From IMG/VR virus record IMGVR_UViG_3300033418_000001, positions 1-64,000 of that record: DNA of 64,000 nt, one strand, 5' to 3'. The position numbers and the translations under genes are program-made. The DNA is from a virus. Under the pieces are notes generated by a model, which had not been told where the DNA came from, did no database searches, and saw only the letters and a list, made by a program, of their open reading frames with translations. Positions 1 to 64,000 of the stretch are shown piece by piece; positions within the stretch are counted from its first letter, which is position 1, and each line of letters starts with the position of its first letter.

Positions 1-1669
1 CGTAGGCTTCCGAGCCAACGTAGGCCGTGCCCACCGTGGACAGCGTGGCGTTGTCGGTGAGCGTCGTGCCCGCAGCCGTGGAGACCTCCGTCGCCGCCCC
101 CACCGTGCTGATGGTGGCGTTGTCCGTCAGCGTCACACCCGCTGCGGTACTCGCGGCTTCCCCTGCCCCCGCAAGCAGCGACGCGGTGTCGGTCAACGTG
201 ACCGCATCCGAGGTGTAAGACGCGCTCGCGGCGCCGACCGTGCTGAGGGACGCGGTGTCCGTCAGCGTGACGGCAGTCGTAGTGCTGCTTGCCTCCCCTG
301 CGCCTGCGATCAGCGACGCGGTGTCAGTGAGCGTGACACCATTGGCCGTGGCATCGACGTTGCTGCTGAGGTTGCCGCCGTACTGTTGGAAGGCGTCCTG
401 CTGAAACGCATCCGGTTGCCACATGGTGTTGGCCGGAGCAAGTTCCCACGCCGAGATGCTGTCGATGTCGAAGGAGTGGTCGAACGCAATGAACCACACC
501 CCGATCCAACCCACGTCCGTGATCGGCGTGGTGCTGTCGGTGTAGGTGATGACTTCGACGTTGTTGACGAAGCATCGGATCAGCGTGTTGGTAGTGCCCG
601 ACACCTCCATGCGGAGGGTGCGGGTCTGCCCAATCGAGCGCGTCAGGTCATCGACTGCGTTGGTGGCAAGCGCAGTGGTGCCGCCATCCTTCTTGTCGAG
701 TTGCCAGATGCCATCGGCGTCGTTCCACCCGAAGATGTACGCCTTGCCCGAGGTGAACGTGCAGCGGGCCGCGATACCCGTGGTGATGGAGCCGCTGAAG
801 CCGCTGCCGTTGGCGTCGTAGTAGAAGACTGCCTCGATTACCTGATCCGGCGACGGAGGCAGGGCGAGGTGGCCCGCAAGGTAGTACCCGGTGCTGTTGG
901 TGCCTTGGAGCCGGTTGCTCTGGATCGTCGGCTCGTTGCCTGCCGATGCCTGATCGAGCGTGACCCACGAACCATGGTTGGGCAGCGTGGTGCTGTCGAT
1001 GTCGGTGAAGCTGTCGCTCATGATGGGCGTGGACGCGCCCTTCAGCGCCATCCACACCCCCGACACCTGCGTAGGCGTGCCCTCCCAGTCACAACCGATG
1101 GTCGCGCTGTCCGCGCTGTTGACCACCTTGTAGCAGAGGTTGCCGACCGGGTAACTCGTTGCGTCCACTGACGAAGCCAGTGTCGTCATCGAGTTGTTGG
1201 GCGTCGAGACGGTGTTCGAATCCCCCGTGTCGGTGGTCGTCAGCAACAGCAGCAGAGTGTTGGGTACCGCCAACGCCCCGGTGGTCGTCTGCCGTGGGTC
1301 ACTGGCGTCGTCCAGTGAGCCGCCCGTGTCGTAGCACTGGAACGTCGGGTCGTTGATCCACCCGAAGAACACCGTGGCGTTGGTGGCCACGCTGAACGTC
1401 ACGGTGGCCGTGTGTGAAGGCCCGATCTGGCCCCACTCGCACAGGTACAGCCGGGTGATCGCCGCCCCGGTGTAGGTCTGCTTCTGCGCGTAGGTGTTGG
1501 TGAAGTAGTCGGAGACGGTGATGGTGCCCGCATAGCCTGCGGGAACCACCACCCCGACCACCAACCGGCCACCGCCGAACTCGGTGCCCTGCGTCGTCAG
1601 CGCACTCGTCGTGATCGACGTGGTGCTGACACCCGTCGCTACGGTGAATGTGCCGGGGCTAATGGCCAT
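1..1669 (-). CDS. Thr/Ala/Gly-rich tail fibre or virion protein (partial, runs off window)
   Basis: Not in the ORF track. ATG at 1669 gives MAISPGTFTVATGVSTTSITTSALTT. The part near 1-350 has (G/A)VTLTDTASL(I/L)AGAG repeats like those of 5784..7922. Frame spot-checked, not translated end to end. Confidence 0.7.
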   Translation of the reverse strand, partial: MAISPGTFTVATGVSTTSITTSALTTQGTEFGGGRLVVGVVVPAGYAGTITVSDYFTNTYAQKQTYTGAAITRLYLCEWGQIGPSHTATVTFSVATNATVFFGWINDPTFQCYDTGGSLDDASDPRQTTTGALAVPNTLLLLLTTTDTGDSNTVSTPNNSMTTLASSVDATSYPVGNLCYKVVNSADSATIGCDWEGTPTQVSGVWMALKGASTPIMSDSFTDIDSTTLPNHGSWVTLDQASAGNEPTIQSNRLQGTNSTGYYLAGHLALPPSPDQVIEAVFYYDANGSGFSGSITTGIAARCTFTSGKAYIFGWNDADGIWQLDKKDGGTTALATNAVDDLTRSIGQTRTLRMEVSGTTNTLIRCFVNNVEVITYTDSTTPITDVGWIGVWFIAFDHSFDIDSISAWELAPANTMWQPDAFQQDAFQQYGGNLSSNVDATANGVTLTDTASLIAGAGEASSTTTAVTLTDTASLSTVGAASASYTSDAVTLTDTASLLAGAGEAASTAAGVTLTDNATISTVGAATEVSTAAGTTLTDNATLSTVGTAYVGSEAY

Positions 1670-1696
1670 GTCAGTTCACCGTGGCGGGACGTGGGC

Positions 1697-2287
1697 TTAC
1701 TTCTTGGTCAGCGTGACGATCAGATCGTTGCTGTGGTTGCGGTAGTGCTTGAGGGCGAACTGCTGCTGCTCATGGTTCTTCATTGAGATGTCGGCATCGA
1801 GCGAGAACCCATACCCGAAGTCGAAGTCACAGGTCATCTCGTACAGACCATGGGTCAGCTTCTCCCGCGTGCGCCACTCCTTGTTGAAGTACAGGAACGA
1901 CTCCGCGCACACCGGAGGCCACTGGTGCGTGTAGTCCTGAATGGCGCGGTGTGAGTCGCCATCCGGCACCACGATCACCATCTGCGAACCTTGTTTCAGG
2001 ATGCGGCAGCACTCGTCCATGAAGCGGGGCCGCAGGATGCCGGGGATGTGTTCGAAGAAGTGGGAGCAGTTGATGCTGTCCACCACGCCGTCGTCGCACG
2101 GCCACGGGAACGTGAGCAGGTCGAAGAGGAAGTCGGTGCTTGGGGTCTGGTACTTGTCCACTCCCAAGTGGCCTTCCGCCTTGCGGTCCCCGCACGCCAG
2201 ATCGAGACGCAGCGGTTGCCCTTCGGGCGCTCGCCACCGGCCATCGACCACCGCCAACTTCGCCACCGTCGCCTTCCGCTTGGTCAC
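1697..2287 (-). CDS. Class I SAM-dependent methyltransferase
   Basis: Motifs LRLDLACG, GVDK, INCSHFFEHI and ECCRILKQG. Likely GTG start at 2287 overlapping the upstream TGA. Confidence 0.8.
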   Translation of the reverse strand: MTKRKATVAKLAVVDGRWRAPEGQPLRLDLACGDRKAEGHLGVDKYQTPSTDFLFDLLTFPWPCDDGVVDSINCSHFFEHIPGILRPRFMDECCRILKQGSQMVIVVPDGDSHRAIQDYTHQWPPVCAESFLYFNKEWRTREKLTHGLYEMTCDFDFGYGFSLDADISMKNHEQQQFALKHYRNHSNDLIVTLTKK

Positions 2288-2550
2288 CACCGTGCACCCC
2301 CGAGAGTCGTGTTGTTGCCCCCCTGCTGCACCATGGGTGTCGGGGTGCTGCCGCAGTACGTGCACTTGCGCCCCGGGTACTCGGGGGTCGCGCCGCAGTT
2401 GCGGCAGTTGTCGTAGTGCACCCGCTGCATCTGCGCCAACTGCTGTTGCTGCGCGAGATTGTGGCTCGTCATCACGCACGACATCAGCGGCACGATGCTC
2501 ATCGTCATCATGGGGGCGTAGTCCCCACGGCTTGCCGTTACCATCACCAC
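2284..2550 (-). CDS. Small zinc-ribbon protein
   Basis: CRNCG...CTYCG; fills the gap between its neighbours with overlapping ends. Confidence 0.55.
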   Translation of the reverse strand: MVMVTASRGDYAPMMTMSIVPLMSCVMTSHNLAQQQQLAQMQRVHYDNCRNCGATPEYPGRKCTYCGSTPTPMVQQGGNNTTLGGARW

Positions 2551-3263
2551 GTTATGTCACTCCCTTGGTCGTAGTGTCCTACCTTCACGCGACAGTCAAT
2601 CGCGCACCTGTACCCGTGCTTCTTGAAGTCGGTCCACGCATAGAGGTCTTGCGTGAAGACGCCTTCGGCCACGCTCGCGGCGGTCTTGAACCATGGCCGA
2701 CGCAACTTCGGGTTCTTGAACATCTCCATGCGGAACAGCGTGAAGCCCATCCCCGTGCCGTTGCACTCCACCAGTTGCTCCGGCACCGGACGCTGCGGCT
2801 TGAAGTTTAGCGGGAACTCGGCGGGATTGCCCCACACCTGCGCCACGCCGCCTTCGCCCTTGGTGAAGTAGAGGCCACCGATGGCGGCGAACTCAGGGTG
2901 CGCCTCCATCGACTCCAACAGGCGGATCAGGCCATCCGGCGGCGGGATGTTGTCGTGTTCCAACGCGAGCAGGTACTTCCACGTGGACAATTCGGGGTTG
3001 CTGAGGATCGCTTCGATGGTCTGGGAGTACGCCTGCCCCACCTCCATGCCCATGGCGAACAGGAAGGTGTTCTTCTGATTCGGCGGGCGGATGAGGTTGA
3101 GCCACGAAGCCACCGCCTTCGTCGGCACGCTGCCGAGCGCGGGCACGATGATGACCGTGGACAAGTCGCGGTACGCCCCTTCCTTGGTGAGGCGATTGAC
3201 AGTCGCCGGAAGGTTCTCGTTGTGCTTACCGCCTTCGTAGCTGCTGATGATCTGAGGCTTCAT
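2544..3263 (-). CDS. GT-A fold (GT2-like) glycosyltransferase
   Basis: VIIVP, YLLALEHDN (DxD-like), GMGFTLFR, QDLYAW, AIDCRVKVGH match phage GT2-like proteins. Confidence 0.75.
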   Translation of the reverse strand: MKPQIISSYEGGKHNENLPATVNRLTKEGAYRDLSTVIIVPALGSVPTKAVASWLNLIRPPNQKNTFLFAMGMEVGQAYSQTIEAILSNPELSTWKYLLALEHDNIPPPDGLIRLLESMEAHPEFAAIGGLYFTKGEGGVAQVWGNPAEFPLNFKPQRPVPEQLVECNGTGMGFTLFRMEMFKNPKLRRPWFKTAASVAEGVFTQDLYAWTDFKKHGYRCAIDCRVKVGHYDQGSDITW

Positions 3264-4969
3264 AGGGTCGAGATTGCGAAGTGAGCAACGGGAGCGCGGA
3301 GGCCGAGCGAGCCGGAGCCAATGATGTGGTTGGAACTGATGGCCGCAGGGAGAGCAGTAGTCGTGGTGCCAACGATACCAAGGAACGCCGAAAGCTGCCG
3401 TGAAGTCGCCGACGCCTGTCCGAAGTACCCCGAGAACACCGAGTTGGGCTGCGTGCGTAGCATCTGGCTCAACGTCATGCCTGCGGGACTAGCGGACGTG
3501 CGCGACAGCACCGCAAGCCAGTAGCGACCGGCACTGATGGTGTTGGTCCACGGGATGACGAAGTTGCGTGGCCCTGCATACCAAGAGTACGAACCCACCG
3601 TGCCCGACATCGTGGCACCCATTGACGACGAAGTGCTAGACAACAGCGACAGTGTACTGCCGTTGAGCGTGTAGAGACCAACGTGATACGAGACGGTGAA
3701 CGATCCCGAGGAGTTCGACGTGGCGGTGAAGTGCTGCCCGAGCAGCAAGTAGGAGTGCCGCACTTCCTTGTCCACGGGGTAGGGCTGCACGTGGACCGAG
3801 TTGCTACCGATCTGACCGACCACCCACTCATGATCTGGATAGGCGGCGTACTCACTGACGACAAGACCGCCGCCGCCCCCACCAACGAAGCTGATCGTGG
3901 CGCTCTGCCCGTTGACCGAACCTGACAGGGTGATGTTGTTGCCGCCGACGAACACCATCTGCGACGACACCATGCCCGAGGTACCCGCACTGTTGCCGAG
4001 GTTCGTGATGCCGAGCGTGAGCGCCCCCGTGGCTCCACCGGGAGCGTTGGCACTGATGCTGATCGAGCGTCCGTCCTGCGACAGCGTGATGTTGGGGCCA
4101 CCCATGATGACGGCGGTGCCCGAGGTGATGTTGCTGTAGCCGCCCACCCCCGAGGTGCTGTTGCCGCCGATGCTCACTGCGGCACCACCGCCACCGCCGC
4201 CGGTCTGCGAAATCAGCACCGACCCCCCCGACATGCCCACGCTGATGTTGCCCTGACCCACGAAGGTCATGGAGCGAGCATCGACCGTGTTGGACGAGGA
4301 CTGCCCCGTGGTCTGCGACGACATGTACAGGCCGATGGTCTGCGCGCTCTGCGCGGCAGCACTGACGGTGATGGTCGCGCTCGCACCGTTCACCGACTGC
4401 GACAGCGTGATGTTGTTGCCCCCGGCGAGCAGCAAGCGCATCGCTGCACCGGATGCGATGCCCGACGTGCCTGCGCTGTTGCCAAGGTTGCTGATACCCC
4501 CCGACTGCGATTGGAAGGCTGCGCCGCTGATGGTGACGGTGGCCGAGGCGCCGTTGACCGACTGGCTCAGGGTGACGTTGTTGCCGCCCGCGAAGAGCAG
4601 GCGCACCTGAGCGCCCGAAGCGATGCCCGAGGTACCGGCGGTGTTGCCGAGGTTGGAGATGCCGCCCGACTGGGACAGCACGGCAGCGGCGTTGGGGCCG
4701 CTGATAACGACGGTGGCCGCGCCTGCGGCGGTGACCCCCGACAACGTGATGTTGTTGCCGCCCTGCCAAACGATGTTCGTCCCGCTCAGGGCACTGCTGT
4801 TGTTGGTGTTGCCCGACAGTGTGAGGAACTGATTGTGGACCGAGTTCCAGTCCGAAGGACGGAGCAGGTCCGTCGCTGCGCGGGTGGCCGTGGACCCCTG
4901 ACTGTTCAGCACCGTGACGGTGCCGGTCATGTCCCCGATGGTGTTCGACTTGGCGTGAGAGATTGCCAC
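3260..4969 (-). CDS. Ser/Gly/Thr-rich repeat virion or fibre protein
   Basis: Repeats GISNLGN.AGTSG...GGNN(I/V)TLSQSVNGASAT(I/V)T(I/V)S; lies in the tail-fibre region. Confidence 0.6.
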   Translation of the reverse strand: MAISHAKSNTIGDMTGTVTVLNSQGSTATRAATDLLRPSDWNSVHNQFLTLSGNTNNSSALSGTNIVWQGGNNITLSGVTAAGAATVVISGPNAAAVLSQSGGISNLGNTAGTSGIASGAQVRLLFAGGNNVTLSQSVNGASATVTISGAAFQSQSGGISNLGNSAGTSGIASGAAMRLLLAGGNNITLSQSVNGASATITVSAAAQSAQTIGLYMSSQTTGQSSSNTVDARSMTFVGQGNISVGMSGGSVLISQTGGGGGGAAVSIGGNSTSGVGGYSNITSGTAVIMGGPNITLSQDGRSISISANAPGGATGALTLGITNLGNSAGTSGMVSSQMVFVGGNNITLSGSVNGQSATISFVGGGGGGLVVSEYAAYPDHEWVVGQIGSNSVHVQPYPVDKEVRHSYLLLGQHFTATSNSSGSFTVSYHVGLYTLNGSTLSLLSSTSSSMGATMSGTVGSYSWYAGPRNFVIPWTNTISAGRYWLAVLSRTSASPAGMTLSQMLRTQPNSVFSGYFGQASATSRQLSAFLGIVGTTTTALPAAISSNHIIGSGSLGLRAPVAHFAISTL

Positions 4970-4972
4970 GGG

Positions 4973-5284
4973 TTACCTCTTGTGTTGCTTGGGCGTCCCG
5001 AGGCAACCATCAATCAAGTTCTCAACGGCTGTCCCGAGGTCTTCTTCGGCGACGATCAACGCGCGCCTTGCACTCTCCGTCACCTCCTCGGGCTTGGCCC
5101 GCGCGATCAAGATCGCCGCAATGCGCCACTCGATGGCCCGAGATACCACGTTACGAGCATGTTCCTGTTCGACGCGCAGAGATGCCCGGTCACGCAGTGC
5201 TTCTTCCACGACAGAAGCCGACAGCGCGGCGCTAGTTGCGACCTCCCGCAACCATGCAGCCACGCTCTCAGCTTCATCCGCCAC
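4973..5284 (-). CDS. Hypothetical helical protein
   Basis: Fits exactly between flanking genes on the coding strand. Confidence 0.55.
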   Translation of the reverse strand: MADEAESVAAWLREVATSAALSASVVEEALRDRASLRVEQEHARNVVSRAIEWRIAAILIARAKPEEVTESARRALIVAEEDLGTAVENLIDGCLGTPKQHKR

Positions 5285-5288
5285 GACA

Positions 5289-5708
5289 TTAGTTCTGGAT
5301 GCGGATCGTGGACGCCGTGAGGGTCAACGTGCCGTTGGTCGTGGACACGTCGGAGCCGAAGTCGATGACGGCAACGAGTTCGTCTGCCGACGACGCGCCG
5401 CCCCGGCTCTTGTAGTAGACCGCCTTGCGCGCCGTGATGGTGGACGCAGGCCACGTGGTGCCGCCGAGCGTGACATCGAGCCGGTCGTTGGCCGTGTCTT
5501 TGGTGACCGTGATGGTCGCGCTGTTGCCGCCGGTCGTGTAGCCGTTGCCATTGGCGACTTCGTTGGTGACCGCCGACCGCTTCAGGTCGCTGTCCTTGCT
5601 CTCGGTGTAGGCCGACGTGGTGAGCAGCACCTTGAACGTGTCGGTGTCGAGGTCGATGGCCCCGCGAGCGAGGTCTTCCCAAAAGCTGTTGTAGATGAGC
5701 GAGGCCAT
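5289..5708 (-). CDS. Phage tail-associated structural protein
   Basis: MASLIYNSF...IDLDTDTFKVLL...NGYTTGG...ITARKAVYY resembles small phage tail proteins; AAGGAG RBS precedes ATG 5708. Confidence 0.7.
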   Translation of the reverse strand: MASLIYNSFWEDLARGAIDLDTDTFKVLLTTSAYTESKDSDLKRSAVTNEVANGNGYTTGGNSATITVTKDTANDRLDVTLGGTTWPASTITARKAVYYKSRGGASSADELVAVIDFGSDVSTTNGTLTLTASTIRIQN

Positions 5709-5783
5709 GAAGACTCCTTGATGGGGGGACAGCACGAAAACTCAGTGCTTCTGCATCCTATCCAGTGGCCTTGCTCCGAACAA

Positions 5784-7922
5784 CTACGCCGCGAGGAGCG
5801 TTTCGTCCAAAACGGTGACAGCCTCGCGGTCCACCACGGTCGTGGCCGGGTGCCGGTCGTAGAGGATGGTGGCGCGGTGCGGCGTCTGGAAGGGCAGCAG
5901 GATGCCCACCATGAGCGAGGTCGTGACCGGGGTGAGGTCCACCCCCGAGGCCATGTTGTCGCCGTGCAGACCCCCGGGGAGGAGGTCGAAGAGGGGTTGG
6001 AACAGGGCGCCTTCGGCCACAGCGGACGGCAAGCATTGCCCGTCGAGCAGCGTGGCGACCGCCCCGGGAAGCTCTTGCCCCGCCGCGTCGGCGTCGATGA
6101 CCGGCAGACCGGGCAGGAAGACCACCTGCGCCCCGAGCAGCGTGCCGCCGAGGGAGACCTGCGTCTCCCCATCGAGCAGCGCCGTGGAGGCCGTCAGAAC
6201 GACGCCAGAGGCGGTGACATCCGAGGGGTAGAGCAGGCCCGGGAGGATCGTGCCGGTGACAGGCAGCGTGACCCCAGAGGCGTCCTTGCCGATCCCCACC
6301 GTCCCCGGCAGGTAGACGGTCGTCGGGTAGAGGACTTGCCCGTTGGCCGTGGCATGGACCGGGTTCTGCGCCGACACTGACCCCGCGAGCAGGCTCGCGT
6401 TTGCAGACATCTGCACACCGGCCTTGGACGAACTGGCCTGCCCCGCCCCTGCTAGGGTGGTGGCTGTGACGGTGATGGTCTGCCCGTCCGCCGTCTTGCC
6501 CACCCCGGCGACGCCATCGAGCAGGGAGGTCGTAGCCGCGACCGTCGCCCCCGGGGCCGTGCTGTCCGCGCTGCGCGCCCCCGCGAGCAGCACAGCGGCC
6601 TTGGAGATGGTGGCGCCTGCCGCCGTGGAGGACCACGACACCGTGCCCGTGGTGGGCAGGGAGGCCGTCACCGTCAGGGTTTGGCCGTCCGCTTGGTCGT
6701 CCACCCCCGGGGCGAACAGGATGCCGTCGATCAGCGACGCGGTGCGCGACAGCACGGCGCCATTGGCCTGCCCGTCAAGCTGCGTGGTGCCTTGGCCCGC
6801 GATGAGGCTGACAGTGGACGTGAGCAGCGCCGCGCTCTGGTAGGCGATGGTCGAGGTCGCCGCGACCACCGAAGCCGTGACCGAGACCGTCTGCCCTTCC
6901 GCCGTCGCCCCGGCGGTGCCCGGGATGAAGGTGACGTTGCGGGCGAGGGTGATGCCCCCCGCCGAGGAAGCGCCCGTGGCGCCGCCTACCGTGGGCAGGC
7001 TAGTCGTCGCGGTGAGGGTGGTGCCGTTGGCCGTGGCACCCCGGGCCACCGTGCCCACGGTGGGCATGGAGATGGTGACCGTCAGGGTGACGCCCGAGGC
7101 CGAGGCCGGGTAGTTGGCCGACCCCGCCCCCACGGTGGCCAGAGACGACGCCACGGTGAACAGCGTGGCCGGTACGGTGATGTCCTTGCCCGTGCACTGC
7201 CCCGGCAGGAAGGACACCGTGCCGGTGAGGGTGGCCGCAGCCGTAGTGGACGCTGCGGACCCCGCTCCCGCGATCAGCGAAGCCGTGCGCGAGAGGAGCG
7301 CGCCCACCCCCGTGCCGAACACGATGGGCGTGCCGCCGAAGCGCGTGGCGGTGACCGTGAGCGTGACACCATTGACCTGACTGCTTGCGGTCCACGTGCC
7401 AAGGATTTGGCCCGCCGTGGCGGGGAGCGTCTGAGCCGCAGTCGTAGAGGAGGCTTGCCCTTCACCCGCGATCAGCGAAGCGGTCTGCGTGAAGGTGATG
7501 CCGTCGATCCCGATGCCCCCGGTGCCCGGGGTGAAGCTCGCGGTCGCGGTGAGGGTGGCCCCGGCGGCGGTGGACGCAGCTTGTCCTGCCCCGGCGAGCA
7601 GCGATGCGGTGTCGGTGAGAAGCTGACCACTGGCGCTGTTGGTGGCCTGAATCTGGCCATCGAGCAGGCTTGCGGTGTCAGTGAGGGTGACCCCGGCGGT
7701 GGTACTGGTGGCAGTCTGCGCCCCCGCGATCAGCGATGCGGTAGCGTCTAGCATCTGCCCCGACGCCCCGGCCCCGCCCCCCACCGTGGCGAAGTCGATG
7801 TTCGCCGCGTTCCATGCCGGGGCACTGTACGCCCCGTCGCCGGAGAACTCGATGTTCCTCAGCAACGGCAGGAGGGTGGCGCTGACGGTGAGGACAACGC
7901 CATTGGCGGTGGCGTCCGCCAT
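5784..7922 (-). CDS. Ala/Thr/Gly-rich repeat tail fibre protein
   Basis: Many ~20-aa repeats A.G.TLT.TASL(L/I)(A/D)G; tail context. Confidence 0.65.
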   Translation of the reverse strand: MADATANGVVLTVSATLLPLLRNIEFSGDGAYSAPAWNAANIDFATVGGGAGASGQMLDATASLIAGAQTATSTTAGVTLTDTASLLDGQIQATNSASGQLLTDTASLLAGAGQAASTAAGATLTATASFTPGTGGIGIDGITFTQTASLIAGEGQASSTTAAQTLPATAGQILGTWTASSQVNGVTLTVTATRFGGTPIVFGTGVGALLSRTASLIAGAGSAASTTAAATLTGTVSFLPGQCTGKDITVPATLFTVASSLATVGAGSANYPASASGVTLTVTISMPTVGTVARGATANGTTLTATTSLPTVGGATGASSAGGITLARNVTFIPGTAGATAEGQTVSVTASVVAATSTIAYQSAALLTSTVSLIAGQGTTQLDGQANGAVLSRTASLIDGILFAPGVDDQADGQTLTVTASLPTTGTVSWSSTAAGATISKAAVLLAGARSADSTAPGATVAATTSLLDGVAGVGKTADGQTITVTATTLAGAGQASSSKAGVQMSANASLLAGSVSAQNPVHATANGQVLYPTTVYLPGTVGIGKDASGVTLPVTGTILPGLLYPSDVTASGVVLTASTALLDGETQVSLGGTLLGAQVVFLPGLPVIDADAAGQELPGAVATLLDGQCLPSAVAEGALFQPLFDLLPGGLHGDNMASGVDLTPVTTSLMVGILLPFQTPHRATILYDRHPATTVVDREAVTVLDETLLAA
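6402..6415. repeat. Dispersed palindrome copy 1 (TGCAGACATCTGCA), intragenic
   Basis: Exact match read from the sequence. Confidence 0.9.
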
Positions 7923-7923
7923 G

Positions 7924-8568
7924 TCACGCTCCCGGCGTCAAACGATCAAGGCGACCGATGTTCCAAACGTCTCCCCCGGGGAGGTCGAAGGCGACGACGG
8001 CGTAGCCCTCGGACTTGGTGGGATCGAGGCCGGTGAACGTGTAGTCGCCGTTGGCGTCCGTTCGCACCATGCCGATGATCTGCTTCGTCTGCCGCCAGAT
8101 CAGGCACACCTCCACCCCCACCTGCGCTACGGTGGCAGCGGTGACCTTGCCAGTGATCATGCCGTTGGTGGCCATACCATCGTTGAAGTGTGAGCCGTGG
8201 GGAGCCGTGACCAACTTCGCTGTGACGACAGCATACTGGTTCATGGGGACACCGGCCACAGTATCCTGCCACAGGCCGAGACTTCGCATCACGCGAATCC
8301 GCGCACGCATCGCAGCGGAGTTGGTGATGATGTCGTGCATAAAGCCCGCGCCCCCCGTGAGAGGGCGGAAGCCCACGTCCACCTGCTTGTTGTAGTGCCA
8401 CACCGCGCGCACGTAGGCGGTGTTGGCGATGACGGTGCGCGTGCCCGCCACGTTGCCCTCGCGGAAGGTGCCCGGGTGCGTGCGGAGGTACCGCTTCTTG
8501 GCAGCGGTGTAGATCGCGTTGCCCGCGATGTCATCCCGGTTGGTGCCAATAGCCCCTTGGTCCGCCAT
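7924..8568 (-). CDS. Tail fibre-associated protein with C-terminal Cna-B/prealbumin-like domain
   Basis: ITGKVT...VRTDANGDYTFTGL...YAVVAFD; TGATG overlap with the upstream gene. Confidence 0.55.
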   Translation of the reverse strand: MADQGAIGTNRDDIAGNAIYTAAKKRYLRTHPGTFREGNVAGTRTVIANTAYVRAVWHYNKQVDVGFRPLTGGAGFMHDIITNSAAMRARIRVMRSLGLWQDTVAGVPMNQYAVVTAKLVTAPHGSHFNDGMATNGMITGKVTAATVAQVGVEVCLIWRQTKQIIGMVRTDANGDYTFTGLDPTKSEGYAVVAFDLPGGDVWNIGRLDRLTPGA

Positions 8569-9494
8569 CACACATCCCACGTGTCCGAAGTTTCGATGCA
8601 GCACGCCCCATCATTCGGCCCCCACACCACTTCGTAGCTGCGCCCCGCGAGTACCCCCCCATTGGCCGGAACCGTGAAGGTGGTACCGGCGGGGAAGTAG
8701 GTGCGTACATGGCACGGCACCACCATCCCCGGCAGATAGATGCGCGGGCCAAAGACCAACTCGTACAGGTACACCCGTGACAGCACCATGCCGCCACGAA
8801 TCGGACAGGGGTATGCCCTACCATAGGAGCCGAGGTCCGTGCCGGTCACTCGATGCTCCAACATGTCTACGAGCTTGCCAGAAGCCACAGCCCCGGGGAA
8901 CTTGTTCCACGAACGGAACAGGTAGTGCCCGCCAACGGCAGTGGCCCACGTGGCGTACCCCCAGAGCAAGTACGGCACACCTGACGCAGTGGGGGCAGCG
9001 GTGTTGTTGGCGATGAAGAAGGAGTTGTGGATGCCCTGATCCCCCGCGTTGATGGACACCCCATCCCCCACTGCCGTCATCTGGAATAGCGCGTTGACGT
9101 AGGTGAAGAGGTAGAACGCACGCCCCGTGGCGATGAAGAGGTAAGGCCGCTGCGTGGCGTCCGCCGTCTGACTCTTCCACAGGTAGTGACCCCCGGGGAA
9201 GGCGATTTCGTTGGGGATTTGCCCGTACCCGGTCAGTGCCCCGGTGGACTGTTCGAACGGGCGCACGCGAGCTAGTGTGGTGCCCGTGTCGTCGATGGAG
9301 AAGCAGACTTGATTGCCCGCAGGCGCCTTGTAGGCGGCGGTGTTGGTGCCCGTGTAGACCTTGGTCCACCCCGCCGTGGTGACGAGGCAGAAGTCCAACA
9401 CCGCGATGGCTTGCCCGATCTGCCCCGTCAGACTGGGGGCACCCCCGGTGTCAGCCCCGGTAGCCCACCCTTTGCGTACCAGATAGACGGGCAT
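8568..9494 (-). CDS. Tail fibre-related protein (paralog of 9498..10667)
   Basis: GAPSLTG..G..IAVLDFCLV...GWTK...N.AAYK; ends IETSDTWDV. Confidence 0.6.
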   Translation of the reverse strand: MPVYLVRKGWATGADTGGAPSLTGQIGQAIAVLDFCLVTTAGWTKVYTGTNTAAYKAPAGNQVCFSIDDTGTTLARVRPFEQSTGALTGYGQIPNEIAFPGGHYLWKSQTADATQRPYLFIATGRAFYLFTYVNALFQMTAVGDGVSINAGDQGIHNSFFIANNTAAPTASGVPYLLWGYATWATAVGGHYLFRSWNKFPGAVASGKLVDMLEHRVTGTDLGSYGRAYPCPIRGGMVLSRVYLYELVFGPRIYLPGMVVPCHVRTYFPAGTTFTVPANGGVLAGRSYEVVWGPNDGACCIETSDTWDV

Positions 9495-9497
9495 GGC

Positions 9498-10667
9498 TTA
9501 GGCGTCCCATGTGTCCGAAGTCTCCACGATCAGTTGCCCCGCTGCCGAGACGTTGATCACTTCGAAGGTCTTGCCTTCCAACGGCGTGCCCGCCACACCG
9601 GAGAAGGTGTCGAGGTGGCTGAGGGGGCGGTTGTGGCACGGTGCCCACAACCCGGGGAGATGGCCACGGATGCCGTTGGTGGTCTCGCTGATCCAAATCG
9701 GCGACAGCATGATGCCGCCCTCCACGCCGACCGGGTAGGTCATGCCATTGGCGCCAATGTCCGTGGCGCCGTTGCAGAACACCGAGTTGAGGTGCTTGCC
9801 GACGTTCACCGCACCGGCGACAGCAGTGTAGGACCGCGCGATGTAATGACCCGAGGAGGCCGTGAGCGCGGCGGAAGCGTTGGCGATACGGATGGCCGTG
9901 GTAGTGGCACTGGCCACGATGTCGCCGATGACGATGGTGTGGTAGGCGTCGGAGTTCTTGTACGACGTGATGTCGCCGAAGCACATGCCATTGCCGACCG
10001 TGGTGAGGCCACTGTACTGGCAGAAGAAGTAGAAGATTTTGCCGTTGCTGAACATCTGCCACGGGCGCACCGTGGCATCTGCGGTGGACGAGCGCGGCTG
10101 AAACAGGCCACCGGTAAGCTGCACCCCCGTGGGGAAAGGTCCGGTACCGTTGGCGTCCGCCGGTCCCGCTGCCGTCGCCACTTCAAAGCCACGGAACTTG
10201 GCGTTCTGCGCCACCGTGTTGGTGTCATCGAGCGCGAAGTAGAAGCGGTTGCCTTGGCCCGTGCCGGGGCGGTAGGTGGCGAGGTTGGTGCCGGAGAAGG
10301 ACTTGGCCCACCCAAGCGGGGAACGCACCACCGTGGCCGTACCGGTGGCGGGGGTGCCCGAAGGGTCCGCAAGCGGGCAGGTGATGGTGTTGGCATCCAC
10401 CACCGTCACCGTCTTGTTGGTGATGTTGTAGCCCGCCGGGGAGAGGCCGGTGACGGTGAGGACGACACCTGCGGCACCCACCGGCATTCCGTGCCCGGTC
10501 TTGGTGAAGGTGGCCGTGCCCCCTGCCCACGACGCGCTCCACCCCGTGGCCGACGAGTTGACGCCGTTGATGAGCATGGCGTCCATCGCGGTGATCAACG
10601 TACCTGCGGTAGAGCCTTGCACCCCCGCAAGTCCCGTCTCCGTGCTACGAAACGCCCATGTCGTCAT
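9498..10667 (-). CDS. Tail fibre-related protein
   Basis: GTLITAMDAMLING...GWAKSFSGTNLATYR; ends VETSDTWDA; carries an inserted TATFT..GHG..TVTG..GYN domain also seen in 11053..11598. Confidence 0.6.
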   Translation of the reverse strand: MTTWAFRSTETGLAGVQGSTAGTLITAMDAMLINGVNSSATGWSASWAGGTATFTKTGHGMPVGAAGVVLTVTGLSPAGYNITNKTVTVVDANTITCPLADPSGTPATGTATVVRSPLGWAKSFSGTNLATYRPGTGQGNRFYFALDDTNTVAQNAKFRGFEVATAAGPADANGTGPFPTGVQLTGGLFQPRSSTADATVRPWQMFSNGKIFYFFCQYSGLTTVGNGMCFGDITSYKNSDAYHTIVIGDIVASATTTAIRIANASAALTASSGHYIARSYTAVAGAVNVGKHLNSVFCNGATDIGANGMTYPVGVEGGIMLSPIWISETTNGIRGHLPGLWAPCHNRPLSHLDTFSGVAGTPLEGKTFEVINVSAAGQLIVETSDTWDA

Positions 10668-10668
10668 G

Positions 10669-11022
10669 TCAGACCACCCTTGTGTACTCTTGGATCAGCT
10701 TCATGGTGCCGAAGGACAGCTTGTCGATGCGCGTGCTAGGCGCGGGCCACGTGAGTTCCGCGTCGAAGCCGATCTTCTCCCACGTCTCGCCCACCGTCAT
10801 GTCGGGCGTGATGACGAACTGCACCAGTCCGTTGAGGCCGTCGATAGAGCCGGTCACGTCCAACAGCGGCGGATCAGCATCCGTGACCTCCTGCCGTGAG
10901 TGCAGGCGCGCAGTGCACCCGGTGATGTTCACGACGGCGCCGAGGTCGTCCACCACCTTGTAGGTGTGTTCCCACGTGGCGCCTTGGTAGATCGTGAAGT
11001 CCTGTCGCTTGGGTTCGATCAT
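10669..11022 (-). CDS. Small tail or baseplate adaptor-like protein
   Basis: DFTIYQGATW...VNITGCTAR...GLVQFVI...FDAEL pattern typical of small phage tail-fibre attachment proteins. Confidence 0.55.
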   Translation of the reverse strand: MIEPKRQDFTIYQGATWEHTYKVVDDLGAVVNITGCTARLHSRQEVTDADPPLLDVTGSIDGLNGLVQFVITPDMTVGETWEKIGFDAELTWPAPSTRIDKLSFGTMKLIQEYTRVV

Positions 11023-11036
11023 GGCGAAGCCTTTCG

Positions 11037-11050
11037 TGCAGACATCTGCA
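11037..11050. repeat. Dispersed palindrome copy 2 (CA type), intergenic
   Basis: Exact match; 2 nt after the stop ending at 11053. Confidence 0.9.
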
Positions 11051-11052
11051 AA

Positions 11053-11598
11053 TTAGGCTCCGTAGCCCTGCTGCGCGAACGCCTTGTAGTCGCCCGCCCC
11101 CGCGCTGCGCCGCACCCGCACGTAGGGCATCGGGGTGGCCCACTGCACGATGGTGGTGACCGTGGTGGTGATGTCGGCCCCTTCCTGCAACCACGCGCCG
11201 AGGGGATGCAGCCGCTTCTCGATCTTGAACGTGCTGCCCGCCACGGAGTCGAGTTGGATGCCCCGCACGCCCTTGGCGGTGTAGGACTCGCCCGTGTCGA
11301 TGATCTGCATGTTGTTGCCCACCGCAGGCGTGGCTTCGGTGCCCGCCACCGTGTAGGTGAGCGTGTCGCCGTCCGTGGCCGTCAGGGACTTGGAGCCGTT
11401 GTAGCCCGCCACGTCGGCGCCCTCGATGGTGTAGGTGCCGGTGGCGAGGCCGTGACCATACGCCTTGATCGTGGCCGTGGTGCCCACGCGCGTGATCGAG
11501 GAGATGACCACCCGCTTGCAAACCTTGGGCGTGGCGGCGGTGTCGGCGATCACGGAAACCGGGGCGCCGGGAACGACTTGGATTGCGGGGTCAGCCAT
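11053..11598 (-). CDS. Virion protein with FCCH-like beta domain
   Basis: ISSITRVGTTATI..HGL..G...IEGA...YNG...TLTYTV; AGGAG RBS upstream. Confidence 0.5.
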   Translation of the reverse strand: MADPAIQVVPGAPVSVIADTAATPKVCKRVVISSITRVGTTATIKAYGHGLATGTYTIEGADVAGYNGSKSLTATDGDTLTYTVAGTEATPAVGNNMQIIDTGESYTAKGVRGIQLDSVAGSTFKIEKRLHPLGAWLQEGADITTTVTTIVQWATPMPYVRVRRSAGAGDYKAFAQQGYGA

Positions 11599-11650
11599 GA
11601 TGCTCTCCTTCTAGGGGTGGGTGAATAGTGGCACAGGGGGGGCCACCGAA

Positions 11651-14437
11651 CTAGGCTTGGGTCACGGTGAAGTCATCGAACAGGAAGTGGGTGGCGTTGT
11701 ACGTGAACGACGCCCCGATGCAGAACTCGATCACCCCGTCCACCGTTGGCGTGTAGGTCAGGGTGACCTGCTCCCACTCCCCATAGAGGAGCGGGTTGGA
11801 CTCGGCGCGCAGCAAGGGCTGACCGGCCCCCAACTGCTTGGCTTCCGCCCACAGGCACACGTAGTCGATGTAGAGCAGGGAGTCCCGCTTCACCCACACC
11901 GAGGCGGTGATCAGGTGGTTGGCCTTGACCGCCACCCGGGCCAGTGGGAACTTGAAGTGCGTCTCATCATGGGCGCGGCGGTAGGAGTTGGCGAGGTTCT
12001 GGAACTTCCACCCTGTGTTGCCCACGATGCGCGCGAACTCGGTCCCCGGGTACACCCAGAAGTCCGAGGTCAGGATCATGGTGTCCTTGACGAACTGCTC
12101 GATCCCCGAGAGCCACTTCAGGCCCGAGCAGCGGAAGATGCGGCAACTGTCTTCGAAGTCCACGTAGGGGGCGAGGTTGGCGCCGTTGCCTGCGTTGGTG
12201 CTGCCGCCGTAGGAGTAGTAGGCGATGGAGGCAGTCTGCAACTCCCCTGCGAAGGTGCAGTCGGCGACCACCATCTTCGGCCCCGGGATGATGGGGTGGA
12301 TGTACTGCGACGAGCCGATCACGGTGTTGGTGACCGACGTGTTGCGGCAGGTGAGAGAGCCGCCCTGCCCGCTGTTCAACGTGAAGTTGGTGAGCGTGCA
12401 GCCCTCGATGTCGATGCGCTTGCCGAAGGTGTTCTGAAACTGCACCGGGGAAGGACTGAAGTCGGACACCGTGTTGGTGAGGGTGCAGTTCTCCAAGCGC
12501 AGGTCCGCTGCCGCCCAACTACCCACGATGCTGCCGCTGTTGACGAGGTTGGGGAAGGAGCAGTTCCGCAGGTACATGTTGGTCATGCTCTGCGGCTTGG
12601 TCATGGTGCGGGTGCAGGTGTAGTTGACCAACTCGATGCCGTACTTGGACGCCCAGTGGTAGCCCCCGGTGCACGTCGAGCCGGAGTAAGTGCCCCCAGT
12701 CATCGTGCGCTGCTCTGTGATGGTGGCTTCGCAGATGCCGCGCCCTTGAAGGTTGAGGCCGACGCCATCCATCAGCAGCGCGCCGTGGATGCGCCACCGC
12801 CCCACGGTGTTGGTGTAGTTGCCCGTCTGCAACGTGCTTTCGCTGCCGATGAACTCGCACCCGTTCTTGAACTCCCACGTGGTCTCGGGGTCATCGAGGA
12901 ACACCGAGTTGCTGTTGTAGGTCTTCAGCAGCAGCGTGCCGCGACGGAATTTGCACCCATCGAAGGTCACGGTGCCCTTCGACCCCCACGTGTTGTCGCC
13001 GCCGATGTTGGAGCGGTAGAACCGGCAGTTGGTGAGGTTGCCGTTGAAGATGTTGGTCTGACTGAAGTAGTAGGTGCCCCCCATGAAGAAGGACTCGCTC
13101 GCGTCCCACCGAAACAGTCGCGGGTACCCACTGCTGCCGCCGTTGTAGAAGCCCTGCCCACCATTGGCACTGGCGTTGAACCACGCGCAGTTGGTGTGGT
13201 ACATGTCGAAGGGGTTGATGTTGGAGTTCGCGGTCACCTGCTGCCCGAGACCCCCTGATGCTGCGGCCCAGATGTTCCGCAACACCTGCCGCGTCTTCCC
13301 TTGCGAAGCGACGTTGCGGTAGAACAGGCTCTCGTTGAGGCCGTGCATCACCGCGAGGAAGGTCACTCCCGTCACGGTGTCGCTTCCGGTGTCCCACCCC
13401 CCGATGTACTCAAGGTAGTTGGAGGAGAGGCCCGTGGTGTCCCCCTTCTCCATGGGGAACAGCGACGTGGTGTAGTCCTGCGTCATGTCCGCCGCGAGCA
13501 GGAACACCGGGCGCCGCGCCTTCAACACCAGATTGGTCCACCCGTTGTAGCACCCGCCGTTGCTGATGGTGGTGCCCGGGGCGCCGCCCACGGTGAAGTA
13601 GAGGACCGGCGCCGACGTGTCGCCGTTGTCGATCCAAGAGACTTGGAAGCACTCCTTGTAGTCCTGCTCGTACACCCAGTCCCCGGCCATGACCGTGGGG
13701 TTGGCGCCGTAGACCATGAACGTGGCGATGTCCAAGGGTGAGGAGTTCGCCACCACACTGGCCCCGCTGTACAGCGCGATGGAGCGCACCGTGGAGGACA
13801 GCGCACCGCCCTTGCGGAACGTGACCCACTGCCCGTAGCTGCCACTTGAGGAAGCGTAGTTGCTCAGGTTGTCGATGGTGATCGTCTCCACTGCCGTGTC
13901 GCCTGCGGCATCGGAGCAGAGCTTGATCACCCAACTGGTACTACCGAAGCGGGTGTTCGCCTCGGGGTGGTACAGCCAGAAGGTGATGTCCTCGTAGGTG
14001 CTGAGGTCCATCGACACGCCCAAGTCGCACACGCTGTACTTGGTGTTGGCCACCGTGGTGGACGGGAACGAAGTCCGCCATGAGTTCGTCTGCGGGTTGT
14101 CCGCCGAGGAACCGTGGGGTGCCGCCTGCCCCCGCGCGAAGTTGGACGACGACACCGTGGCCGAGTTGTACCCGGTGAGAGTGACCCCGGTGTTGGCCGA
14201 GCGGATGAGCAGCTTGCATCCGAGACTGGTGTCGCCGGTCATCTTGCCGACGTTGACCGTGCCCGCCCACAGGCCCGTCACCTCGCGGATCGGGCTGTCG
14301 GTCTTGGCGATCTTGATGCGATCCCCCGGCCCCGGGTTCAGCAACTCGGCAGCGCGCACGTCGCGCTTGGCCTGCGCCCACGACAAGCCTGTGTTGGCGT
14401 TGTTGCCCCCCGGGTAGTTCACATAGTAATCAGTCAT
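11651..14437 (-). CDS. Tailspike or receptor-binding protein with beta-helix-like region
   Basis: YYVN..GNNANTGLSWAQAK N-terminus, Asn/Cys-rich LxNCx(F/L) repeats and a C-terminal CBM-like segment (ASVWVK...WEQVTLTYTP...FDDF). Confidence 0.6.
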   Translation of the reverse strand: MTDYYVNYPGGNNANTGLSWAQAKRDVRAAELLNPGPGDRIKIAKTDSPIREVTGLWAGTVNVGKMTGDTSLGCKLLIRSANTGVTLTGYNSATVSSSNFARGQAAPHGSSADNPQTNSWRTSFPSTTVANTKYSVCDLGVSMDLSTYEDITFWLYHPEANTRFGSTSWVIKLCSDAAGDTAVETITIDNLSNYASSSGSYGQWVTFRKGGALSSTVRSIALYSGASVVANSSPLDIATFMVYGANPTVMAGDWVYEQDYKECFQVSWIDNGDTSAPVLYFTVGGAPGTTISNGGCYNGWTNLVLKARRPVFLLAADMTQDYTTSLFPMEKGDTTGLSSNYLEYIGGWDTGSDTVTGVTFLAVMHGLNESLFYRNVASQGKTRQVLRNIWAAASGGLGQQVTANSNINPFDMYHTNCAWFNASANGGQGFYNGGSSGYPRLFRWDASESFFMGGTYYFSQTNIFNGNLTNCRFYRSNIGGDNTWGSKGTVTFDGCKFRRGTLLLKTYNSNSVFLDDPETTWEFKNGCEFIGSESTLQTGNYTNTVGRWRIHGALLMDGVGLNLQGRGICEATITEQRTMTGGTYSGSTCTGGYHWASKYGIELVNYTCTRTMTKPQSMTNMYLRNCSFPNLVNSGSIVGSWAAADLRLENCTLTNTVSDFSPSPVQFQNTFGKRIDIEGCTLTNFTLNSGQGGSLTCRNTSVTNTVIGSSQYIHPIIPGPKMVVADCTFAGELQTASIAYYSYGGSTNAGNGANLAPYVDFEDSCRIFRCSGLKWLSGIEQFVKDTMILTSDFWVYPGTEFARIVGNTGWKFQNLANSYRRAHDETHFKFPLARVAVKANHLITASVWVKRDSLLYIDYVCLWAEAKQLGAGQPLLRAESNPLLYGEWEQVTLTYTPTVDGVIEFCIGASFTYNATHFLFDDFTVTQA

Positions 14438-14440
14438 GGG

Positions 14441-14677
14441 TCACACCGAGTAGTGCGGGAGGCTCGATTCCTCGGTCACCTTGCCGATGAAGAGTTCCCC
14501 TTGGTAGCGTACCTTGTTGCCCGCCACGTAGCTACCGGGGTTGGGCACCTTGAAGTTGCGCGGCCCATTGGGGGACGAGATGGACACCACGTCGCCGTTG
14601 ACGCCGGTCACCGTGCCCTGACGGATGTCGTTGCGCGGAACGATCAGCTTCCGCAGGTCGTTCATGATCTTGCTCAT
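14441..14677 (-). CDS. Small tail-tip protein
   Basis: ATGA overlap with upstream gene; QGTVTGVNGD OB-like segment. Confidence 0.5.
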   Translation of the reverse strand: MSKIMNDLRKLIVPRNDIRQGTVTGVNGDVVSISSPNGPRNFKVPNPGSYVAGNKVRYQGELFIGKVTEESSLPHYSV

Positions 14678-14973
14678 GACATCCTCTCGATGGTGAGGCG
14701 GGTGGACATCTTGGCGCCCTCGATGGCGCTGTCGATGGCCACGATCTTTCCCCGCCACGCTTCGCCCTGCAACGAGTCGATCACCTCCACCGTCTGCCCG
14801 GTCTTCAGGCCGGGGCGGAAGTTTGCAGACATCTGCACAGAGCGCATGTAGGCACTGCGGTCGATTTCCACCTGCCCCCGTGACAGCGCCGGAGCGAGGT
14901 CCGTGAGTAGCGGTTCGATGATGTCCTCGCCGCGCCGGTCTCCGGCGAAGCGCGACACGAAGATGTCGATCAT
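14674..14973 (-). CDS. Tail-tip protein
   Basis: Coupled overlap; PGLKTGQTVEVID...GKIVAI resembles phage tail hub C-terminal barrels. Confidence 0.5.
   Translation of the reverse strand: MIDIFVSRFAGDRRGEDIIEPLLTDLAPALSRGQVEIDRSAYMRSVQMSANFRPGLKTGQTVEVIDSLQGEAWRGKIVAIDSAIEGAKMSTRLTIERMS
14824..14837. repeat. Dispersed palindrome copy 3 (CA type), intragenic
   Basis: Exact match. Confidence 0.9.
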
Positions 14974-15470
14974 GGCGTGGTCCCCTCGATGTAGACGATC
15001 ACGGTGACGTTGGGCACGCCGTTGATGGCGGACACCCCCGAGAGCCGGTAGGCCGTCGCCACGGTGTTGTACGTGGCTTGGTACACCGACAGCACGGGCC
15101 GACTGGCCTTCACGTTGGTCTCGCTGACGGTCAGCGAAGCCACCTCACCGCCGATGTGGCGCCACGACACCCCGCCGCTTGGCGGCTTGGACAGGTTGGC
15201 CGTGTTCGACTTCACGAAGGTCACCGTCTCCACCACGGGCACCACGATGCCGCTCCCGGCGCCCGAGATGCCGCCTGCGGTGGTGGTCTGCGTGATGGTC
15301 ACCGCCGACGACTTGTAGACGAGGTAGACCGGCGAATCGCCGATCACGAAACTGGTGATGCCCCGGTTGAGGCCGTCCGGTCGCGCGTCGATTTCCGCCG
15401 ACAAGTGGTAGCTCTTCGACTGATTGGGATCAGAGAAGCTGACGACGATGGAGGTGGTGACTTGTCCCAT
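14970..15470 (-). CDS. Tail protein
   Basis: Tail context; ETVTF...LSKP motif shared with 24761..26107 and the C-terminus of 15472..19959. Confidence 0.5.
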   Translation of the reverse strand: MGQVTTSIVVSFSDPNQSKSYHLSAEIDARPDGLNRGITSFVIGDSPVYLVYKSSAVTITQTTTAGGISGAGSGIVVPVVETVTFVKSNTANLSKPPSGGVSWRHIGGEVASLTVSETNVKASRPVLSVYQATYNTVATAYRLSGVSAINGVPNVTVIVYIEGTTP

Positions 15471-15471
15471 G

Positions 15472-18400
15472 CTATGCCCCTGTGTCTTCCATGAGGATCA
15501 GGGCGTGTGTGTCGCCCACCCCGGTGATGTGGTACGTGTAGACCCACGAATTGTAGGTGACCGTGGCCAAGGCCCGCCCGTAGTTGGTGGCGCTCGATGC
15601 GTTGAGGACCGACGATCCCGGGGTGTAGGACAGCCCGCCCAGAGGTGTGGACCACCACTTGATGGTGGTGAGGGAGTCGATGGGGTGCGACAGCCCCGCC
15701 TGCCCTTCCACGAACTCCACCATCTCCTCGTACTCCTTCCACTCCTGCCCGATGTAGACGAGGTTGGAGGTGAGCGGCGCCTGCGTGTTGATCAGGCGGA
15801 AGGTGCTGCGGATCGGCGATGGGTACACGTAGACCTTGCCCGCCGTGGGACTCAGCGTCCCCGTGGGGTCGCCCTTCTCGTCCCTACCACCATCGGGGAT
15901 CAGGTCCGCCTCGTACTCCAAGCGATCCGCGAAGGCCGTCTCGCCCTCGCTGATGCGGAACAGGTTGTACTCCTCGCGCACCTCATGGTCCTCGGACACC
16001 GACAGCGTGTCTTCGGCGTCAGTGAAGGTGTGGTCCACTGAGGCCGTGGCGAAGCGATGCGCGGCCACCGGGTAGAGCAGGCGCACGGTGAGGTTGCCGT
16101 TCTTCTCCGCTTGGAGGATGGCACCCATGGCGCCGAGCAGCGTGCGCGCCGCTTCCAACGGCGTCACGTCTTCGAAAGCGATGCGGTGCATCGGCAGCAT
16201 CCAATCGGGAGCGTTCCACGTGGTGATGGCACGCCCGAGGATGGTTTCCACCGCCGTGCGGCACGACACCGGGGCCAGATCGTTGGTGTAGCTGATCTGT
16301 TCCGCGAACGGCGCGTCGAGCAGCACGCAGTCGGACTTTGCAGACATCTGCACGTCCACCTTGGCAGGTCCGCTGCGGTCGATGGTCTTCCCGGTGACGA
16401 TCATCGTGTACTCCTCGCCCCCGAGGTCCAACACCATCACGTCGTAGTCGTTGATGCCCACGTAGTCGTTGATGTCGGCGAGGCGGATGCGCGCTTCCCA
16501 CGCCACGTTGTCTTCCGACTGCGACACCACGGCGTCCGCTACCGGCACCGTGCGCCCGTTCACCGTCACCGACGCTGCCGAGGCCACCAGTGTGGCCGTG
16601 CCTTCCATGAGAGACCAGAACGCTTTGCTTTCCTGCCGCGCGACGTTGGTGGACTTGATGTCCCACTCCATGCCGTGCCCCTTCTGCACGGTGTAGGAGG
16701 CCGAGTAGGGCGCCACGTGCGCGGCCTGCGGCTGTCCCATCAGCGAGTACGGGGACTCCATGGCGACCGTCACGTAGTCGCCCCCGTCGTAGGGGACGCT
16801 GTGAGGCTGCGCCACCGGCACGTTGTTCCACAGGCGGTACTGCACTTCGTGCGCGAGGCTGAGGGGCAGCGAGGCCGAGTAGTCCGCTTGGTTGTCCATG
16901 GCCACGCTGTATTGCAGCGGGGCTTCGTGTTGGACCGCCACTCGGCACCCGTAGGATAGCGAGTGCGTCGCCGCCACGCGGGTGCTGTAGGTGGCCTCAT
17001 GGGCAGCAGTGACCGGCGTGTAGGCCGTCACGTCCCACTGCCCGGTGAGCAGTTCGATCAGCGCCCCGTTGAAGGTGCTGTTGACGTTCAGTAGGACTTC
17101 CATCTGCACCTCAGCTAGATCGAGGAAGACATTGGTCAGGTACCACCCTTGGTAGTCTGACGGCATTCCATAACTCGGGGGCACCAACCCGTAAGCCATG
17201 CCCATGTACGCGAACATGTCCCGCGTACCCCAGTCCCGAATGATGTTGGCGCGGTGCCCGGGGCTGTACCACCACGCATCGAATGCCTGTTTGGGGGTAG
17301 GGAAAGTGTAGTCGTTGAGAATGACACCTGATCTGGCCGAGGGGTTCGCCGGGGTATAAGCGTTGATGCCAGCGAAGTAGAGCAGGATGTTCTCACCCCC
17401 CACCCCATCCCGACTCCCGGCGATCACGTGGCGCTGCGCGGCGGTCTCGCGCCCTACCGGAAACCCGGCATCATCGTGTTGGAAGATGCGCGTCGCCGCC
17501 ATGTCCTCCGAATGAAGCTGCGCGGAATCGAGGTGGTTGGTGTAGGTGGTCAGTGTAGGCAGCAGGTAGGGCGGCAGACCGAAGTACGCGCGCTTCTCGT
17601 TGGCAAGGACTAAGAACTCCTCCAACCACGTGATCCCGTAGTGGGGCGAGGTGAGCATCAGCCCAAGCTCGTTGGTATCCGGCGTCGGTTGCGTGACACC
17701 ACCACCCCCGCCACCACCCATGATCCCTTCGTAGTCGTACAGTTCGAAGTCGAACCACAGCGCGTGGGTGTCGTTGGGGTAGCCTGTGTAGGGGCCGATG
17801 TTGACGCCGAGCAGGCCGTACAACTCGGTGTGTCCTGCGTGCGTGCCTTCGAAGTACGACGAGGCCGTGACCTTCCAAGCGTCATACAACTCCTGCGGCG
17901 TGGGCACCGTGTAGTCATTGACGATGGTGCGTCCGGTGGCCGTGTCGAGGTCGCCGTTGAGATTGAAGTCGGCCTGCAACCGCTTGAGCGTGATCAAGCC
18001 GTAGCCGGAGGCGTTCATGGAGTGCGAGCGCCGATCCACCCACGTCTGGTAACCCGCCGGGAAGGAGGCGTCTTCGGACGCGAACAGGGGCACCGCCGCC
18101 ATGTTGTCGGCGTGCGTCTGCGACACATCCTCGCTGCCGAGCAGGCGCGCGGGCGTCATGTGCTGATACAGGTTCAGACCGAGAGCCTGACGGTCTACGT
18201 TGATGCAGTCGATGAAGGCGTCGGAATAGCCCACGGACCAGTGCAGGTTGGTGATCGACTGTTCATGCACGATGCGGATCATCTTGACGCTGACAGTGGC
18301 CGTCAGCCCGATGTCCACCGTGACCGGCATGTACCACCGGAAGACGCCCGAAAAGCTCACGCTCATGGTGAGGCCGATGTCCACCGTCACCGGCATGTAG

Positions 18401-19959
18401 GACACCACGTCCGTGTCCGCGCAGTCGTAGTACAGGTCCACGTAGACACTCTTCGTCACCGTGGTAGTGATGGCGACGAAGTTGCTTGGCGCGAGGTAGA
18501 TGTCCACCTTGGGCGGACCCACCGGCACCGGCACCACGGCAACGCTGAGGCCGAGGTCGCAAGTGACGCCGATGTTGCACGTGCGCGTGGTCCACCAGTC
18601 AATCCACGTTGCCGCTTGCCATGCAGGCCCGAAGGAACCCCACACGAAGGACTTGCCCGTGACCCCGCTCGCTGAGTTCCACGACTTGTACGTGGTGTTG
18701 GACGAGTTGATGAAGTAGGTCATGATGGGCTTGTCGTCATTCAGGACAGCCCAACTCGATGCCACCGTGTTGGAGGTGGCGTCGTCACAGCAAGCGTAGA
18801 GTTCGTGCCCATACAGGGCAAGGTTGCTGTAGTACAGCGAGCGATAGCGGTAGAGGACGTGGTAGACCTGATCGCCGTTGATTTCCAACGTGTCCGCCAC
18901 CAAGCCACCAAGCCTGCCGCTCGTCGCGTTCAGCGTGTCTTTGAGCAGCACTGTGGGCGCACTGGCCGTGCCCGCCGTCCACGTCACCTTGACGCACACC
19001 CCATTGAGCATGAACTGCGCGAGGCGCGTGCCGTTGGACAACGTGGCGTAGGGCGCCAAGTCGTGCGGCGGCAAGCGGTTGCCCAACGTGTTGCCTACCC
19101 GACTGATGGTGTCCAACCACGTGGTGGCGAACTGCACCGGGTAAAGGTGATTGGACACCACGGCGTTGGTGACTGCGTTCATCACCAACACCCCGATGTG
19201 CGGGGCTATCGGCGGGTCAGCAAAGTTGTTGTACCCCGCACTGAAGTACACCATGTAGAAGTAGTCGCCGTCCTCCTCTGGGCGAATGAAGGTGGCCTTG
19301 GCAGGCAACACCGACATGTAGCTATCCCCGGTGAACGTGGGGATGACCACCTCGGTCTCCAACGCCGTGCCATTCCACTTGCGATAGCTGAGGATGGACA
19401 GGTCGCGGGCAAAGCCCCACACCGGCCACGTGCCGTTCGTCCACTGCCTCGGCGCGAAGACATAGGTGCAGTCGTTGTTGTGCTGATAGACCCCGATGGC
19501 GAAGAAGTCGTAGAGCGAGGGGTTAGAGCCTTCGTAACTGGTGCCCATCGAGAGGGAACGCAGCCACGCCGTCTGCGCGCCGCCATGCCGCTCAAGCGCG
19601 AAGATGGTATTGCTTTGCAGAGTGCCCGAGACGCCATGGCGCAGGGCCGGGTAGAGCCGAGAGGTGGTGTTGTCAGTGCCCCGGGCCAAGAACTCATGAC
19701 GGTAGGTCTCTGTGTCCTGCCATGTCGTGAGGGTGCTGTTGTCGGGGTAGGTTTGGTAGTACGGGTAGCCGCCCCAATCGCCACTGCTAGGGAAGCTGAC
19801 CGCCGTCACCGTACCCGAAGGCAGCGGGTCCGCCGCCGGATTGATGCTTCCCCCTGTGCAGTAGTAGACCCCGCCGCGCAGTTGCCAACGCGACATCATC
19901 TGACCCCCCATACCTGCGTAGGGGTAGAAGACCAACTTCGGGTAGTTGGCGAGAGCCAT
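15472..19959 (-). CDS. Large tail-tip/central-fibre protein with two CAP/SCP-like domains
   Basis: 1495 aa. NEKRA.FGL...AQLHSEDMA..FQHD...GENI...AFDAWWYSPGHRANI is a CAP signature, with a degenerate copy before it; C-terminus is tail-hub-like. Confidence 0.7.
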   Translation of the reverse strand: MALANYPKLVFYPYAGMGGQMMSRWQLRGGVYYCTGGSINPAADPLPSGTVTAVSFPSSGDWGGYPYYQTYPDNSTLTTWQDTETYRHEFLARGTDNTTSRLYPALRHGVSGTLQSNTIFALERHGGAQTAWLRSLSMGTSYEGSNPSLYDFFAIGVYQHNNDCTYVFAPRQWTNGTWPVWGFARDLSILSYRKWNGTALETEVVIPTFTGDSYMSVLPAKATFIRPEEDGDYFYMVYFSAGYNNFADPPIAPHIGVLVMNAVTNAVVSNHLYPVQFATTWLDTISRVGNTLGNRLPPHDLAPYATLSNGTRLAQFMLNGVCVKVTWTAGTASAPTVLLKDTLNATSGRLGGLVADTLEINGDQVYHVLYRYRSLYYSNLALYGHELYACCDDATSNTVASSWAVLNDDKPIMTYFINSSNTTYKSWNSASGVTGKSFVWGSFGPAWQAATWIDWWTTRTCNIGVTCDLGLSVAVVPVPVGPPKVDIYLAPSNFVAITTTVTKSVYVDLYYDCADTDVVSYMPVTVDIGLTMSVSFSGVFRWYMPVTVDIGLTATVSVKMIRIVHEQSITNLHWSVGYSDAFIDCINVDRQALGLNLYQHMTPARLLGSEDVSQTHADNMAAVPLFASEDASFPAGYQTWVDRRSHSMNASGYGLITLKRLQADFNLNGDLDTATGRTIVNDYTVPTPQELYDAWKVTASSYFEGTHAGHTELYGLLGVNIGPYTGYPNDTHALWFDFELYDYEGIMGGGGGGGVTQPTPDTNELGLMLTSPHYGITWLEEFLVLANEKRAYFGLPPYLLPTLTTYTNHLDSAQLHSEDMAATRIFQHDDAGFPVGRETAAQRHVIAGSRDGVGGENILLYFAGINAYTPANPSARSGVILNDYTFPTPKQAFDAWWYSPGHRANIIRDWGTRDMFAYMGMAYGLVPPSYGMPSDYQGWYLTNVFLDLAEVQMEVLLNVNSTFNGALIELLTGQWDVTAYTPVTAAHEATYSTRVAATHSLSYGCRVAVQHEAPLQYSVAMDNQADYSASLPLSLAHEVQYRLWNNVPVAQPHSVPYDGGDYVTVAMESPYSLMGQPQAAHVAPYSASYTVQKGHGMEWDIKSTNVARQESKAFWSLMEGTATLVASAASVTVNGRTVPVADAVVSQSEDNVAWEARIRLADINDYVGINDYDVMVLDLGGEEYTMIVTGKTIDRSGPAKVDVQMSAKSDCVLLDAPFAEQISYTNDLAPVSCRTAVETILGRAITTWNAPDWMLPMHRIAFEDVTPLEAARTLLGAMGAILQAEKNGNLTVRLLYPVAAHRFATASVDHTFTDAEDTLSVSEDHEVREEYNLFRISEGETAFADRLEYEADLIPDGGRDEKGDPTGTLSPTAGKVYVYPSPIRSTFRLINTQAPLTSNLVYIGQEWKEYEEMVEFVEGQAGLSHPIDSLTTIKWWSTPLGGLSYTPGSSVLNASSATNYGRALATVTYNSWVYTYHITGVGDTHALILMEDTGA
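16339..16352. repeat. Dispersed palindrome copy 4 (CA type), intragenic
   Basis: Exact match. Confidence 0.9.
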
Positions 19960-19964
19960 TGCGA

Positions 19965-20387
19965 CTACAGATTGATGTCGAAGTAGCCCGCCGCGATGGT
20001 CACCACATCAGGAGGTGTGACAGTGATGGGCGTGACATCCGCCCACGCCACCACGTGCCCTGCGCTCGCCGCGTCCATCAGCGCCGCTGCGTACACCGTG
20101 CCCCACGACGTGCCCGCTGCCGCGAAGGCGATGTCGGTGTCGTTGTCGGTGTGCCCCGAGGCCGAGACGTTGAAGAGGATGGACGTGGTGGCCATGATCT
20201 TCACCCGAGCGTAGGTGTCGCCCGCCATCTCGGTGGCCGAACCGATGTTGTCCGCGCGCAGGTAGACGCTCGATCCCGCCGCCATGAAGAGGGCCACCCA
20301 ACAGGACGCGGGAGGCGTGAAGGAAGTGCCACGCCACATGAAGTCGTTGACCTTGTTGGCGTAGTAGACCGAGAGACCTGAAGCCAT
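19965..20387 (-). CDS. Phage tail protein
   Basis: LS.YYANK...WVALF...YARV...IAF..A..WGTV...LMDA pattern of small tail proteins; GGAGG RBS. Confidence 0.65.
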   Translation of the reverse strand: MASGLSVYYANKVNDFMWRGTSFTPPASCWVALFMAAGSSVYLRADNIGSATEMAGDTYARVKIMATTSILFNVSASGHTDNDTDIAFAAAGTSWGTVYAAALMDAASAGHVVAWADVTPITVTPPDVVTIAAGYFDINL

Positions 20388-20398
20388 GGTGATGCCTC

Positions 20399-21346
20399 CT
20401 ACTTCGTTTGAGTGATCTTCAACTGAATGCGGTCATGGATCAGCGTGCCGAGCGACGCCCCGGGCGTGACTCGCTTGATCCAGAACGACACGTACCGCCC
20501 TGCCTTGATGGTGTCCCACTGAGCAAGCGGGCCGAAGGCCAACGGCGCCAACTTGTACGTGCTGTCTATCTCGTCCACGATCACCCGGGAGATGGCCTCC
20601 GTGGTGCCGTTGGAGTCCTGCACCACCTCCACCCCTTCATCAGCGGTCAGCGCCCATGGCGTCTTGCCATCGAGCAGCATCGACCACGGCGCCGTCACCC
20701 GGGCCGTCTTCAGCCACGGCGCTTGCAAGGTGAGGTAGCGCAACTGCTTCGACTCCTGCTCTGCCGTGGTCATGGTGCCGTTGTGCGTCGGCGTGGTGAT
20801 CAGTTCCTCGGCCACCTCAGCGAAGCCCAACGCCGGTTGCTGTGCGATGGTGACCTGCACCTTGCCGGTGTCCACCGTGCCCTCGTTCTTGATGTAGGCG
20901 CAGCGGTACTCCACGCGCCCCGCAGAACGGTCGCTCGCGGTCACGTCATCGAGCAGGTTGTTCTTCACCGTCGCCACGACGAAGTTGCCCGAGGTCATGG
21001 CCCCCGGCAGGGAGGAAGTCACGACATTGACCGTCAGGTAGGAGCCGAAGTCGCCCTCCAACGTGTAGAGGCCGTCGCTCCCCACCATCGTGTAGTGCCA
21101 GTAGACGCCGTTGTAGAAGACCTCCAACATCCCGTTGACCGGGGTGTAGAGCATCGAGTGCGTGCCCACCGGCACGTTGACGGCTTCGCCGAGCGTGATG
21201 CCCGAGATGGGCGTGCCCGACCACGTGGCGCGCAGCGACGAGAAGGCACCGAGGTGCTGTTGACTGACCGCACCCCCGAGACTGCTCAGGGGCGCCGTGT
21301 TCGACGCGCCCCCCGAGAGGTACAGCCGCAGGATACTGGTGCCCAT
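20399..21346 (-). CDS. Tail protein (paralog family with 21366..22139 and 26111..27103)
   Basis: SGGASN..P..SLGGA; NNLLDDV..DRSAG..EYRCAYIKN; FWIKRVTP. Confidence 0.6.
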   Translation of the reverse strand: MGTSILRLYLSGGASNTAPLSSLGGAVSQQHLGAFSSLRATWSGTPISGITLGEAVNVPVGTHSMLYTPVNGMLEVFYNGVYWHYTMVGSDGLYTLEGDFGSYLTVNVVTSSLPGAMTSGNFVVATVKNNLLDDVTASDRSAGRVEYRCAYIKNEGTVDTGKVQVTIAQQPALGFAEVAEELITTPTHNGTMTTAEQESKQLRYLTLQAPWLKTARVTAPWSMLLDGKTPWALTADEGVEVVQDSNGTTEAISRVIVDEIDSTYKLAPLAFGPLAQWDTIKAGRYVSFWIKRVTPGASLGTLIHDRIQLKITQTK

Positions 21347-21348
21347 TT

Positions 21349-21362
21349 TGCAGATGTCTGCA
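21349..21362. repeat. Dispersed palindrome copy 5 (TGCAGATGTCTGCA), intergenic
   Basis: Exact match; fills most of the 19-nt gap between two tail genes. Confidence 0.9.
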
Positions 21363-21365
21363 CGG

Positions 21366-22139
21366 TCACACGGTCGCCGCGAGCGCGAGTACCGCCGTGT
21401 TGGCGATCACGGTGCCCCGAGTCTCCACCGGGACGGTGCGGCGCAGCCAGATGGCCTGCCACTGGCCTGCGGTGAGGTTGCCGATGACCAGTGACGAGGC
21501 GTAGGTCGTGGGGGCACTGAAGGTCACCGCCGTGGGTGCCGTGGTTTCGTTGCCGATCTGCTGCTCCGTGCTGCCCTTGGCCGACGTGCCGATGCCGATG
21601 GCGATGTCGTCCCCCGCCGGGGTGTTGGTCTTGACCCACAGCCGCACGTCCACCGCCGTGTCCGTGGCGTGCGTGTTCAGCACGTAGTGGCAGCGGTAGC
21701 TCGTCTTGCCCGAGAGGGCTTGCGCCGCCGTCACGTTGTCGAAGACGTTCTGCTGCTCGTTGCTGATGGTGAGCGAGTCCACCTTGTCCGATGATGGCAG
21801 GCTCGCGTAGGTCACCGTGACGACTAGGTAGCCCGCGCTGCTGCCGATCAGGTAGGTGCCGTTGGTGGACACGGCCACGCCGTAGTACGTGGTCTGCCCG
21901 AACGGCTTCCACCCGAGGGTCTTGGTCGAGTTGGTGTACTGCAAACTGCCCACGCCCTCGGGGTTGCCGAAGGCGTCGGTGATCACCACCCCGGTGATGG
22001 TGTTGGGCGTGGTCGAGGTCTGCGACTTGATGCGCTTGGTCCCCGCTGTCGAGATGGCGCCCCCCAAGTCGGCAGCGGGATCGACGTTGGCCGATCCCCC
22101 CGAGTGCACGAAGATGAGGTCGTTGATCTTGATCGCCAT
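21366..22139 (-). CDS. Tail protein (paralog family)
   Basis: SGGSAN.DP...LGGAIS; NVFDNV...SGKTSYRCHYVLN; IWLRRTVP. Confidence 0.6.
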   Translation of the reverse strand: MAIKINDLIFVHSGGSANVDPAADLGGAISTAGTKRIKSQTSTTPNTITGVVITDAFGNPEGVGSLQYTNSTKTLGWKPFGQTTYYGVAVSTNGTYLIGSSAGYLVVTVTYASLPSSDKVDSLTISNEQQNVFDNVTAAQALSGKTSYRCHYVLNTHATDTAVDVRLWVKTNTPAGDDIAIGIGTSAKGSTEQQIGNETTAPTAVTFSAPTTYASSLVIGNLTAGQWQAIWLRRTVPVETRGTVIANTAVLALAATV

Positions 22140-22140
22140 C

Positions 22141-22368
22141 TCACTTCTCCTTCTTCTTCATCTTGGCGGGCAGTCGGATGCCCGCGATCACGATGTTGGG
22201 GGGCGGCTTGGTGCCCCGCTTCGCGCGCTCTTCCTGTTCGTCCTTGAACTTGTCCTTCTCCTTGCCATGGAACGTGGCTCGTTGCTGCGCCCTCTTCTGC
22301 TCTTCGTCGGTGGTGTCAGTTTGCTTGATCCGTTGCAGCATCCCGAGCAAGTTCACTTCCGTGGTCAT
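22141..22368 (-). CDS. Small basic hypothetical protein
   Basis: Fills the gap with an ATGA overlap on the coding strand. Confidence 0.5.
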   Translation of the reverse strand: MTTEVNLLGMLQRIKQTDTTDEEQKRAQQRATFHGKEKDKFKDEQEERAKRGTKPPPNIVIAGIRLPAKMKKKEK

Positions 22369-24359
22369 ATCGGTCCCCCGGTATGGAAGCGGTCGCCGCC
22401 CACCAGAGCGCCGAGGTCGCCGTCAGGCCAAAGTTGTGTGTGCACCTTCTCTTCCCCGTTGTTGGTGTCGGGGTAGATCAAAGACAGCACGGTGTGGTCC
22501 TTCTCGTTCGATGCGAACACCCCCTCGCGGTAGCAGTAGGTGGGGTGCATAAAGTAGTGATTGACCTCGGGCCGTTGCAGGTACGGGTTCTCCAAGTCGG
22601 TCCAGTAGGCGCCCTTGAAGAAGGTGCGCCATGCCGGTTCCCAAATCGAGGCGTCGTCATTCACGTTCATGGGCACACCTTGATACGTCCTGCCTTCGAT
22701 CTGCTCCGGCTCTGCCACCGACACCCCAAGGTCCGCATCAGCCCACGCATCCCGCTCCACAGTGGTCCACCCCATCATGCTGAAGATGTAGCCGAGATTC
22801 ACCACCTCTTCAGTGAACCGGTTGTAGATGTCCCCCGTGTTCACTGGGATGTCGAAGTTCTTGCCCCCCACCTCCATCTTCTCTGAGTAGGTGGTGAGGT
22901 CCGCCGTCGTTTCGTAGTCGTAGAGGATGTTGTTGTACCGCACGTAGCCAACGATCAGCTTCGACCGCAGGTCCACGTGATGGATGAAGGTGTCGATGGA
23001 GTCCCAGAAGTAGAAGTACGGGTCTTCCTCCGTGGGACCGCCGCCGAGCATCATCGACTTGGTGCCGATCAGACCCCACCCAAGATAAAAACTGAGAGCA
23101 ATATCTGTGATGGTGTAGCCGATGTTGAGCTTGATCTTCTGGTTGCTACCAAGGCCCACCCATGGAGTGTGATCGCCGAAGGAATCGAAGTCCGAGGGTG
23201 GGTACTTCTGCCCCTGCGTGTTGCCAGTGTTGGGCGACGGTCCACCTGTATCCACCCCGAGGGTCCAAAACTGCTGCACTCCGAAGTGACAGTCGTAGTT
23301 GAGCCACGCATACACCCACGCGCCCCGCACATCGTCCCAGTCCACCGCTACCTTGTGGTCTCCTTGCATGAACAGCGCGTAGGAGACCCAATCCTCTTCC
23401 CAGTTGTGTACGACGCCGCCGGGGCCGGGTTCCACGTCGGTCCATGGCTCTTCCGTGCCACGAAATATCTGCTCCCACACCGCGATCTGATTGCCCCCGG
23501 TATCTACTGGGCAGTAGTCGCTGCCTATCTCAATGTCCAAGAACACCACGTTGTGCGAGACCGGGCTGTAGTTCATGAGCATTTCGATGAAGCTGTCCTC
23601 TTCCCGATCCTGACCCGCAGCATCGGTGAAGACAATCTTGCGCCGACGCATGGTACGCGCCTGCGTGCCGTCCTCGTTGAAGAACCACGGAGTGTCGGGG
23701 GCGTAGCCCTGATCGAGGACATAGGACGCTGAACGGAACACCCAACCATTGGGGTTGTACTGGGAATCCGCGAGGGCTTCCATACCCTCACGCACGGCGT
23801 CAGTCAGGGAGTCATAGCGAATCGGAGTTGGCAGAGGGCGGGTGTACACCTCATCGACCATACCGTTCTTGCAAATGGCGACGAGGGTCTTCACCTTCTG
23901 CTCTGTGATGGGGTCCGTGTGTTCGCAAAACGCTGCTCCGAGGACAGGGTACGGGGCACAGGACAGCACCTTACCATCCATGTAAATCTCACGGTGCTTG
24001 GGTTCCCCGTCATAGACGAAGTTGCCCGGGTTCCAATGCCGCGCCGGAGGCCCGTTCACGGTGATGATGAAGCGCCGCTCCTGCTTCTTCACGTCACGCC
24101 ATGGGCCACGCCAGTCGATGTTGCCCACCGCTTGGTGGTAGACGCTCTTACGCCGCTTCCACGCGCCCTTGCTGATGCCCACCACGCGATTCGGATTGGG
24201 TCCGCCCGCTGTCCCCGGCTCGATGGGCGCCCCGGCGCCGGTTGTGTAAGGCTCACCCCACCCGGCAGGCTGTTCCATGGAATGGGGGAAGACGATGAAG
24301 CCCGACTGCACGCCCGAGTCGTACTTGGTGGGGTTGTAGAGGATCGCTTGGAAGTTCAT
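22365..24359 (-). CDS. Hypothetical aromatic/acidic tail protein
   Basis: 664-aa ORF in the tail module, coupled to both neighbours. Confidence 0.6.
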   Translation of the reverse strand: MNFQAILYNPTKYDSGVQSGFIVFPHSMEQPAGWGEPYTTGAGAPIEPGTAGGPNPNRVVGISKGAWKRRKSVYHQAVGNIDWRGPWRDVKKQERRFIITVNGPPARHWNPGNFVYDGEPKHREIYMDGKVLSCAPYPVLGAAFCEHTDPITEQKVKTLVAICKNGMVDEVYTRPLPTPIRYDSLTDAVREGMEALADSQYNPNGWVFRSASYVLDQGYAPDTPWFFNEDGTQARTMRRRKIVFTDAAGQDREEDSFIEMLMNYSPVSHNVVFLDIEIGSDYCPVDTGGNQIAVWEQIFRGTEEPWTDVEPGPGGVVHNWEEDWVSYALFMQGDHKVAVDWDDVRGAWVYAWLNYDCHFGVQQFWTLGVDTGGPSPNTGNTQGQKYPPSDFDSFGDHTPWVGLGSNQKIKLNIGYTITDIALSFYLGWGLIGTKSMMLGGGPTEEDPYFYFWDSIDTFIHHVDLRSKLIVGYVRYNNILYDYETTADLTTYSEKMEVGGKNFDIPVNTGDIYNRFTEEVVNLGYIFSMMGWTTVERDAWADADLGVSVAEPEQIEGRTYQGVPMNVNDDASIWEPAWRTFFKGAYWTDLENPYLQRPEVNHYFMHPTYCYREGVFASNEKDHTVLSLIYPDTNNGEEKVHTQLWPDGDLGALVGGDRFHTGGPI

Positions 24360-24757
24360 AGGAAATTGCTCAGAACCTTCTGCACGATGGCGACAAGCTT
24401 CTGTCGATCAGGCGAGAAGATCGGGTTCTCGCGGGCGTACCACGACGTGGTGTGCGTGGACGGCCCCGCCCCCAACAGCGTCTCCGCTTCCTGCACGCCA
24501 TCCACGGCTTCAAGATTGGCGCCCACACCCTTCTTCCGCTCACGGTCCATGAGACCGGTGGTGTCGTCGTAGCGCCACTCCCACATGTAGCCGCTGTCGG
24601 TGGCGAAGATCACCCGTTGGATGACCTCGGTGGTCAACTGCGGGCCACCGTAGTCTTCCGGCACTTCGCCCTCGGCGAACACACCTTCGTCGGTGATGAC
24701 GACGATGCCATACCACTTGATCCACCACTGGTAGCGGGCATAGACGGGGATTTCCAT
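24356..24757 (-). CDS. Hypothetical tail-region protein
   Basis: Coupled ORF on the coding strand. Confidence 0.5.
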   Translation of the reverse strand: MEIPVYARYQWWIKWYGIVVITDEGVFAEGEVPEDYGGPQLTTEVIQRVIFATDSGYMWEWRYDDTTGLMDRERKKGVGANLEAVDGVQEAETLLGAGPSTHTTSWYARENPIFSPDRQKLVAIVQKVLSNFL

Positions 24758-24760
24758 GGG

Positions 24761-26107
24761 CTACACCTTCTTGTCCGTCAACGCCTTCATGACGGGGCCG
24801 GAGAGTTGCAGCGTCGCATTCTGGTCCCCGTTGAGGGCGATGATCCATGCCGTCATGAACTCGCCCGTGGCATCGTCGTAGTCGAAGATGAACTCGTTGC
24901 GAATGGCCGTGATCGAGTAGTCCACGTTGACCAAGCCATAGGCAGCGATGGAGTTGCCGAACTGATCGGCGCACACCAGTTCGTCCACCCCCACCACGCG
25001 ATCACGCGGGTTGATTGGCTCCGTCTCGCTCTTCCAGTCCACGACGCGCACGGTCTCCCCGGGCTTGCGGATGATCGGCGTGAAGGCCGTGCCCCACTTG
25101 TTGACGAACTGCCCCACCGGCACGATGGCGATGTCGCCTGCCGGTTGGAAGCGCAGCGACGCCGAGGGGGTGCCGCTGAAGGACAGGGCTTCCGCCACCG
25201 GAGCCATGGTGGCCGGTTCCGACGACACGAAGTTCCCAGAGGTGAACCTGTAGGTGGGAAGGACCGCAGGCACGCACAGCACGTGGCACCCGGCAGTGGG
25301 GATGGCGGACCCCGGCTTGGTCGTCAAGCGCACCGGGGAGTTGGGGTCGATCACCAAGCGCAACTTGGGCATCAGCGACCCTGTGCCCTCGCGGATGGCC
25401 CACTGCTTCGGCTCCGTGACCTGCCCTTCCTTCTCGCCCGATCCCGGGGTGAGCGTGAGGCTCGCCACGATTTCGTCGGGGTCCACATCCGGCGGCGGGT
25501 TGGAGCGCCGCGCGAGGATCAGCATGGGGTGCCCACGCGGCTCCTGATCGTCCTCGGGGTTGGGATACGAGTTGGGGTTCTGCGGGTTGGGCAGAGGCAC
25601 CGGACGCGGCAGCAGAGGCCGTACTTCGAAGTGCGCGAGCCACAGGTCGTAGGGCGCCCGGTACTCCACCTTCACCATGCCGAAGCACGGCGCCGACGCC
25701 CTGATGATGTTGCGAAGGGAGTCGTAGGTGATGGTGATCACCGCCGAGTAGGGCGGGGTCGCCGCGAGCAGCGAACCGAGCAGTTCGAACCGCACCCCAG
25801 AGGGCTTCGGGTACTTCAACAGCACCCACGGGTCACCGCCGCTGAAGGTGATGATTTCGAAGACCCGCTTCTGCAACGTCGGCACCGAGGCGGACACCGT
25901 GCCCGAGCTTGTCGTGAAGCGAAGCTCGTCCGCCGCCGGGTGCACGCGGAAGTATTGCGCGGGGGTGCCGATCACCGGCCCCGAGGGGACGATGGGCGGG
26001 CGGTTGGACGCCTCCAACAGCCATCGCTTGGCATCGGCCCCCGGGAGTGAGCTTGAGGAGGTACCGTCGCCGAAGGTGGCGGTGACCGAGGTGTTGATCA
26101 GGCCCAC
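24761..26107 (-). CDS. Tail protein with internal duplication
   Basis: Two similar halves: FTTSSG...EIITFSG..L.YP...G.VKVEY and FTSG...EALSFSG..L.FQP...G.VNVDY. Confidence 0.55.
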   Translation of the reverse strand: MGLINTSVTATFGDGTSSSSLPGADAKRWLLEASNRPPIVPSGPVIGTPAQYFRVHPAADELRFTTSSGTVSASVPTLQKRVFEIITFSGGDPWVLLKYPKPSGVRFELLGSLLAATPPYSAVITITYDSLRNIIRASAPCFGMVKVEYRAPYDLWLAHFEVRPLLPRPVPLPNPQNPNSYPNPEDDQEPRGHPMLILARRSNPPPDVDPDEIVASLTLTPGSGEKEGQVTEPKQWAIREGTGSLMPKLRLVIDPNSPVRLTTKPGSAIPTAGCHVLCVPAVLPTYRFTSGNFVSSEPATMAPVAEALSFSGTPSASLRFQPAGDIAIVPVGQFVNKWGTAFTPIIRKPGETVRVVDWKSETEPINPRDRVVGVDELVCADQFGNSIAAYGLVNVDYSITAIRNEFIFDYDDATGEFMTAWIIALNGDQNATLQLSGPVMKALTDKKV

Positions 26108-26110
26108 GGG

Positions 26111-27103
26111 TTATGCGCTCTCGCCGTCCACTGCCACGATGACGCTGTTGCCCGAGAGGGACGCCGCCCCCGCAGGCACCTGCCGCCGGTACCACAGCGG
26201 GATCGACGCAGGCGACGTGCGGAAGGTGATGGTGTTCCCCGTGGCCCACGTGCCGCCGAAGCCCGCCGAGCGCAGCGTGAAGTACGGCTTGCTGAAGTCG
26301 GCGTTGACCGGCGAGAAGTCGGACGACACGTTGCCCGCGCCGACGCTGCCGAGCGTGTCGCCCGTGACCGTGAAGCCGGTGGCCGAGTTGAAGGTCAGGG
26401 TCCAGTCCTGCTCGATGGAAGCGATGCTGTCGCACTCCACCGGGTAGGTGCCCTCGTTGTAGGTGCCCGCGCCCGTCTCGGTCCAGTTGGCGACCGCGCA
26501 GGCCACGTCACCCGGCTCGTACACCGAGGCGACCTTGGTCACCGTGGCGCTATAGCCGTTGGCGAGGACCGGCGTGAAGCTGAACGTGGCGACGTTGCCC
26601 ACGTAGGAGGCCGCACCCGTGAGGGTCACGTACTCCTCGTTGCCCGCGCCACCGATGCTCGCCTTGTCGCTGATCCGCACCTTCATGCCGTTGGCGAAGA
26701 TGCCGAGCGCCGAGTCTTCCGTCAGCACCGACATGCTGCCCGCGCCCGCACTCACGTTGCCGTTGAGCAGGCCCGCGCCGTACTTCTGCTCGCTGCCGGT
26801 GATGGCCGACTGGGTGTTGCGCTGCGTGCCCGCGATGAAGGTCACGTTGTCGTCCCCGGGCGTGCGCGTCTCCACGAACACCTTGGGTGCGACGAAGGAG
26901 AGGTCCGCATCGTTGGCGACGTGGATGAACACCTTGCGCCACTTCGTGCTGCCTGCGGTGCGCTCCGCTTGGGGCACGTCGGGGAACACGTTGTTCTTGG
27001 TGGCCGAGGTGATCGCCGTGGCCGTCATGCGACCGCCGTTGGTCCCTGCGTCCGACACTTCGGCGGGCCGACGCCACACCAGTTCCGCTGCGATGATGCT
27101 CAT
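26111..27103 (-). CDS. Tail protein (paralog family)
   Basis: NGGRM...NNVFPDVPQAERTAGSTKWRKVFIHV...LWYRRQVP; follows the tape-measure cluster. Confidence 0.65.
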   Translation of the reverse strand: MSIIAAELVWRRPAEVSDAGTNGGRMTATAITSATKNNVFPDVPQAERTAGSTKWRKVFIHVANDADLSFVAPKVFVETRTPGDDNVTFIAGTQRNTQSAITGSEQKYGAGLLNGNVSAGAGSMSVLTEDSALGIFANGMKVRISDKASIGGAGNEEYVTLTGAASYVGNVATFSFTPVLANGYSATVTKVASVYEPGDVACAVANWTETGAGTYNEGTYPVECDSIASIEQDWTLTFNSATGFTVTGDTLGSVGAGNVSSDFSPVNADFSKPYFTLRSAGFGGTWATGNTITFRTSPASIPLWYRRQVPAGAASLSGNSVIVAVDGESA

Positions 27104-27279
27104 TGCTTCTCTCCTTGGTCAATGGCAGGCATGGCCTTGCACTCGGTGAAGAACTTCCGCTCTGCGTGTTCGCCCTTCTTGCCGATGTTGAACGAGGTGA
27201 CGGGCCGGTGATAGCCCATCACGCGCGTCCACACCTCGCACCTCTGGCGTTCATCCGCTTCCAACACGATCTGGTCCAT
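27100..27279 (-). CDS. Stand-alone NrdD C-terminal (glycyl-radical) mini-protein, 59 aa
   Basis: Not in the ORF track. Manual translation: MDQIVLEADERQRCEVWTRVMGYHRPVTSFNIGKKGEHAERKFFTECKAMPAIDQGEKQ*. RVMGY plus FN.GK..E..ER matches the class III RNR C-terminus. AGGAGG RBS; ATGA overlap with the downstream gene. Confidence 0.8.
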   Translation of the reverse strand: MDQIVLEADERQRCEVWTRVMGYHRPVTSFNIGKKGEHAERKFFTECKAMPAIDQGEKQ

Positions 27280-27287
27280 GCTGCCTC

Positions 27288-27674
27288 CTATGCGACGGTC
27301 ATGAGCTTGATTTCCCCGGCGAAGTAGTCTTCGGCGAGGGGCACCGCTCGCAACAGGAGCGGGCGAAGGGACACGGCAGGGGCTTCATGGTGCCTGAAGA
27401 TCACGCTGAAGGTCTCCGCGCCGAGTTCAAGGGTGTAGATCGCCCCGGGCGACTGTGCAGATGTCTGCACGGCGTCGGCCATGGCCTTGGTGAGCCACCC
27501 CTGATCCTCCAAGGCGACGAGGGTGATGGGCATCCCGGCCTGCCACGTGCGCGTGTAGACGACGGGCGAGCCGTCGAGCGTCACCTGCACCTCTTGGATC
27601 ACCTGAGAGTAGGCGTAGCGTTCCACCCACACCATGTTGGGGTTGAGCGTGATGCCCGCGAGGATGATGGCCAT
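27288..27674 (-). CDS. Distal-tail-like protein
   Basis: Shortly after the tape measure; TLDGSPVV...GMPITL...GWLT...VIFRH pattern. Confidence 0.55.
   Translation of the reverse strand: MAIILAGITLNPNMVWVERYAYSQVIQEVQVTLDGSPVVYTRTWQAGMPITLVALEDQGWLTKAMADAVQTSAQSPGAIYTLELGAETFSVIFRHHEAPAVSLRPLLLRAVPLAEDYFAGEIKLMTVA
27456..27469. repeat. Dispersed palindrome copy 6 (TG type), intragenic
   Basis: Exact match. Confidence 0.9.
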
Positions 27675-27676
27675 GA

Positions 27677-27886
27677 TCAGAGCGTCCACAGTTCAGGGGG
27701 CGAGGAGATGCGCCGGATGTTGTCCTTGACCGCACCGCAGCCCGGGCACGCCACGCGCCGGTAGTGGTGCAGCCCGTCGTCTTCCTTCACGCCCTTGGTG
27801 TGCGACTGGTAGATGATGCCGCAGCGGCACTCCACCTCGTTGGGGAGGTACTGATCGAACACGTGCCAGTCGATGATGGCAGTCAT
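27677..27886 (-). CDS. Small zinc-binding protein
   Basis: CRCG...CPGCG; coupled to the tape-measure stop. Confidence 0.5.
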   Translation of the reverse strand: MTAIIDWHVFDQYLPNEVECRCGIIYQSHTKGVKEDDGLHHYRRVACPGCGAVKDNIRRISSPPELWTL

Positions 27887-30800
27887 CAGACCCCCTGAAG
27901 GTTCTTGAGCGACGACACCAAGCGCCGCACCTGCGTGCGCTCGCCCATCAGGCTGATCTTCTGCCCGCCGAGGTTGAGGTTCACGTCCACGGTGTCACGC
28001 GAGCCGCCACCGCCGTCCCCGCCGCCCATGGGCGCCGTCACCAAGCCCCCGGTGGCGAAGCGCGGGATTGAGGGCAGGGCCATGCGATTGAGCATGTCCA
28101 TGAAGCGCACGCCGTAGTGCGACACTGCATCGGCGTTCATCACGAACTCATTGTTGGACAGCCGCGCCAAGATCGAGTCACTGGTCTTGGACCCCGGCCC
28201 CACCACCAAGCCGCCGGAGGCGAAGCCCTCGGGCCGCTGTGCCGACAGCTTGAGCGACACGGTGATGTTGCTCACCGCGTCCTGAATCTGTTGCACCACG
28301 GTGTCGAGCGAGCCGGTGTCGAGTTCCACCGACAGCTTCATCACCTGCTCCCCGGCGAACTTGGCCAGTTCCGCCGTGACCTCCTTCACCTTGGCGAGCG
28401 TGGCTTCGTACCCGGCCACGTCCTCGGCGAGCGACGCTTCCTTGAGCTTCTTCTGCTGCTGAAGGATGTCCTGCTGCTGCTTGTAGGCGTCGGTCAGTTG
28501 CCCCGCAAGCACGGCCTTCTGCTGCTCCGTGGCGTTGTCGGGCACGCCCAACCGGTCCACCAGTGCGATGCGCTCGTCGTTGAGCCGCTTGGCCAAGTCG
28601 AAGTTGCCCTGAAGGCGCGCAGCCTCCGCTTCCGCCGCCTTCTTCTGGATGGCCTCGGTGAGGATGGCCTGTTGCTGCTCCTCGGTCTTGCCCTTGAGGT
28701 TCAGGTTGAACAGCTTCTCTTCCAGAGTCTTCTTGCTCTGGAAGATCGCCTCGTCAATCGACTTGATTTCGTTGGCCGTGGCCACCGCGAGGCGCAGGAA
28801 GTCCGCCTGCACCTTGGCCAGTGCATCGAACTTGGTCTTGGCCGCAGTGATGCTCTTGGCCGCTGCCTCGCGCTCTGCCGTGAGGATGGCGTTCTGCGTG
28901 GCCCGCGTCTCGCCCACCAGATTGCTCGCCGCCGAGATGCGCGCCGCCCGGGTGGTGTTGATCTGCGCGATTTCGCTCTGGTACCGCTTGGCGACCGTGG
29001 CGATGGTGTCATTCAACGCCTGCCGCTCCGCTTCGCCCAACGCCTGCTGCGTCTGCGCCGTGACCTTCATCTTGCCGGTCAGGTCGCTGATGCTCGCGTT
29101 CTGCGTGTCCACAGCGATGCCGAGGCGCAGGAGTTCGCGTGCCAGTTCCGTGGTGGAGGCCCGCACGGTGTCCTGCACGCCATTGAGCGAGGTCAGGGTG
29201 GTCCCGGCCTGCTCCGAGCGCGACACGAACTCGGCCAGTGCCCGGGTGGCCTCTTCCACCCCGGCCTTGGTCTCCTTCAGTTCCAGTTGCTTGAGCTTGG
29301 GGGCGATGCGCCCGAGCGACAGCGACCCAGAGTTGCCGAGCAGTTCCAAGGCCGCACGCATCTCGTCGGTGGTCTTGGCCGCGTCGGCGATGCCCTCGGC
29401 CATCAGGTCGAGTTGGCCTTGCGTGATCGCGGCACTGCCATCGAGGTTCTTCAGTTCGTCCTTGTAGGCTTCGACCGACGCCTTGAAGGCACCCACCTTC
29501 TCATCGAACCCGGCGCTGATGTCGAGACCCTTGCGCGCGGACTCGCCGAAGACGCCCATCTTGATCAACTTCTCGTTTACGTCATCGAGTTCCTTCTTCA
29601 CCTTCTGATACGCAGCCGCCTCCGCTGCCCGCGCGTCGGCCTGATCCTTCACTTCCTTGACGGCAGCGTTGCTGAGGTTGGCCGACTTCGCCAACTCCTC
29701 GTTCTTCTCCGTGACGCTCTTGACCGTCTCCTTGATGGCCTTCAGTTCCTCTTCCGCCTGCTGCACGGACTTGTCGCCGCGCCCGAGCTTCGCATCCTCC
29801 AAGGCTTGCTGCGCGACCTTCTGCTTCTCGGCCAACTCGATCAGGATGCGGAAGTTGTTCTCCAACTCCTCCAACGCGCCCTGCGGCTTCTTGTCGGCGA
29901 AGATGTTCCACAGCGCCACCACGGCGGTGCCGAGCAGCGCGATGCCGCCGAGGACCACGCCGAAGGGGTTGGTGGCGAAGAGCAGCGTGAGGCCGCGCCA
30001 TGCGAGCGCGAGGAATTGGATGCCGCGCAGCGCGAAGGACAAGCCCCCGGCCAACAGCGTGAGACTGGTGGTGAGGATGGCGTTGGCGCGCACCACCACG
30101 TAGATGGTCGCCGCCAGTTCCGCCAGAGCGATGCCGTTCTTGATCACGAACAACAGCATCTCGCGCAGCGCCGAGACCACGGGGCGGATCGAGTCGGCCA
30201 GAGTGCGACTGGCCCCCGAGGCAGTGTTCCACCCATCGGCCACCAAGGTGACCTGCTTCAGGAACAGCGTGAACTCCTGCACGATGGCCAAGTACGCAGG
30301 CAACAGGATTTCGCCTGCCGAGTCCGCCGCTTCCTTCTGGTAGCGCGCGAGCGAACTCAGTTGCTTGCCCACGTTGGTCATCGAGGCTTCGTACAGCCCT
30401 TGCAACTTCACCGACTGCGACAGCACCTCATCGAGGACGATCTGCTGCTTGGTGGAGCGCGAGATGGAGGCCGCTGCCACGCCATTGGCCGCAGCGTAGC
30501 GTTGCGTGGCCTGCTCCACGTCCACGATGATGCCCATCCACCGCAGGCTCACCGTGTTCATCTGCTGCACACTGGTGATCAAGCGCGCGAAGGTCTCCGA
30601 AGAGTCGCGCCCTGAGATGACCGCCAAATCCTGCGCCGCCCGGGCCAGTGTCACCGCCTTGGTGATGTCGAGGCCCGATTGGATGAACTGCGACAGCGAT
30701 TGGCGCGAGGACTCGGCGGTGATGCCCAACGCCTGCACGCCCTTGTCCACCTTGTCGATGGCTTCCGCCGTGATCCCGGCGTTCTGCGCCACCTGCGTCA

Positions 30801-31149
30801 GCACGGTGCCCAACACCTCGGTGCGTGCTGCGCCATCCGCGAGGCTCTTGACGAAGGAGACCGTGAAGAAGCCCGCGAAGATGCCTGTCACCTTGCGGAC
30901 GACCCCGTACAACGCCTCCATGTCGATGGCAGTGGACTTCGATGCCGTCGAGAAGCCCTTCAGTTGGTTGGTGGCGCCACTGACGCTGTTGCCGAGCTTG
31001 GTGAACTCGTCGCCCGCGCCCTTGACGTTCGCGCCGTCCAAACCCTTCAGCGAGGTCTCGATGCCCTTGAGTTGCTGTTGGATGACCGCGAACGCCGCTG
31101 TCGTCTCATCGCGGGCGCGGATGACGATATTGAGGATCGAATCAGCCAT
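27886..31149 (-). CDS. Tail tape measure protein
   Basis: 1087-aa Ala/Leu/Glu-rich helical protein with a hydrophobic mid-section and C-terminal FASGGLV.GPG..TSDSI.ARLSN.EFV; follows the tail chaperone. Confidence 0.9.
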   Translation of the reverse strand: MADSILNIVIRARDETTAAFAVIQQQLKGIETSLKGLDGANVKGAGDEFTKLGNSVSGATNQLKGFSTASKSTAIDMEALYGVVRKVTGIFAGFFTVSFVKSLADGAARTEVLGTVLTQVAQNAGITAEAIDKVDKGVQALGITAESSRQSLSQFIQSGLDITKAVTLARAAQDLAVISGRDSSETFARLITSVQQMNTVSLRWMGIIVDVEQATQRYAAANGVAAASISRSTKQQIVLDEVLSQSVKLQGLYEASMTNVGKQLSSLARYQKEAADSAGEILLPAYLAIVQEFTLFLKQVTLVADGWNTASGASRTLADSIRPVVSALREMLLFVIKNGIALAELAATIYVVVRANAILTTSLTLLAGGLSFALRGIQFLALAWRGLTLLFATNPFGVVLGGIALLGTAVVALWNIFADKKPQGALEELENNFRILIELAEKQKVAQQALEDAKLGRGDKSVQQAEEELKAIKETVKSVTEKNEELAKSANLSNAAVKEVKDQADARAAEAAAYQKVKKELDDVNEKLIKMGVFGESARKGLDISAGFDEKVGAFKASVEAYKDELKNLDGSAAITQGQLDLMAEGIADAAKTTDEMRAALELLGNSGSLSLGRIAPKLKQLELKETKAGVEEATRALAEFVSRSEQAGTTLTSLNGVQDTVRASTTELARELLRLGIAVDTQNASISDLTGKMKVTAQTQQALGEAERQALNDTIATVAKRYQSEIAQINTTRAARISAASNLVGETRATQNAILTAEREAAAKSITAAKTKFDALAKVQADFLRLAVATANEIKSIDEAIFQSKKTLEEKLFNLNLKGKTEEQQQAILTEAIQKKAAEAEAARLQGNFDLAKRLNDERIALVDRLGVPDNATEQQKAVLAGQLTDAYKQQQDILQQQKKLKEASLAEDVAGYEATLAKVKEVTAELAKFAGEQVMKLSVELDTGSLDTVVQQIQDAVSNITVSLKLSAQRPEGFASGGLVVGPGSKTSDSILARLSNNEFVMNADAVSHYGVRFMDMLNRMALPSIPRFATGGLVTAPMGGGDGGGGSRDTVDVNLNLGGQKISLMGERTQVRRLVSSLKNLQGV

Positions 31150-31776
31150 CTTCGTTTAGCTCGTCAAGGAATTTCGCGTACTGCTTCTTGTCGGCGTGAT
31201 AGGCGATCCTCATTGCACTCGCCTCTGCTGCCAGTTCCATCTTCCTTCGGTCTGTTGCCAACTCGGAGAACAGCACCATCTGCTTGAACGTCATCCCCAT
31301 CAGTGTCTCAAGGCGGTGGCCGCTGTGCAGCAACGACTCCACCAGTATGGGAAGGTAGTTCTCAAGCGTCAGGGGTTGCCCGTCCCTTGTGACATTCCTG
31401 CCCGAACCCCTGCTAGACCGACTGACACCCGTTGCAGAGATTCGGATAACTTTTTTACCGAAGGAACACTCAGTTCCCATACTGCCGTAACCGCTTCCAC
31501 CTGTGTGCCCACGGGCAGCAGCTTGATGTCCTCCTCCTGCCCCACAGCGTCCGCCGCCATGCCGATGACCTCGGCCACCATGTCCGGTGCCTGCGCGACC
31601 AACAGCGTGAAGTTCAGGGTCTCGCCGCTGAAGAACGTGGCGAGCGACGACTTGTACTTCTCCTTCGTGAGCAGCGCGATGGTCTCGTCCAAGCGCAAGC
31701 CACGAATGGCGAGTTGCGTGCCTCCCACGTCCACGATGCGGGGCGGCGGCAACAGGTCTTTGATGATCACTGCCAT
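31142..31776 (-). CDS. Tail assembly chaperone, long (G-T) form via -1 frameshift
   Basis: Slippery A-AAA-AAG at 31456-31450 (S-V-K-K) leads into the open -1 frame ending ...AKFLDELNEDG at 31142. Confidence 0.8.
31369..31776 (-). CDS. Tail assembly chaperone, short (G) form
   Basis: Between major tail protein and tape measure; AAAGGAG RBS. Confidence 0.8.
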   Translation of the reverse strand: MAVIIKDLLPPPRIVDVGGTQLAIRGLRLDETIALLTKEKYKSSLATFFSGETLNFTLLVAQAPDMVAEVIGMAADAVGQEEDIKLLPVGTQVEAVTAVWELSVPSVKKLSESLQRVSVGLAGVRAGMSQGTGNP

Positions 31777-31799
31777 GTGTCACTCCTTTGGGACTGCTG

Positions 31800-31830
31800 A
31801 AACGAAGAGGGCGACCATCCTTGGTCGCCC
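31800..31830 (-). terminator. Intrinsic terminator after the major tail gene
   Basis: Minus strand GGGCGACC-AAGGAT-GGTCGCCC followed by TCTTCGTTT. Confidence 0.65.
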
Positions 31831-31858
31831 CCATCTTAGCGCACCTGACGCGCAGGCG

Positions 31859-32923
31859 TTACCGCAGTTGCGTGACCTTGAAGAACTTCGAACCGGTCGG
31901 TTGCAGCGGGTCCGACAGCACGTTGCCGTCCAGAACGAACGGGCCGATGCCTTCGCCGATGAGCGCCAGTTCCTTCAGCGGGTCCACGATGAAGCGGAAC
32001 ACCTCCACGATCACCGGGTTGCCGCCGTCCGCCGTGTTCAGACCTTCGAAGCGCATGTACTTCTCCGCAGCGAGTGCCGTCATGGCATCGACGCGGTTCT
32101 GCGCGCTGTAGTTGTACACGAAGTCGAGAACGTCGCCGTCCACGCACAGCACCGGGGTGCCGATGGTGATGGTCTTGCCCGCCGTGTTGGTGGCGAGGGT
32201 GACCGTCTTGGCCGTGGCGTCGATGGCGGTGACCCGGTGGGCCTTGCTGTTGAGCAGCGCCGCATCCGCACCCGCGAGACCGGTGATCGAGATGTAGCCG
32301 CCGACACCGACAGCGAGGACCGACGCCGGGGGCGTGGCAAGCCACGTCAGGACCGTCGTGGCGCCCACCGTGACGCTTGTCGGCGCCGTGATGGTGTTGC
32401 CCGTGGTCAGGGACGCGAGGGCGGTGACGCTGCCATCGTTGATCATCACCGAGCCTGCCGCCTCGTTCACCTTGTAGTCGTAGGGCGTGCTGTCGTTGGT
32501 GTACGCGGTGAGCGTTTGCGGCGTGCCGCCGTTGCGCTTGACCACCAACGAGGACACGTTGATGTTCTTCAGCGGCGTGACCTTGCCATGGTAGAGCTTG
32601 GCCGTTTCGTTGCCGGTGGTGACGTTGCCTGCGGCGACCTCGGTGACGCCACCCGTGAGGGCGTTGGCGAGACCGGTGGACGAGAAGTTCTCGATGGTCA
32701 TCTGCAACGAGGACTTCAGTTCCGTGATCAGGCGCAGGTCGGTCGCGCGGTTGCCGGTTTGGGACTCCTTGTGTTCCAGAGTCGTCGCCGCGAGGCCGAG
32801 CTTCAGCGCCGAGACGTTGCCCACGGGAATCAGACCCGCAGGCTTGCCCGAGGAATCCCGGGCGCCGATCAGAACGACACCCTGCCCCGAGAAGTAGAAG
32901 TTGTTGCCGTCAAAGGTGGACAT
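31859..32923 (-). CDS. Major tail (tube) protein
   Basis: YFSGQG.V.IG.RD..G.P.G...VGNVS.L...EHKESQTG...FEGLNTA signature; precedes chaperone and tape measure. Confidence 0.85.
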   Translation of the reverse strand: MSTFDGNNFYFSGQGVVLIGARDSSGKPAGLIPVGNVSALKLGLAATTLEHKESQTGNRATDLRLITELKSSLQMTIENFSSTGLANALTGGVTEVAAGNVTTGNETAKLYHGKVTPLKNINVSSLVVKRNGGTPQTLTAYTNDSTPYDYKVNEAAGSVMINDGSVTALASLTTGNTITAPTSVTVGATTVLTWLATPPASVLAVGVGGYISITGLAGADAALLNSKAHRVTAIDATAKTVTLATNTAGKTITIGTPVLCVDGDVLDFVYNYSAQNRVDAMTALAAEKYMRFEGLNTADGGNPVIVEVFRFIVDPLKELALIGEGIGPFVLDGNVLSDPLQPTGSKFFKVTQLR

Positions 32924-32954
32924 GAAAGCTCCTGTGCTTGGGTGGGGTCAGGGA

Positions 32955-33929
32955 TTACTGCTTGTTGAGCCAGTGCACGACGAGGGACTTCGACGCGAGG
33001 TTGGTCACCGACTTGATGCCGCCGGTCGCCGTGCCGCCCGCGAGCGTGGCACCCGAGACCGCCACGTTGGTCGAGGCTTCCACCAACGGGTAGATGTTGC
33101 CCTGCGCCGCGTCGAGCGGGTAGATGTGGCACACGTTGGTGATGGCCACGGCCCGCACCCCGAGGTTGCCGCGCTCGCGCTGCGCCTTGTTGATCGCGTT
33201 GGCCATGTACTGCGCCATCAGATCGTTGGTGCCGCCCACCGCCACGTCCGTGACGACGTTGACATCCGGCGTGGTCTTGACCGTGAACACGGTGCCGTTG
33301 ACGGTCAGCGTGTTGGTGTTGACCACCGAGACGGCGGTCGCCGACACGTCGGCGGTGTTGTTGTTCGTGACCGCCATGTTCGCGGAGTTGGTGACCGCCG
33401 GGGCGTTGCCCGCGCCGTCCATCACCGCCGTGATCGTGACCACGCCCGCATTCGCGGAAGCGACGACGAGCGGCGTGTTCTGGTACGAGCCGGTGTAGCG
33501 GTTCTCGTAGGCGTTGATCGCCGTGGCGAGCGCGAGGGCCATGGCGGTGTTGTCGCCCGCCGTGATCTTGACGTGGGTGAGGTCGGTCAGGTTGCCCGCC
33601 GCCTTCCACGTGTAGACCACGCCACCCACCGTCACGGTTTCGTCCGCGACCGGGTTGCCCGAGATGGTGATCGTGCCCGACGCCTTGGTGGACTGGATCG
33701 TGCAGTTGGCCACGTCGTTCGCCCACGCGCCGCCCGCATCCGTACCGACGATGACGGCGAGCAGCGTGTCTTCCGCCCGCATCGCCGCGATGTCCATCTT
33801 GGTACCCGCCGCCGCGCCTGCGACGTAGGAGATGGTGTAGCCCGAGAGTTCGCGGACGATCTTGGGGAGTTGGTCAACGGCGCCCGAACCACCCTTCATC
33901 AGTTGGGACGAAACGACTTCCTTGGTCAT
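32955..33929 (-). CDS. Virion structural or decoration protein
   Basis: Ala/Thr/Val-rich with a duplicated GT.T...TV.G..(Y/F)T.K module; GGAG RBS; structural operon. Confidence 0.5.
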   Translation of the reverse strand: MTKEVVSSQLMKGGSGAVDQLPKIVRELSGYTISYVAGAAAGTKMDIAAMRAEDTLLAVIVGTDAGGAWANDVANCTIQSTKASGTITISGNPVADETVTVGGVVYTWKAAGNLTDLTHVKITAGDNTAMALALATAINAYENRYTGSYQNTPLVVASANAGVVTITAVMDGAGNAPAVTNSANMAVTNNNTADVSATAVSVVNTNTLTVNGTVFTVKTTPDVNVVTDVAVGGTNDLMAQYMANAINKAQRERGNLGVRAVAITNVCHIYPLDAAQGNIYPLVEASTNVAVSGATLAGGTATGGIKSVTNLASKSLVVHWLNKQ

Positions 33930-34032
33930 GGTGAAACTCCTGTGTGTTGGTCAGGTGGTCGGGTCAGGGGACCGCACGTGCACTGTCGCACACGGGGGTG
34001 CCACCTAACAAAAACTTCCGAACGTCTTAGCG

Positions 34033-34046
34033 TGCAGATGTCTGCA
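34033..34046. repeat. Dispersed palindrome copy 7 (TG type), intergenic
   Basis: Exact match. Confidence 0.9.
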
Positions 34047-34052
34047 AACGCT

Positions 34053-34388
34053 TCAGGCTTGCACCCACTTGCCTTCGCGGATGAAGCCATGGTCCCCCGT
34101 CTCGCGGCACAGGATCGACGGGGAGAGCGTCAACGGCTCCCACGACTCCACCTGCCACCGTGCCCCGGCGAGTGCCCCCGGGATGGCCCGGGTCTCGGGC
34201 AGATCGAACCACATGGCCCCGATGGTGCGCCACTCGCCGTCGATCTGCTTCCACAGGGTAGCCCCCGCGCGCAGCACATCAGGAACTCCGGCATAGCGTT
34301 CCGCGTTCGAAGGGATGTCGCGGTCGGGCGACCATTGGAACCACCGCAGTTGGTAGCCGCTGCCCAGATCGAGGTCGAAGGTGTCCAT
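34053..34388 (-). CDS. Small protein with DUF6527-like C-terminus
   Basis: PLTLSPSILC...DHGFIREGKW; likely start MDTFDLDLG at 34388. Confidence 0.55.
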   Translation of the reverse strand: MDTFDLDLGSGYQLRWFQWSPDRDIPSNAERYAGVPDVLRAGATLWKQIDGEWRTIGAMWFDLPETRAIPGALAGARWQVESWEPLTLSPSILCRETGDHGFIREGKWVQA

Positions 34389-34390
34389 GC

Positions 34391-34819
34391 TCAAGACGTG
34401 AGGATGATGGCCGTGGCCCACTGCTGCCGGTAGACGACAGCGTTGCCGATGGTCCCGGCGGGGCGCTCGCTGACGAAGCGCCACTTGTGGAACGAGGGGG
34501 AGGTCTGCAACCTGATCTGCTTGCGCGTCTCATCGAGGAGACGGGCCGCTTCGTTCTTTTGGTCGAGTCCACCAATGGCGTCGTTGGCGATGATGACCAA
34601 CACCGTGCAGGTCAGGTCCGCAGCCATGCCCTGACGCGAAGGGTCGAGCGAGTTGGCCGCGATACCACCGTAGACCACGCCCGCCATCGGGAACTTGGCA
34701 CCTTTCAGGGCAGCAATTAAGTCCTGCTCCGAGAGAACGCTGACGGTTTTCTCCGCGAACTCGGTTACTCGCATCACGCGAGTCATCAGGTCTTCCCAAC
34801 AGGCCACGGCGGTCGTCAT
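34391..34819 (-). CDS. Tail terminator/completion protein
   Basis: Size, position and P.AGVVYGG...VLVII...A..LLD..R pattern. Confidence 0.6.
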   Translation of the reverse strand: MTTAVACWEDLMTRVMRVTEFAEKTVSVLSEQDLIAALKGAKFPMAGVVYGGIAANSLDPSRQGMAADLTCTVLVIIANDAIGGLDQKNEAARLLDETRKQIRLQTSPSFHKWRFVSERPAGTIGNAVVYRQQWATAIILTS

Positions 34820-34954
34820 AGTTGTCGATGCTCCTCAGACTGTTGACGATGGTAGGCCATGTCGTCGTACTGTGGTAGGCGTCACGGTTGCCGTACTCGT
34901 TCCACGTCCCCGAGGTGTCAGTCCACCCATGCAGGTGGAAGGTCGCCATGCCCA

Positions 34955-35410
34955 TCAGGCCAACCCCAGTGCCTCAGCCACGCGCTGCATCACGCGGGCT
35001 TCGAACAGTTCGATGTCGCTCTCCACCACGCCCAAGAACTCGCGCACCGGCAGGAACTTGGTGCCGTACTGGTGGAACTTGCCGTACTCCACGCCCTTCT
35101 CGTTCTCAGCCCCGGCCCTGATGGTGCGCTCGCCCGCCGGGTTGTCGTCGGTGAGTTGGATCGAGCGCCACAGCGTGCCGGTGTCGAAGAGGGTGCCCGT
35201 ACCGCCACCGCGTCGCCGCTTGATCGCTGCCTCGGAGGGAGGCCAGTGCTTGCCCTCGGGGTTCTTCTCCTCAAGGTAGCGCGCCCGGGTGTTGTTGAGG
35301 ATGATGCTCGCCGCCATGTCCAACACTTCTTCCACATCGAGAGCTTGATGCACGGTGTCCAACACCTGTTGGAGTTGGCCCGCGTCAATCTCGATGACAA
35401 GCGAAGTCAT
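34955..35410 (-). CDS. Virion morphogenesis (Mu gpG-like) tail completion protein
   Basis: P.G..W.P...LFDTGTL.RSI...YGKFHQYGT...PVREFLG. Confidence 0.85.
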   Translation of the reverse strand: MTSLVIEIDAGQLQQVLDTVHQALDVEEVLDMAASIILNNTRARYLEEKNPEGKHWPPSEAAIKRRRGGGTGTLFDTGTLWRSIQLTDDNPAGERTIRAGAENEKGVEYGKFHQYGTKFLPVREFLGVVESDIELFEARVMQRVAEALGLA

Positions 35411-36027
35411 GCGGCGTAGGGGGCGTAGCTGAAGGGCTGATTGCGAAGGTAGGGTTCCACGATCTTGGCGGTGACGTGCCACGCCATCTTCTGCGCTTCA
35501 TTGGCCGCGTTCATCACCGCCGAGTCCTGCGCGCCCGAGGGCTGCATCATCAGGTGCGGCAGGTAGGACAGCACGGCTTCCTGCAACCAGATCGGCGCCT
35601 TGTGCGTGCTGTCGAAGCCTGCGGTGTAGCCGACGTTGAGCCATGCCCCGAGGTGCGTCGATTCGATGTGCACGATGCCGCGCGTGGTGTCCACGAAGTA
35701 GTCGTCCGCCGACACCACCTCCGGCTCCGTTTGCAGCAGCGACCGGGAGATGGCGTTCTTGGTGACCACCAAGGGCACGTCGAGATGCACGAAGGCTTGG
35801 TTCAGGCGCAGCTTGAGCAGGCCATCCATGGGCTTCGGGAACAGCCCCTCCTGCGTGTAGAACAGGTCGGTGCGTGGCGTGGGTTCGAAGACCGTGTGCA
35901 GCATCCCCTGCAACACCACGTGCGCCGCGTTCAGCACCGAATCTACGGAGGCACGGACCTCAGCGATGTCTTGCAACGCCATGCGGGTAATCACGGCGTC
36001 GGTGTCGATGATCAGCTTGAGAGCCAT
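35407..36027 (-). CDS. Head-tail connector/adaptor
   Basis: V.YTAGF...P..LQEAV motif; position after the capsid gene. Confidence 0.7.
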   Translation of the reverse strand: MALKLIIDTDAVITRMALQDIAEVRASVDSVLNAAHVVLQGMLHTVFEPTPRTDLFYTQEGLFPKPMDGLLKLRLNQAFVHLDVPLVVTKNAISRSLLQTEPEVVSADDYFVDTTRGIVHIESTHLGAWLNVGYTAGFDSTHKAPIWLQEAVLSYLPHLMMQPSGAQDSAVMNAANEAQKMAWHVTAKIVEPYLRNQPFSYAPYAA

Positions 36028-36042
36028 GCCCCCTCCTCAGTG

Positions 36043-36056
36043 TGCAGATGTCTGCA
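36043..36056. repeat. Dispersed palindrome copy 8 (TG type), intergenic
   Basis: Exact match. Confidence 0.9.
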
Positions 36057-36059
36057 CGT

Positions 36060-36485
36060 TCAGACCGTCACGCCCACGTCGTCGCCCTTGGCATCCTTGA
36101 GCCGCATGGCCCCGGTGTCGAGTTCGTCATCGTCGTTGGGATCGAGAGCGTCGTGCTGCTCTGCCGGGACACCACCACGGTCCTGCGTCGTCTTGGCGGT
36201 GTTGTCGGGCTTCTCGTCGGTGACCTCGGCATCGGTCTGCTTGAAGAAGCGGCGTCCCCAGTCGTCCGCGTAGGACAGGAAGCGACCGAGTTGGTCGCGG
36301 GGGATGGCGTACACCTTGGGGTTGCCTTCGCTGTCGCGCGAGTAGAAGACCTCCCGCTCCGGCGTCACGTAGGTGCTGCACCCGTTGACGAGACGGATGC
36401 GAACGTCGGGAGTCGGTTCCGGCTTGGCGGCGGCTTCCACCGGCTCCACCGTCACCTTGGGCGCTGTCGATTTGGTCACTGCCAT
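36060..36485 (-). CDS. Hypothetical protein downstream of capsid
   Basis: GAGGAG RBS; coding strand. Confidence 0.55.
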   Translation of the reverse strand: MAVTKSTAPKVTVEPVEAAAKPEPTPDVRIRLVNGCSTYVTPEREVFYSRDSEGNPKVYAIPRDQLGRFLSYADDWGRRFFKQTDAEVTDEKPDNTAKTTQDRGGVPAEQHDALDPNDDDELDTGAMRLKDAKGDDVGVTV

Positions 36486-36516
36486 GTCGTGTTCTCCTCG
36501 TTTCCGGTCTGGGAAG

Positions 36517-36547
36517 AAAAAAAGCCCCCACCGCGAGGCAGGGGCTT
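36517..36547 (-). terminator. Intrinsic terminator after the major capsid gene
   Basis: Minus strand AAGCCCC-(loop)-GGGGCTT followed by a T tract. Confidence 0.8.
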
Positions 36548-36591
36548 CAGTTTCACACGGACCCAGACAGGGGTCAACTTCCGGCGGCGGC

Positions 36592-37527
36592 TTAACCGAT
36601 GTTGCTGTAGGTCACCACGGCATCGGTTTCCTCGATGGCGTTGGCGATCCGGCAGGTCAGCACGATGATGTAGACGCGCGAGCGGATGTCCTTGTCGAAC
36701 TCGATGGTGACCTTCCGTTGGATGCCGAAGATCAGGTTCATCGGGTCGCAGAACAGGCCGCGAGCGGCGGGCATCAGCGGCACGCCTTGGAGTTGCGAAC
36801 CCCATGCGTAGACCGGCCCGGTGCCTTGGAGCATCGAGTCGCCGAGCGCCGTCTGCCGGTTGGCATACGTGTCACGGTACTCGGTGTCGTTGTCCACCGA
36901 AACGAAGTGGGTCAGGCGACCACGGTTGCGGAGGTACTTGTCGGGCATCGCCTTCACGCCCGCCTTCAGCACGTCCTTGGAGATGGTCGCGCCACCCGCG
37001 TTGACGACGTGGGCCGTCGCCTGCTTCAGGTAGCCGTCCATCATGGCAAGGTACGCATCGCCGGAGGTGCTGTCGCCGAGCAGGAGCAGTTCTTCCAGAT
37101 CGAGCGCCGCACGTTCCGCGATGAGTTGCGTGATGGTCTCCATCAGGCCACCACCGGACTCGCCCATCGAGGCGTTGATGCTGCCGCGCTCGATGTTGTC
37201 TTCCATCACGTCGTAGGGAATCCAGACTTCCGCGATGGCTTCCTTGGTCGTCAGGGTGATCTGCGACAGGTCGGGCTTGCTGCGCTTGTTGGACGCGAGC
37301 GCCGTCGCCGAAGTGGCGGCGTTCATGATCCGCGAGCCGAAGCCGATCTTGTTGATCTTCCGCGTCGGCGCGTTCATCGTGACCACGCGGGCCGCGTTGA
37401 GGATCGTCGGGCTGTCGATCAGGGTACGGATGAAGGTGTCGGTCATCTCGGGGTTGAGAAGACCACCGTTGTTCGTCAGGTCGGACAGCGCGATGTCCGC
37501 CTTCTGAAGCAGTGCTTGATTGTCCAT
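36592..37527 (-). CDS. Major capsid protein (HK97 fold, XkdG-like)
   Basis: GGLLNPE..D.FI...L...RVVTM...IGFG.RI...EDNIE...DLEEL...GD...DGYLK...KAMPDKY; followed by a strong terminator. Confidence 0.9.
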   Translation of the reverse strand: MDNQALLQKADIALSDLTNNGGLLNPEMTDTFIRTLIDSPTILNAARVVTMNAPTRKINKIGFGSRIMNAATSATALASNKRSKPDLSQITLTTKEAIAEVWIPYDVMEDNIERGSINASMGESGGGLMETITQLIAERAALDLEELLLLGDSTSGDAYLAMMDGYLKQATAHVVNAGGATISKDVLKAGVKAMPDKYLRNRGRLTHFVSVDNDTEYRDTYANRQTALGDSMLQGTGPVYAWGSQLQGVPLMPAARGLFCDPMNLIFGIQRKVTIEFDKDIRSRVYIIVLTCRIANAIEETDAVVTYSNIG

Positions 37528-37564
37528 GGTGCTTTTGCTCCTGTCAGGGAAGTGGAGTGCGCTG

Positions 37565-39163
37565 TTACCGGCGCACAGCGGAAGCCGCAGCTTGCCGCTG
37601 CGCGTAAGACTTCTGTACCCGCACGTCCTTCTGGAAGGCCGTGTCGATGATGCCGAGGGATTCTTGCTTCTTCACCGGGGTGGCCGGTTGGCGGTCGTCG
37701 GCGGGGACGCCGCCGATCATGGTGCCGTTGGCCACGACGGCGGCAGTGGTCTCGGCCTTTTGGGCCGTCGCCTTGACGCTCGCCACTTCCGTGGCCAGAT
37801 CGCCAACGCTCTTCGTGATGAGCGCCATGTTCGCGGCCATCTCGGTGAGCATCTTCTGCACGTTCGCATCCATGGCCGGGATCGTAACAGCCGCGTCACC
37901 TTCCTGAGATGCGTCGTCCTTCTTCGCCGGGAAGGGCTTCTTCGGCGCAGCCGCCGGGGCCGCAGCCGCCGGAGCAGCGGCGGGCATCGCCTTGGCCGGT
38001 GCATTCGGGTCCGCCGGGACCGAGGGCGCCGCGTTGGCATCGGCGGCGGGCGCTGCCGCAGCCGGGGCCGAACCTTGGGCCGCAGCGTTCACCGTGGCCT
38101 TCTCGTCGGGCGTCATCTTGGTCCATGCGTCTTCGTCCACGCCCTCGGGCGCTTCGCTGCCATCGTCGCCTTCTTCCGCCGGGGGCATGGCGGCAGCGGC
38201 GGGCGCGGCGGGGGCCGCAGCGGCAGCAGGCGCAGCCGGAGCAGCAGCGGCAGGCGCCGGGGCGGCGGCAGCGGGCTTCTTCGGCGGGAACGCCTTCAGC
38301 AGCAGTTCCATGCGGCTCGCGTCGGCCTTCAGCACCTTGCCTTCACCACCGCACGCCTTGCACCCCTTGGTCTCGCACATCGGGCAGTCCACCGGGGCTT
38401 CGGCCTCGGCCTTGGCCACTGCCGCAGCGTCGAGCGCCGCCTGCGCGGCCATCTTGCGCTTCTTGCACGCCTTGGCCACGATGGCTTCGGCCTTGAACGC
38501 CACCTCGGGCAGAGCCTTGGTCAGGCGGTCCACGTAGCCGGTCAGGCGCGTGGCCTCCACCGCCGTCTGCATCGGGTCGGCGTCGGACTTGAGCGCCACT
38601 TCCGCGCCGTCGAGAGCTTCCGTGCGCGACGGCAGGAAGCCCATCTCCTCGTACAGCGATTCGAACGGCGTGCCCTTGACGATGGTCTCGGCGTCGAGGC
38701 CGGTCACCAGTGCGAGCATCCCGTCGTTCATCTTGACCACGACGGCATCCCCCGGCTCCGTGTCGCCTTGGGCGAACAGCACGGTCTCGTCATCGTTCTC
38801 GATGGCGTTGTCGGTGGTCACGCCGATGGCGGCAAGTTCCGCCTTGTCTTCGTCGGTGAGGTCGCCCTTCTCCACGACGATGCCCGCGAGCAGCACGGGC
38901 GCCGGGTCGGCGGGCTTCACTTCGGCGTCCTTGGCGACGATGACCTGACCACGCGATTGACGCGGCGTGTCGCCATCGGCCTTGAGGACGTTGCGGATGT
39001 CGCTCAGGTCGAGCTTGCCGCCGAGGTTGATCATGTCGGACTCCTGTTGGGGATGTTGCTTGACGATCTTGAAGGGGAGGCGATTGGCGCCGCGCGTCAC
39101 CAGACTGATGAACTCAGCGGTGCCGTTCTCCAACTTGTTCACTTCCAACTTGACGCGGGCCAT
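37565..39163 (-). CDS. Head scaffold/maturation-associated protein
   Basis: Directly upstream of the capsid gene; FISLV.RGAN..PF.IVK N-terminus, CxxC..CxxCGG finger, Pro/Ala linker, C-terminal coiled coil; GAGGA RBS before ATG 39163. Confidence 0.7.
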   Translation of the reverse strand: MARVKLEVNKLENGTAEFISLVTRGANRLPFKIVKQHPQQESDMINLGGKLDLSDIRNVLKADGDTPRQSRGQVIVAKDAEVKPADPAPVLLAGIVVEKGDLTDEDKAELAAIGVTTDNAIENDDETVLFAQGDTEPGDAVVVKMNDGMLALVTGLDAETIVKGTPFESLYEEMGFLPSRTEALDGAEVALKSDADPMQTAVEATRLTGYVDRLTKALPEVAFKAEAIVAKACKKRKMAAQAALDAAAVAKAEAEAPVDCPMCETKGCKACGGEGKVLKADASRMELLLKAFPPKKPAAAAPAPAAAAPAAPAAAAAPAAPAAAAMPPAEEGDDGSEAPEGVDEDAWTKMTPDEKATVNAAAQGSAPAAAAPAADANAAPSVPADPNAPAKAMPAAAPAAAAPAAAPKKPFPAKKDDASQEGDAAVTIPAMDANVQKMLTEMAANMALITKSVGDLATEVASVKATAQKAETTAAVVANGTMIGGVPADDRQPATPVKKQESLGIIDTAFQKDVRVQKSYAQRQAAASAVRR

Positions 39164-39185
39164 GGATTTCCTCAGCAGTGGGGCC

Positions 39186-39214
39186 ACTGTAGCAACGTGG
39201 CCCGCACCTGACAA
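39186..39214 (-). promoter_or_regulatory. Putative sigma70-type promoter for scaffold/capsid
   Basis: Minus strand TTGTCA-17 bp-TACAGT with extended TG; a palindrome copy lies 2 bp upstream of the -35. Confidence 0.5.
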
Positions 39215-39216
39215 CG

Positions 39217-39230
39217 TGCAGACATCTGCA
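39217..39230. repeat. Dispersed palindrome copy 9 (CA type), intergenic
   Basis: Exact match; abuts a putative promoter. Confidence 0.9.
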
Positions 39231-39233
39231 AAA

Positions 39234-40709
39234 TCATCCGAACAAGTTGCGCTTCAGCACCATGAGCAGGTCGCCCTTGCGGGTGATCAGCTTGGCGATG
39301 AGGCGCACGCGCTTGGTTATCGGATCGAGGAACTTGGTGGTGCCGGTGTTGATCAGTTCGTCGGGCGTGGTGTGGTAGGTCTCGGTCAGCTTCTTGTACT
39401 GGCGCTGCCCCAGATCGAGAACCTTGGCCAAGCCCTCGTTGGCCTTGCCGCGCTCCATGGTCACTTCGACCGCGCCTTCCTTCTCGTTCCACGACACACC
39501 CTTGTACTGCGACCCCACCATGCCGAGCGTGAACTTGGGCAGCACGCCCGACACCTCGGACACCGCGCTGCTGTACGCGGCCTTCAGTTGCGGTGTGAGG
39601 TGGTCGGCCTTGTCGATGTTGGCCCGCATCAGTTCCTTGGCGCTGCCCACGTCGATCTTGCCCGCGCCGAGCTTGACCAACACCTCGATGTTGCCCGGGA
39701 CGTGGCGCAGCATGGGCGGCATCTTCTCCTTGTGGAACAGGGCGAAGTTGTCCGCCGTGCTGAAGGCGGAAATCTCGGGCCTGCGCTCCCAGTCCACAGC
39801 GGGCGAGTCGTGGGCGCCGATCATGTTCGATGCGAGCGTCACCCAGTCCTTGCCCATGCTCTTCTCCAACGTCGGGGCAAGGTGTTCGTTGAAGTATTGC
39901 TGCGACCACCGGGGGTGATCGTTGTCGAGGAAGTTGCGCGCCGGGGGCGTGAGGTAGCCCATGTCGTGCGTCGCCGCGACCACGCTCATCAGCAGGCGGT
40001 TGCCCGGGGTGTTCACGTTCATGGGCAGCACACCGAGGATTTCCTTGGCCATCAGGGCGTCCTGCCGCAGGTGGAAGCTGCCGTGGTCACCGAGCGTGCG
40101 CGATGCGGCCTCGTAGTCCTGCGCGATCACCATGCGGGCCAGTGCGTGTTGCAAGTGGCCTGCGTCCTCTGCCGACATGCCTGCGGCGAGCGCATCCACG
40201 TGCGCTGCGCCCACCAGTTCCTTGATCGCCTGTTGGTTGTCGGGCGGCAGGATGTGCGCGTAGCCCTTCACGTAGTCGTCCAACGTGGTGAAGGGCTTGT
40301 CGGGGCCGAGCAGTTCGTTCATGCGCGCGGGCACCGTGTTGCGCGGGTCAGCCAAGCCGTCCCGATGCTCGCGGGTCAGCTTGTTGAAGGCCGGGTTGCG
40401 CTCCATGATGTCCATCTTGCTGAAGTCGTCCATGGTGGCAGGGCCACCGGGCGCCGCAGTGAACTGCCCGCCGATCTGCGTGCCCTTCGGCTCCCTCGGG
40501 TGCGCTTGCTCGTTCCACCCTTCGGCCTTCTGCGTGCCCATGGGGATGCGCTGCGCCTCGGGCAGGTAGCCGTTGATCAGCCGCTTCATGGACTCGGGCA
40601 CCGCCTCCATGCTCTCGATGCCGCGACACTCGCCCACCAGTGGCCACGCCACCTCGGGTGGCATGTTGGGCGCCGCGACGCGCAGGTACGCACGCAGTTC
40701 AGGGTTCAT
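39234..40709 (-). CDS. HD-domain phosphohydrolase carrying the HPREP..GGQF tag
   Basis: DHG..H...THDMGY...H...AHD...AD metal-binding pattern; tag KAEGWNEQAHPREPKGTQIGGQF near the N-terminus. Confidence 0.7.
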   Translation of the reverse strand: MNPELRAYLRVAAPNMPPEVAWPLVGECRGIESMEAVPESMKRLINGYLPEAQRIPMGTQKAEGWNEQAHPREPKGTQIGGQFTAAPGGPATMDDFSKMDIMERNPAFNKLTREHRDGLADPRNTVPARMNELLGPDKPFTTLDDYVKGYAHILPPDNQQAIKELVGAAHVDALAAGMSAEDAGHLQHALARMVIAQDYEAASRTLGDHGSFHLRQDALMAKEILGVLPMNVNTPGNRLLMSVVAATHDMGYLTPPARNFLDNDHPRWSQQYFNEHLAPTLEKSMGKDWVTLASNMIGAHDSPAVDWERRPEISAFSTADNFALFHKEKMPPMLRHVPGNIEVLVKLGAGKIDVGSAKELMRANIDKADHLTPQLKAAYSSAVSEVSGVLPKFTLGMVGSQYKGVSWNEKEGAVEVTMERGKANEGLAKVLDLGQRQYKKLTETYHTTPDELINTGTTKFLDPITKRVRLIAKLITRKGDLLMVLKRNLFG

Positions 40710-42547
40710 TGGTTCGCCTCCATGATCAGCCGCAGGTAGCGGTCGCGCCGCTTCTTGTCCTTCATGTGCATGATTGCCCCGATGACGCCCTCGCCCTTGG
40801 TCCTACCGAAGGAAGAGGCGGTCATCACGTCCATCATTACCCGCCGGGGCACCACCAAGCCCATGTACTGATGATTCCATGGGTCGGGCACCGTGTGGTC
40901 CACCATGCGCGAACCCTCACGGTTCCATGCGTGGGCAAGGGGGATGCCATGCTCCGTGACGATGCCCTCCACGTAGTCTACGCGAGGGCTGTCGGGCTTC
41001 AGCATCGACTCCACGATCACGTCCACGCTGTTGTTGTAGCAGCGGTGGGGCGTGCGGATGTCGTCGCTGCCGTTCACCTCCATGGGCTTGCCGTAGCGGT
41101 GCACGAAGTCGAGACGCGGGGCATTGCCGTCCACCGCCTCGATGATCTTGCCGAGCAGGCTCTTCACCGGCTCGTCTTCGCTCACGTTGCCAAGCCGCGA
41201 CACGATGGCCAACGTCGAGATGGCGTTCATGTGCGGCGACATGCCCTCGATGGGCGAACGGTTCTTGTCCTTCAGGTAGGCGAACTCATCGGGGGCGTCC
41301 GCCACAGCGTTTTCACTGGTGGTGAACCTGCCCCTCTCGTCGTGGTTGGGGTTGAACTTCTTCACCTTCACGCGCTTCACCGCCTTGCCCGTGTGCGTGC
41401 GCCACTCGGACAGTGCGCTCACCTGATAGCCCATGGCCTTCTTGCTGCGCGGAGCGAACTCCATCAACTGAATCTCTTCGCGCTTGGTCTGCCCCAGTGC
41501 AATGAGGTTGGAACTGAAGAACAGCGGGTCGAGTTGCTTGGTCACCGCTTCGCGCGCCGCGAGCCACTTCTTCAGGAACTCCTCACGCCGACGCTGTGCT
41601 TCCTCGGGCGTGGCATCCCGCTCCACCACCGCGAGGTTGCGATCCTTCAGCGTGTGCGTGACCTTCATGCCCTCAAGGTTCTTGCGCTCGCTCGCACTGG
41701 TGTTGTTGGTGCGCTTCCACTCCAACATCTCGTTGGTGAAGCCTGCGCCATACAACTCGATGACCTTGCTGTGCAGAGCTTCGTAAGCGCCGAAGGGCAC
41801 ATCCGTTCCCGGGTAGTTGCCCGCTCCGCTGCCGTAGTACAGCGCCATCTTCTCAAGGAAGCCGTCCTTGCGTGCCGTCTCCACCATCTGCTCTGTGGTG
41901 ATGTCCCCCGCCATGTAGTCGCGGGCGAGCAGCATCGCACTGTGGATGTCCTCGGCCACCTTCTTGTCCACGGCGAAGCTGATGGTGTCCGATGTGCCGC
42001 CGCCCAAGCCCACCCCAGAGGTCTGACTTAGCTCGTCGCGGGTCTTGAGGCCATGCTTGGCCACGTCGGTGGCCGCAGTGGTCACGTGGTACAGCTTGGG
42101 CGGCAACGGCTCATACGGACTCGATCCGTTGTTGCCATAGAAGCCGCGCGCCTTGGCCGTCTTCTCGTCAATGTCGCCCAAGGAGAGGGCTTCCGACGTT
42201 TGCCGCGTCCACTCGTTGTTGAGGGCACGCTTCTGCCGCATGGCGGCATCCACCCGATCCTGCAACTCAGGAGGTGCCTTGTCGTGGCTCAGGTACTCAT
42301 CGAGCAGGGCACGGTACTCGGCAGCGTTCTCCCCGGCGAAATCGGCCCGGGTCTGATCGTAGGCATGGGCGAACTGCCCGCCCTTGGGCGAGCCTGCGGG
42401 TTCGTGGTTGGGGTTGAACTTGAGGATTGCAGACATCTGCACACCCTCTTCGTCGTCCACGAAGGTCGCAGGCGTGTCCTGCCACGGCTGCGTCTTGTCG
42501 AAGGAGACCGAAGCGAAGAAGTCGTCCATCAGCGTGTCAGTCGTCAT
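40706..42547 (-). CDS. Polyvalent protein: ART-like domain plus papain/transglutaminase-like domain
   Basis: LYHVT...GL...ISF...EWR (ART-like); CYNNS...YVEG...HAWN...VDHT (Cys-His-Asp); two KFNPNH tags. Start uncertain (42547 or the MSAILK Met inside the 42428 palindrome). Confidence 0.65.
   Translation of the reverse strand: MTTDTLMDDFFASVSFDKTQPWQDTPATFVDDEEGVQMSAILKFNPNHEPAGSPKGGQFAHAYDQTRADFAGENAAEYRALLDEYLSHDKAPPELQDRVDAAMRQKRALNNEWTRQTSEALSLGDIDEKTAKARGFYGNNGSSPYEPLPPKLYHVTTAATDVAKHGLKTRDELSQTSGVGLGGGTSDTISFAVDKKVAEDIHSAMLLARDYMAGDITTEQMVETARKDGFLEKMALYYGSGAGNYPGTDVPFGAYEALHSKVIELYGAGFTNEMLEWKRTNNTSASERKNLEGMKVTHTLKDRNLAVVERDATPEEAQRRREEFLKKWLAAREAVTKQLDPLFFSSNLIALGQTKREEIQLMEFAPRSKKAMGYQVSALSEWRTHTGKAVKRVKVKKFNPNHDERGRFTTSENAVADAPDEFAYLKDKNRSPIEGMSPHMNAISTLAIVSRLGNVSEDEPVKSLLGKIIEAVDGNAPRLDFVHRYGKPMEVNGSDDIRTPHRCYNNSVDVIVESMLKPDSPRVDYVEGIVTEHGIPLAHAWNREGSRMVDHTVPDPWNHQYMGLVVPRRVMMDVMTASSFGRTKGEGVIGAIMHMKDKKRRDRYLRLIMEANQ
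42428..42441. repeat. Dispersed palindrome copy 10 (CA type), intragenic
   Basis: Exact match. Confidence 0.9.
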
Positions 42548-45500
42548 GCTTCTTCCTCTTGGTCTTCTCCTTGCCCGCCCACCGCCCCCACACCGTGGGG
42601 TCGATGTAGCTGCCGAGAGCCACCATGCGCGTGTTGCCCAAGTGCTTGGACACCACGTCGCCCACGTGCACCCGGGCCTTGCGGTACTCGGCCTCGGTGG
42701 CAGGCTCGCCAATCTCCTTCAGCACCTTGAGCGCAGTGTACGTGCCATGCCACGTGCGAAAGTCCTTGGCCGAGAACGGTTGGCCCGTCACATCCTTCAG
42801 GTACTTGTTGACGCGCCCCTCGTTGGTGGCGAACAGCCGCTCGTCCTTGGTGGTGTGTCGCTTGCGGTTGCGAATGTACTGCGCGAGCAGCATGTCGTTC
42901 AACTCATGGCTCTGCATCACCGCGTGCTTGCCGGGGAAGTTGAAGGTGAGCTTAGTGCCCGACACCACCACGTGCCGATCCAACAGCGTGGACGCGCCGT
43001 AGGCTTTGCCCTTCTTCGTTTCGAACTCGTTCTCGCCGCCAACGCGGAAGCCCGTCTTCGACATCAGGCGCACTACTGCCGCCGTGTCCCGCTCCGCTTG
43101 CGTCTTCCCACTCAGCATGTCGTCGTGCGAGCGCCGCCGCAGCAACGGCATGGCCCCGTTGAAGTCCTTCAGGCGCGAGAACTTCTCCGCTGCGTTGCTG
43201 CCCATGGCCTCGGCGCTGTAGCGGTACTGCAACTTGCCATTGCGCGCAGTCCACGTGGCCTGCAACGGCTCCGTGGGGTCGGGGTTGAGGTGCACGTTGA
43301 TCGAGGCAGGCGGGATGGCCATGCCCTTGAGGCGTGCAGCTACCGGCTCCGGCACCTCGCTGTGATCGCCACCATAGCGCCACACCTTGTCATCGAAGTA
43401 CATGCCGGTGCCCTGCCGCCATTGAGCGAACTGGCCCCCCTTCGGCGTGCCCGCAGGCTCGCGTGGGTGCTTGCTCTCATCGAACTTGAAGGCACGGTAC
43501 GCATCGCCAATCTCGATGAAGTATTGCAGCGGCATGGTGAAGTCGCACTTCGTGACCTTGCCACGGTTCTCAGCAATGATGCGTCGAGCCACCCGTTCGA
43601 TTTCATAGGCTTGATCCGTTCCCTCTGCTCTGCGTCCGAGCGATTCCAGATGATCGAAGACGGCACGTTCGAACTGCTCCATGCCGACAAGCTGCATCGC
43701 CCGGTTCATCGCTTCCACGGTCGGCAGTTCGTCGTGCCCCTCTTGCTGCTTCGCGTTCTGGGCGGTCGTGAACCTGCCACGTGCGTCATGGAACGGGTTG
43801 AACTTGAGGATGGTCGAGAATTGATGCTTCTGGGTTCGCGCTTGGTCGGAAGTCGTTGCAGATGTCTGCAATCGAATGCGATCCAGATGCTCCTTGAACG
43901 CCCGCCGGATGGCCTCGGGGCTGAACCCGTGCCGGGGGAAGGTGGTCATCGGCACCGATGCCACGCGCTCTGACGTGTGGCTGTCGTCCCGCGCCGGGAA
44001 CGAGTACCACACCGAGGGGAAGTCCTTCTCGTCACCTGCACTGCGCCCCACCACGGGGGAGCCATAGGTGCTGCGGTCGCGGATGGTCTCGTACTCGCCG
44101 AAGTGCTTGCCCAAGGTCACCTTGTACAGCGACACGTGACTGCCGAGCGTGTAGCCGCGCTCCGGCTGTTCGAAGTCGTTCATGTCGTCATAGAAGCCCA
44201 CCACGCCATCGGCATTGCCTGCGTTCACGCCTTGGAGGCTGTTGTGCTTGCCGCTGTCGATGCGATAGACGAGGAACGATTCGCCGGGTTGGGGCACGTT
44301 CCATGAGCCGTCCGCGTTCTGCCGCTCCTCTTTGAAGCCGGGGCCGATGCCCGCCTTGTCCACGATGGGTGCAGGCGGGGGGAAGGCATCGCTGTACGCA
44401 GGGTGGTCCTTGGGCAGGTACCACCGGGGCACCTTCTCCCACTGCGGGTTGCGGTTGCGGTCGCCTTCCTTGGGCGGGCCTTGGAACTCGGCGTACTTGG
44501 GACTGGACCCCTTCATGTACATGAGGTCGTGGCGCGTGGGGTGCGACCACGGGTTGGCCGCGTTGGTGGTCCACCGGCCCCACTCGTCGCGCGGCTGCAT
44601 CTCGTCGTACTTCTTGGCCGTGGGGAAGCGCGTCAGGTACGACGGGTCGCCATAGCCCGGGGACTGCTTGAAGCCGTGCCGCTTGTACCACGCCACCAAC
44701 TGGGCCTTGGTGAGTCCCTTGCCCTTGGCCCCGGCGTCGGGGATGGGCTTGGCGTTCAAGTCGATGGCCACGCCATGCTCGTCCGCCATCTGGGTAATCT
44801 CGCGCATCAACTCGGAGGCTTCGCCCTTGCCCTTGCTGCCGTAGCTGATGATCGAGGACAGGTGCACCTGATCCATGCCCTGCCATGGCGACATGTCGAT
44901 GCCCACGTTGCGACGCAGGCGTTGCCGATCATCGAAGGGGTGCGCTTGCGAGCCTTCGATCCACTCCTGCATGAAGGCAGTGGCCTTCTCGGTGAAGCGC
45001 CCGGTCTTCGGGTCGTGGTTGGGGTTCATCTTGGTGATGGCCGTCACCAAGCCCTCCCCGTACTGGAACATGCGCTTGAAGCCATGGCGACGCTTGCGCT
45101 TCGGGCCTTGGGCAGCAGGCAGGCGTCCGCCACGGTCGAGGTCGGCCTGTGCGAGGTCTTCCTTCTTGGTGCGCGGTTGGCCGCGAGCGAAGGTGTCGTA
45201 CTCGTTGAAGTAGTGGTCGAAGATGCCCTTGATGGACTTGATCGAGGTGCGACCGCTCTCGCGGATTTCCTTCGGCTTGTCGTGGCTGTAGGTGGCCGCG
45301 AAGGCTTCGGCGAACCACTCCCGGTCGTTGACCGCCGCGTAGGTGGAGATAGCGGTCTCGCTGTCCACCTCCTGCCGCAGGCGTTGGGTGAGCAGCTTGC
45401 CATTGCGCTTGGTGCGCTTGCCGAGGTAGTCGAGTTCGCCCTGTTCGAACGCCTGCACGTGGTGGCCGAACTCATGCACGAAGATGCTGCCCACGGTGTC

Positions 45501-46106
45501 GTTGCCGAGGGGGTGGTAGCCCGCCTCCTCCGCTTCCCGCAACTCCATCAGCAGCGATCCGGCCCGGGTCACCGGGGTGGTCAGCAGGTCGTCACGATGG
45601 CGCCCATCGGTGATGAGGTTGCTGCCCATGTCGAAGTAGCGCGGGTTGAAGCGCATGTGCCCGTGTTCCATCGCCGCCCATGCCCCGGCGTGGTTGCCGG
45701 TGGCCGCGAACACACTGTCGGCAGTCTCCTGCATCCCGATGGTGTCGAGCGCCGCGAAGGCGTCGGGATGGCTGTTGGCCATGCGGTCGATCTGCGTGGC
45801 CACTTCGCGCAGGGCGAAGGGGTGCATCCACTCCATGTTGCGGAAGGTGAGATGCGGGTGAGCTTCCTGCAACGCCTTGACGATGGCGTAGGCCGACTTG
45901 CCTTGGTACTTGTCGGCGACGAGGCCGCGCAGGTCTTGCTCGCTCTCGTAGCGGTCCACTGCTTGGCGCAGTTCCGCTTCGGAGACACGCCGGAAGGCGC
46001 GTTCGAACGGGGAGTCTAGGGCAGCACCGCCATGGCCCGCGAAGGTGAAGCGCCCATCCTTCGGATCATGATTCGGGTTGTACTTGAGGACGGACTGCCA
46101 GTCCAT
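42537..46106 (-). CDS. Polyvalent protein: zincin metallopeptidase, GNAT, unknown domains and C-terminal type IB topoisomerase
   Basis: HEFGH...STYA..N..EWFAEAF; GKGEAS.LM...WYKRHGF; IPPA...QYRY...TGFRVG...YGASTL...FPGK...AKDFRTW...LGNT...SYIDP; five tags separate the segments. Confidence 0.8.
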   Translation of the reverse strand: MDWQSVLKYNPNHDPKDGRFTFAGHGGAALDSPFERAFRRVSEAELRQAVDRYESEQDLRGLVADKYQGKSAYAIVKALQEAHPHLTFRNMEWMHPFALREVATQIDRMANSHPDAFAALDTIGMQETADSVFAATGNHAGAWAAMEHGHMRFNPRYFDMGSNLITDGRHRDDLLTTPVTRAGSLLMELREAEEAGYHPLGNDTVGSIFVHEFGHHVQAFEQGELDYLGKRTKRNGKLLTQRLRQEVDSETAISTYAAVNDREWFAEAFAATYSHDKPKEIRESGRTSIKSIKGIFDHYFNEYDTFARGQPRTKKEDLAQADLDRGGRLPAAQGPKRKRRHGFKRMFQYGEGLVTAITKMNPNHDPKTGRFTEKATAFMQEWIEGSQAHPFDDRQRLRRNVGIDMSPWQGMDQVHLSSIISYGSKGKGEASELMREITQMADEHGVAIDLNAKPIPDAGAKGKGLTKAQLVAWYKRHGFKQSPGYGDPSYLTRFPTAKKYDEMQPRDEWGRWTTNAANPWSHPTRHDLMYMKGSSPKYAEFQGPPKEGDRNRNPQWEKVPRWYLPKDHPAYSDAFPPPAPIVDKAGIGPGFKEERQNADGSWNVPQPGESFLVYRIDSGKHNSLQGVNAGNADGVVGFYDDMNDFEQPERGYTLGSHVSLYKVTLGKHFGEYETIRDRSTYGSPVVGRSAGDEKDFPSVWYSFPARDDSHTSERVASVPMTTFPRHGFSPEAIRRAFKEHLDRIRLQTSATTSDQARTQKHQFSTILKFNPFHDARGRFTTAQNAKQQEGHDELPTVEAMNRAMQLVGMEQFERAVFDHLESLGRRAEGTDQAYEIERVARRIIAENRGKVTKCDFTMPLQYFIEIGDAYRAFKFDESKHPREPAGTPKGGQFAQWRQGTGMYFDDKVWRYGGDHSEVPEPVAARLKGMAIPPASINVHLNPDPTEPLQATWTARNGKLQYRYSAEAMGSNAAEKFSRLKDFNGAMPLLRRRSHDDMLSGKTQAERDTAAVVRLMSKTGFRVGGENEFETKKGKAYGASTLLDRHVVVSGTKLTFNFPGKHAVMQSHELNDMLLAQYIRNRKRHTTKDERLFATNEGRVNKYLKDVTGQPFSAKDFRTWHGTYTALKVLKEIGEPATEAEYRKARVHVGDVVSKHLGNTRMVALGSYIDPTVWGRWAGKEKTKRKKHDD
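43857..43870. repeat. Dispersed palindrome copy 11 (TG type), intragenic
   Basis: Exact match; in an inter-domain linker. Confidence 0.9.
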
Positions 46107-46284
46107 AGGTCTTCCCACCGGGTTGGGGTTCGTAACGGACCCCATTATCGCCCGCAGCGGGGAACCTGTGATCGAACGAGTTCATCAGGATGGTGAGGGG
46201 GATGCCGTGAGGGAACGCCGCGCAGTTGAAGGTACCCCTTTGCAGATGTCTGCAACCCATGCACATGGGCACGCCACCGATCAT
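46066..46284 (-). CDS. Small Cys/His protein (C..C.H...C.AFP.GIP...DH..P..GD.G)
   Basis: Motif typical of small ORFs in phage head modules; ATGA overlap with the XkdF stop. Confidence 0.65.
   Translation of the reverse strand: MIGGVPMCMGCRHLQRGTFNCAAFPHGIPLTILMNSFDHRFPAAGDNGVRYEPQPGGKTYGLAVRPQVQPES
46241..46254. repeat. Dispersed palindrome copy 12 (TG type), intragenic
   Basis: Exact match; read as CRHLQ. Confidence 0.9.
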
Positions 46285-46871
46285 GACGTGGCCTCTTCCC
46301 ACAGCACCTTCTCCACGTAGCTGAAGCGATGGTTGTGGCCGAGGGAAGATTCGGTCACCGTGCCGCGCTTGATCACATGGCTGTGGCCATCGGCAGCGGA
46401 TGAGGTGCGCCCGCCGAGGAACTGGCCGTTGTCGTCGTAGGAGACGAAGAACTCATGGTCATGGCCATCGTCGGCCTTGGCCACAAGCCCGCTGATCACC
46501 GGGGGTAGTTCCACCGTCATGGTGGCCTTCTCCCGGGTGACGAGGGCTTCCATCGAGTAGCCGTTGATTTCGCCCTTCTTGATCATCGACCACACGCCCT
46601 TATCGGGGATGTGCATCCCCACCACCCATGACCCCTTGATGAAGTCGGGGTCGCCCTTGCGGGCGATGAAGGACTCGATGATGTAGGCGTTGACGAGCTT
46701 GTTGTTGTGCTGAAGGTCGATGCGATCCGTCTTGCGCTCGCGCATGAACTTGTAGGCCATCTGCTCGATGGCCGTCTCGGTCATGATGTCGCCGTCAGCA
46801 TCGGGGATGTTGGGCGCGTAGACCTCGGCCCACACCATCTGTTGGTCTTCCGACGCAAGCTTGAGGTCCAT
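46281..46871 (-). CDS. XkdF-like putative prohead serine protease
   Basis: VWAEVYAP...DADGD...IDLQH...IESFIAR..DPDF..GSWVVG...IKKGEINGYSME; C-terminal GH.H repeats. Confidence 0.85.
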   Translation of the reverse strand: MDLKLASEDQQMVWAEVYAPNIPDADGDIMTETAIEQMAYKFMRERKTDRIDLQHNNKLVNAYIIESFIARKGDPDFIKGSWVVGMHIPDKGVWSMIKKGEINGYSMEALVTREKATMTVELPPVISGLVAKADDGHDHEFFVSYDDNGQFLGGRTSSAADGHSHVIKRGTVTESSLGHNHRFSYVEKVLWEEATS

Positions 46872-46873
46872 GG

Positions 46874-47578
46874 TCAGTCCCACCAGAGTCGCAGCACGGA
46901 ACCCTTCCACTGGCGCCCCGAGGGGACGAGAGCCTTCGGCCCGCCGCCATGGTACTTGTCCACGTCCTCTTGCGTGAGGAAGCGTTCCCCCGGCTTCACC
47001 ATGTCGATTTCATCGGCGCGCGTGCTGCGCTTGGCGAGCTTGGCGATTTCCTTCAGCGCCCGCTCCGGCCCATGCACGTAGACCACGGGCGACATCTCAC
47101 GCCCCGGGGACACCTTGATTTCGTCGTTCCACTTGGCGAGGAAGTTGGCGACGCGGTTGGTGTTGAAGGCGTTGTACCCGCCCGGGGTCGCCGTGCCCAT
47201 GGTGTTGCGGAAGGCATCGACCGACATCTCCTTCTCGGCCACGAAGCGCAGCTTGTGGGTACGGTACCCGTCGATGATGTCCCGCCGGTCCTTGAACTCG
47301 CGGTACATGCCACGCGGGTCAGTGGCGGGCTTGGGTTGCGCGGCGGCAAGCTGCCCTTCCGTGGACATGCCATTGCGCGGACCCATCTTCGGCGGGGCCG
47401 TGTTGAAGCCGAGGCCATCGTGGGTGTCCCCGGTAGATCGAGCGTGTTCCGCTGCCGGGTTGGCAGCGACCGGGCCTTCGAAGTCGGCAGCAGCGGCAGC
47501 GCCGCCGTTGCTCGTCGTGAAGCGACCATCCGGCCCGTGGTTGTGGTTGTACTTGCGGAGGCGGAAGAAGTAGTTCAT
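46874..47578 (-). CDS. Hypothetical protein with N-terminal KYNHNH..GRF tag
   Basis: RLRKYNHNHGPDGRFTT at residues 6-22. Confidence 0.65.
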   Translation of the reverse strand: MNYFFRLRKYNHNHGPDGRFTTSNGGAAAAADFEGPVAANPAAEHARSTGDTHDGLGFNTAPPKMGPRNGMSTEGQLAAAQPKPATDPRGMYREFKDRRDIIDGYRTHKLRFVAEKEMSVDAFRNTMGTATPGGYNAFNTNRVANFLAKWNDEIKVSPGREMSPVVYVHGPERALKEIAKLAKRSTRADEIDMVKPGERFLTQEDVDKYHGGGPKALVPSGRQWKGSVLRLWWD

Positions 47579-47590
47579 GGTCGCGCCCCC

Positions 47591-48424
47591 TTACCAACCC
47601 ATGGCGCGAAGCTTCTTCGCGTTCTTCTCCTGCGCGGGCGACATCTGCACCTTCTGCCACTTGTCGCCCATCTTGGCGTGCGTGATGTCGTGGGTGTAGA
47701 CCGAACCCATCTCGGTGTAGGTGCCGTAGACGGTGGCGAGGCGGATGTTGCCCTTCTTGTTGTCCTCCATGCGGGCTTCCCACCCGTTGCGGAGCTTGAT
47801 GCGCGTGCCGCGCTTGATGTCGTTGGCGTAGAGCGCCGCCGGGGCTTGGGTGCCCTGCGCGGTCTGCGTGGACGCGGAGTGGCCCTGCGTGCCCGACGTG
47901 AGGCCCGTGCTGCCCGAGGCGTTGTCGCCGTCCGTGGCCTTGTTCTCGCCCGAGCGCGGGCCACCGGCATCACCGATGGCGCCCACGTCGCCGCCCGAGG
48001 GCGTGCCCTTGTTCTCGCCCGAACGGGTGCCCCCGGCGTCCTGCCCCGTGATGGCGGCTGCGGAGGTCAGGGCGTCGTTCTGTTGGGAGACGGCGGGCGT
48101 GCCCGCGTTCTCGCCGCTGCGCGGGCCGGAGACCGAGCCACCGGGCTTCGGGCCACCTGCCGGGATGGCCTTGTTCTCACCGCTGCGCGTACCGCCTGCG
48201 TCCTGCCCGCTGACCGACGTGGCCGGGGCCGGAGCCATCTTCACCGGGTCGGTGCGCGGGTCGCCGCCACGATTGGCCGAGGTGCCTTGGCTCTCGCCGG
48301 AGCGCGGGCCTTGGACCGGGGGCTGCGCGTTCTTGCCCTCGGTGCCTGCGGGCATACCGGAAGCGAAGCGACCATCCTTGCCATGGTTGGGGTTGTACTT
48401 CAGGACTTGCGCGAACTTGGTCAT
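47591..48424 (-). CDS. Low-complexity repeat protein with N-terminal KYNPNH..GRF tag
   Basis: Five G(P/T)RSGE(N/S) repeats and a small C-terminal beta domain; GAGGAG RBS. Confidence 0.7.
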   Translation of the reverse strand: MTKFAQVLKYNPNHGKDGRFASGMPAGTEGKNAQPPVQGPRSGESQGTSANRGGDPRTDPVKMAPAPATSVSGQDAGGTRSGENKAIPAGGPKPGGSVSGPRSGENAGTPAVSQQNDALTSAAAITGQDAGGTRSGENKGTPSGGDVGAIGDAGGPRSGENKATDGDNASGSTGLTSGTQGHSASTQTAQGTQAPAALYANDIKRGTRIKLRNGWEARMEDNKKGNIRLATVYGTYTEMGSVYTHDITHAKMGDKWQKVQMSPAQEKNAKKLRAMGW

Positions 48425-48453
48425 CTTCGTCTCCTCAACTTGGGAACCGCGAG

Positions 48454-48891
48454 TTACTTCAGGGGCTTACCGGCTCGATTCCACCGGTCGTTCAGGTCGT
48501 TCAATTCCTGCTTGTACTTGGCCCCGAGCGCGCGATCCGTCTGCGTCTTCGCCTTCTCGGGGGTCATGTCGATGCGGAACAACTGGTCTTCCAAGGTGCG
48601 CTTGCGATTCTGGTCCGCTTGGTACTCGATCTGAAGCAGCAACGCCTTCTGGGCGTCGTCCTGCTTCTTGGCCTGCGCCACCACCTCACCCTTCACCTGC
48701 TCCACCGCGTCGTTCTTCGCGTACTTGCGGTCGAAGGCTTCGACGGCGCCGAACGCCGAGGTCACCAAGCCCACCGCGATCCCGAAGAACCACACCAACC
48801 CCTTGACGTAGGGGTTGTCCCAGAGCCGTGCAGATGTCTGCAAATCGTCACCCATGGCGGTCATGGTAGCGTGGCCCTTGCCACCGATCAA
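48454..48891 (-). CDS. Single-TM coiled-coil membrane protein (holin-like or unknown)
   Basis: GLVWFFGIAVGLVTSAFGAV hydrophobic helix followed by a coiled coil. Confidence 0.55.
   Translation of the reverse strand: MIGGKGHATMTAMGDDLQTSARLWDNPYVKGLVWFFGIAVGLVTSAFGAVEAFDRKYAKNDAVEQVKGEVVAQAKKQDDAQKALLLQIEYQADQNRKRTLEDQLFRIDMTPEKAKTQTDRALGAKYKQELNDLNDRWNRAGKPLK
48829..48842. repeat. Dispersed palindrome copy 13 (TG type), intragenic
   Basis: Exact match. Confidence 0.9.
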
Positions 48892-50342
48892 TCAGGGTCC
48901 ACCAGTTCAGTCACGTCGTAGCCCTGCTCCCGCAGGAACGCCGCTATCTCGTCGTCAACGCCCGCTGCCACATCCACCTCGGTGATGCCCATCAGGGCCG
49001 CTGCCGCCAACCACTCCGTCAGCACATCCACCCATCGACCCCGACGTGCCCGCAGGGCGCGGATCAGCATCGACTTGCGGTAGTTGGTGAACACGAAGTC
49101 GAGGGCCGTTTGCAGGCGCCCCGCCTTCCTGCCGGTGTAATCGACACTGGCCCGCAGGCGTTCCGCCTCGGTGCGGTTGACGGCCAACGACATCTTCAGG
49201 CCATACGCATCGGAGGAGGCCGTGCCCGCCACCGGGTTGTACGCAACGTCCGCCATCTCCTGCGGCGGCAGGCCGGTGATCAGCGACAGCACCTCAGCCG
49301 GGTGCACCCCGGCCTCCTTGACCCACGTCCGCACCTCTTCCTCGGTGGCCTCGATGCCCAAGGTCTTGAAGGTCTCCACATCCACTTCGGACGGGGAGAA
49401 GTCGCCGGTCACATTCTCGGGGAAGGCGGCTTGGTAGCTTGGCGTGCGCCGGATGTCGGGCACCTCACCCACACGCACCAGTTGGCCACGGCAGTAGGGG
49501 TGGTAGGGCGGGATGTGCCACCCACGGTCCACGATGTCACGGGTGGACATCTCGCGCAGGGCTTCGACGCTCGCCTTGCTCTGCGACGGCCATGGTTGCA
49601 GCGTCTTCAGTTCCTCGGGGTTGTCGGTGCTGAGGGAGCGCAACAGCAAGCTGCGCGCATCGCTCACTTGGAACGTCTTGCCGTGCATCTCCTCGCACAC
49701 CGGACAGATGCGGTTGTCGAGTTGTTCGTTGATGGCGTACTCGGTCACGTCGAGCAGCGACGCCTCCTCGGTGAAGCCGAAGGCCGCGAGGCGCGTGGTG
49801 TGCAGGGCGCTGATCATCTGGATCATGCGCTGCGCCTCGTTGTTCACCGGGTTCTTGAACTCCACGTAGGGCTTGAGCAGCGTGGTGTCCTCGGCCTTGA
49901 ACAGCACGTTGCCTTCGGACTGCGCGAAGTTCGTACTCGGCTGCGACAGGTCGTACTCGCGGATCAGGGTGTACAGCTTGGCCCGCACCTGATCGCCCAC
50001 CGTGTTGACGATGGCGTTGGCGAAGCTTGCCGTGGTGCGCGCGGCGACGGACAGCAGTCGCTTGCTCTGCAATATCTTGGCGTCCTCGGCCTTGCCGCTC
50101 AGGCGCGACGCTCCGTACACCATCGAGGCGAGCGACACGTAGCGCACATAGTCCCGGGTGTGCCGGATGACGGGCGCCAAGTCGAGGTTGTCCACCATGC
50201 GCGTGGCCCCGAGGACATCGTTGCCCTTCAGGCGCAAATAGACAGAGGGCAAGATGTCTTCCGACACCTTGCCCCATGCCGCTGTGATGCGGGAAGAGAG
50301 CGAGGCTTCCAGTGACAGGAACGCCTCAAGTTTGACGCTCAT
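48888..50342 (-). CDS. MuF / SPP1 gp7-like head morphogenesis protein with C-terminal extension
   Basis: D.RICPVC..MHGK.F...PPYHPYCRG; immediately downstream of the portal. Confidence 0.85.
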   Translation of the reverse strand: MSVKLEAFLSLEASLSSRITAAWGKVSEDILPSVYLRLKGNDVLGATRMVDNLDLAPVIRHTRDYVRYVSLASMVYGASRLSGKAEDAKILQSKRLLSVAARTTASFANAIVNTVGDQVRAKLYTLIREYDLSQPSTNFAQSEGNVLFKAEDTTLLKPYVEFKNPVNNEAQRMIQMISALHTTRLAAFGFTEEASLLDVTEYAINEQLDNRICPVCEEMHGKTFQVSDARSLLLRSLSTDNPEELKTLQPWPSQSKASVEALREMSTRDIVDRGWHIPPYHPYCRGQLVRVGEVPDIRRTPSYQAAFPENVTGDFSPSEVDVETFKTLGIEATEEEVRTWVKEAGVHPAEVLSLITGLPPQEMADVAYNPVAGTASSDAYGLKMSLAVNRTEAERLRASVDYTGRKAGRLQTALDFVFTNYRKSMLIRALRARRGRWVDVLTEWLAAAALMGITEVDVAAGVDDEIAAFLREQGYDVTELVDPD

Positions 50343-52633
50343 CAGTGCGAGTGATCCATCAGCCCAACGCAGCACCCCGCGAGTTCAGCGAGACCTTCAG
50401 CATCGAACGACGAACGCGCGAACGTGCTGTTGGCCAACACCGCATCGAACAGCTTGCGCTGCTCCTTGGGCAACGTCTCCACCTTCTGCACGATGGCACG
50501 CCGCAGTTCCTTGTCCATGCGCGGACCATCGCTCAGGCCAACCGCATTGGCCCATTGACCGGCGAGCAGCACGATGTCGTTGGACGTGAGGTCCGACTTC
50601 GTAACGGCTGACGACATCGCGCTGCTGCCCGTGCCCCCCGACGATGGAGTGCCTAGACCGGCAGAGAAGGGGTTCTTCGTCGGATCGCTTCCCTGCGCGT
50701 TGGGATCACCTCCTCCGAATGGCTTACCGGCTTGCGCCTCAGCCAAGGCTTGCTGTTGAGCTTGCGCCGCCGCCTCTGGATCGTAGGTAAGGCTGAGACC
50801 TGTGATCTGGTTGATCGTGTCGATGAGGTCTTCGGGCTTGATCTTGTCAGCCACCATCTCAAGCGACTTCAGTTGCAGGTCCACGTTCTTCAGAGTCGAA
50901 GGCAGTGACTTCAGGATGTACCGCTTTGCCCCGAGGGCACGGACGATGGTGTGGTTGATCTTTTCATCAAACTCCTTTCGTTCAGGGGCGAAGACTTGGG
51001 CCTCGGTCACCATCACCGCAGTGAGAGCCGTGGCGAAGTTGTAGTCGTCCGACTTGCCGAGGAAGATGGACGGGAGGCGGAAGGCGCCCCGCACATGGTT
51101 CTCGCACTTCTCATCGAACACTTGGAACATCGAGTCAGTGCCGTTGGCGCGGTTGTCGCCGAAGCGTTCCACGGTCACCTTCACCTGCCCTGCGCTGTCG
51201 AGCGAACCGGACGAGGACTGCGCCTCAACGACGGCTGCGCGATGCTTGTCCTTCAGATCGCCCCCCAGATACGCGAGGAGTTGATTCTTGACACTCTCGG
51301 CCAGTGCACCACCTTGAATGAAGATGATGGCCGGGGGCAGGCCACCGGCATCGAAGAAGTCCAGATTGAACTCCTCGGCCTTCCGTGACCCAAGGACAGC
51401 GGGGAGGTTGTTGATCCATCGCGGTATCCCGTAAGGTGTGGTGGCATCCTTGTCGCAGATGAAGTGCAACACCTCCGACGCGAGGTTCACCTTCTGCGTC
51501 CCATCGGCGTTGGTCAGGTTGGCGGGCCGCTCTGCGCCCGTGGCACTGGCAGGCCCGGGGGCCACGCCGTTGTCCATCTGCCGCTGCCGTTCCAGATCAC
51601 CCTTCAGCGTGAGCAGGGGCGTGCTGTCCTTGGCCTGCCCATGGGGAGCGCCCGGGTTGGGCAGAGGGAAGCCGGTCTGCCCCGGCGCATCGAGCCAACC
51701 GCCATCCTCGCGGCTCAGGCGACGCTCGCTGCCGAACTCCTTGTAGTAGATGTAGTTCGTGCCCACGCGCTGCACGTAGCGCCGCTCGCGCACCCAGATG
51801 TTGGCCTTGAAGGGCACGCCGTTGCGCTCGATGATCTTCTCCACCATCACCGGGTTGTCGAGCTTCACCAAGCGCATGGTGGAGGCATCGAGGTGGCGCA
51901 GGAAGACGATCTTGCCTTCTAGGTTGCGGATCACCTCAAGGTAGCCGTTGCCGGTCATCTCGATGTCCGCGCGCAGCTTGCGCCGCTGCGACACGAAGGA
52001 CTCGTTGGGGAACGGCTCCTTGAAGAACGCCTTGAGCATCGCCTTCTCGGCGAGGTCGGCAGGCGTCTCGGCGTTGGGGTCAGGCTCGCCCGTGGTAGGG
52101 TCCACTGCCATGGGTTCCTGCGGTTGCAGCGGGAACTCGGACGGCGGGTCCACGCCCAAGGTGGCATGGCGGGTCATGACCTTCGCTGCCGCTGCGGCTG
52201 CGGCCACCACGCCGGGGCCGACTTCCTTGGTCACCTTGACCTTGTTGGCTTGAACTAGGGCCGCTGCCGCCGCCGCACGTACCGTCGGGTCGGCAATGGT
52301 ATTGAAGTCCACCGGGGCGCCCTCCAAGGCCGGATGGGGCTGCGGTAGCTTGTCCTCCTTGTCCTGATCCTCGTCGGCAATCTCGTAGCCCGTGCCATCG
52401 ACGTTGGTCTCCATGGCATGGACGCACTGCATCAGGATGTTGTTGCGCGTGCACAGACGCTTCAGCACCAACGGGTTGAACGGCGGCATCAGCGCCGCGT
52501 TGGTCTTGGTGATTTCGTAGATCGAACTGAACTCGTCCTCCAACTCCAAGGTGTGTTGGATCACCACTTGGGTGTCGGACGCGATCTTGCGTCGGGCGAA
52601 GCTGATGCTTGAGCGGTTCTTGCGGACAGGCAT
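50342..52633 (-). CDS. Portal protein (PBSX/XkdE-like) with Pro/Ala-rich insertions
   Basis: PPFNP..L...GNGYLEVIRN..G...YGIPRW...FFDAGG.P...D..F...AFRLP...G..DYNFATA; AGGAG RBS before ATG 52633. Confidence 0.9.
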   Translation of the reverse strand: MPVRKNRSSISFARRKIASDTQVVIQHTLELEDEFSSIYEITKTNAALMPPFNPLVLKRLCTRNNILMQCVHAMETNVDGTGYEIADEDQDKEDKLPQPHPALEGAPVDFNTIADPTVRAAAAAALVQANKVKVTKEVGPGVVAAAAAAAKVMTRHATLGVDPPSEFPLQPQEPMAVDPTTGEPDPNAETPADLAEKAMLKAFFKEPFPNESFVSQRRKLRADIEMTGNGYLEVIRNLEGKIVFLRHLDASTMRLVKLDNPVMVEKIIERNGVPFKANIWVRERRYVQRVGTNYIYYKEFGSERRLSREDGGWLDAPGQTGFPLPNPGAPHGQAKDSTPLLTLKGDLERQRQMDNGVAPGPASATGAERPANLTNADGTQKVNLASEVLHFICDKDATTPYGIPRWINNLPAVLGSRKAEEFNLDFFDAGGLPPAIIFIQGGALAESVKNQLLAYLGGDLKDKHRAAVVEAQSSSGSLDSAGQVKVTVERFGDNRANGTDSMFQVFDEKCENHVRGAFRLPSIFLGKSDDYNFATALTAVMVTEAQVFAPERKEFDEKINHTIVRALGAKRYILKSLPSTLKNVDLQLKSLEMVADKIKPEDLIDTINQITGLSLTYDPEAAAQAQQQALAEAQAGKPFGGGDPNAQGSDPTKNPFSAGLGTPSSGGTGSSAMSSAVTKSDLTSNDIVLLAGQWANAVGLSDGPRMDKELRRAIVQKVETLPKEQRKLFDAVLANSTFARSSFDAEGLAELAGCCVGLMDHSH

Positions 52634-52702
52634 GGATACTCCTCGATCAGCCTCGGTCACGGACGGGGTAAGGATAGCCTAGTGTGGCGCACCGGACTAC
52701 CG

Positions 52703-52716
52703 TGCAGACATCTGCA
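52703..52716. repeat. Dispersed palindrome copy 14 (CA type), intergenic polA/portal
   Basis: Exact match. Confidence 0.9.
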
Positions 52717-52718
52717 AA

Positions 52719-55073
52719 TCAGCCACACAAAGCCTTGTGCTTCTTCAGCGCCCCGAGGTTGGGGCCAATCTCGGTGTCCACGGTGAAGCGAAGCTGCGGC
52801 GCCCAACCCACCTCATGGAAGGGCAGGTTTTCCATCAATTCCTTGCGCTCCGTGGCGATCTGCTCCCAGTTGTCTTCGGGCACGTAGGACAGGAGTTGAT
52901 CATGCACCATGCCGAACACCGGGGCAATATCGAAGGTCTTCTGCTGCACCATCAGGCCCGTGGCCCACAGCGCCATGTCGGACAGGGTGGCCTGCACCGG
53001 GGAGTTGATCGACCGCCGCAGTTCCTTGGCCACCACCGCCTCTTCCCGGCTGCGGATCATGGGCAGGTGACGAATGCGCCCGAGCGGGGAGCGCACCATG
53101 CCGAACTTCCGCGCCCGGTACTTGTACTCCTTGTGCCACGGGATCAGGCCCGGGTACAGATCGAAGAAGGCATCACGGTTCTCCTCGGCCTCCTCCAAGG
53201 TCATGGCCACACCGTAGTTGCTGATGGCGTAGTTCATGAAGCCGTTGGCCCCCATGCCATAGATCAGGCCGAAGTTGCCCGCCTTGCCGAGGTAGCGAAT
53301 CTCTTCGAACAGGTGGGGGTCGGTCTCGGCCAGTGCGAGGAAGTCATCGAAGTCATACCCGGCGAGTCGTGCCGCCGTCACCGCGTGCAGGTCGATGCCG
53401 TGCATGTACGCAGCGATCATCGTCTCTTCGTTGGCGAGGCACGCCGCGATCTTCAGTTCGCCTTGCGAGTAGTCGTTGGAGAGGATGATGTAGCCGGGGG
53501 GCGCGATCACCGCGCGCCGCAACCGCTTGGCCCACTTGGTGTGCTTCGGGATGGTCTGGATTGCGGGGTCTTTGACCGACAGGCGACCGGTCACTGCGCC
53601 GCCTTCGGTCTCCACCTCGTCCATGCCCGAGAAGAGGAAGTAGTTGGGATGCCACCTGCCGTCCTCACGCAGGTGCGACAGGAAGCCCGTGACGTAGGTG
53701 CCGAGCGTCTTGGTAGCTGAGGTGTACTCGCTCAGGATCGACACCAGTGGCGCCGCCTTCGGGTGATCCTTGAACATCATGAGGTGTTCCATCGAGGTGG
53801 ACGGTGACTTGTCCTTCTCGGTGAACATCTTCGGCTTCAACCCGAGGTAGTTGGGGCTGAACATGAAGTCGATCAGCAGCGCCGCCTTGCCGAGGTTGAG
53901 CGTGCCGTCCTTCTTGGTGTGCTTGGCCACCAGTCTGCCGCCCAACACCTCCTTGGCTTCGCTCGTCAGGCGAGCGATGTCGGTCTCTATCTCGTCGCGC
54001 AACTCGCGGTAGTACGGCACGTCCACGCACCAACCCACGCGCTCCACGCGCTCGTAGGCCCGCGCTGCCGGGTGCAGGATGTTGGTGTAGAAGGTGGTGA
54101 GCTTCTTGTCCTTCAGTAGCTCGTCCTTCATCCGCTCCGAGGCTTGGTAGCAGGCGTCGGTGTCGCCGCCCGAATAGGTCAGGAAGTCGTCATCGGGCAC
54201 AAGGTCCATGCGCCCTTTGTCGTACTTCTGATTGAAGGCATCGTCGTACCCACCGATGTCGCTGAACAGCTTGGCGTGCACCGTGAGCGAGTTCGAACGG
54301 TTCTCATCGAGGATGCTGCCGACGATGGTGGTGTCGAAGTTGTAGTTGGTGCACTCGGTGATGCCCCAGTGCTTCGCAATCCAGTTGAGGTCGTACTTGA
54401 GGTTGGCCCCGCGCAGCTTGACCTTGGGGGAGGTGAGCAACCATTGAATCTGGTGCCACAGCCCCGCAAGACCGTCGCCTATGGTGTCGTTCACCTTCTC
54501 GCACGCACGGGTGCTGCGGAAGCGCACGACATCCGCCGCGCCCTTCTTGTACGTGATCTGAATGGACTCGATGTACGCCCCCAAGGCATAGGGGTCGAGG
54601 CCCAAGGTCTCGGTGTCGAGTGCCACCACGACAGGATGCTTCTGGGCGTTGATCCACGCGACGGCTTCGGTGAAGTCGTTGACGTAGCGGTACTTGCCCA
54701 CGGTGGGCAGGAAGTCGCCCGTGTTGACGAAGCGGCACGCGGCCACCACGTCCGTTTGCAGGTCCACGAACATCGCGTAGTCCACGTCGAGAATCGACGG
54801 TGAGTACGTGATCAATACGTGCCCACCCCCGGGCATGGGGAAGGGGCGATTGCGAAGGGACTTGATCGAGCGGTTCTTGGGGATCACCGCATGTGCAGCG
54901 AGGAGGGCAAGACCTTCGCCCCCCATGCACACCAGAACATCGCCCTCTTTGGTCTCGGGGAGCGTGTCCCCGATTTCGACTACCTCATGGTCCACCCCCG
55001 ACGCCGCTATGAGCGGGCCAAGCTTCTTCTTCAGGTACTCCCATGGTGGTCGGGTCCACAACTTCAACTTCAT
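52719..55073 (-). CDS. polA: Family A DNA polymerase with 3'-5' exonuclease and N-terminal UDG-like remnant
   Basis: Exo motifs DTET, NLKYD, YSGGD; polymerase TGRLS..DPAIQTIP, DYSQGEL, R...K..NFGLIYG, VHDQ. Confidence 0.93.
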   Translation of the reverse strand: MKLKLWTRPPWEYLKKKLGPLIAASGVDHEVVEIGDTLPETKEGDVLVCMGGEGLALLAAHAVIPKNRSIKSLRNRPFPMPGGGHVLITYSPSILDVDYAMFVDLQTDVVAACRFVNTGDFLPTVGKYRYVNDFTEAVAWINAQKHPVVVALDTETLGLDPYALGAYIESIQITYKKGAADVVRFRSTRACEKVNDTIGDGLAGLWHQIQWLLTSPKVKLRGANLKYDLNWIAKHWGITECTNYNFDTTIVGSILDENRSNSLTVHAKLFSDIGGYDDAFNQKYDKGRMDLVPDDDFLTYSGGDTDACYQASERMKDELLKDKKLTTFYTNILHPAARAYERVERVGWCVDVPYYRELRDEIETDIARLTSEAKEVLGGRLVAKHTKKDGTLNLGKAALLIDFMFSPNYLGLKPKMFTEKDKSPSTSMEHLMMFKDHPKAAPLVSILSEYTSATKTLGTYVTGFLSHLREDGRWHPNYFLFSGMDEVETEGGAVTGRLSVKDPAIQTIPKHTKWAKRLRRAVIAPPGYIILSNDYSQGELKIAACLANEETMIAAYMHGIDLHAVTAARLAGYDFDDFLALAETDPHLFEEIRYLGKAGNFGLIYGMGANGFMNYAISNYGVAMTLEEAEENRDAFFDLYPGLIPWHKEYKYRARKFGMVRSPLGRIRHLPMIRSREEAVVAKELRRSINSPVQATLSDMALWATGLMVQQKTFDIAPVFGMVHDQLLSYVPEDNWEQIATERKELMENLPFHEVGWAPQLRFTVDTEIGPNLGALKKHKALCG

Positions 55074-55503
55074 CGAGGCGGCTCCAATGCTTGTTCTTGA
55101 CCTCTCGCATCCACATGCCGCGAACCGAGGGGAGGATGGTGTCGTACAACGCCTTCTGCGACAAGTTGCTGAGGGTGGAGAGGGTGAGGCCGTTGGCCTT
55201 CGGGTCGATCAGGCTGAGGCTCAGTTCCTTCATGGCCTTGTCGTAGCTGACGACGACGCCGAGGTTCAGGCCGGTGATGGAGAACACGATGTAGGCATCG
55301 CCCGTGTGGATGGCCGAGGCTTCCACCTTGCACTTGAGGTCGAGTTCCGCCGAGGGGGCGAAGGGGTAGCCGAACTCGCCGTGGCCCTTGGCCGTGTAGG
55401 GGACATCCTTGCCGTTGCCGACGAGGAACAGCGAGAACTGCACCGCGTCCGCGAGCGGCATCAACATCTGCATCGCATCATACTGTTGCAGGGGCTTTGA
55501 CAT
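54985..55503 (-). CDS. Hypothetical protein
   Basis: Coding-strand ORF; its 3' end overlaps the polA start. Confidence 0.5.
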   Translation of the reverse strand: MSKPLQQYDAMQMLMPLADAVQFSLFLVGNGKDVPYTAKGHGEFGYPFAPSAELDLKCKVEASAIHTGDAYIVFSITGLNLGVVVSYDKAMKELSLSLIDPKANGLTLSTLSNLSQKALYDTILPSVRGMWMREVKNKHWSRLDEVEVVDPTTMGVPEEEAWPAHSGVGGGP

Positions 55504-55732
55504 GCAGGCTCACTCCCTTGTTCATGAAGGACAGCACGAACTCGCCGAGGTCGATGCCGAGGTACCGGGCCGACAGCACCGCGCCGATGGCCTTCTTCTC
55601 CTTCTTGGTGCTGACGACGGTCCACTTCACCTTCTTGTCCGAGAGGCCGAGGAAGATGCCCTCCGTGCAGAAGGTGTCGCCGACTTGGAGAGCTTGCGCC
55701 TCCGCTTGCGTGAGGGGCAGGGCGATCTTCAT
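55478..55732 (-). CDS. Hypothetical protein
   Basis: ATGA-coupled to the upstream gene. Confidence 0.5.
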   Translation of the reverse strand: MKIALPLTQAEAQALQVGDTFCTEGIFLGLSDKKVKWTVVSTKKEKKAIGAVLSARYLGIDLGEFVLSFMNKGVSLHVKAPATV

Positions 55733-56406
55733 GAGCAGAGTCCCTTCACCTTGTTGAACTTCGGCAGGGGCGTATCGAACTCGATGCCGCACCCGAGGAG
55801 GATGGCGCCCAACACCTTGTTGGCCGGGGCTTCGACGGTGCAGGGGTAGTGCCCCGACATGTACTTGAAATCGGGCTTGGCCTTGAGGGAGAGACCCTGA
55901 TCCGTGAGCTTGGCCACGGTGAGGGCGTCATCGAGAGCGGCCCCTTCCGCGCGCACCGAGAGTTGGACGCCTTCGACGCGCACCGCGATCTTGAGCTTGT
56001 CGGTCAGCGCCACGGCCACGTAGACCGAACCGGACGACGTGCCCTTGACCCTCTGGTACATGGCGCAGGCGTCGCGCAGGGGGATCACGTCGTTGGACGG
56101 TTCCGGTGCAGACATCTGCACGGGGTCCGAGGGCTTGACGTTGGCCGGGATGCCGCCCGCCTTCTTCTCGTTCTCGATTTCGGTCAGGACGAACAGCATG
56201 AACGAGTTCAGTTCCGCCTGCACCTGAGCCGGGGACGCGAGCCAGTTCATGACGAGCTTGTAGCCCTTGCTGCCGTGCCAGATGGTGAAGAAGTCGTCGC
56301 CCTCCTGCGTGGCGAGACCGAGAGCCTTACAGGTGGCGATACCGTGGGGGTCGCACCCGTAGTTGGTCAGGACGCTGAGGGACTTTTTCTTGAGGATCAG
56401 GGCCAT
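55729..56406 (-). CDS. Hypothetical early protein
   Basis: AAAGGAG RBS and a promoter directly upstream. Confidence 0.65.
   Translation of the reverse strand: MALILKKKSLSVLTNYGCDPHGIATCKALGLATQEGDDFFTIWHGSKGYKLVMNWLASPAQVQAELNSFMLFVLTEIENEKKAGGIPANVKPSDPVQMSAPEPSNDVIPLRDACAMYQRVKGTSSGSVYVAVALTDKLKIAVRVEGVQLSVRAEGAALDDALTVAKLTDQGLSLKAKPDFKYMSGHYPCTVEAPANKVLGAILLGCGIEFDTPLPKFNKVKGLCS
56107..56120. repeat. Dispersed palindrome copy 15 (CA type), intragenic
   Basis: Exact match. Confidence 0.9.
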
Positions 56407-56430
56407 GTGCACTCCTTTGCTGACAGCCTC

Positions 56431-56458
56431 ATTGTACCACAATCAGGGGGAGTGTCAA
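56431..56458 (-). promoter_or_regulatory. sigma70-like promoter
   Basis: TTGACA-16 bp-TACAAT with extended TG. Confidence 0.7.
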
Positions 56459-57246
56459 ACCGTCCCCCAGATGTTGCCGGTCATGGTGAAGGGCTTGATT
56501 TCCACCACCTCGCCGCTGTACTCCTTGGCGATCTTGTTCACGCGCAGGTCAGGGGCACGGCGCAACACCTCATCGAAGTCTCGCCCCGAGCCGGAGTAGG
56601 TCATCGCAGGCGCGCTGTGGTAGGACTTGGGCGCCTTCGCTCCGCGCACTGCGGTGATGTCGAAGTGCTTGGCCAACCAGTCGGCCTGCGCCGTGGTCTC
56701 CACCGCCTTCTCACAGTAGTGGCCACGCACGTAGGTGATCGCATCCTTGACACCGCCGAGCATCCTGACCAGTGCCGCGAGGACCATGCCGGTGCGCCCG
56801 TGGCCACCGATGCAGCCGACGTGCACCGACTTGCCCGCGACGATCTGATCGCAGAGCCATTCGATCATCAGCTTGAACTCGGTGACATCCTTGGGCACCG
56901 ACATGTCGCTGATCGGGAAGTAGATGAACTGGCGCGAGCCGTGCCACGGCCACGCTTGCGGGTCGTGTGCAGTGCCATGGTCGAGCGCCACGTAGATGTC
57001 GAGACCGGTGTGGATTGGATCACCGCACGCGCCACCGTACACGGTGTAGACCTGATCCTTGCCCGTGACCTCGATCAACAGGGGCGGGTGAGAGTGCGCG
57101 CACTTCTGGTAGCCCTTGTGCGCCTTGTGCACCTTGGGGGCCACGCTCGCATCGTATTCGAACCCGGTGTACACCGGGACACCATCCGCCGTCATGCTCG
57201 CATCGAACACGACGGGGAGAGTGTTGCTGCTGATCTTCTTGCCCAT
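56455..57246 (-). CDS. Cys-based (CX5R) protein-tyrosine/dual-specificity phosphatase
   Basis: FPISDMSVP...HVGCIGGHGRTG...AI.YVR..Y...AVET..Q. Confidence 0.85.
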   Translation of the reverse strand: MGKKISSNTLPVVFDASMTADGVPVYTGFEYDASVAPKVHKAHKGYQKCAHSHPPLLIEVTGKDQVYTVYGGACGDPIHTGLDIYVALDHGTAHDPQAWPWHGSRQFIYFPISDMSVPKDVTEFKLMIEWLCDQIVAGKSVHVGCIGGHGRTGMVLAALVRMLGGVKDAITYVRGHYCEKAVETTAQADWLAKHFDITAVRGAKAPKSYHSAPAMTYSGSGRDFDEVLRRAPDLRVNKIAKEYSGEVVEIKPFTMTGNIWGTV

Positions 57247-58259
57247 CACGCCGCCTTCCTTTCGATCACTTCCACCCACGTATCGGGCATCACGTAGAAC
57301 ACCTTCTTGCCCGCCGTCTTCGACTTGAGCATCTGAGCGGTCTTCAGGGTGCTGTAGCTTTGCACCGCGCCCGCCTTCTCCACCTTCACCCAATCCACCG
57401 TGGGGCCGAAGGCTTTCGGGAACAGACTGTCCGCGATGTTGACTATCGCCTTGGCTTGCGGCGTCACGTAGTGATCCTTGACCGGGTGGCAGTCCTTGAT
57501 CAGTTCCGGTATCTGGCCACTGCGCTGCACGTCGAGGATGGTCTTGATCTGGTGCGAATCGTAACCGTGGTAGGTCATCCCCTTGTTGAAGATGGGGCCG
57601 TTGTTGTGGCACAGCGCCCACGACACGTCGGTGGCCACCTCGGGGGTGATGTTGCCTTCGACCAGTTCAAGGAACACCTTGGCGATGTCGGCCCACGGGA
57701 TGCCACCGTACCCACCGGAGAAGCTTCCGTGGCGGAAGGTCCACTCGATGGCAGCAGCGTACTTGCCGAGCTTCATCGTCGGGGCGTTGTTGAGGAACAT
57801 CGACTTCGCCGCCATCGAAGACCCAGAGGAGTGCATCACGGCGTTGAAGTCCACGTAGTCGCTGCCCCACTTCGCCGCCGCCGACGCCTTGAAGGAAGAG
57901 TTGGCGTGCACGTGGCGCGACTCGCGCGAGATGATCAGGAGCAGGTAGTAGAAGAGGCGACGGGCCACATCGCTTGCCGCACCGAGGTAGAGCTTGCCGA
58001 GGGACAGCACGTCGGGCGGCAGCGGTTCATCCGGCCCGTACTGCCTGCACATCTCGGCCCACGCCGCGTTGCCCGCGTAGAACGTGAGGGCTTCGGACTC
58101 GGGGTGAACCAAAGAGCAGGAGGGCAGGTACGCTTGGCACGCCTTGACCGCATCCGAGAGGTCAACGTCCCGCATCGACTTGGCGAGGAAGAGGGGTTGC
58201 CCCTTCAGGTGCGCCAAGGTATTGGGCAGAACGTGGTAGGGGAGAATCAGCTTCGACAT
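57246..58259 (-). CDS. Hypothetical protein (RE.RH / YGG..W / D...H.NG motifs)
   Basis: AAAGGAG RBS and own promoter; conserved-looking polar motifs suggest an enzyme. Confidence 0.65.
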   Translation of the reverse strand: MSKLILPYHVLPNTLAHLKGQPLFLAKSMRDVDLSDAVKACQAYLPSCSLVHPESEALTFYAGNAAWAEMCRQYGPDEPLPPDVLSLGKLYLGAASDVARRLFYYLLLIISRESRHVHANSSFKASAAAKWGSDYVDFNAVMHSSGSSMAAKSMFLNNAPTMKLGKYAAAIEWTFRHGSFSGGYGGIPWADIAKVFLELVEGNITPEVATDVSWALCHNNGPIFNKGMTYHGYDSHQIKTILDVQRSGQIPELIKDCHPVKDHYVTPQAKAIVNIADSLFPKAFGPTVDWVKVEKAGAVQSYSTLKTAQMLKSKTAGKKVFYVMPDTWVEVIERKAA

Positions 58260-58288
58260 CTTTGGCACTCCTTTGCCGTCACAACCCC

Positions 58289-58317
58289 ACTATACGCTAG
58301 TGGCGGGAGACTGTCAA
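58289..58317 (-). promoter_or_regulatory. sigma70-like promoter
   Basis: TTGACA-17 bp-TATAGT. Confidence 0.75.
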
Positions 58318-58829
58318 CGGGGACTCAGGCCCAACCCGGTCGGCTGAAGACCCCGCCGCATCGCCCTGAGCTTGAGCCACGTCAAGTCCCACCGGGTGAA
58401 CGGGGGATCGTACTCGATCACGTACTGCTCCTGATCCTTGGTCTCGATGGCCTTGGCATGGTAGTTGGCCCGCACGTGCCCGATGGCGTTGGGGATGCCC
58501 ATGGCCTTGACGAGCAGCGCGAGGAACAGGCCCGTGCGCCCACGCCCGCCCATGCAACCGACGAACACCGCGTCCTTCGCCGCAAGGTGGTTCAGCACCA
58601 TCCACACCACCGCGTTGGTGCGGTGGAGGTCACGGGGCGTAGAGAAGTCGCCGATGGGCAACTCGATCATGGCGTCAGCCAACACCTCGGGGGCGAGCTT
58701 GACGCCCACGTAGCCGAAGGGCTTGTCGTAGTAGGGGCCACCGAAGACCACACGCCACGCGAACCCCATGGGGACGGGCATGGCCTTGGGCGGCATCTGG
58801 CTGCGTTGGAACTTGGGGTAGACCACCAC
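58314..58829 (-). CDS. Second CX5R phosphatase
   Basis: LPIGDFSTP...FVGCMGGRGRTG...AI.HVR..Y...AIET..Q. Confidence 0.85.
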   Translation of the reverse strand: MVVYPKFQRSQMPPKAMPVPMGFAWRVVFGGPYYDKPFGYVGVKLAPEVLADAMIELPIGDFSTPRDLHRTNAVVWMVLNHLAAKDAVFVGCMGGRGRTGLFLALLVKAMGIPNAIGHVRANYHAKAIETKDQEQYVIEYDPPFTRWDLTWLKLRAMRRGLQPTGLGLSPR

Positions 58830-58843
58830 GGCACACTCCTTTG

Positions 58844-59245
58844 TCAGTACCGCGTTGACATCTTGCGGTTCTGTTCACACGTTGGGCACGGGATGCTCGA
58901 TGGGACCAGACCGGCGTCGCACTTCGTGCACCCCACACCATCACAATGCTCGCACTGATCGAAGACTCGCACTCGGTTGGTGTCCCGGCACGTCATGCAC
59001 CGGTAGTTCATCGCCTCTTCCAACGCGAGCAGTTCGCCCTCGATCACGATGCTGACTACTCTGTTGCCCTCCACCATGAAGATGAAGTCTTCGTACCTGC
59101 GGTTGCCATCAGGGTGCGTGCACCGTGCTGACAACCGAACCATGTCTTGTAGCTGTTCAAGTCCGACGCCCTTATCCTTTGCCCGCGAGACAAGGCTGAG
59201 TGGGATGAGGAAGCGTCGTTGACTTTGGGGGTCGGGGCTTGCCAT
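58844..59245 (-). CDS. Protein with DnaJ-type zinc-finger repeats
   Basis: CMTC, CEHCDGVG, CTKCDAG, CPTC. Confidence 0.6.
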   Translation of the reverse strand: MASPDPQSQRRFLIPLSLVSRAKDKGVGLEQLQDMVRLSARCTHPDGNRRYEDFIFMVEGNRVVSIVIEGELLALEEAMNYRCMTCRDTNRVRVFDQCEHCDGVGCTKCDAGLVPSSIPCPTCEQNRKMSTRY

Positions 59246-59513
59246 ACAACTCCTCGCGCAAGATCACCAACGAGCGTGGTGCCTCGATGACGAGGCGGGG
59301 CAGAGCCGCCCCACCTTCTCGCGCTATTTTAGGCACACCACACGAAACATACACCCCCCGCATGATTTCGGTGGCCTTGAGGTCGGAGATGTCGAAGCTC
59401 TCGCCGTCGATCAACAGCCGCGCGTGCGAGTGCCCAGTCGAAGCGATCACCTTCACCGGGACGTGCCCGAAGTAGATCGTCTCTCCCACGTGGTAGCCGA
59501 GGATCAGTGCCAT
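59172..59513 (-). CDS. CsrA/RsmA-like RNA-binding protein (extended)
   Basis: N-terminal MALILG..VGETI..G...V.VI and C-terminal RLVIEAPR.L.ILREELY match the two ends of CsrA. Confidence 0.55.
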   Translation of the reverse strand: MALILGYHVGETIYFGHVPVKVIASTGHSHARLLIDGESFDISDLKATEIMRGVYVSCGVPKIAREGGAALPRLVIEAPRSLVILREELYGKPRPPKSTTLPHPTQPCLAGKG

Positions 59514-59514
59514 G

Positions 59515-59970
59515 TCATTTCACCTGTAGCAGTCGTTGTGCTGAAGCGGTGAGAACCCACGTGGACCCTCCCGGCAAACCCTTGCGGAACTCGGTGACCA
59601 CCACCAGTCCCTTGTAGCGCAGCACCGTGAGGTGCGAGGACACCTCGTTGGTATCGTACCCGGGCACCGGCTTCTTGTTGTGATTCACCTGTGCCGTGAT
59701 GTCGGCGGTACTCGCTGATCGTAACGCCGCGAGCGCCACCAAGCACTCCCACAATTTGGTGCCCTGCCGTGGCAGGGTCACGTCTTCCGGCTTCTCGCTG
59801 TGGTCGATGATCACGCTGCCAAGCTTGGTCTGTACCAATTTGTGCAGGCCACACAGGCATCGCAGGAACACGTCCTGATGCCCATATTCGAACCACGCCG
59901 ATTCCGAGCCGCACTTGGGACAAATCGCGCGCACCAAGACCCCTCCTTGGGGGTCCATGGTACCGCACAT
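59515..59970 (-). CDS. Zinc-ribbon plus winged helix-turn-helix DNA-binding protein
   Basis: CPKC...CLC, then L..L...ST.DI...TNEVSSHL..L..KGLV...W.LT. Confidence 0.65.
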   Translation of the reverse strand: MCGTMDPQGGVLVRAICPKCGSESAWFEYGHQDVFLRCLCGLHKLVQTKLGSVIIDHSEKPEDVTLPRQGTKLWECLVALAALRSASTADITAQVNHNKKPVPGYDTNEVSSHLTVLRYKGLVVVTEFRKGLPGGSTWVLTASAQRLLQVK

Positions 59971-59971
59971 T

Positions 59972-59985
59972 TGCAGATGTCTGCA
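59972..59985. repeat. Dispersed palindrome copy 16 (TG type), intergenic, at the start of the wHTH gene
   Basis: Exact match. Confidence 0.9.
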
Positions 59986-59988
59986 CGG

Positions 59989-61977
59989 TCATGACAGGAG
60001 GGAGAGCGCCGCCGCGAGGGGCGAGAGGGCGTACTTGGCGCCGCCCTTCAGGGCGTCGGCACCCACCTCGGTCACGCAGTTGAGGGACACGATCTTCTTC
60101 TCGGCGACCACGGCCACCACCTCATCCTTGTTCTTCAGGAGAGCCGCGTGGTCCGCGACCACCATCGCGCCGTCATCGAGAGCCGCGAGGCCGGTCACCG
60201 AGTTGACGGTCGGCACCAGAGTGTAGCCCGCACCCTTGAGGGCCACGCCCGCTTCGAACCCGTTGCCGATCACCTTCACGCCCTTGAGCTTGAGGCTGAC
60301 GAGGGACATCACCTTGTCGGTCTTGTCGCTGTACGGGGCGCCCCAGAGCAGCGCGAGCGGTGCGCTCTCCGGTTCCACCGCCGCTTCGCGGAGGTCCACG
60401 ATCAGGTCGTCGGCCATCGCCGCGATCTTGGCCACCTCGGCTTCGAACTCAGCCACGCCGAGGGCGTAGGCCGGGATGACCACGCGCTTCGCGTTGGCCA
60501 CGTCGCTCGCCTTGGTCGCCACCTCGTAGTACCCGTAGTGGTCGCCGAGCAGCGAGAGGAAGTCCTTCACCGCGCCGCTCACGCCACCCACCATCTTCGG
60601 CTCCACGCCCACCCACACCGCGCCGCTTGCGCCGTCGAGGGCCACCGTGGTGCCCGCAGTGATCAGGCGGACCACACCGCTCGCATCCTTGAAGCTCCAC
60701 CCGTTGGAGGTCTTGTCCAACGCGCTGCAACCCACCACCGCCACCTTGTTGGCGCCGCGCGCCACCACCGCCGCGTGGGAGGTCATCCCGCCGCGAGCAG
60801 TGAAGATGCCGGAGGAGGCGAGCATCCCGCCGATGTCGTCGGGGTCGGTCTCTTGCGTGATCAGGATCACCGGGCCGTTGACCGCTTGGGTCATCGCATC
60901 CGCCGCACTGAACACCGCCTTGCCGATGGCCACGCCCGGGGAAGCCGCGATCCCGGTGGTCATCGGGGGGTTGGCCGCGAGCCACCCGGCATCGAGTGCC
61001 GGTTGCGCCGCCTTCATCAGGTCCGCCGCCGCGACACGCTTGATCGCATCCTCGGTGCTGATCAGCTTCTCGCTCACCAAGTCCACTGCGATCTTCACTG
61101 CCGCCTGCGCGGTGCGCTTGCCGTTGCGGGTCTGAAGGATGTAGAGCTTGCCGTCCTGCACGGTGAACTCGATGTCCTGCATGTCGCGGTTCATCGCCTC
61201 AAGCTTCTCCACGTACCCGCAGAGGTCGGCGTAGACACTCACGTTCCAATCGGCGAGAGAGGTGAGGGGCAGCGGGGTTCTGATCCCTGCCACCACGTCC
61301 TCACCTTGAGCGTTGACGAGGTATTCGCCGATCACCTCGTTCTCGCCGTTCGACGGGTTGCGCGAGAACAGCACACCAGTCGCCGACTTGTCGTTGAGGT
61401 TCCCGAACACCATGGCCTGCACAGTGACCGCAGTGCCGAGAGCATCCGAGATGCCGTACTCCTTGCGGTACGCCTTGGCGCGGTCGTTGTTCCACGACTT
61501 GAACACCGCGATGATCGCGCCGAAGAGTTGGTCATCGAGGTTGTCGGGGAGCGGAGCCTTCACCACGCTCGCGTACATCGAGCAGAGGCGGTCCCAACAG
61601 TTGGACGCGGCATCCTTGCCCAGTCGGTCCCACCACAGCGGGCCATTGGCCTCGGTCATGCCCACGTTCAGGATGGTGTCCATCATCCCCGGCATCGAGA
61701 ACTTCGAACCGGAGCGCACCGAGACGAGGGGCATCACGTTGTTGAAGTGAGAGGCGAGGTCCGACTTGATGGCCGGGATGGCGGTGTAGCGGACCCAGTT
61801 TTCGACCGGGGCCGGGTTCGCCATGTAGTCGCGGCACACGTCGGTGGTGATGATGCAGGCCGGGGGCACCGGGATGCCCGCCTGCGCCATCTTCCAGAGG
61901 TTGAAGCCCTTGCCGCCGAGGAGGTCCGAGGAGAACCCCGCATCGGGCGACTTCAGGGAAACGAGACGGTCAGCCAT
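59989..61977 (-). CDS. PPDK-like dikinase (ATP-grasp plus phospho-His domain) lacking the pyruvate-binding barrel
   Basis: LGGKG, LVSVRSG..FSMPGMMDT.LN.G, VQAMVFGN, GEDVVAG.RTP, DIEFT, LQTR, GGMTSHAAVVARG; only about 200 unrelated residues follow. Confidence 0.85.
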   Translation of the reverse strand: MADRLVSLKSPDAGFSSDLLGGKGFNLWKMAQAGIPVPPACIITTDVCRDYMANPAPVENWVRYTAIPAIKSDLASHFNNVMPLVSVRSGSKFSMPGMMDTILNVGMTEANGPLWWDRLGKDAASNCWDRLCSMYASVVKAPLPDNLDDQLFGAIIAVFKSWNNDRAKAYRKEYGISDALGTAVTVQAMVFGNLNDKSATGVLFSRNPSNGENEVIGEYLVNAQGEDVVAGIRTPLPLTSLADWNVSVYADLCGYVEKLEAMNRDMQDIEFTVQDGKLYILQTRNGKRTAQAAVKIAVDLVSEKLISTEDAIKRVAAADLMKAAQPALDAGWLAANPPMTTGIAASPGVAIGKAVFSAADAMTQAVNGPVILITQETDPDDIGGMLASSGIFTARGGMTSHAAVVARGANKVAVVGCSALDKTSNGWSFKDASGVVRLITAGTTVALDGASGAVWVGVEPKMVGGVSGAVKDFLSLLGDHYGYYEVATKASDVANAKRVVIPAYALGVAEFEAEVAKIAAMADDLIVDLREAAVEPESAPLALLWGAPYSDKTDKVMSLVSLKLKGVKVIGNGFEAGVALKGAGYTLVPTVNSVTGLAALDDGAMVVADHAALLKNKDEVVAVVAEKKIVSLNCVTEVGADALKGGAKYALSPLAAALSLLS

Positions 61978-62010
61978 TCAGCACTCCTTTGCGATTTGGC
62001 CTACAACGTC

Positions 62011-62039
62011 ATACTACCCCTTCGGGTACAGACTGTCAA
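62011..62039 (-). promoter_or_regulatory. sigma70-like promoter
   Basis: TTGACA-17 bp-TAGTAT upstream of the AAAGGAG RBS of the PPDK-like gene. Confidence 0.7.
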
Positions 62040-62232
62040 GCATCTTGCGGCCCTTGTAGTACGAGGCGTACTGCGCCTTGTCCTCGGGCGTGCCGCCGAT
62101 GGTCTCGGGCGTCATGCCGTCGTTGTACAGGGCTTCCAAGGTCCAGTCCGACAGGGGCGCGTTGGCCGGGAACATGGCGTTGTCGCCAAGTCGGTCACGG
62201 GCCTCTGCGTAGGTCATCTTCGGGTCTGCCAT
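62014..62232 (-). CDS. Small hypothetical protein
   Basis: GGAGG RBS before ATG 62232. Confidence 0.5.
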   Translation of the reverse strand: MADPKMTYAEARDRLGDNAMFPANAPLSDWTLEALYNDGMTPETIGGTPEDKAQYASYYKGRKMLDSLYPKG

Positions 62233-64000
62233 GCTACCTCCGTCCTCATCATACCACGGTAGGAAGGGATGCTCAATCCTTTGACGACAGGATGGGACTG
62301 CCGCCACCGAGAATGAAGCCGGTCCCAAGCTCCTCTTCGGTCTTGTCCGAGATGGGCATCAATGACGGCTTGGTAGGCGTCTCTTCCTTCTTGGCGGGTG
62401 TCCCAACTGCCAAGGAACTCGCCACGTCCGCGCCACTGGGAGATTTCGATTCCATGTCTCGCTCCTGCTTCCTGAACCTGCTTCTTGAGTTGAGTGCCCG
62501 GGTCGAACACGTACACGTCGGTGTGCCCTGAGTGCGGGACCATGGTGTGGAACTCCAACCCGGCCTCGCTGAACTTCGCGTGCACCGACTTCAGATCGGT
62601 GTCCGACACCTTCACCTTGTACATGGAGTCGGGTCCGTCCTTCTCCACCTTGAAGGGGATCACTGCCTTCTGATCGGCAAGCATACCCTTCATCGCTGCC
62701 GACAGCCTGATCTGATCGTAGGAGGCGTTACCATAGACGCGACCGAGCATCGTGTTCTCGGCCCCGTCACTCCACGCACCGACGCCACTCTCATGCTTCG
62801 AACGCAGATCAAGCAGCGCATCCACTTCCGTAGCAATCGCCACAACATCCTGATGGCGTGCCGCCCGTACCGCACCCTCCGCGCCTTTAACGTCCATGCC
62901 TTCATCGACGTTGGGGGAGACGAAGGAGACACCCTGACCATTGCCCGCGACAGTGAAGCGTCCCCGCTCATCGTGGTTGGGGTTGAACTTGCGAGCGCGC
63001 CCCTGATCGAGGTCCAACACCTGTGCGTCGATATGCACTGTGTTGTTCATCGCTTCGAACGCAACTCGATGGTGTCCGTCAAGGAGGTACATCTTGCCGC
63101 GATGCCGAGCAACCTGCACTGGCTTCGCGTTGACGTTCTTAAAGTTCTTCACAGCTTCGTGATGCACGACGTTCTGCGTGAAGATCAAGTCCCGTATCGC
63201 CACAACCTCAACGGGCTGTTGGGAGAAGAGAACGTCCCGGGAAGCCTTCTGCTCCTTTCCCGAGTCGGCGTTGATGTCGGTGCCCTGTAGCTGCATCAGG
63301 TCTTCGAAGAACGGCACCTTGGTGTACGGCACGTAGGTGGCGTCGGGGATGATGCTGCCGAGCGGCTTCACCTGCTTCGGGTCACTGAGCGGTCGCCTCT
63401 CCGGCTTGAGGTCGATGATCTTGCGGTCGAGGTCGGTGAACTCCGCGTTGCCCACGCCACCGGAGGCGAAGCGGCCCAACGCATCGTGGTGCGGGTTGAA
63501 CTTCAGCACCTCCATGTACTCGTCCGCCTTGCGCGACTTGCGGTAGTGCGGGTTCTCCTTGCGGTGGTCCACCACCAACACCGGAGGCTCAGGCCACTTC
63601 ACCATGTTGTGGTGGATGGTGTAGCCCTTGTTGAAGTAGCGCACCATCTTGTCGAAGTTGGCCTCGTTCTTGTAGTTGCCACCGTTCTGCCTGCCATCCG
63701 GCCCCGTGGTGCCCACGATCACGTCAGTGGGCACGTAGCGGCCCCCGGGCTGTAGCGCCCGCCGCGCCGAGCGCGTCGCCGCATCCTTCGGCGGCAGGAA
63801 CATGTAGGCGCCCTTCAGATCGAACCCGGCCTTCTTGAACGACAGGACGAGCGAGGTCTTGTCGCTCTTCAGCGTCATGTCCAACACCATGCTGATGCGG
63901 CTCACCCGGGCGTACTCGATCAACTGCTTGAAGATGTGGTCGCCCTCTTCGTGCCACAGCCCCGCGTCGGCGCCGTTCCACTCCCCATGGTTGACCTGCT
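62214..64000 (-). CDS. Polyvalent protein (partial): zeta-toxin-like kinase C-terminal half, ParB-like domain and an unknown domain
   Basis: HEE...VLDMT...F..AGF...A..R..RR...GRYVP; LLDGHHR; two KFNP.HD..GRF tags. The frame stays open to the window end. Confidence 0.65.
   Translation of the reverse strand, partial: QVNHGEWNGADAGLWHEEGDHIFKQLIEYARVSRISMVLDMTLKSDKTSLVLSFKKAGFDLKGAYMFLPPKDAATRSARRALQPGGRYVPTDVIVGTTGPDGRQNGGNYKNEANFDKMVRYFNKGYTIHHNMVKWPEPPVLVVDHRKENPHYRKSRKADEYMEVLKFNPHHDALGRFASGGVGNAEFTDLDRKIIDLKPERRPLSDPKQVKPLGSIIPDATYVPYTKVPFFEDLMQLQGTDINADSGKEQKASRDVLFSQQPVEVVAIRDLIFTQNVVHHEAVKNFKNVNAKPVQVARHRGKMYLLDGHHRVAFEAMNNTVHIDAQVLDLDQGRARKFNPNHDERGRFTVAGNGQGVSFVSPNVDEGMDVKGAEGAVRAARHQDVVAIATEVDALLDLRSKHESGVGAWSDGAENTMLGRVYGNASYDQIRLSAAMKGMLADQKAVIPFKVEKDGPDSMYKVKVSDTDLKSVHAKFSEAGLEFHTMVPHSGHTDVYVFDPGTQLKKQVQEAGARHGIEISQWRGRGEFLGSWDTRQEGRDAYQAVIDAHLGQDRRGAWDRLHSRWRQSHPVVKGLSIPSYRGMMRTEVAWQTRR

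Follow-up and report, generated by a model that had tools for sequence, protein, structure and literature searches.

Stoperators of the Cluster A mycobacteriophages L5 and Bxb1 are bound by a phage protein and are used for genome-wide silencing. On the IncP plasmid RK2, KorB, which carries an N-terminal CTPase domain and has ParA-type IncC and KorA as partners, has 12 O_B operators, some of them beside promoters and others far from any. A canonical ParB is loaded onto DNA at a small number of sites, from which it moves off by sliding. For Corndog and the Cluster O mycobacteriophages, the accessible part of the published description gives a 17-bp dyad, TGTTCGG-NNN-CCGAACA, in more than 30 invariant inverted-repeat copies (PMC4351075).

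The window analyzed here is a 64,000-nucleotide stretch of the 108,443-bp genome of a wetland phage (record G000). It contained 16 exact copies of TGCAGA(CA|TG)TCTGCA, eight per orientation, at every coordinate that the initial annotation had listed (Table 1), whereas dinucleotide shuffles of the window gave an expectation of 0.07 copies and a maximum of 1. The whole genome held 28 exact copies of TGCAGA-YR-TCTGCA, with the asymmetric centre oriented one way in 18 and the other way in 10. Within the 108,443-bp record, neither one-mismatch variants nor centres other than CA and TG were found, and the arm spacer was 2 only. The flanks, noticed earlier as always T/G on the left and A/C on the right, were K/M in all 56 half-sites genome-wide: position -1 was T in 26 and G in 30, and position -2 was a pyrimidine in 47. 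This bias at -1 and -2 indicates a true site length of 16-18 bp, and the full site is about YK-TGCAGA-YR-TCTGCA-MR. Gaps between sites ranged from 1.4 to 6.8 kb, approximately one copy per 4 kb along the whole genome, with a coefficient of variation of 0.49 versus 0.95 under random placement; 0 of 20,000 random-placement simulations matched the observed evenness. Contigs of four other wetland samples (two studies) carried eight of the copies unaltered, which speaks against an artefact of assembly. The lattice is thus genuine, and selection maintains it. Literature searches found no paper describing it, in agreement with the initial view that the element was undescribed.

Table 1. Coordinates of the lattice sites in the window and of the genes considered as possible readers or enzymes (genome numbering)
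Feature	Position	Strand	Context
Lattice site	6402-6415	.	within 712-aa ORF, frame VQMSA
Lattice site	11037-11050	.	intergenic, stop codon +2 nt, next start 14 nt on
Lattice site	14824-14837	.	within small ORF, frame VQMSA
Lattice site	16339-16352	.	within 1495-aa ORF (probable tape measure), frame VQMSA
Lattice site	21349-21362	.	intergenic, stop codon +3 nt, next start 2 nt on
Lattice site	27456-27469	.	within 133-aa ORF, frame VQTSA
Lattice site	34033-34046	.	intergenic, stop codon +6 nt; orthologous site in relative G005; adjoining small gene sits elsewhere in G005
Lattice site	36043-36056	.	intergenic, stop codon +3 nt; orthologous site in G005
Lattice site	39217-39230	.	intergenic, stop codon +3 nt; 2 nt upstream of sigma70-like -35 box (TTGTCA-N17-TACAGT); central dinucleotide flipped at orthologous G005 site
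Lattice site	42428-42441	.	within 668-aa ORF, frame VQMSA, indel-rich linker; G005 ortholog kept
Lattice site	43857-43870	.	within 1202-aa polyvalent protein, frame LQTSA
Lattice site	46241-46254	.	intergenic by GC3; G000-specific; aligned G005 DNA differs through substitutions only
Lattice site	48829-48842	.	within 145-aa ORF, frame LQTSA, adjoins 6-nt indel; G005 ortholog kept
Lattice site	52703-52716	.	intergenic, DNA polymerase A / portal gap, stop codon +2 nt
Lattice site	56107-56120	.	within 237-aa core ORF, frame VQMSA, Pro-rich linker
Lattice site	59972-59985	.	intergenic, PPDK-like gene stop codon +3 nt
1202-aa polyvalent protein	42537-46145		virion-borne type IB topoisomerase (TopIB) catalytic domain, head module
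301-aa protein	79100-80005	minus	best candidate binder, outside the window
MerR-type HTH protein	84255-84689		DNA-binding domain
Lambda-O-like initiator	99624-100553		DNA-binding domain

The copies had been divided initially into nine in genes and seven intergenic. GC3-based gene calls gave eight inside and eight outside ORFs in the window; the copy at 46241, first read as 'CRHLQ' in a frame with a non-coding GC3 of 0.56, moved outside, the rest of the genic copies remained in ORFs, and the seven copies described as lying 2-6 nt past a stop codon were all found there. Genome-wide, more than half of the copies lay inside ORFs, in some cases far into the body of long essential genes. For these, constraint acts on DNA and not on protein, as had been argued, and codon usage is no explanation: in the codon-preserving count over the full genome, of the 15 in-ORF copies, synonymous-codon shuffles retained 0.11. 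V or L, the motif-encoded context, preceded each of the 14 Q[T/M]SA peptides in called ORFs, and 13 in-ORF copies were read in that frame. Only 3 of 19 strong promoters had an adjacent site, so that this association does not constrain the function of the lattice.

Retention of the sites in relatives, on which the initial reading had been made to depend, was seen in G005, a 22-kb fragment of a close relative without the gene of the 301-aa protein. It keeps five of seven to eight sites exactly at orthologous places, in surrounding DNA that is only 68-76% identical. In seven genomes, TGCA-N6-TGCA was enriched at a spacing of 6 only (30, 38, 15, 69, 25, 10, and 8 copies, against 0-3 in the reversed control). 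Among lineages, the half-site took variants such as TGCAAT, TGCAGT, TGCAAC, TCCAAT, CGCAAT, TGAACT, TGAAAC, and TGACAT. A site TGnAnn-YR-nnTnCA was common to a large clade of ~90-120 kb DLP5-like phages; TGCAGA-YR-TCTGCA is the form that it takes in the lineage of G000, the inner bases being lineage-specific. Capsid proteins across the lattice-bearing clade were only 54-62% identical, and the word changed between lineages. In G003, the inner site bases were degenerate and non-complementary, as would be expected if a protein dimer recognises the site, but not if it forms a hairpin.

The initial annotation had wanted the host chromosome inspected for a generic repeat. In a Hyphomicrobium MAG, 30 of 31 sites lay in a single region of contig C4 past 113 kb; this region also held capsid and p301 genes, indicating that the sites belong to a prophage, and the rest of the chromosome was nearly free of copies. 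In a Reyranella MAG, the word of its prophage, TGCAATCGATTGCA, recurred exactly ~30 times on the chromosome outside the prophage, where a host factor could be reading such sites. The G000 word occurred 0-2 times in each of 401 sampled alphaproteobacterial genomes. The Hyphomicrobium and alphaproteobacterial counts indicate that the site belongs to the phage and not to hosts in general.

The sites had been attributed to a dimeric phage protein coating the genome. A clade-wide protein that is a predicted ParB/Noc/KorB-type homodimer and covaries with the site was found, but the two binders named at that time fell away. The supposed wHTH at 59515-59970 is a 151-aa ORF without an HTH match, and no more than 26 of the 80 related loci have it. 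The ParB-like stretch near 63.1 kb is a VapB/ParBc_2-like match, a weak one (E 0.009), inside a 776-aa Zeta-toxin-domain protein that 5 of the 80 loci encode. The best candidate is the 301-aa protein (phrog_17202), a homologue of DLP5 gp067; it is nearly universal, with 34 of the 39 related loci fetched via the neighbouring SF2 helicase encoding it. For gp067, the candidate site would be TGCAATCAATTGCA. In 12-15 kb of some loci that encode the protein, sites were scarce or absent (L292, L377).

In the AF2 model of the 301-aa protein, residues 41-170 had 10-residue block-mean pLDDT of 89-97. The top 16 VIA-align rows were ParB/Spo0J/Noc/KorB DNA-binding domains except for three Raf1 rows, and included 4umk_C (Z 9.8 over 111 aligned residues, rmsd 2.9), 6t1f_D (Z 9.2), 6y93_B (Z 8.5), and 1r71_B (Z 6.5). 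P1 ParB (1zx4_A), in the row below these, reached only 4.3, and all lower rows were at most 4.0. When a domain is all-helical, Z values of about 8-10 do not settle the match. Foldseek E-values for the fold match were weak (0.6-1.6). On this model, residues ~48-180 are predicted to form a ParB/Noc/KorB-type helix-turn-helix DNA-binding domain, and the helical C-terminal part together with helices 52-83 is the predicted dimer interface. The N-terminus is short, Lys/Ala-rich, and disordered; the ParB N-terminal CTPase domain (ParB_N) was not found in the protein, nor was a ParA-type ATPase found encoded in these phages. The symmetric homodimer prediction scored 0.72 (best of three controls, 0.00), with at least 68% of contacts shared by three runs and a partner pLDDT of at least 69. 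In the calibration of the tool, 20 of 30 proteins whose structures are pairs of one chain attained this mark, as did 1 of 23 whose structures are single chains; the pass may partly reflect likeness to solved ParB-family dimers.

Covariation with the site was scanned over 480 conserved columns of 12 universal protein families. A single column, K142 of the 301-aa protein, separated A5 from G5/C5 lattices, being present with 22 of 23 A5 lattices, whereas G5 or C5 lattices had A, Q, Q, S, and R. Residue 142 was K with A, R with C, and A or Q with G at motif position 5, the A142-TGCAGA pairing being that of G000 only; the K142 rule was noticed prior to its formal statement. Among 49 newly fetched loci, all R142 proteins (L381, L416/417, L428) had the C5 lattice TGCACT-YR-AGTGCA, as did R142 in L311 of the training set, and the R142-C5 pairing occurred in four lineages, three of them from the independent test set. 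The K142 loci of the validation set with a readable lattice were A5, in a set enriched in K142 proteins because one of the two fetch patterns contained K itself; the Hyphomicrobium prophage also combined K142 with A5. The rule is not absolute: S142 was found with G5 in L306, hybrid sites in L298, and A5 in L423, and the K142 loci L397 and L386 had many hybrid A5/C5 sites. If the 6t1f alignment offset is applied, K142 comes out at about ParB R204, a parS-contacting residue. In Noc, too, an Arg (R201, one helical turn away) reads a C:G pair close to the centre of the site (PMC7383237), which parallels the pairing of R142 with C5 here.

We are highly confident that the repeat is a protein-binding lattice, and the 301-aa protein is likely its reader. 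The overall explanation, a genome-wide lattice of candidate sites for the phage's own 301-aa protein, is on balance probable, and a role in marking or organising the whole phage chromosome, rather than acting at individual promoters, is put forward tentatively. The analysis establishes the lattice, how conserved and even it is, the fold, and the residue-base covariation; binding and its effect we infer as follows. A homodimer of the 301-aa protein would dock at the lattice sites. It probably cannot spread along DNA; with neither a CTPase domain nor spreading, the genome itself would provide a docking site every 1.4-6.8 kb. Sites would occupy short intergenic gaps where these are present and otherwise tolerant linker codons. 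Our best guess is that the bound protein would compact the DNA or globally damp transcription in a plasmid-like state. Classical ParABS partition is unlikely, since neither ParA nor the CTPase domain of ParB was found in these phages. Sequence alone cannot choose among the functions first listed (silencing, roadblock, organisation, partition, packaging, and protection).

It is rather improbable that another binder reads the sites, whether the MerR-type HTH protein, the lambda-O-like initiator, or a host factor recruited or titrated by the phage. The two phage proteins both have sequence-specific DNA-binding domains. However, the MerR-like gene was absent from many dense-lattice loci (L307, 16 sites; L318, 14 sites) and present in loci without the TGCA form, and it was rejected as reader for this mismatched distribution. 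The surroundings of the O-like gene showed no cluster of iterons, which counts for this alternative, but the O-like recognition helix was hypervariable among phages with an identical TGCAAT lattice, and the initiator was rejected on that ground. The general form TGnAnn-YR-nnTnCA, which we take to resemble LacI/GalR-type operators, was counted in favour as well, yet no LacI-type HTH is encoded in G000. The Reyranella copies speak for a host factor, whereas the Hyphomicrobium chromosome and the shift of the motif between related phages alongside a phage protein residue speak against one.

We give little credence to the sites being substrates of a sequence-specific DNA enzyme, through T5-like nicks, TopIB cleavage and religation, or base modification. 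The encoded TopIB catalytic domain and the exact 14-bp invariance would suit an enzyme and its recognition site, but BLAST found the TopIB polyvalent protein only in G005 and G001, whereas DLP5 and G002-G004 have lattices without it, and the G003 site is degenerate at inner positions. DLP3 DNA is reported to have resisted 15 restriction enzymes, from which the authors inferred modification (PMC7326821). This resistance would favour an enzyme, but much of it is explained by missing sites, since the DLP5 sequence lacks the sites of 11 of these 15.

An element acting as RNA, a short hairpin for termination, processing, or antitermination, is very improbable. Every gene lies on the minus strand, so that each copy is transcribed; the arms are able to pair, and seven window copies lie 2-6 nt past stop codons. 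Nevertheless, both centre orientations occur, with one G005 ortholog flipped, and a 6-bp stem with a 2-nt loop is impossible, the best alternative being 5 bp with a 4-nt loop. Moreover, no U-tract follows, only the outer 4 bp could pair in G003, and most copies lie in ORFs. That selfish or recombinational events (a gene conversion mini-repeat or homing target) left the copies behind with no phage function is hardly credible, because their perfect identity, the relocation in G005 of the small gene beside 34033, and the flipped centre between orthologous sites are outweighed by a spacing more even than such a process would give, by the difference of 46241 from its relative through substitutions with no indel, by in-ORF copies that preserve the reading frame (13 of 16 using one frame), and by a trait kept over so deep a clade while the word changes.

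The lattice of candidate sites for the 301-aa protein resembles stoperators in being one short site in tens of copies on a temperate phage genome, many in short intergenic gaps. Stoperators, however, are 13-mers without symmetry that follow the direction of transcription, lie almost exclusively between genes, and bind the immunity repressor, whereas here a dyad occurs in both orientations, half in ORFs, with a ParB-type candidate binder. In the accessible part of its description, the Corndog dyad is likewise found throughout the phage genome, between and inside genes, with a variable centre and an orientation independent of transcription, and neither an even spacing nor a candidate protein is mentioned there; the phage group, host phylum, and word differ, and its spacer is 3 bp. 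KorB and O_B share with our proposal a ParB-family HTH dimer and one palindrome scattered over a mobile replicon, and the KorB domain is among the structural matches (1r71_B). The site sequences are unrelated, 28 even sites with more than half in ORFs stand against 12 on RK2, and ParB_N and a ParA-type ATPase were not found in these phages. Noc-NBS and ParB-parS (6y93, 4umk, 6t1f) gave the best structural matches (Z 8.5-9.8); they also have a 16-bp palindromic site and a specificity that comes partly from residues in the helix after the HTH, and Noc sites are dispersed in tens of copies. Noc and ParB differ in their CTP-binding N-domain and spreading, and Noc in its membrane-targeting helix; their sites on host chromosomes number at most ~1 per 50 kb, compared with 1 per 4 kb on the phage genome here.

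The phage record measures 108,443 bp (CheckV 100%, 63% G+C), and the window is its first 64 kb. At each of the 16 coordinates listed in the initial annotation, we found an exact TGCAGA(CA/TG)TCTGCA, eight per orientation, against 0.07 copies expected in the window from dinucleotide-preserving shuffles. The whole genome, G000, carried 28 exact copies, and it contained no one-mismatch variants, no centres other than CA/TG and no arm spacings other than 2. On the coding strand, 18 copies had a CA centre and 10 had a TG centre. Position −1 was G or T in all 56 half-sites and position −2 was a pyrimidine in 47 of them; because these positions are constrained too, the site extends over 16–18 bp, and the 14 bp dyad with its conserved K/M and Y/R flanks has the form of a palindromic site of about 16 bp. 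Neighbouring sites were 1.4–6.8 kb apart; the coefficient of variation of these gaps was 0.49, compared with 0.95 under random placement, and equally even spacing was obtained in 0 of 20,000 simulations. Contigs of four other wetland samples from two studies spanned eight of the copies, all unchanged. Elsewhere in IMG/VR, the exact 14-mer occurred as chance singletons in unrelated contigs, none of which aligned to G000.

The genes of G000 lie nearly all on the minus strand. Fifteen of the 28 copies were inside called ORFs and 13 outside, which, with a non-coding share of ~12%, is about a 4-fold enrichment in non-coding DNA. Seven copies in the window were located 2–6 nt past a stop codon, as had been described. 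Sites inside ORFs were typically found within Pro/Ala/Lys-rich or indel-rich linkers, and 13 of the 16 in-ORF TGCA-N6-TGCA sites shared one frame, [V/L]-Q-[T/M]-S-A. The earlier proposal that the constraint acts on DNA rather than protein was borne out by synonymous-codon shuffles, which retained 0.11 of the 15 in-ORF copies. Since the shuffles kept so few copies, and since all 14 Q[T/M]SA peptides in called ORFs have V or L ahead, as the motif encodes, the peptide would most simply be a by-product of the DNA word. A small gene at 34052–34349 abuts site 34033 in G000; in G005, a close relative represented by a 22.5 kb fragment, it lies ~6 kb off, at 11797–12094.

Related phages were first gathered with the capsid protein as the query, followed by 80 loci around a PPDK-like gene and 39 around an SF2 helicase. 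The loci from the capsid query bore identical or analogous words. G005, with 92% capsid identity, had 8 copies of the G000 14-mer in its 22.5 kb. The word of Stenotrophomonas phage DLP5 was TGCAATCAATTGCA, with 26 exact copies among 38 TGCA-N6-TGCA sites, and this lattice was as even as that of G000. The words of two further relatives, G002 and G004, were TGCAACTAGTTGCA and TGCAACAAATTGCA, and a third, G003, had degenerate TGCA-RNYRNY-TGCA sites (n = 69). In all seven genomes, TGCA-Nd-TGCA was enriched at d = 6 only, and the reversed control gave 0–3. The commonest form in the wider sampling was TGCAAT-YR-ATTGCA, with the lineage variants TGCAGT, TGCAAC, TCCAAT, CGCAAT, TGAACT, TGAAAC, and TGACAT, and one group of loci had a 17 bp palindrome in place of the usual word. 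Among the sampled loci, TGCAGA-CA/TG-TCTGCA was seen in G000 and G005 only; a closer relative, L120, had TGCAGATATCTGCA, that is, the same arms as G000 with a TA centre. The DNA of G000 and G005 was 68–76% identical over most of the shared region, where five sites were exact at orthologous places; others were lineage-specific, one of them differing by substitutions alone. At the orthologous site 39217–39230 (10294 in G005), the centre was flipped, with TG in one coding strand versus CA in the other. Both single-step intermediates of this flip, TA and CG, would make six-base palindromes that the genome avoids. The clade is large: each search recovered at least 80 loci, and the samples came from wetlands, soils, fresh water, and the sea. 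Its cultured members include the Stenotrophomonas phages DLP5 and DLP3, which open the lattice to tests at the bench.

Six-base palindromes were strongly depleted, 43 of the 64 being wholly missing from the 108 kb of G000, for example CCGCGG, CGGCCG, GCCGGC, and GGGCCC, each expected ~110 times, and CTGCAG, expected 36 times. TGATCA, TTCGAA, and CCATGG were over-represented (5, 4.7, and 3 times, respectively). The avoidance was weaker in the relatives, with 26/64 absent in DLP5 and 11–16/64 in G001–G004. C never stands ahead of the motif because it would create a PstI site, and a TA centre is probably disfavoured because it would make GATATC, one of the 43 absent palindromes. The non-palindromic CA/TG centre is probably the YR step still allowed under restriction-site avoidance. 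Modified DNA was inferred for DLP3 from the failure of 15 restriction enzymes to cut it (PMC7326821). Its sister DLP5 (MG189906.1; loci L149 and L150), which is the phage we checked, has no sites for 11 of those 15 enzymes, and the sites present are those of SmaI (57), ClaI (21), HindIII (5), and NdeI (1).

To find the protein that reads the sites, several families were searched. A six-frame search of G000 with ParB_N (PF02195) gave no match. PF13614 (AAA_31), the sole ParA model used, matched nothing in G000, G001, G002, G003, or DLP5 and matched all 14 control genomes; an integrase was not found in G000 or in three of the four relatives checked. Searches with HTH_3 (PF01381) and LacI (PF00356) yielded no conserved candidate, and the ParBc protein of DLP5, gp107, had a homologue in G004 only. 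Two binders had been suggested in the initial annotation, the ORF at 59515–59970 and a "ParB-like" stretch at 63.1 kb, and both were abandoned, as neither is universal or recognisably DNA-binding by any test. Also discarded were a MerR-type protein (genome 84255–84689), which is missing from many dense-lattice loci and whose relatives were recovered from 5 loci by direct search, a gp139-like protein, which is CsrA-like, and a gp140-like Zn-finger protein with no PDB match. The lambda-O-like initiator occurs universally, yet phages that share an identical lattice differ freely in its recognition helix; no iteron cluster was found in or near its gene. Next, the alignments of 12 universal protein families were examined for columns that are conserved among TGCAAT-class phages yet changed in the variant classes. 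The stand-out was a 301-aa product (p301), a homologue of DLP5 gp067 (47761–48564 of the DLP5 record) present in 34 of 39 loci; the candidate cognate words of p301 of G000 and of gp067 are TGCAGACATCTGCA and the DLP5 word, respectively. The positions of this and other genes are collected in the table.

Features of the phage genome (window or genome coordinates)
Feature	Position	Strand	Remarks
Polyvalent protein, 1202 aa	42537–46145	minus	ATLF-like metalloprotease stretch, C-terminal type IB topoisomerase domain; head module
Conserved gene cassette	55729–61977	minus	in about 60–70 of 80 related loci; then DNA polymerase A
Cassette: PTP-like phosphatase	58314–58829	minus	
Cassette: GNRRYH-motif protein + DnaJ-type CxxC zinc knuckle	58844–59245	minus	
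Cassette: CsrA-like protein with insertion	59172–59513	minus	
Cassette, remaining members: PPDK-like protein, 340-aa and 237-aa proteins	within 55729–61977	minus	
Polyvalent protein, 776 aa	62214–64544	minus	Zeta-toxin kinase domain, weak VapB/ParBc_2-like stretch
p301, candidate binder	genome 79100–80005	minus	phrog_17202
lambda-O-like replication initiator	genome 99624–100553	minus	phrog_9773; upstream of 188-aa protein + DnaB-type helicase
sigma70-like promoters	genome 56–105 kb; window 39214, 56458, 58317, 62039, 62276	minus	extended −10 consensus

A Pfam search of p301 revealed no domain, and a PDB sequence-profile search with its family returned nothing. The AF2 model (m8ce438c252f3) had a mean pLDDT of 82.5, with block means of 89–97 for residues 41–170 and disorder in residues 1–35. 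In VIA-align, Spo0J-parS (4umk_C) topped the list with Z 9.8, rmsd 2.9 over 111 aa, followed by Caulobacter ParB-parS (6t1f_D, Z 9.2), Noc-NBS (6y93_B, 8.5), and KorB-operator (1r71_B, 6.5); the next row was P1 ParB (1zx4_A, Z 4.3), and the rows below were at 4.0 or less. Foldseek repeatedly returned the DNA-binding domains of Noc and ParB, with weak E-values. The model thus predicts a ParB-type helix-turn-helix DNA-binding domain fold for p301. An N-terminal ParB_N (CTP-binding, arginine-patch) domain was not found in p301, nor was a ParA/IncC-type partner ATPase found near it with PF13614. When two copies were predicted together, the score was 0.72 versus 0.00 for the best of 3 controls, the runs agreed on at least 68% of contacts, and the partner pLDDT was at least 69. 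The prediction thereby passes a mark that, in calibration, was reached by 20/30 proteins solved as one-chain pairs and by 1/23 solved as single chains, and solved ParB dimers may contribute to the p301 result. The predicted interface is symmetric and formed by helices 52–83 and the C-terminal part. The N-terminal tails of the family are Lys/Ala(/Pro)-rich.

Among the 480 conserved columns examined, only K142 of p301 split the lattices with A at position 5 of the half-site (A5) from those with G5 or C5. K142 was present in 22 of the 23 A5 lattices, and the residues for the G5 or C5 lattices were A, Q, Q, S, and R. An independent set of 49 newly fetched loci was used to test this rule, with the caveat that K142 had been noticed before the test was formalised and that one of the two fetch patterns included the K. 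In this set, the readable lattices of K142 proteins had A5, and two loci had many hybrid sites with one C5 half. Every R142 protein (L381, L416/417, and L428) went with TGCACT-YR-AGTGCA, as did that of L311 from the first set; S142 proteins had a mixed position 5. The p301 of a Hyphomicrobium prophage has K142 and an A5 lattice. This covariation indirectly suggests that p301 may bind the lattice site specifically. If the residue offset in the 6t1f alignment is followed, K142 may correspond to about ParB R204, a parS-contacting residue, and T139 to ParB G201, where Noc has the Arg that recognises a C:G pair (PMC7383237). Together, the natural variants resemble a recognition code that pairs K142 with A5, R142 with C5, and A142 or Q142 with G5, which makes a clean specificity swap possible; G000, which combines A142 with the unique word TGCAGA, is among the informative switch cases.

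The sites might instead be read by the host. The lattice word resembles TGnAAnCGnTTnCA, a word read by LacI-type HTH proteins, and a LacI-type reader supplied by the host is possible; a LacI/GalR-type operator proper was set aside, as PF00356 had no match in G000 and the centre is CA/TG, not CG. That the motif is a generic host repeat, the alternative raised at the outset, does not agree with the 401 alphaproteobacterial genomes sampled (0–2 copies of the G000 word per genome, in a group that may not include the G000 host) or with a Hyphomicrobium MAG, in which 30/31 sites were on one stretch of contig C4 along with the capsid and p301 genes. The exception is a Reyranella MAG (G008; loci L275–L286), where ~30 exact TGCAATCGATTGCA copies, mostly then CG, lay outside the prophage on at least 14 chromosomal contigs, within and between genes (reversed control 5). 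The only p301 homologue in this MAG belongs to its prophage, which is on contig C42.

The motif is not a promoter element, since only 3 of the 19 strong sigma70-like promoters have an adjoining site, 2–6 nt upstream of the −35 box; nor is repression of individual promoters its main role. These near-consensus promoters with an extended −10 (TTGACA-N16/17-tgnTAnnAT) numbered 19 on the coding strand and 0 on the other, and several shared a longer cassette, TTGACAttctccccc...gtggTACTATgRggttgtcccc. Stoperators of the Cluster A type, which have a single orientation and are confined to intergenic DNA, do not match a dyad whose centre is divided between CA and TG though nearly all genes are on one strand, and which often falls inside called ORFs. 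A hairpin or intrinsic terminator can be dismissed, since the sites occur in both orientations, a 6 bp arm with a 2 nt loop cannot fold, the inner bases are unpaired in G003, and a T-run follows 0 copies.

We propose that the 28 sites are docking sites for a p301 homodimer of the ParB type that has the DNA-binding domain only. After loading at their own sites, canonical ParB, Noc, and KorB turn into CTP-dependent clamps that spread along the DNA. Because p301 is without the CTP-clamp domain, the genome would have to supply a site every few kb, and the sites would sit where they cost least, in linkers and short gaps. Our best guess is that bound p301 would organise or compact the whole genome, or damp its transcription, in a plasmid-like state; DLP5 has been reported as a phagemid. 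Tethering or protection is a possible role, and classical ParABS partition by the lattice is unlikely. A bolder version, to which we attach only a small probability, is that lattice and p301 form a CTP-free, ParA-free self-labelling of a plasmid-like phage chromosome, either tethering it ("hitch-hiking") or compacting and insulating it. A tether to the host nucleoid would provide ParA-free inheritance, and with compaction or insulation, host nucleases, translocases, and RNA polymerase would treat phage DNA unlike host DNA. The Lys- and Ala-rich tails of the p301 family, the absence of ParA and, in G000 and most relatives checked, of an integrase, and the copies of the prophage word on the Reyranella chromosome fit tethering or bridging without proving it. 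Should the function prove to be genome marking, ParA-free inheritance, or protection, it would be a new principle in phage chromosome biology.

Binding of ParB-family proteins to scattered palindromes has precedents in KorB on plasmid RK2 and in Noc on Firmicute chromosomes. Searches of published papers for the lattice words gave no match, and a topic search of the literature was likewise empty; an even lattice of ~1 site per 4 kb, extending into essential genes and paired with a spreading-deficient ParB-type protein, is not described in the searchable literature. New here are the recognition rule for position 5, the word specific to G000, and the tie of this word to palindrome avoidance. The 17 bp dyad repeats of Cluster O mycobacteriophages, like the G000 sites, are tens of invariant inverted repeats in and between genes, with an orientation unrelated to transcription (PMC4351075), and such dispersed phage dyad repeats are grouped by description and not by homology. 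The closest systems are KorB/O_B, Noc/NBS, ParB/parS, the Cluster O dyad repeat, and Cluster A stoperators; none of these joins an even, partly in-ORF lattice to a ParB-type protein without a CTPase domain, the combination that we propose for G000.
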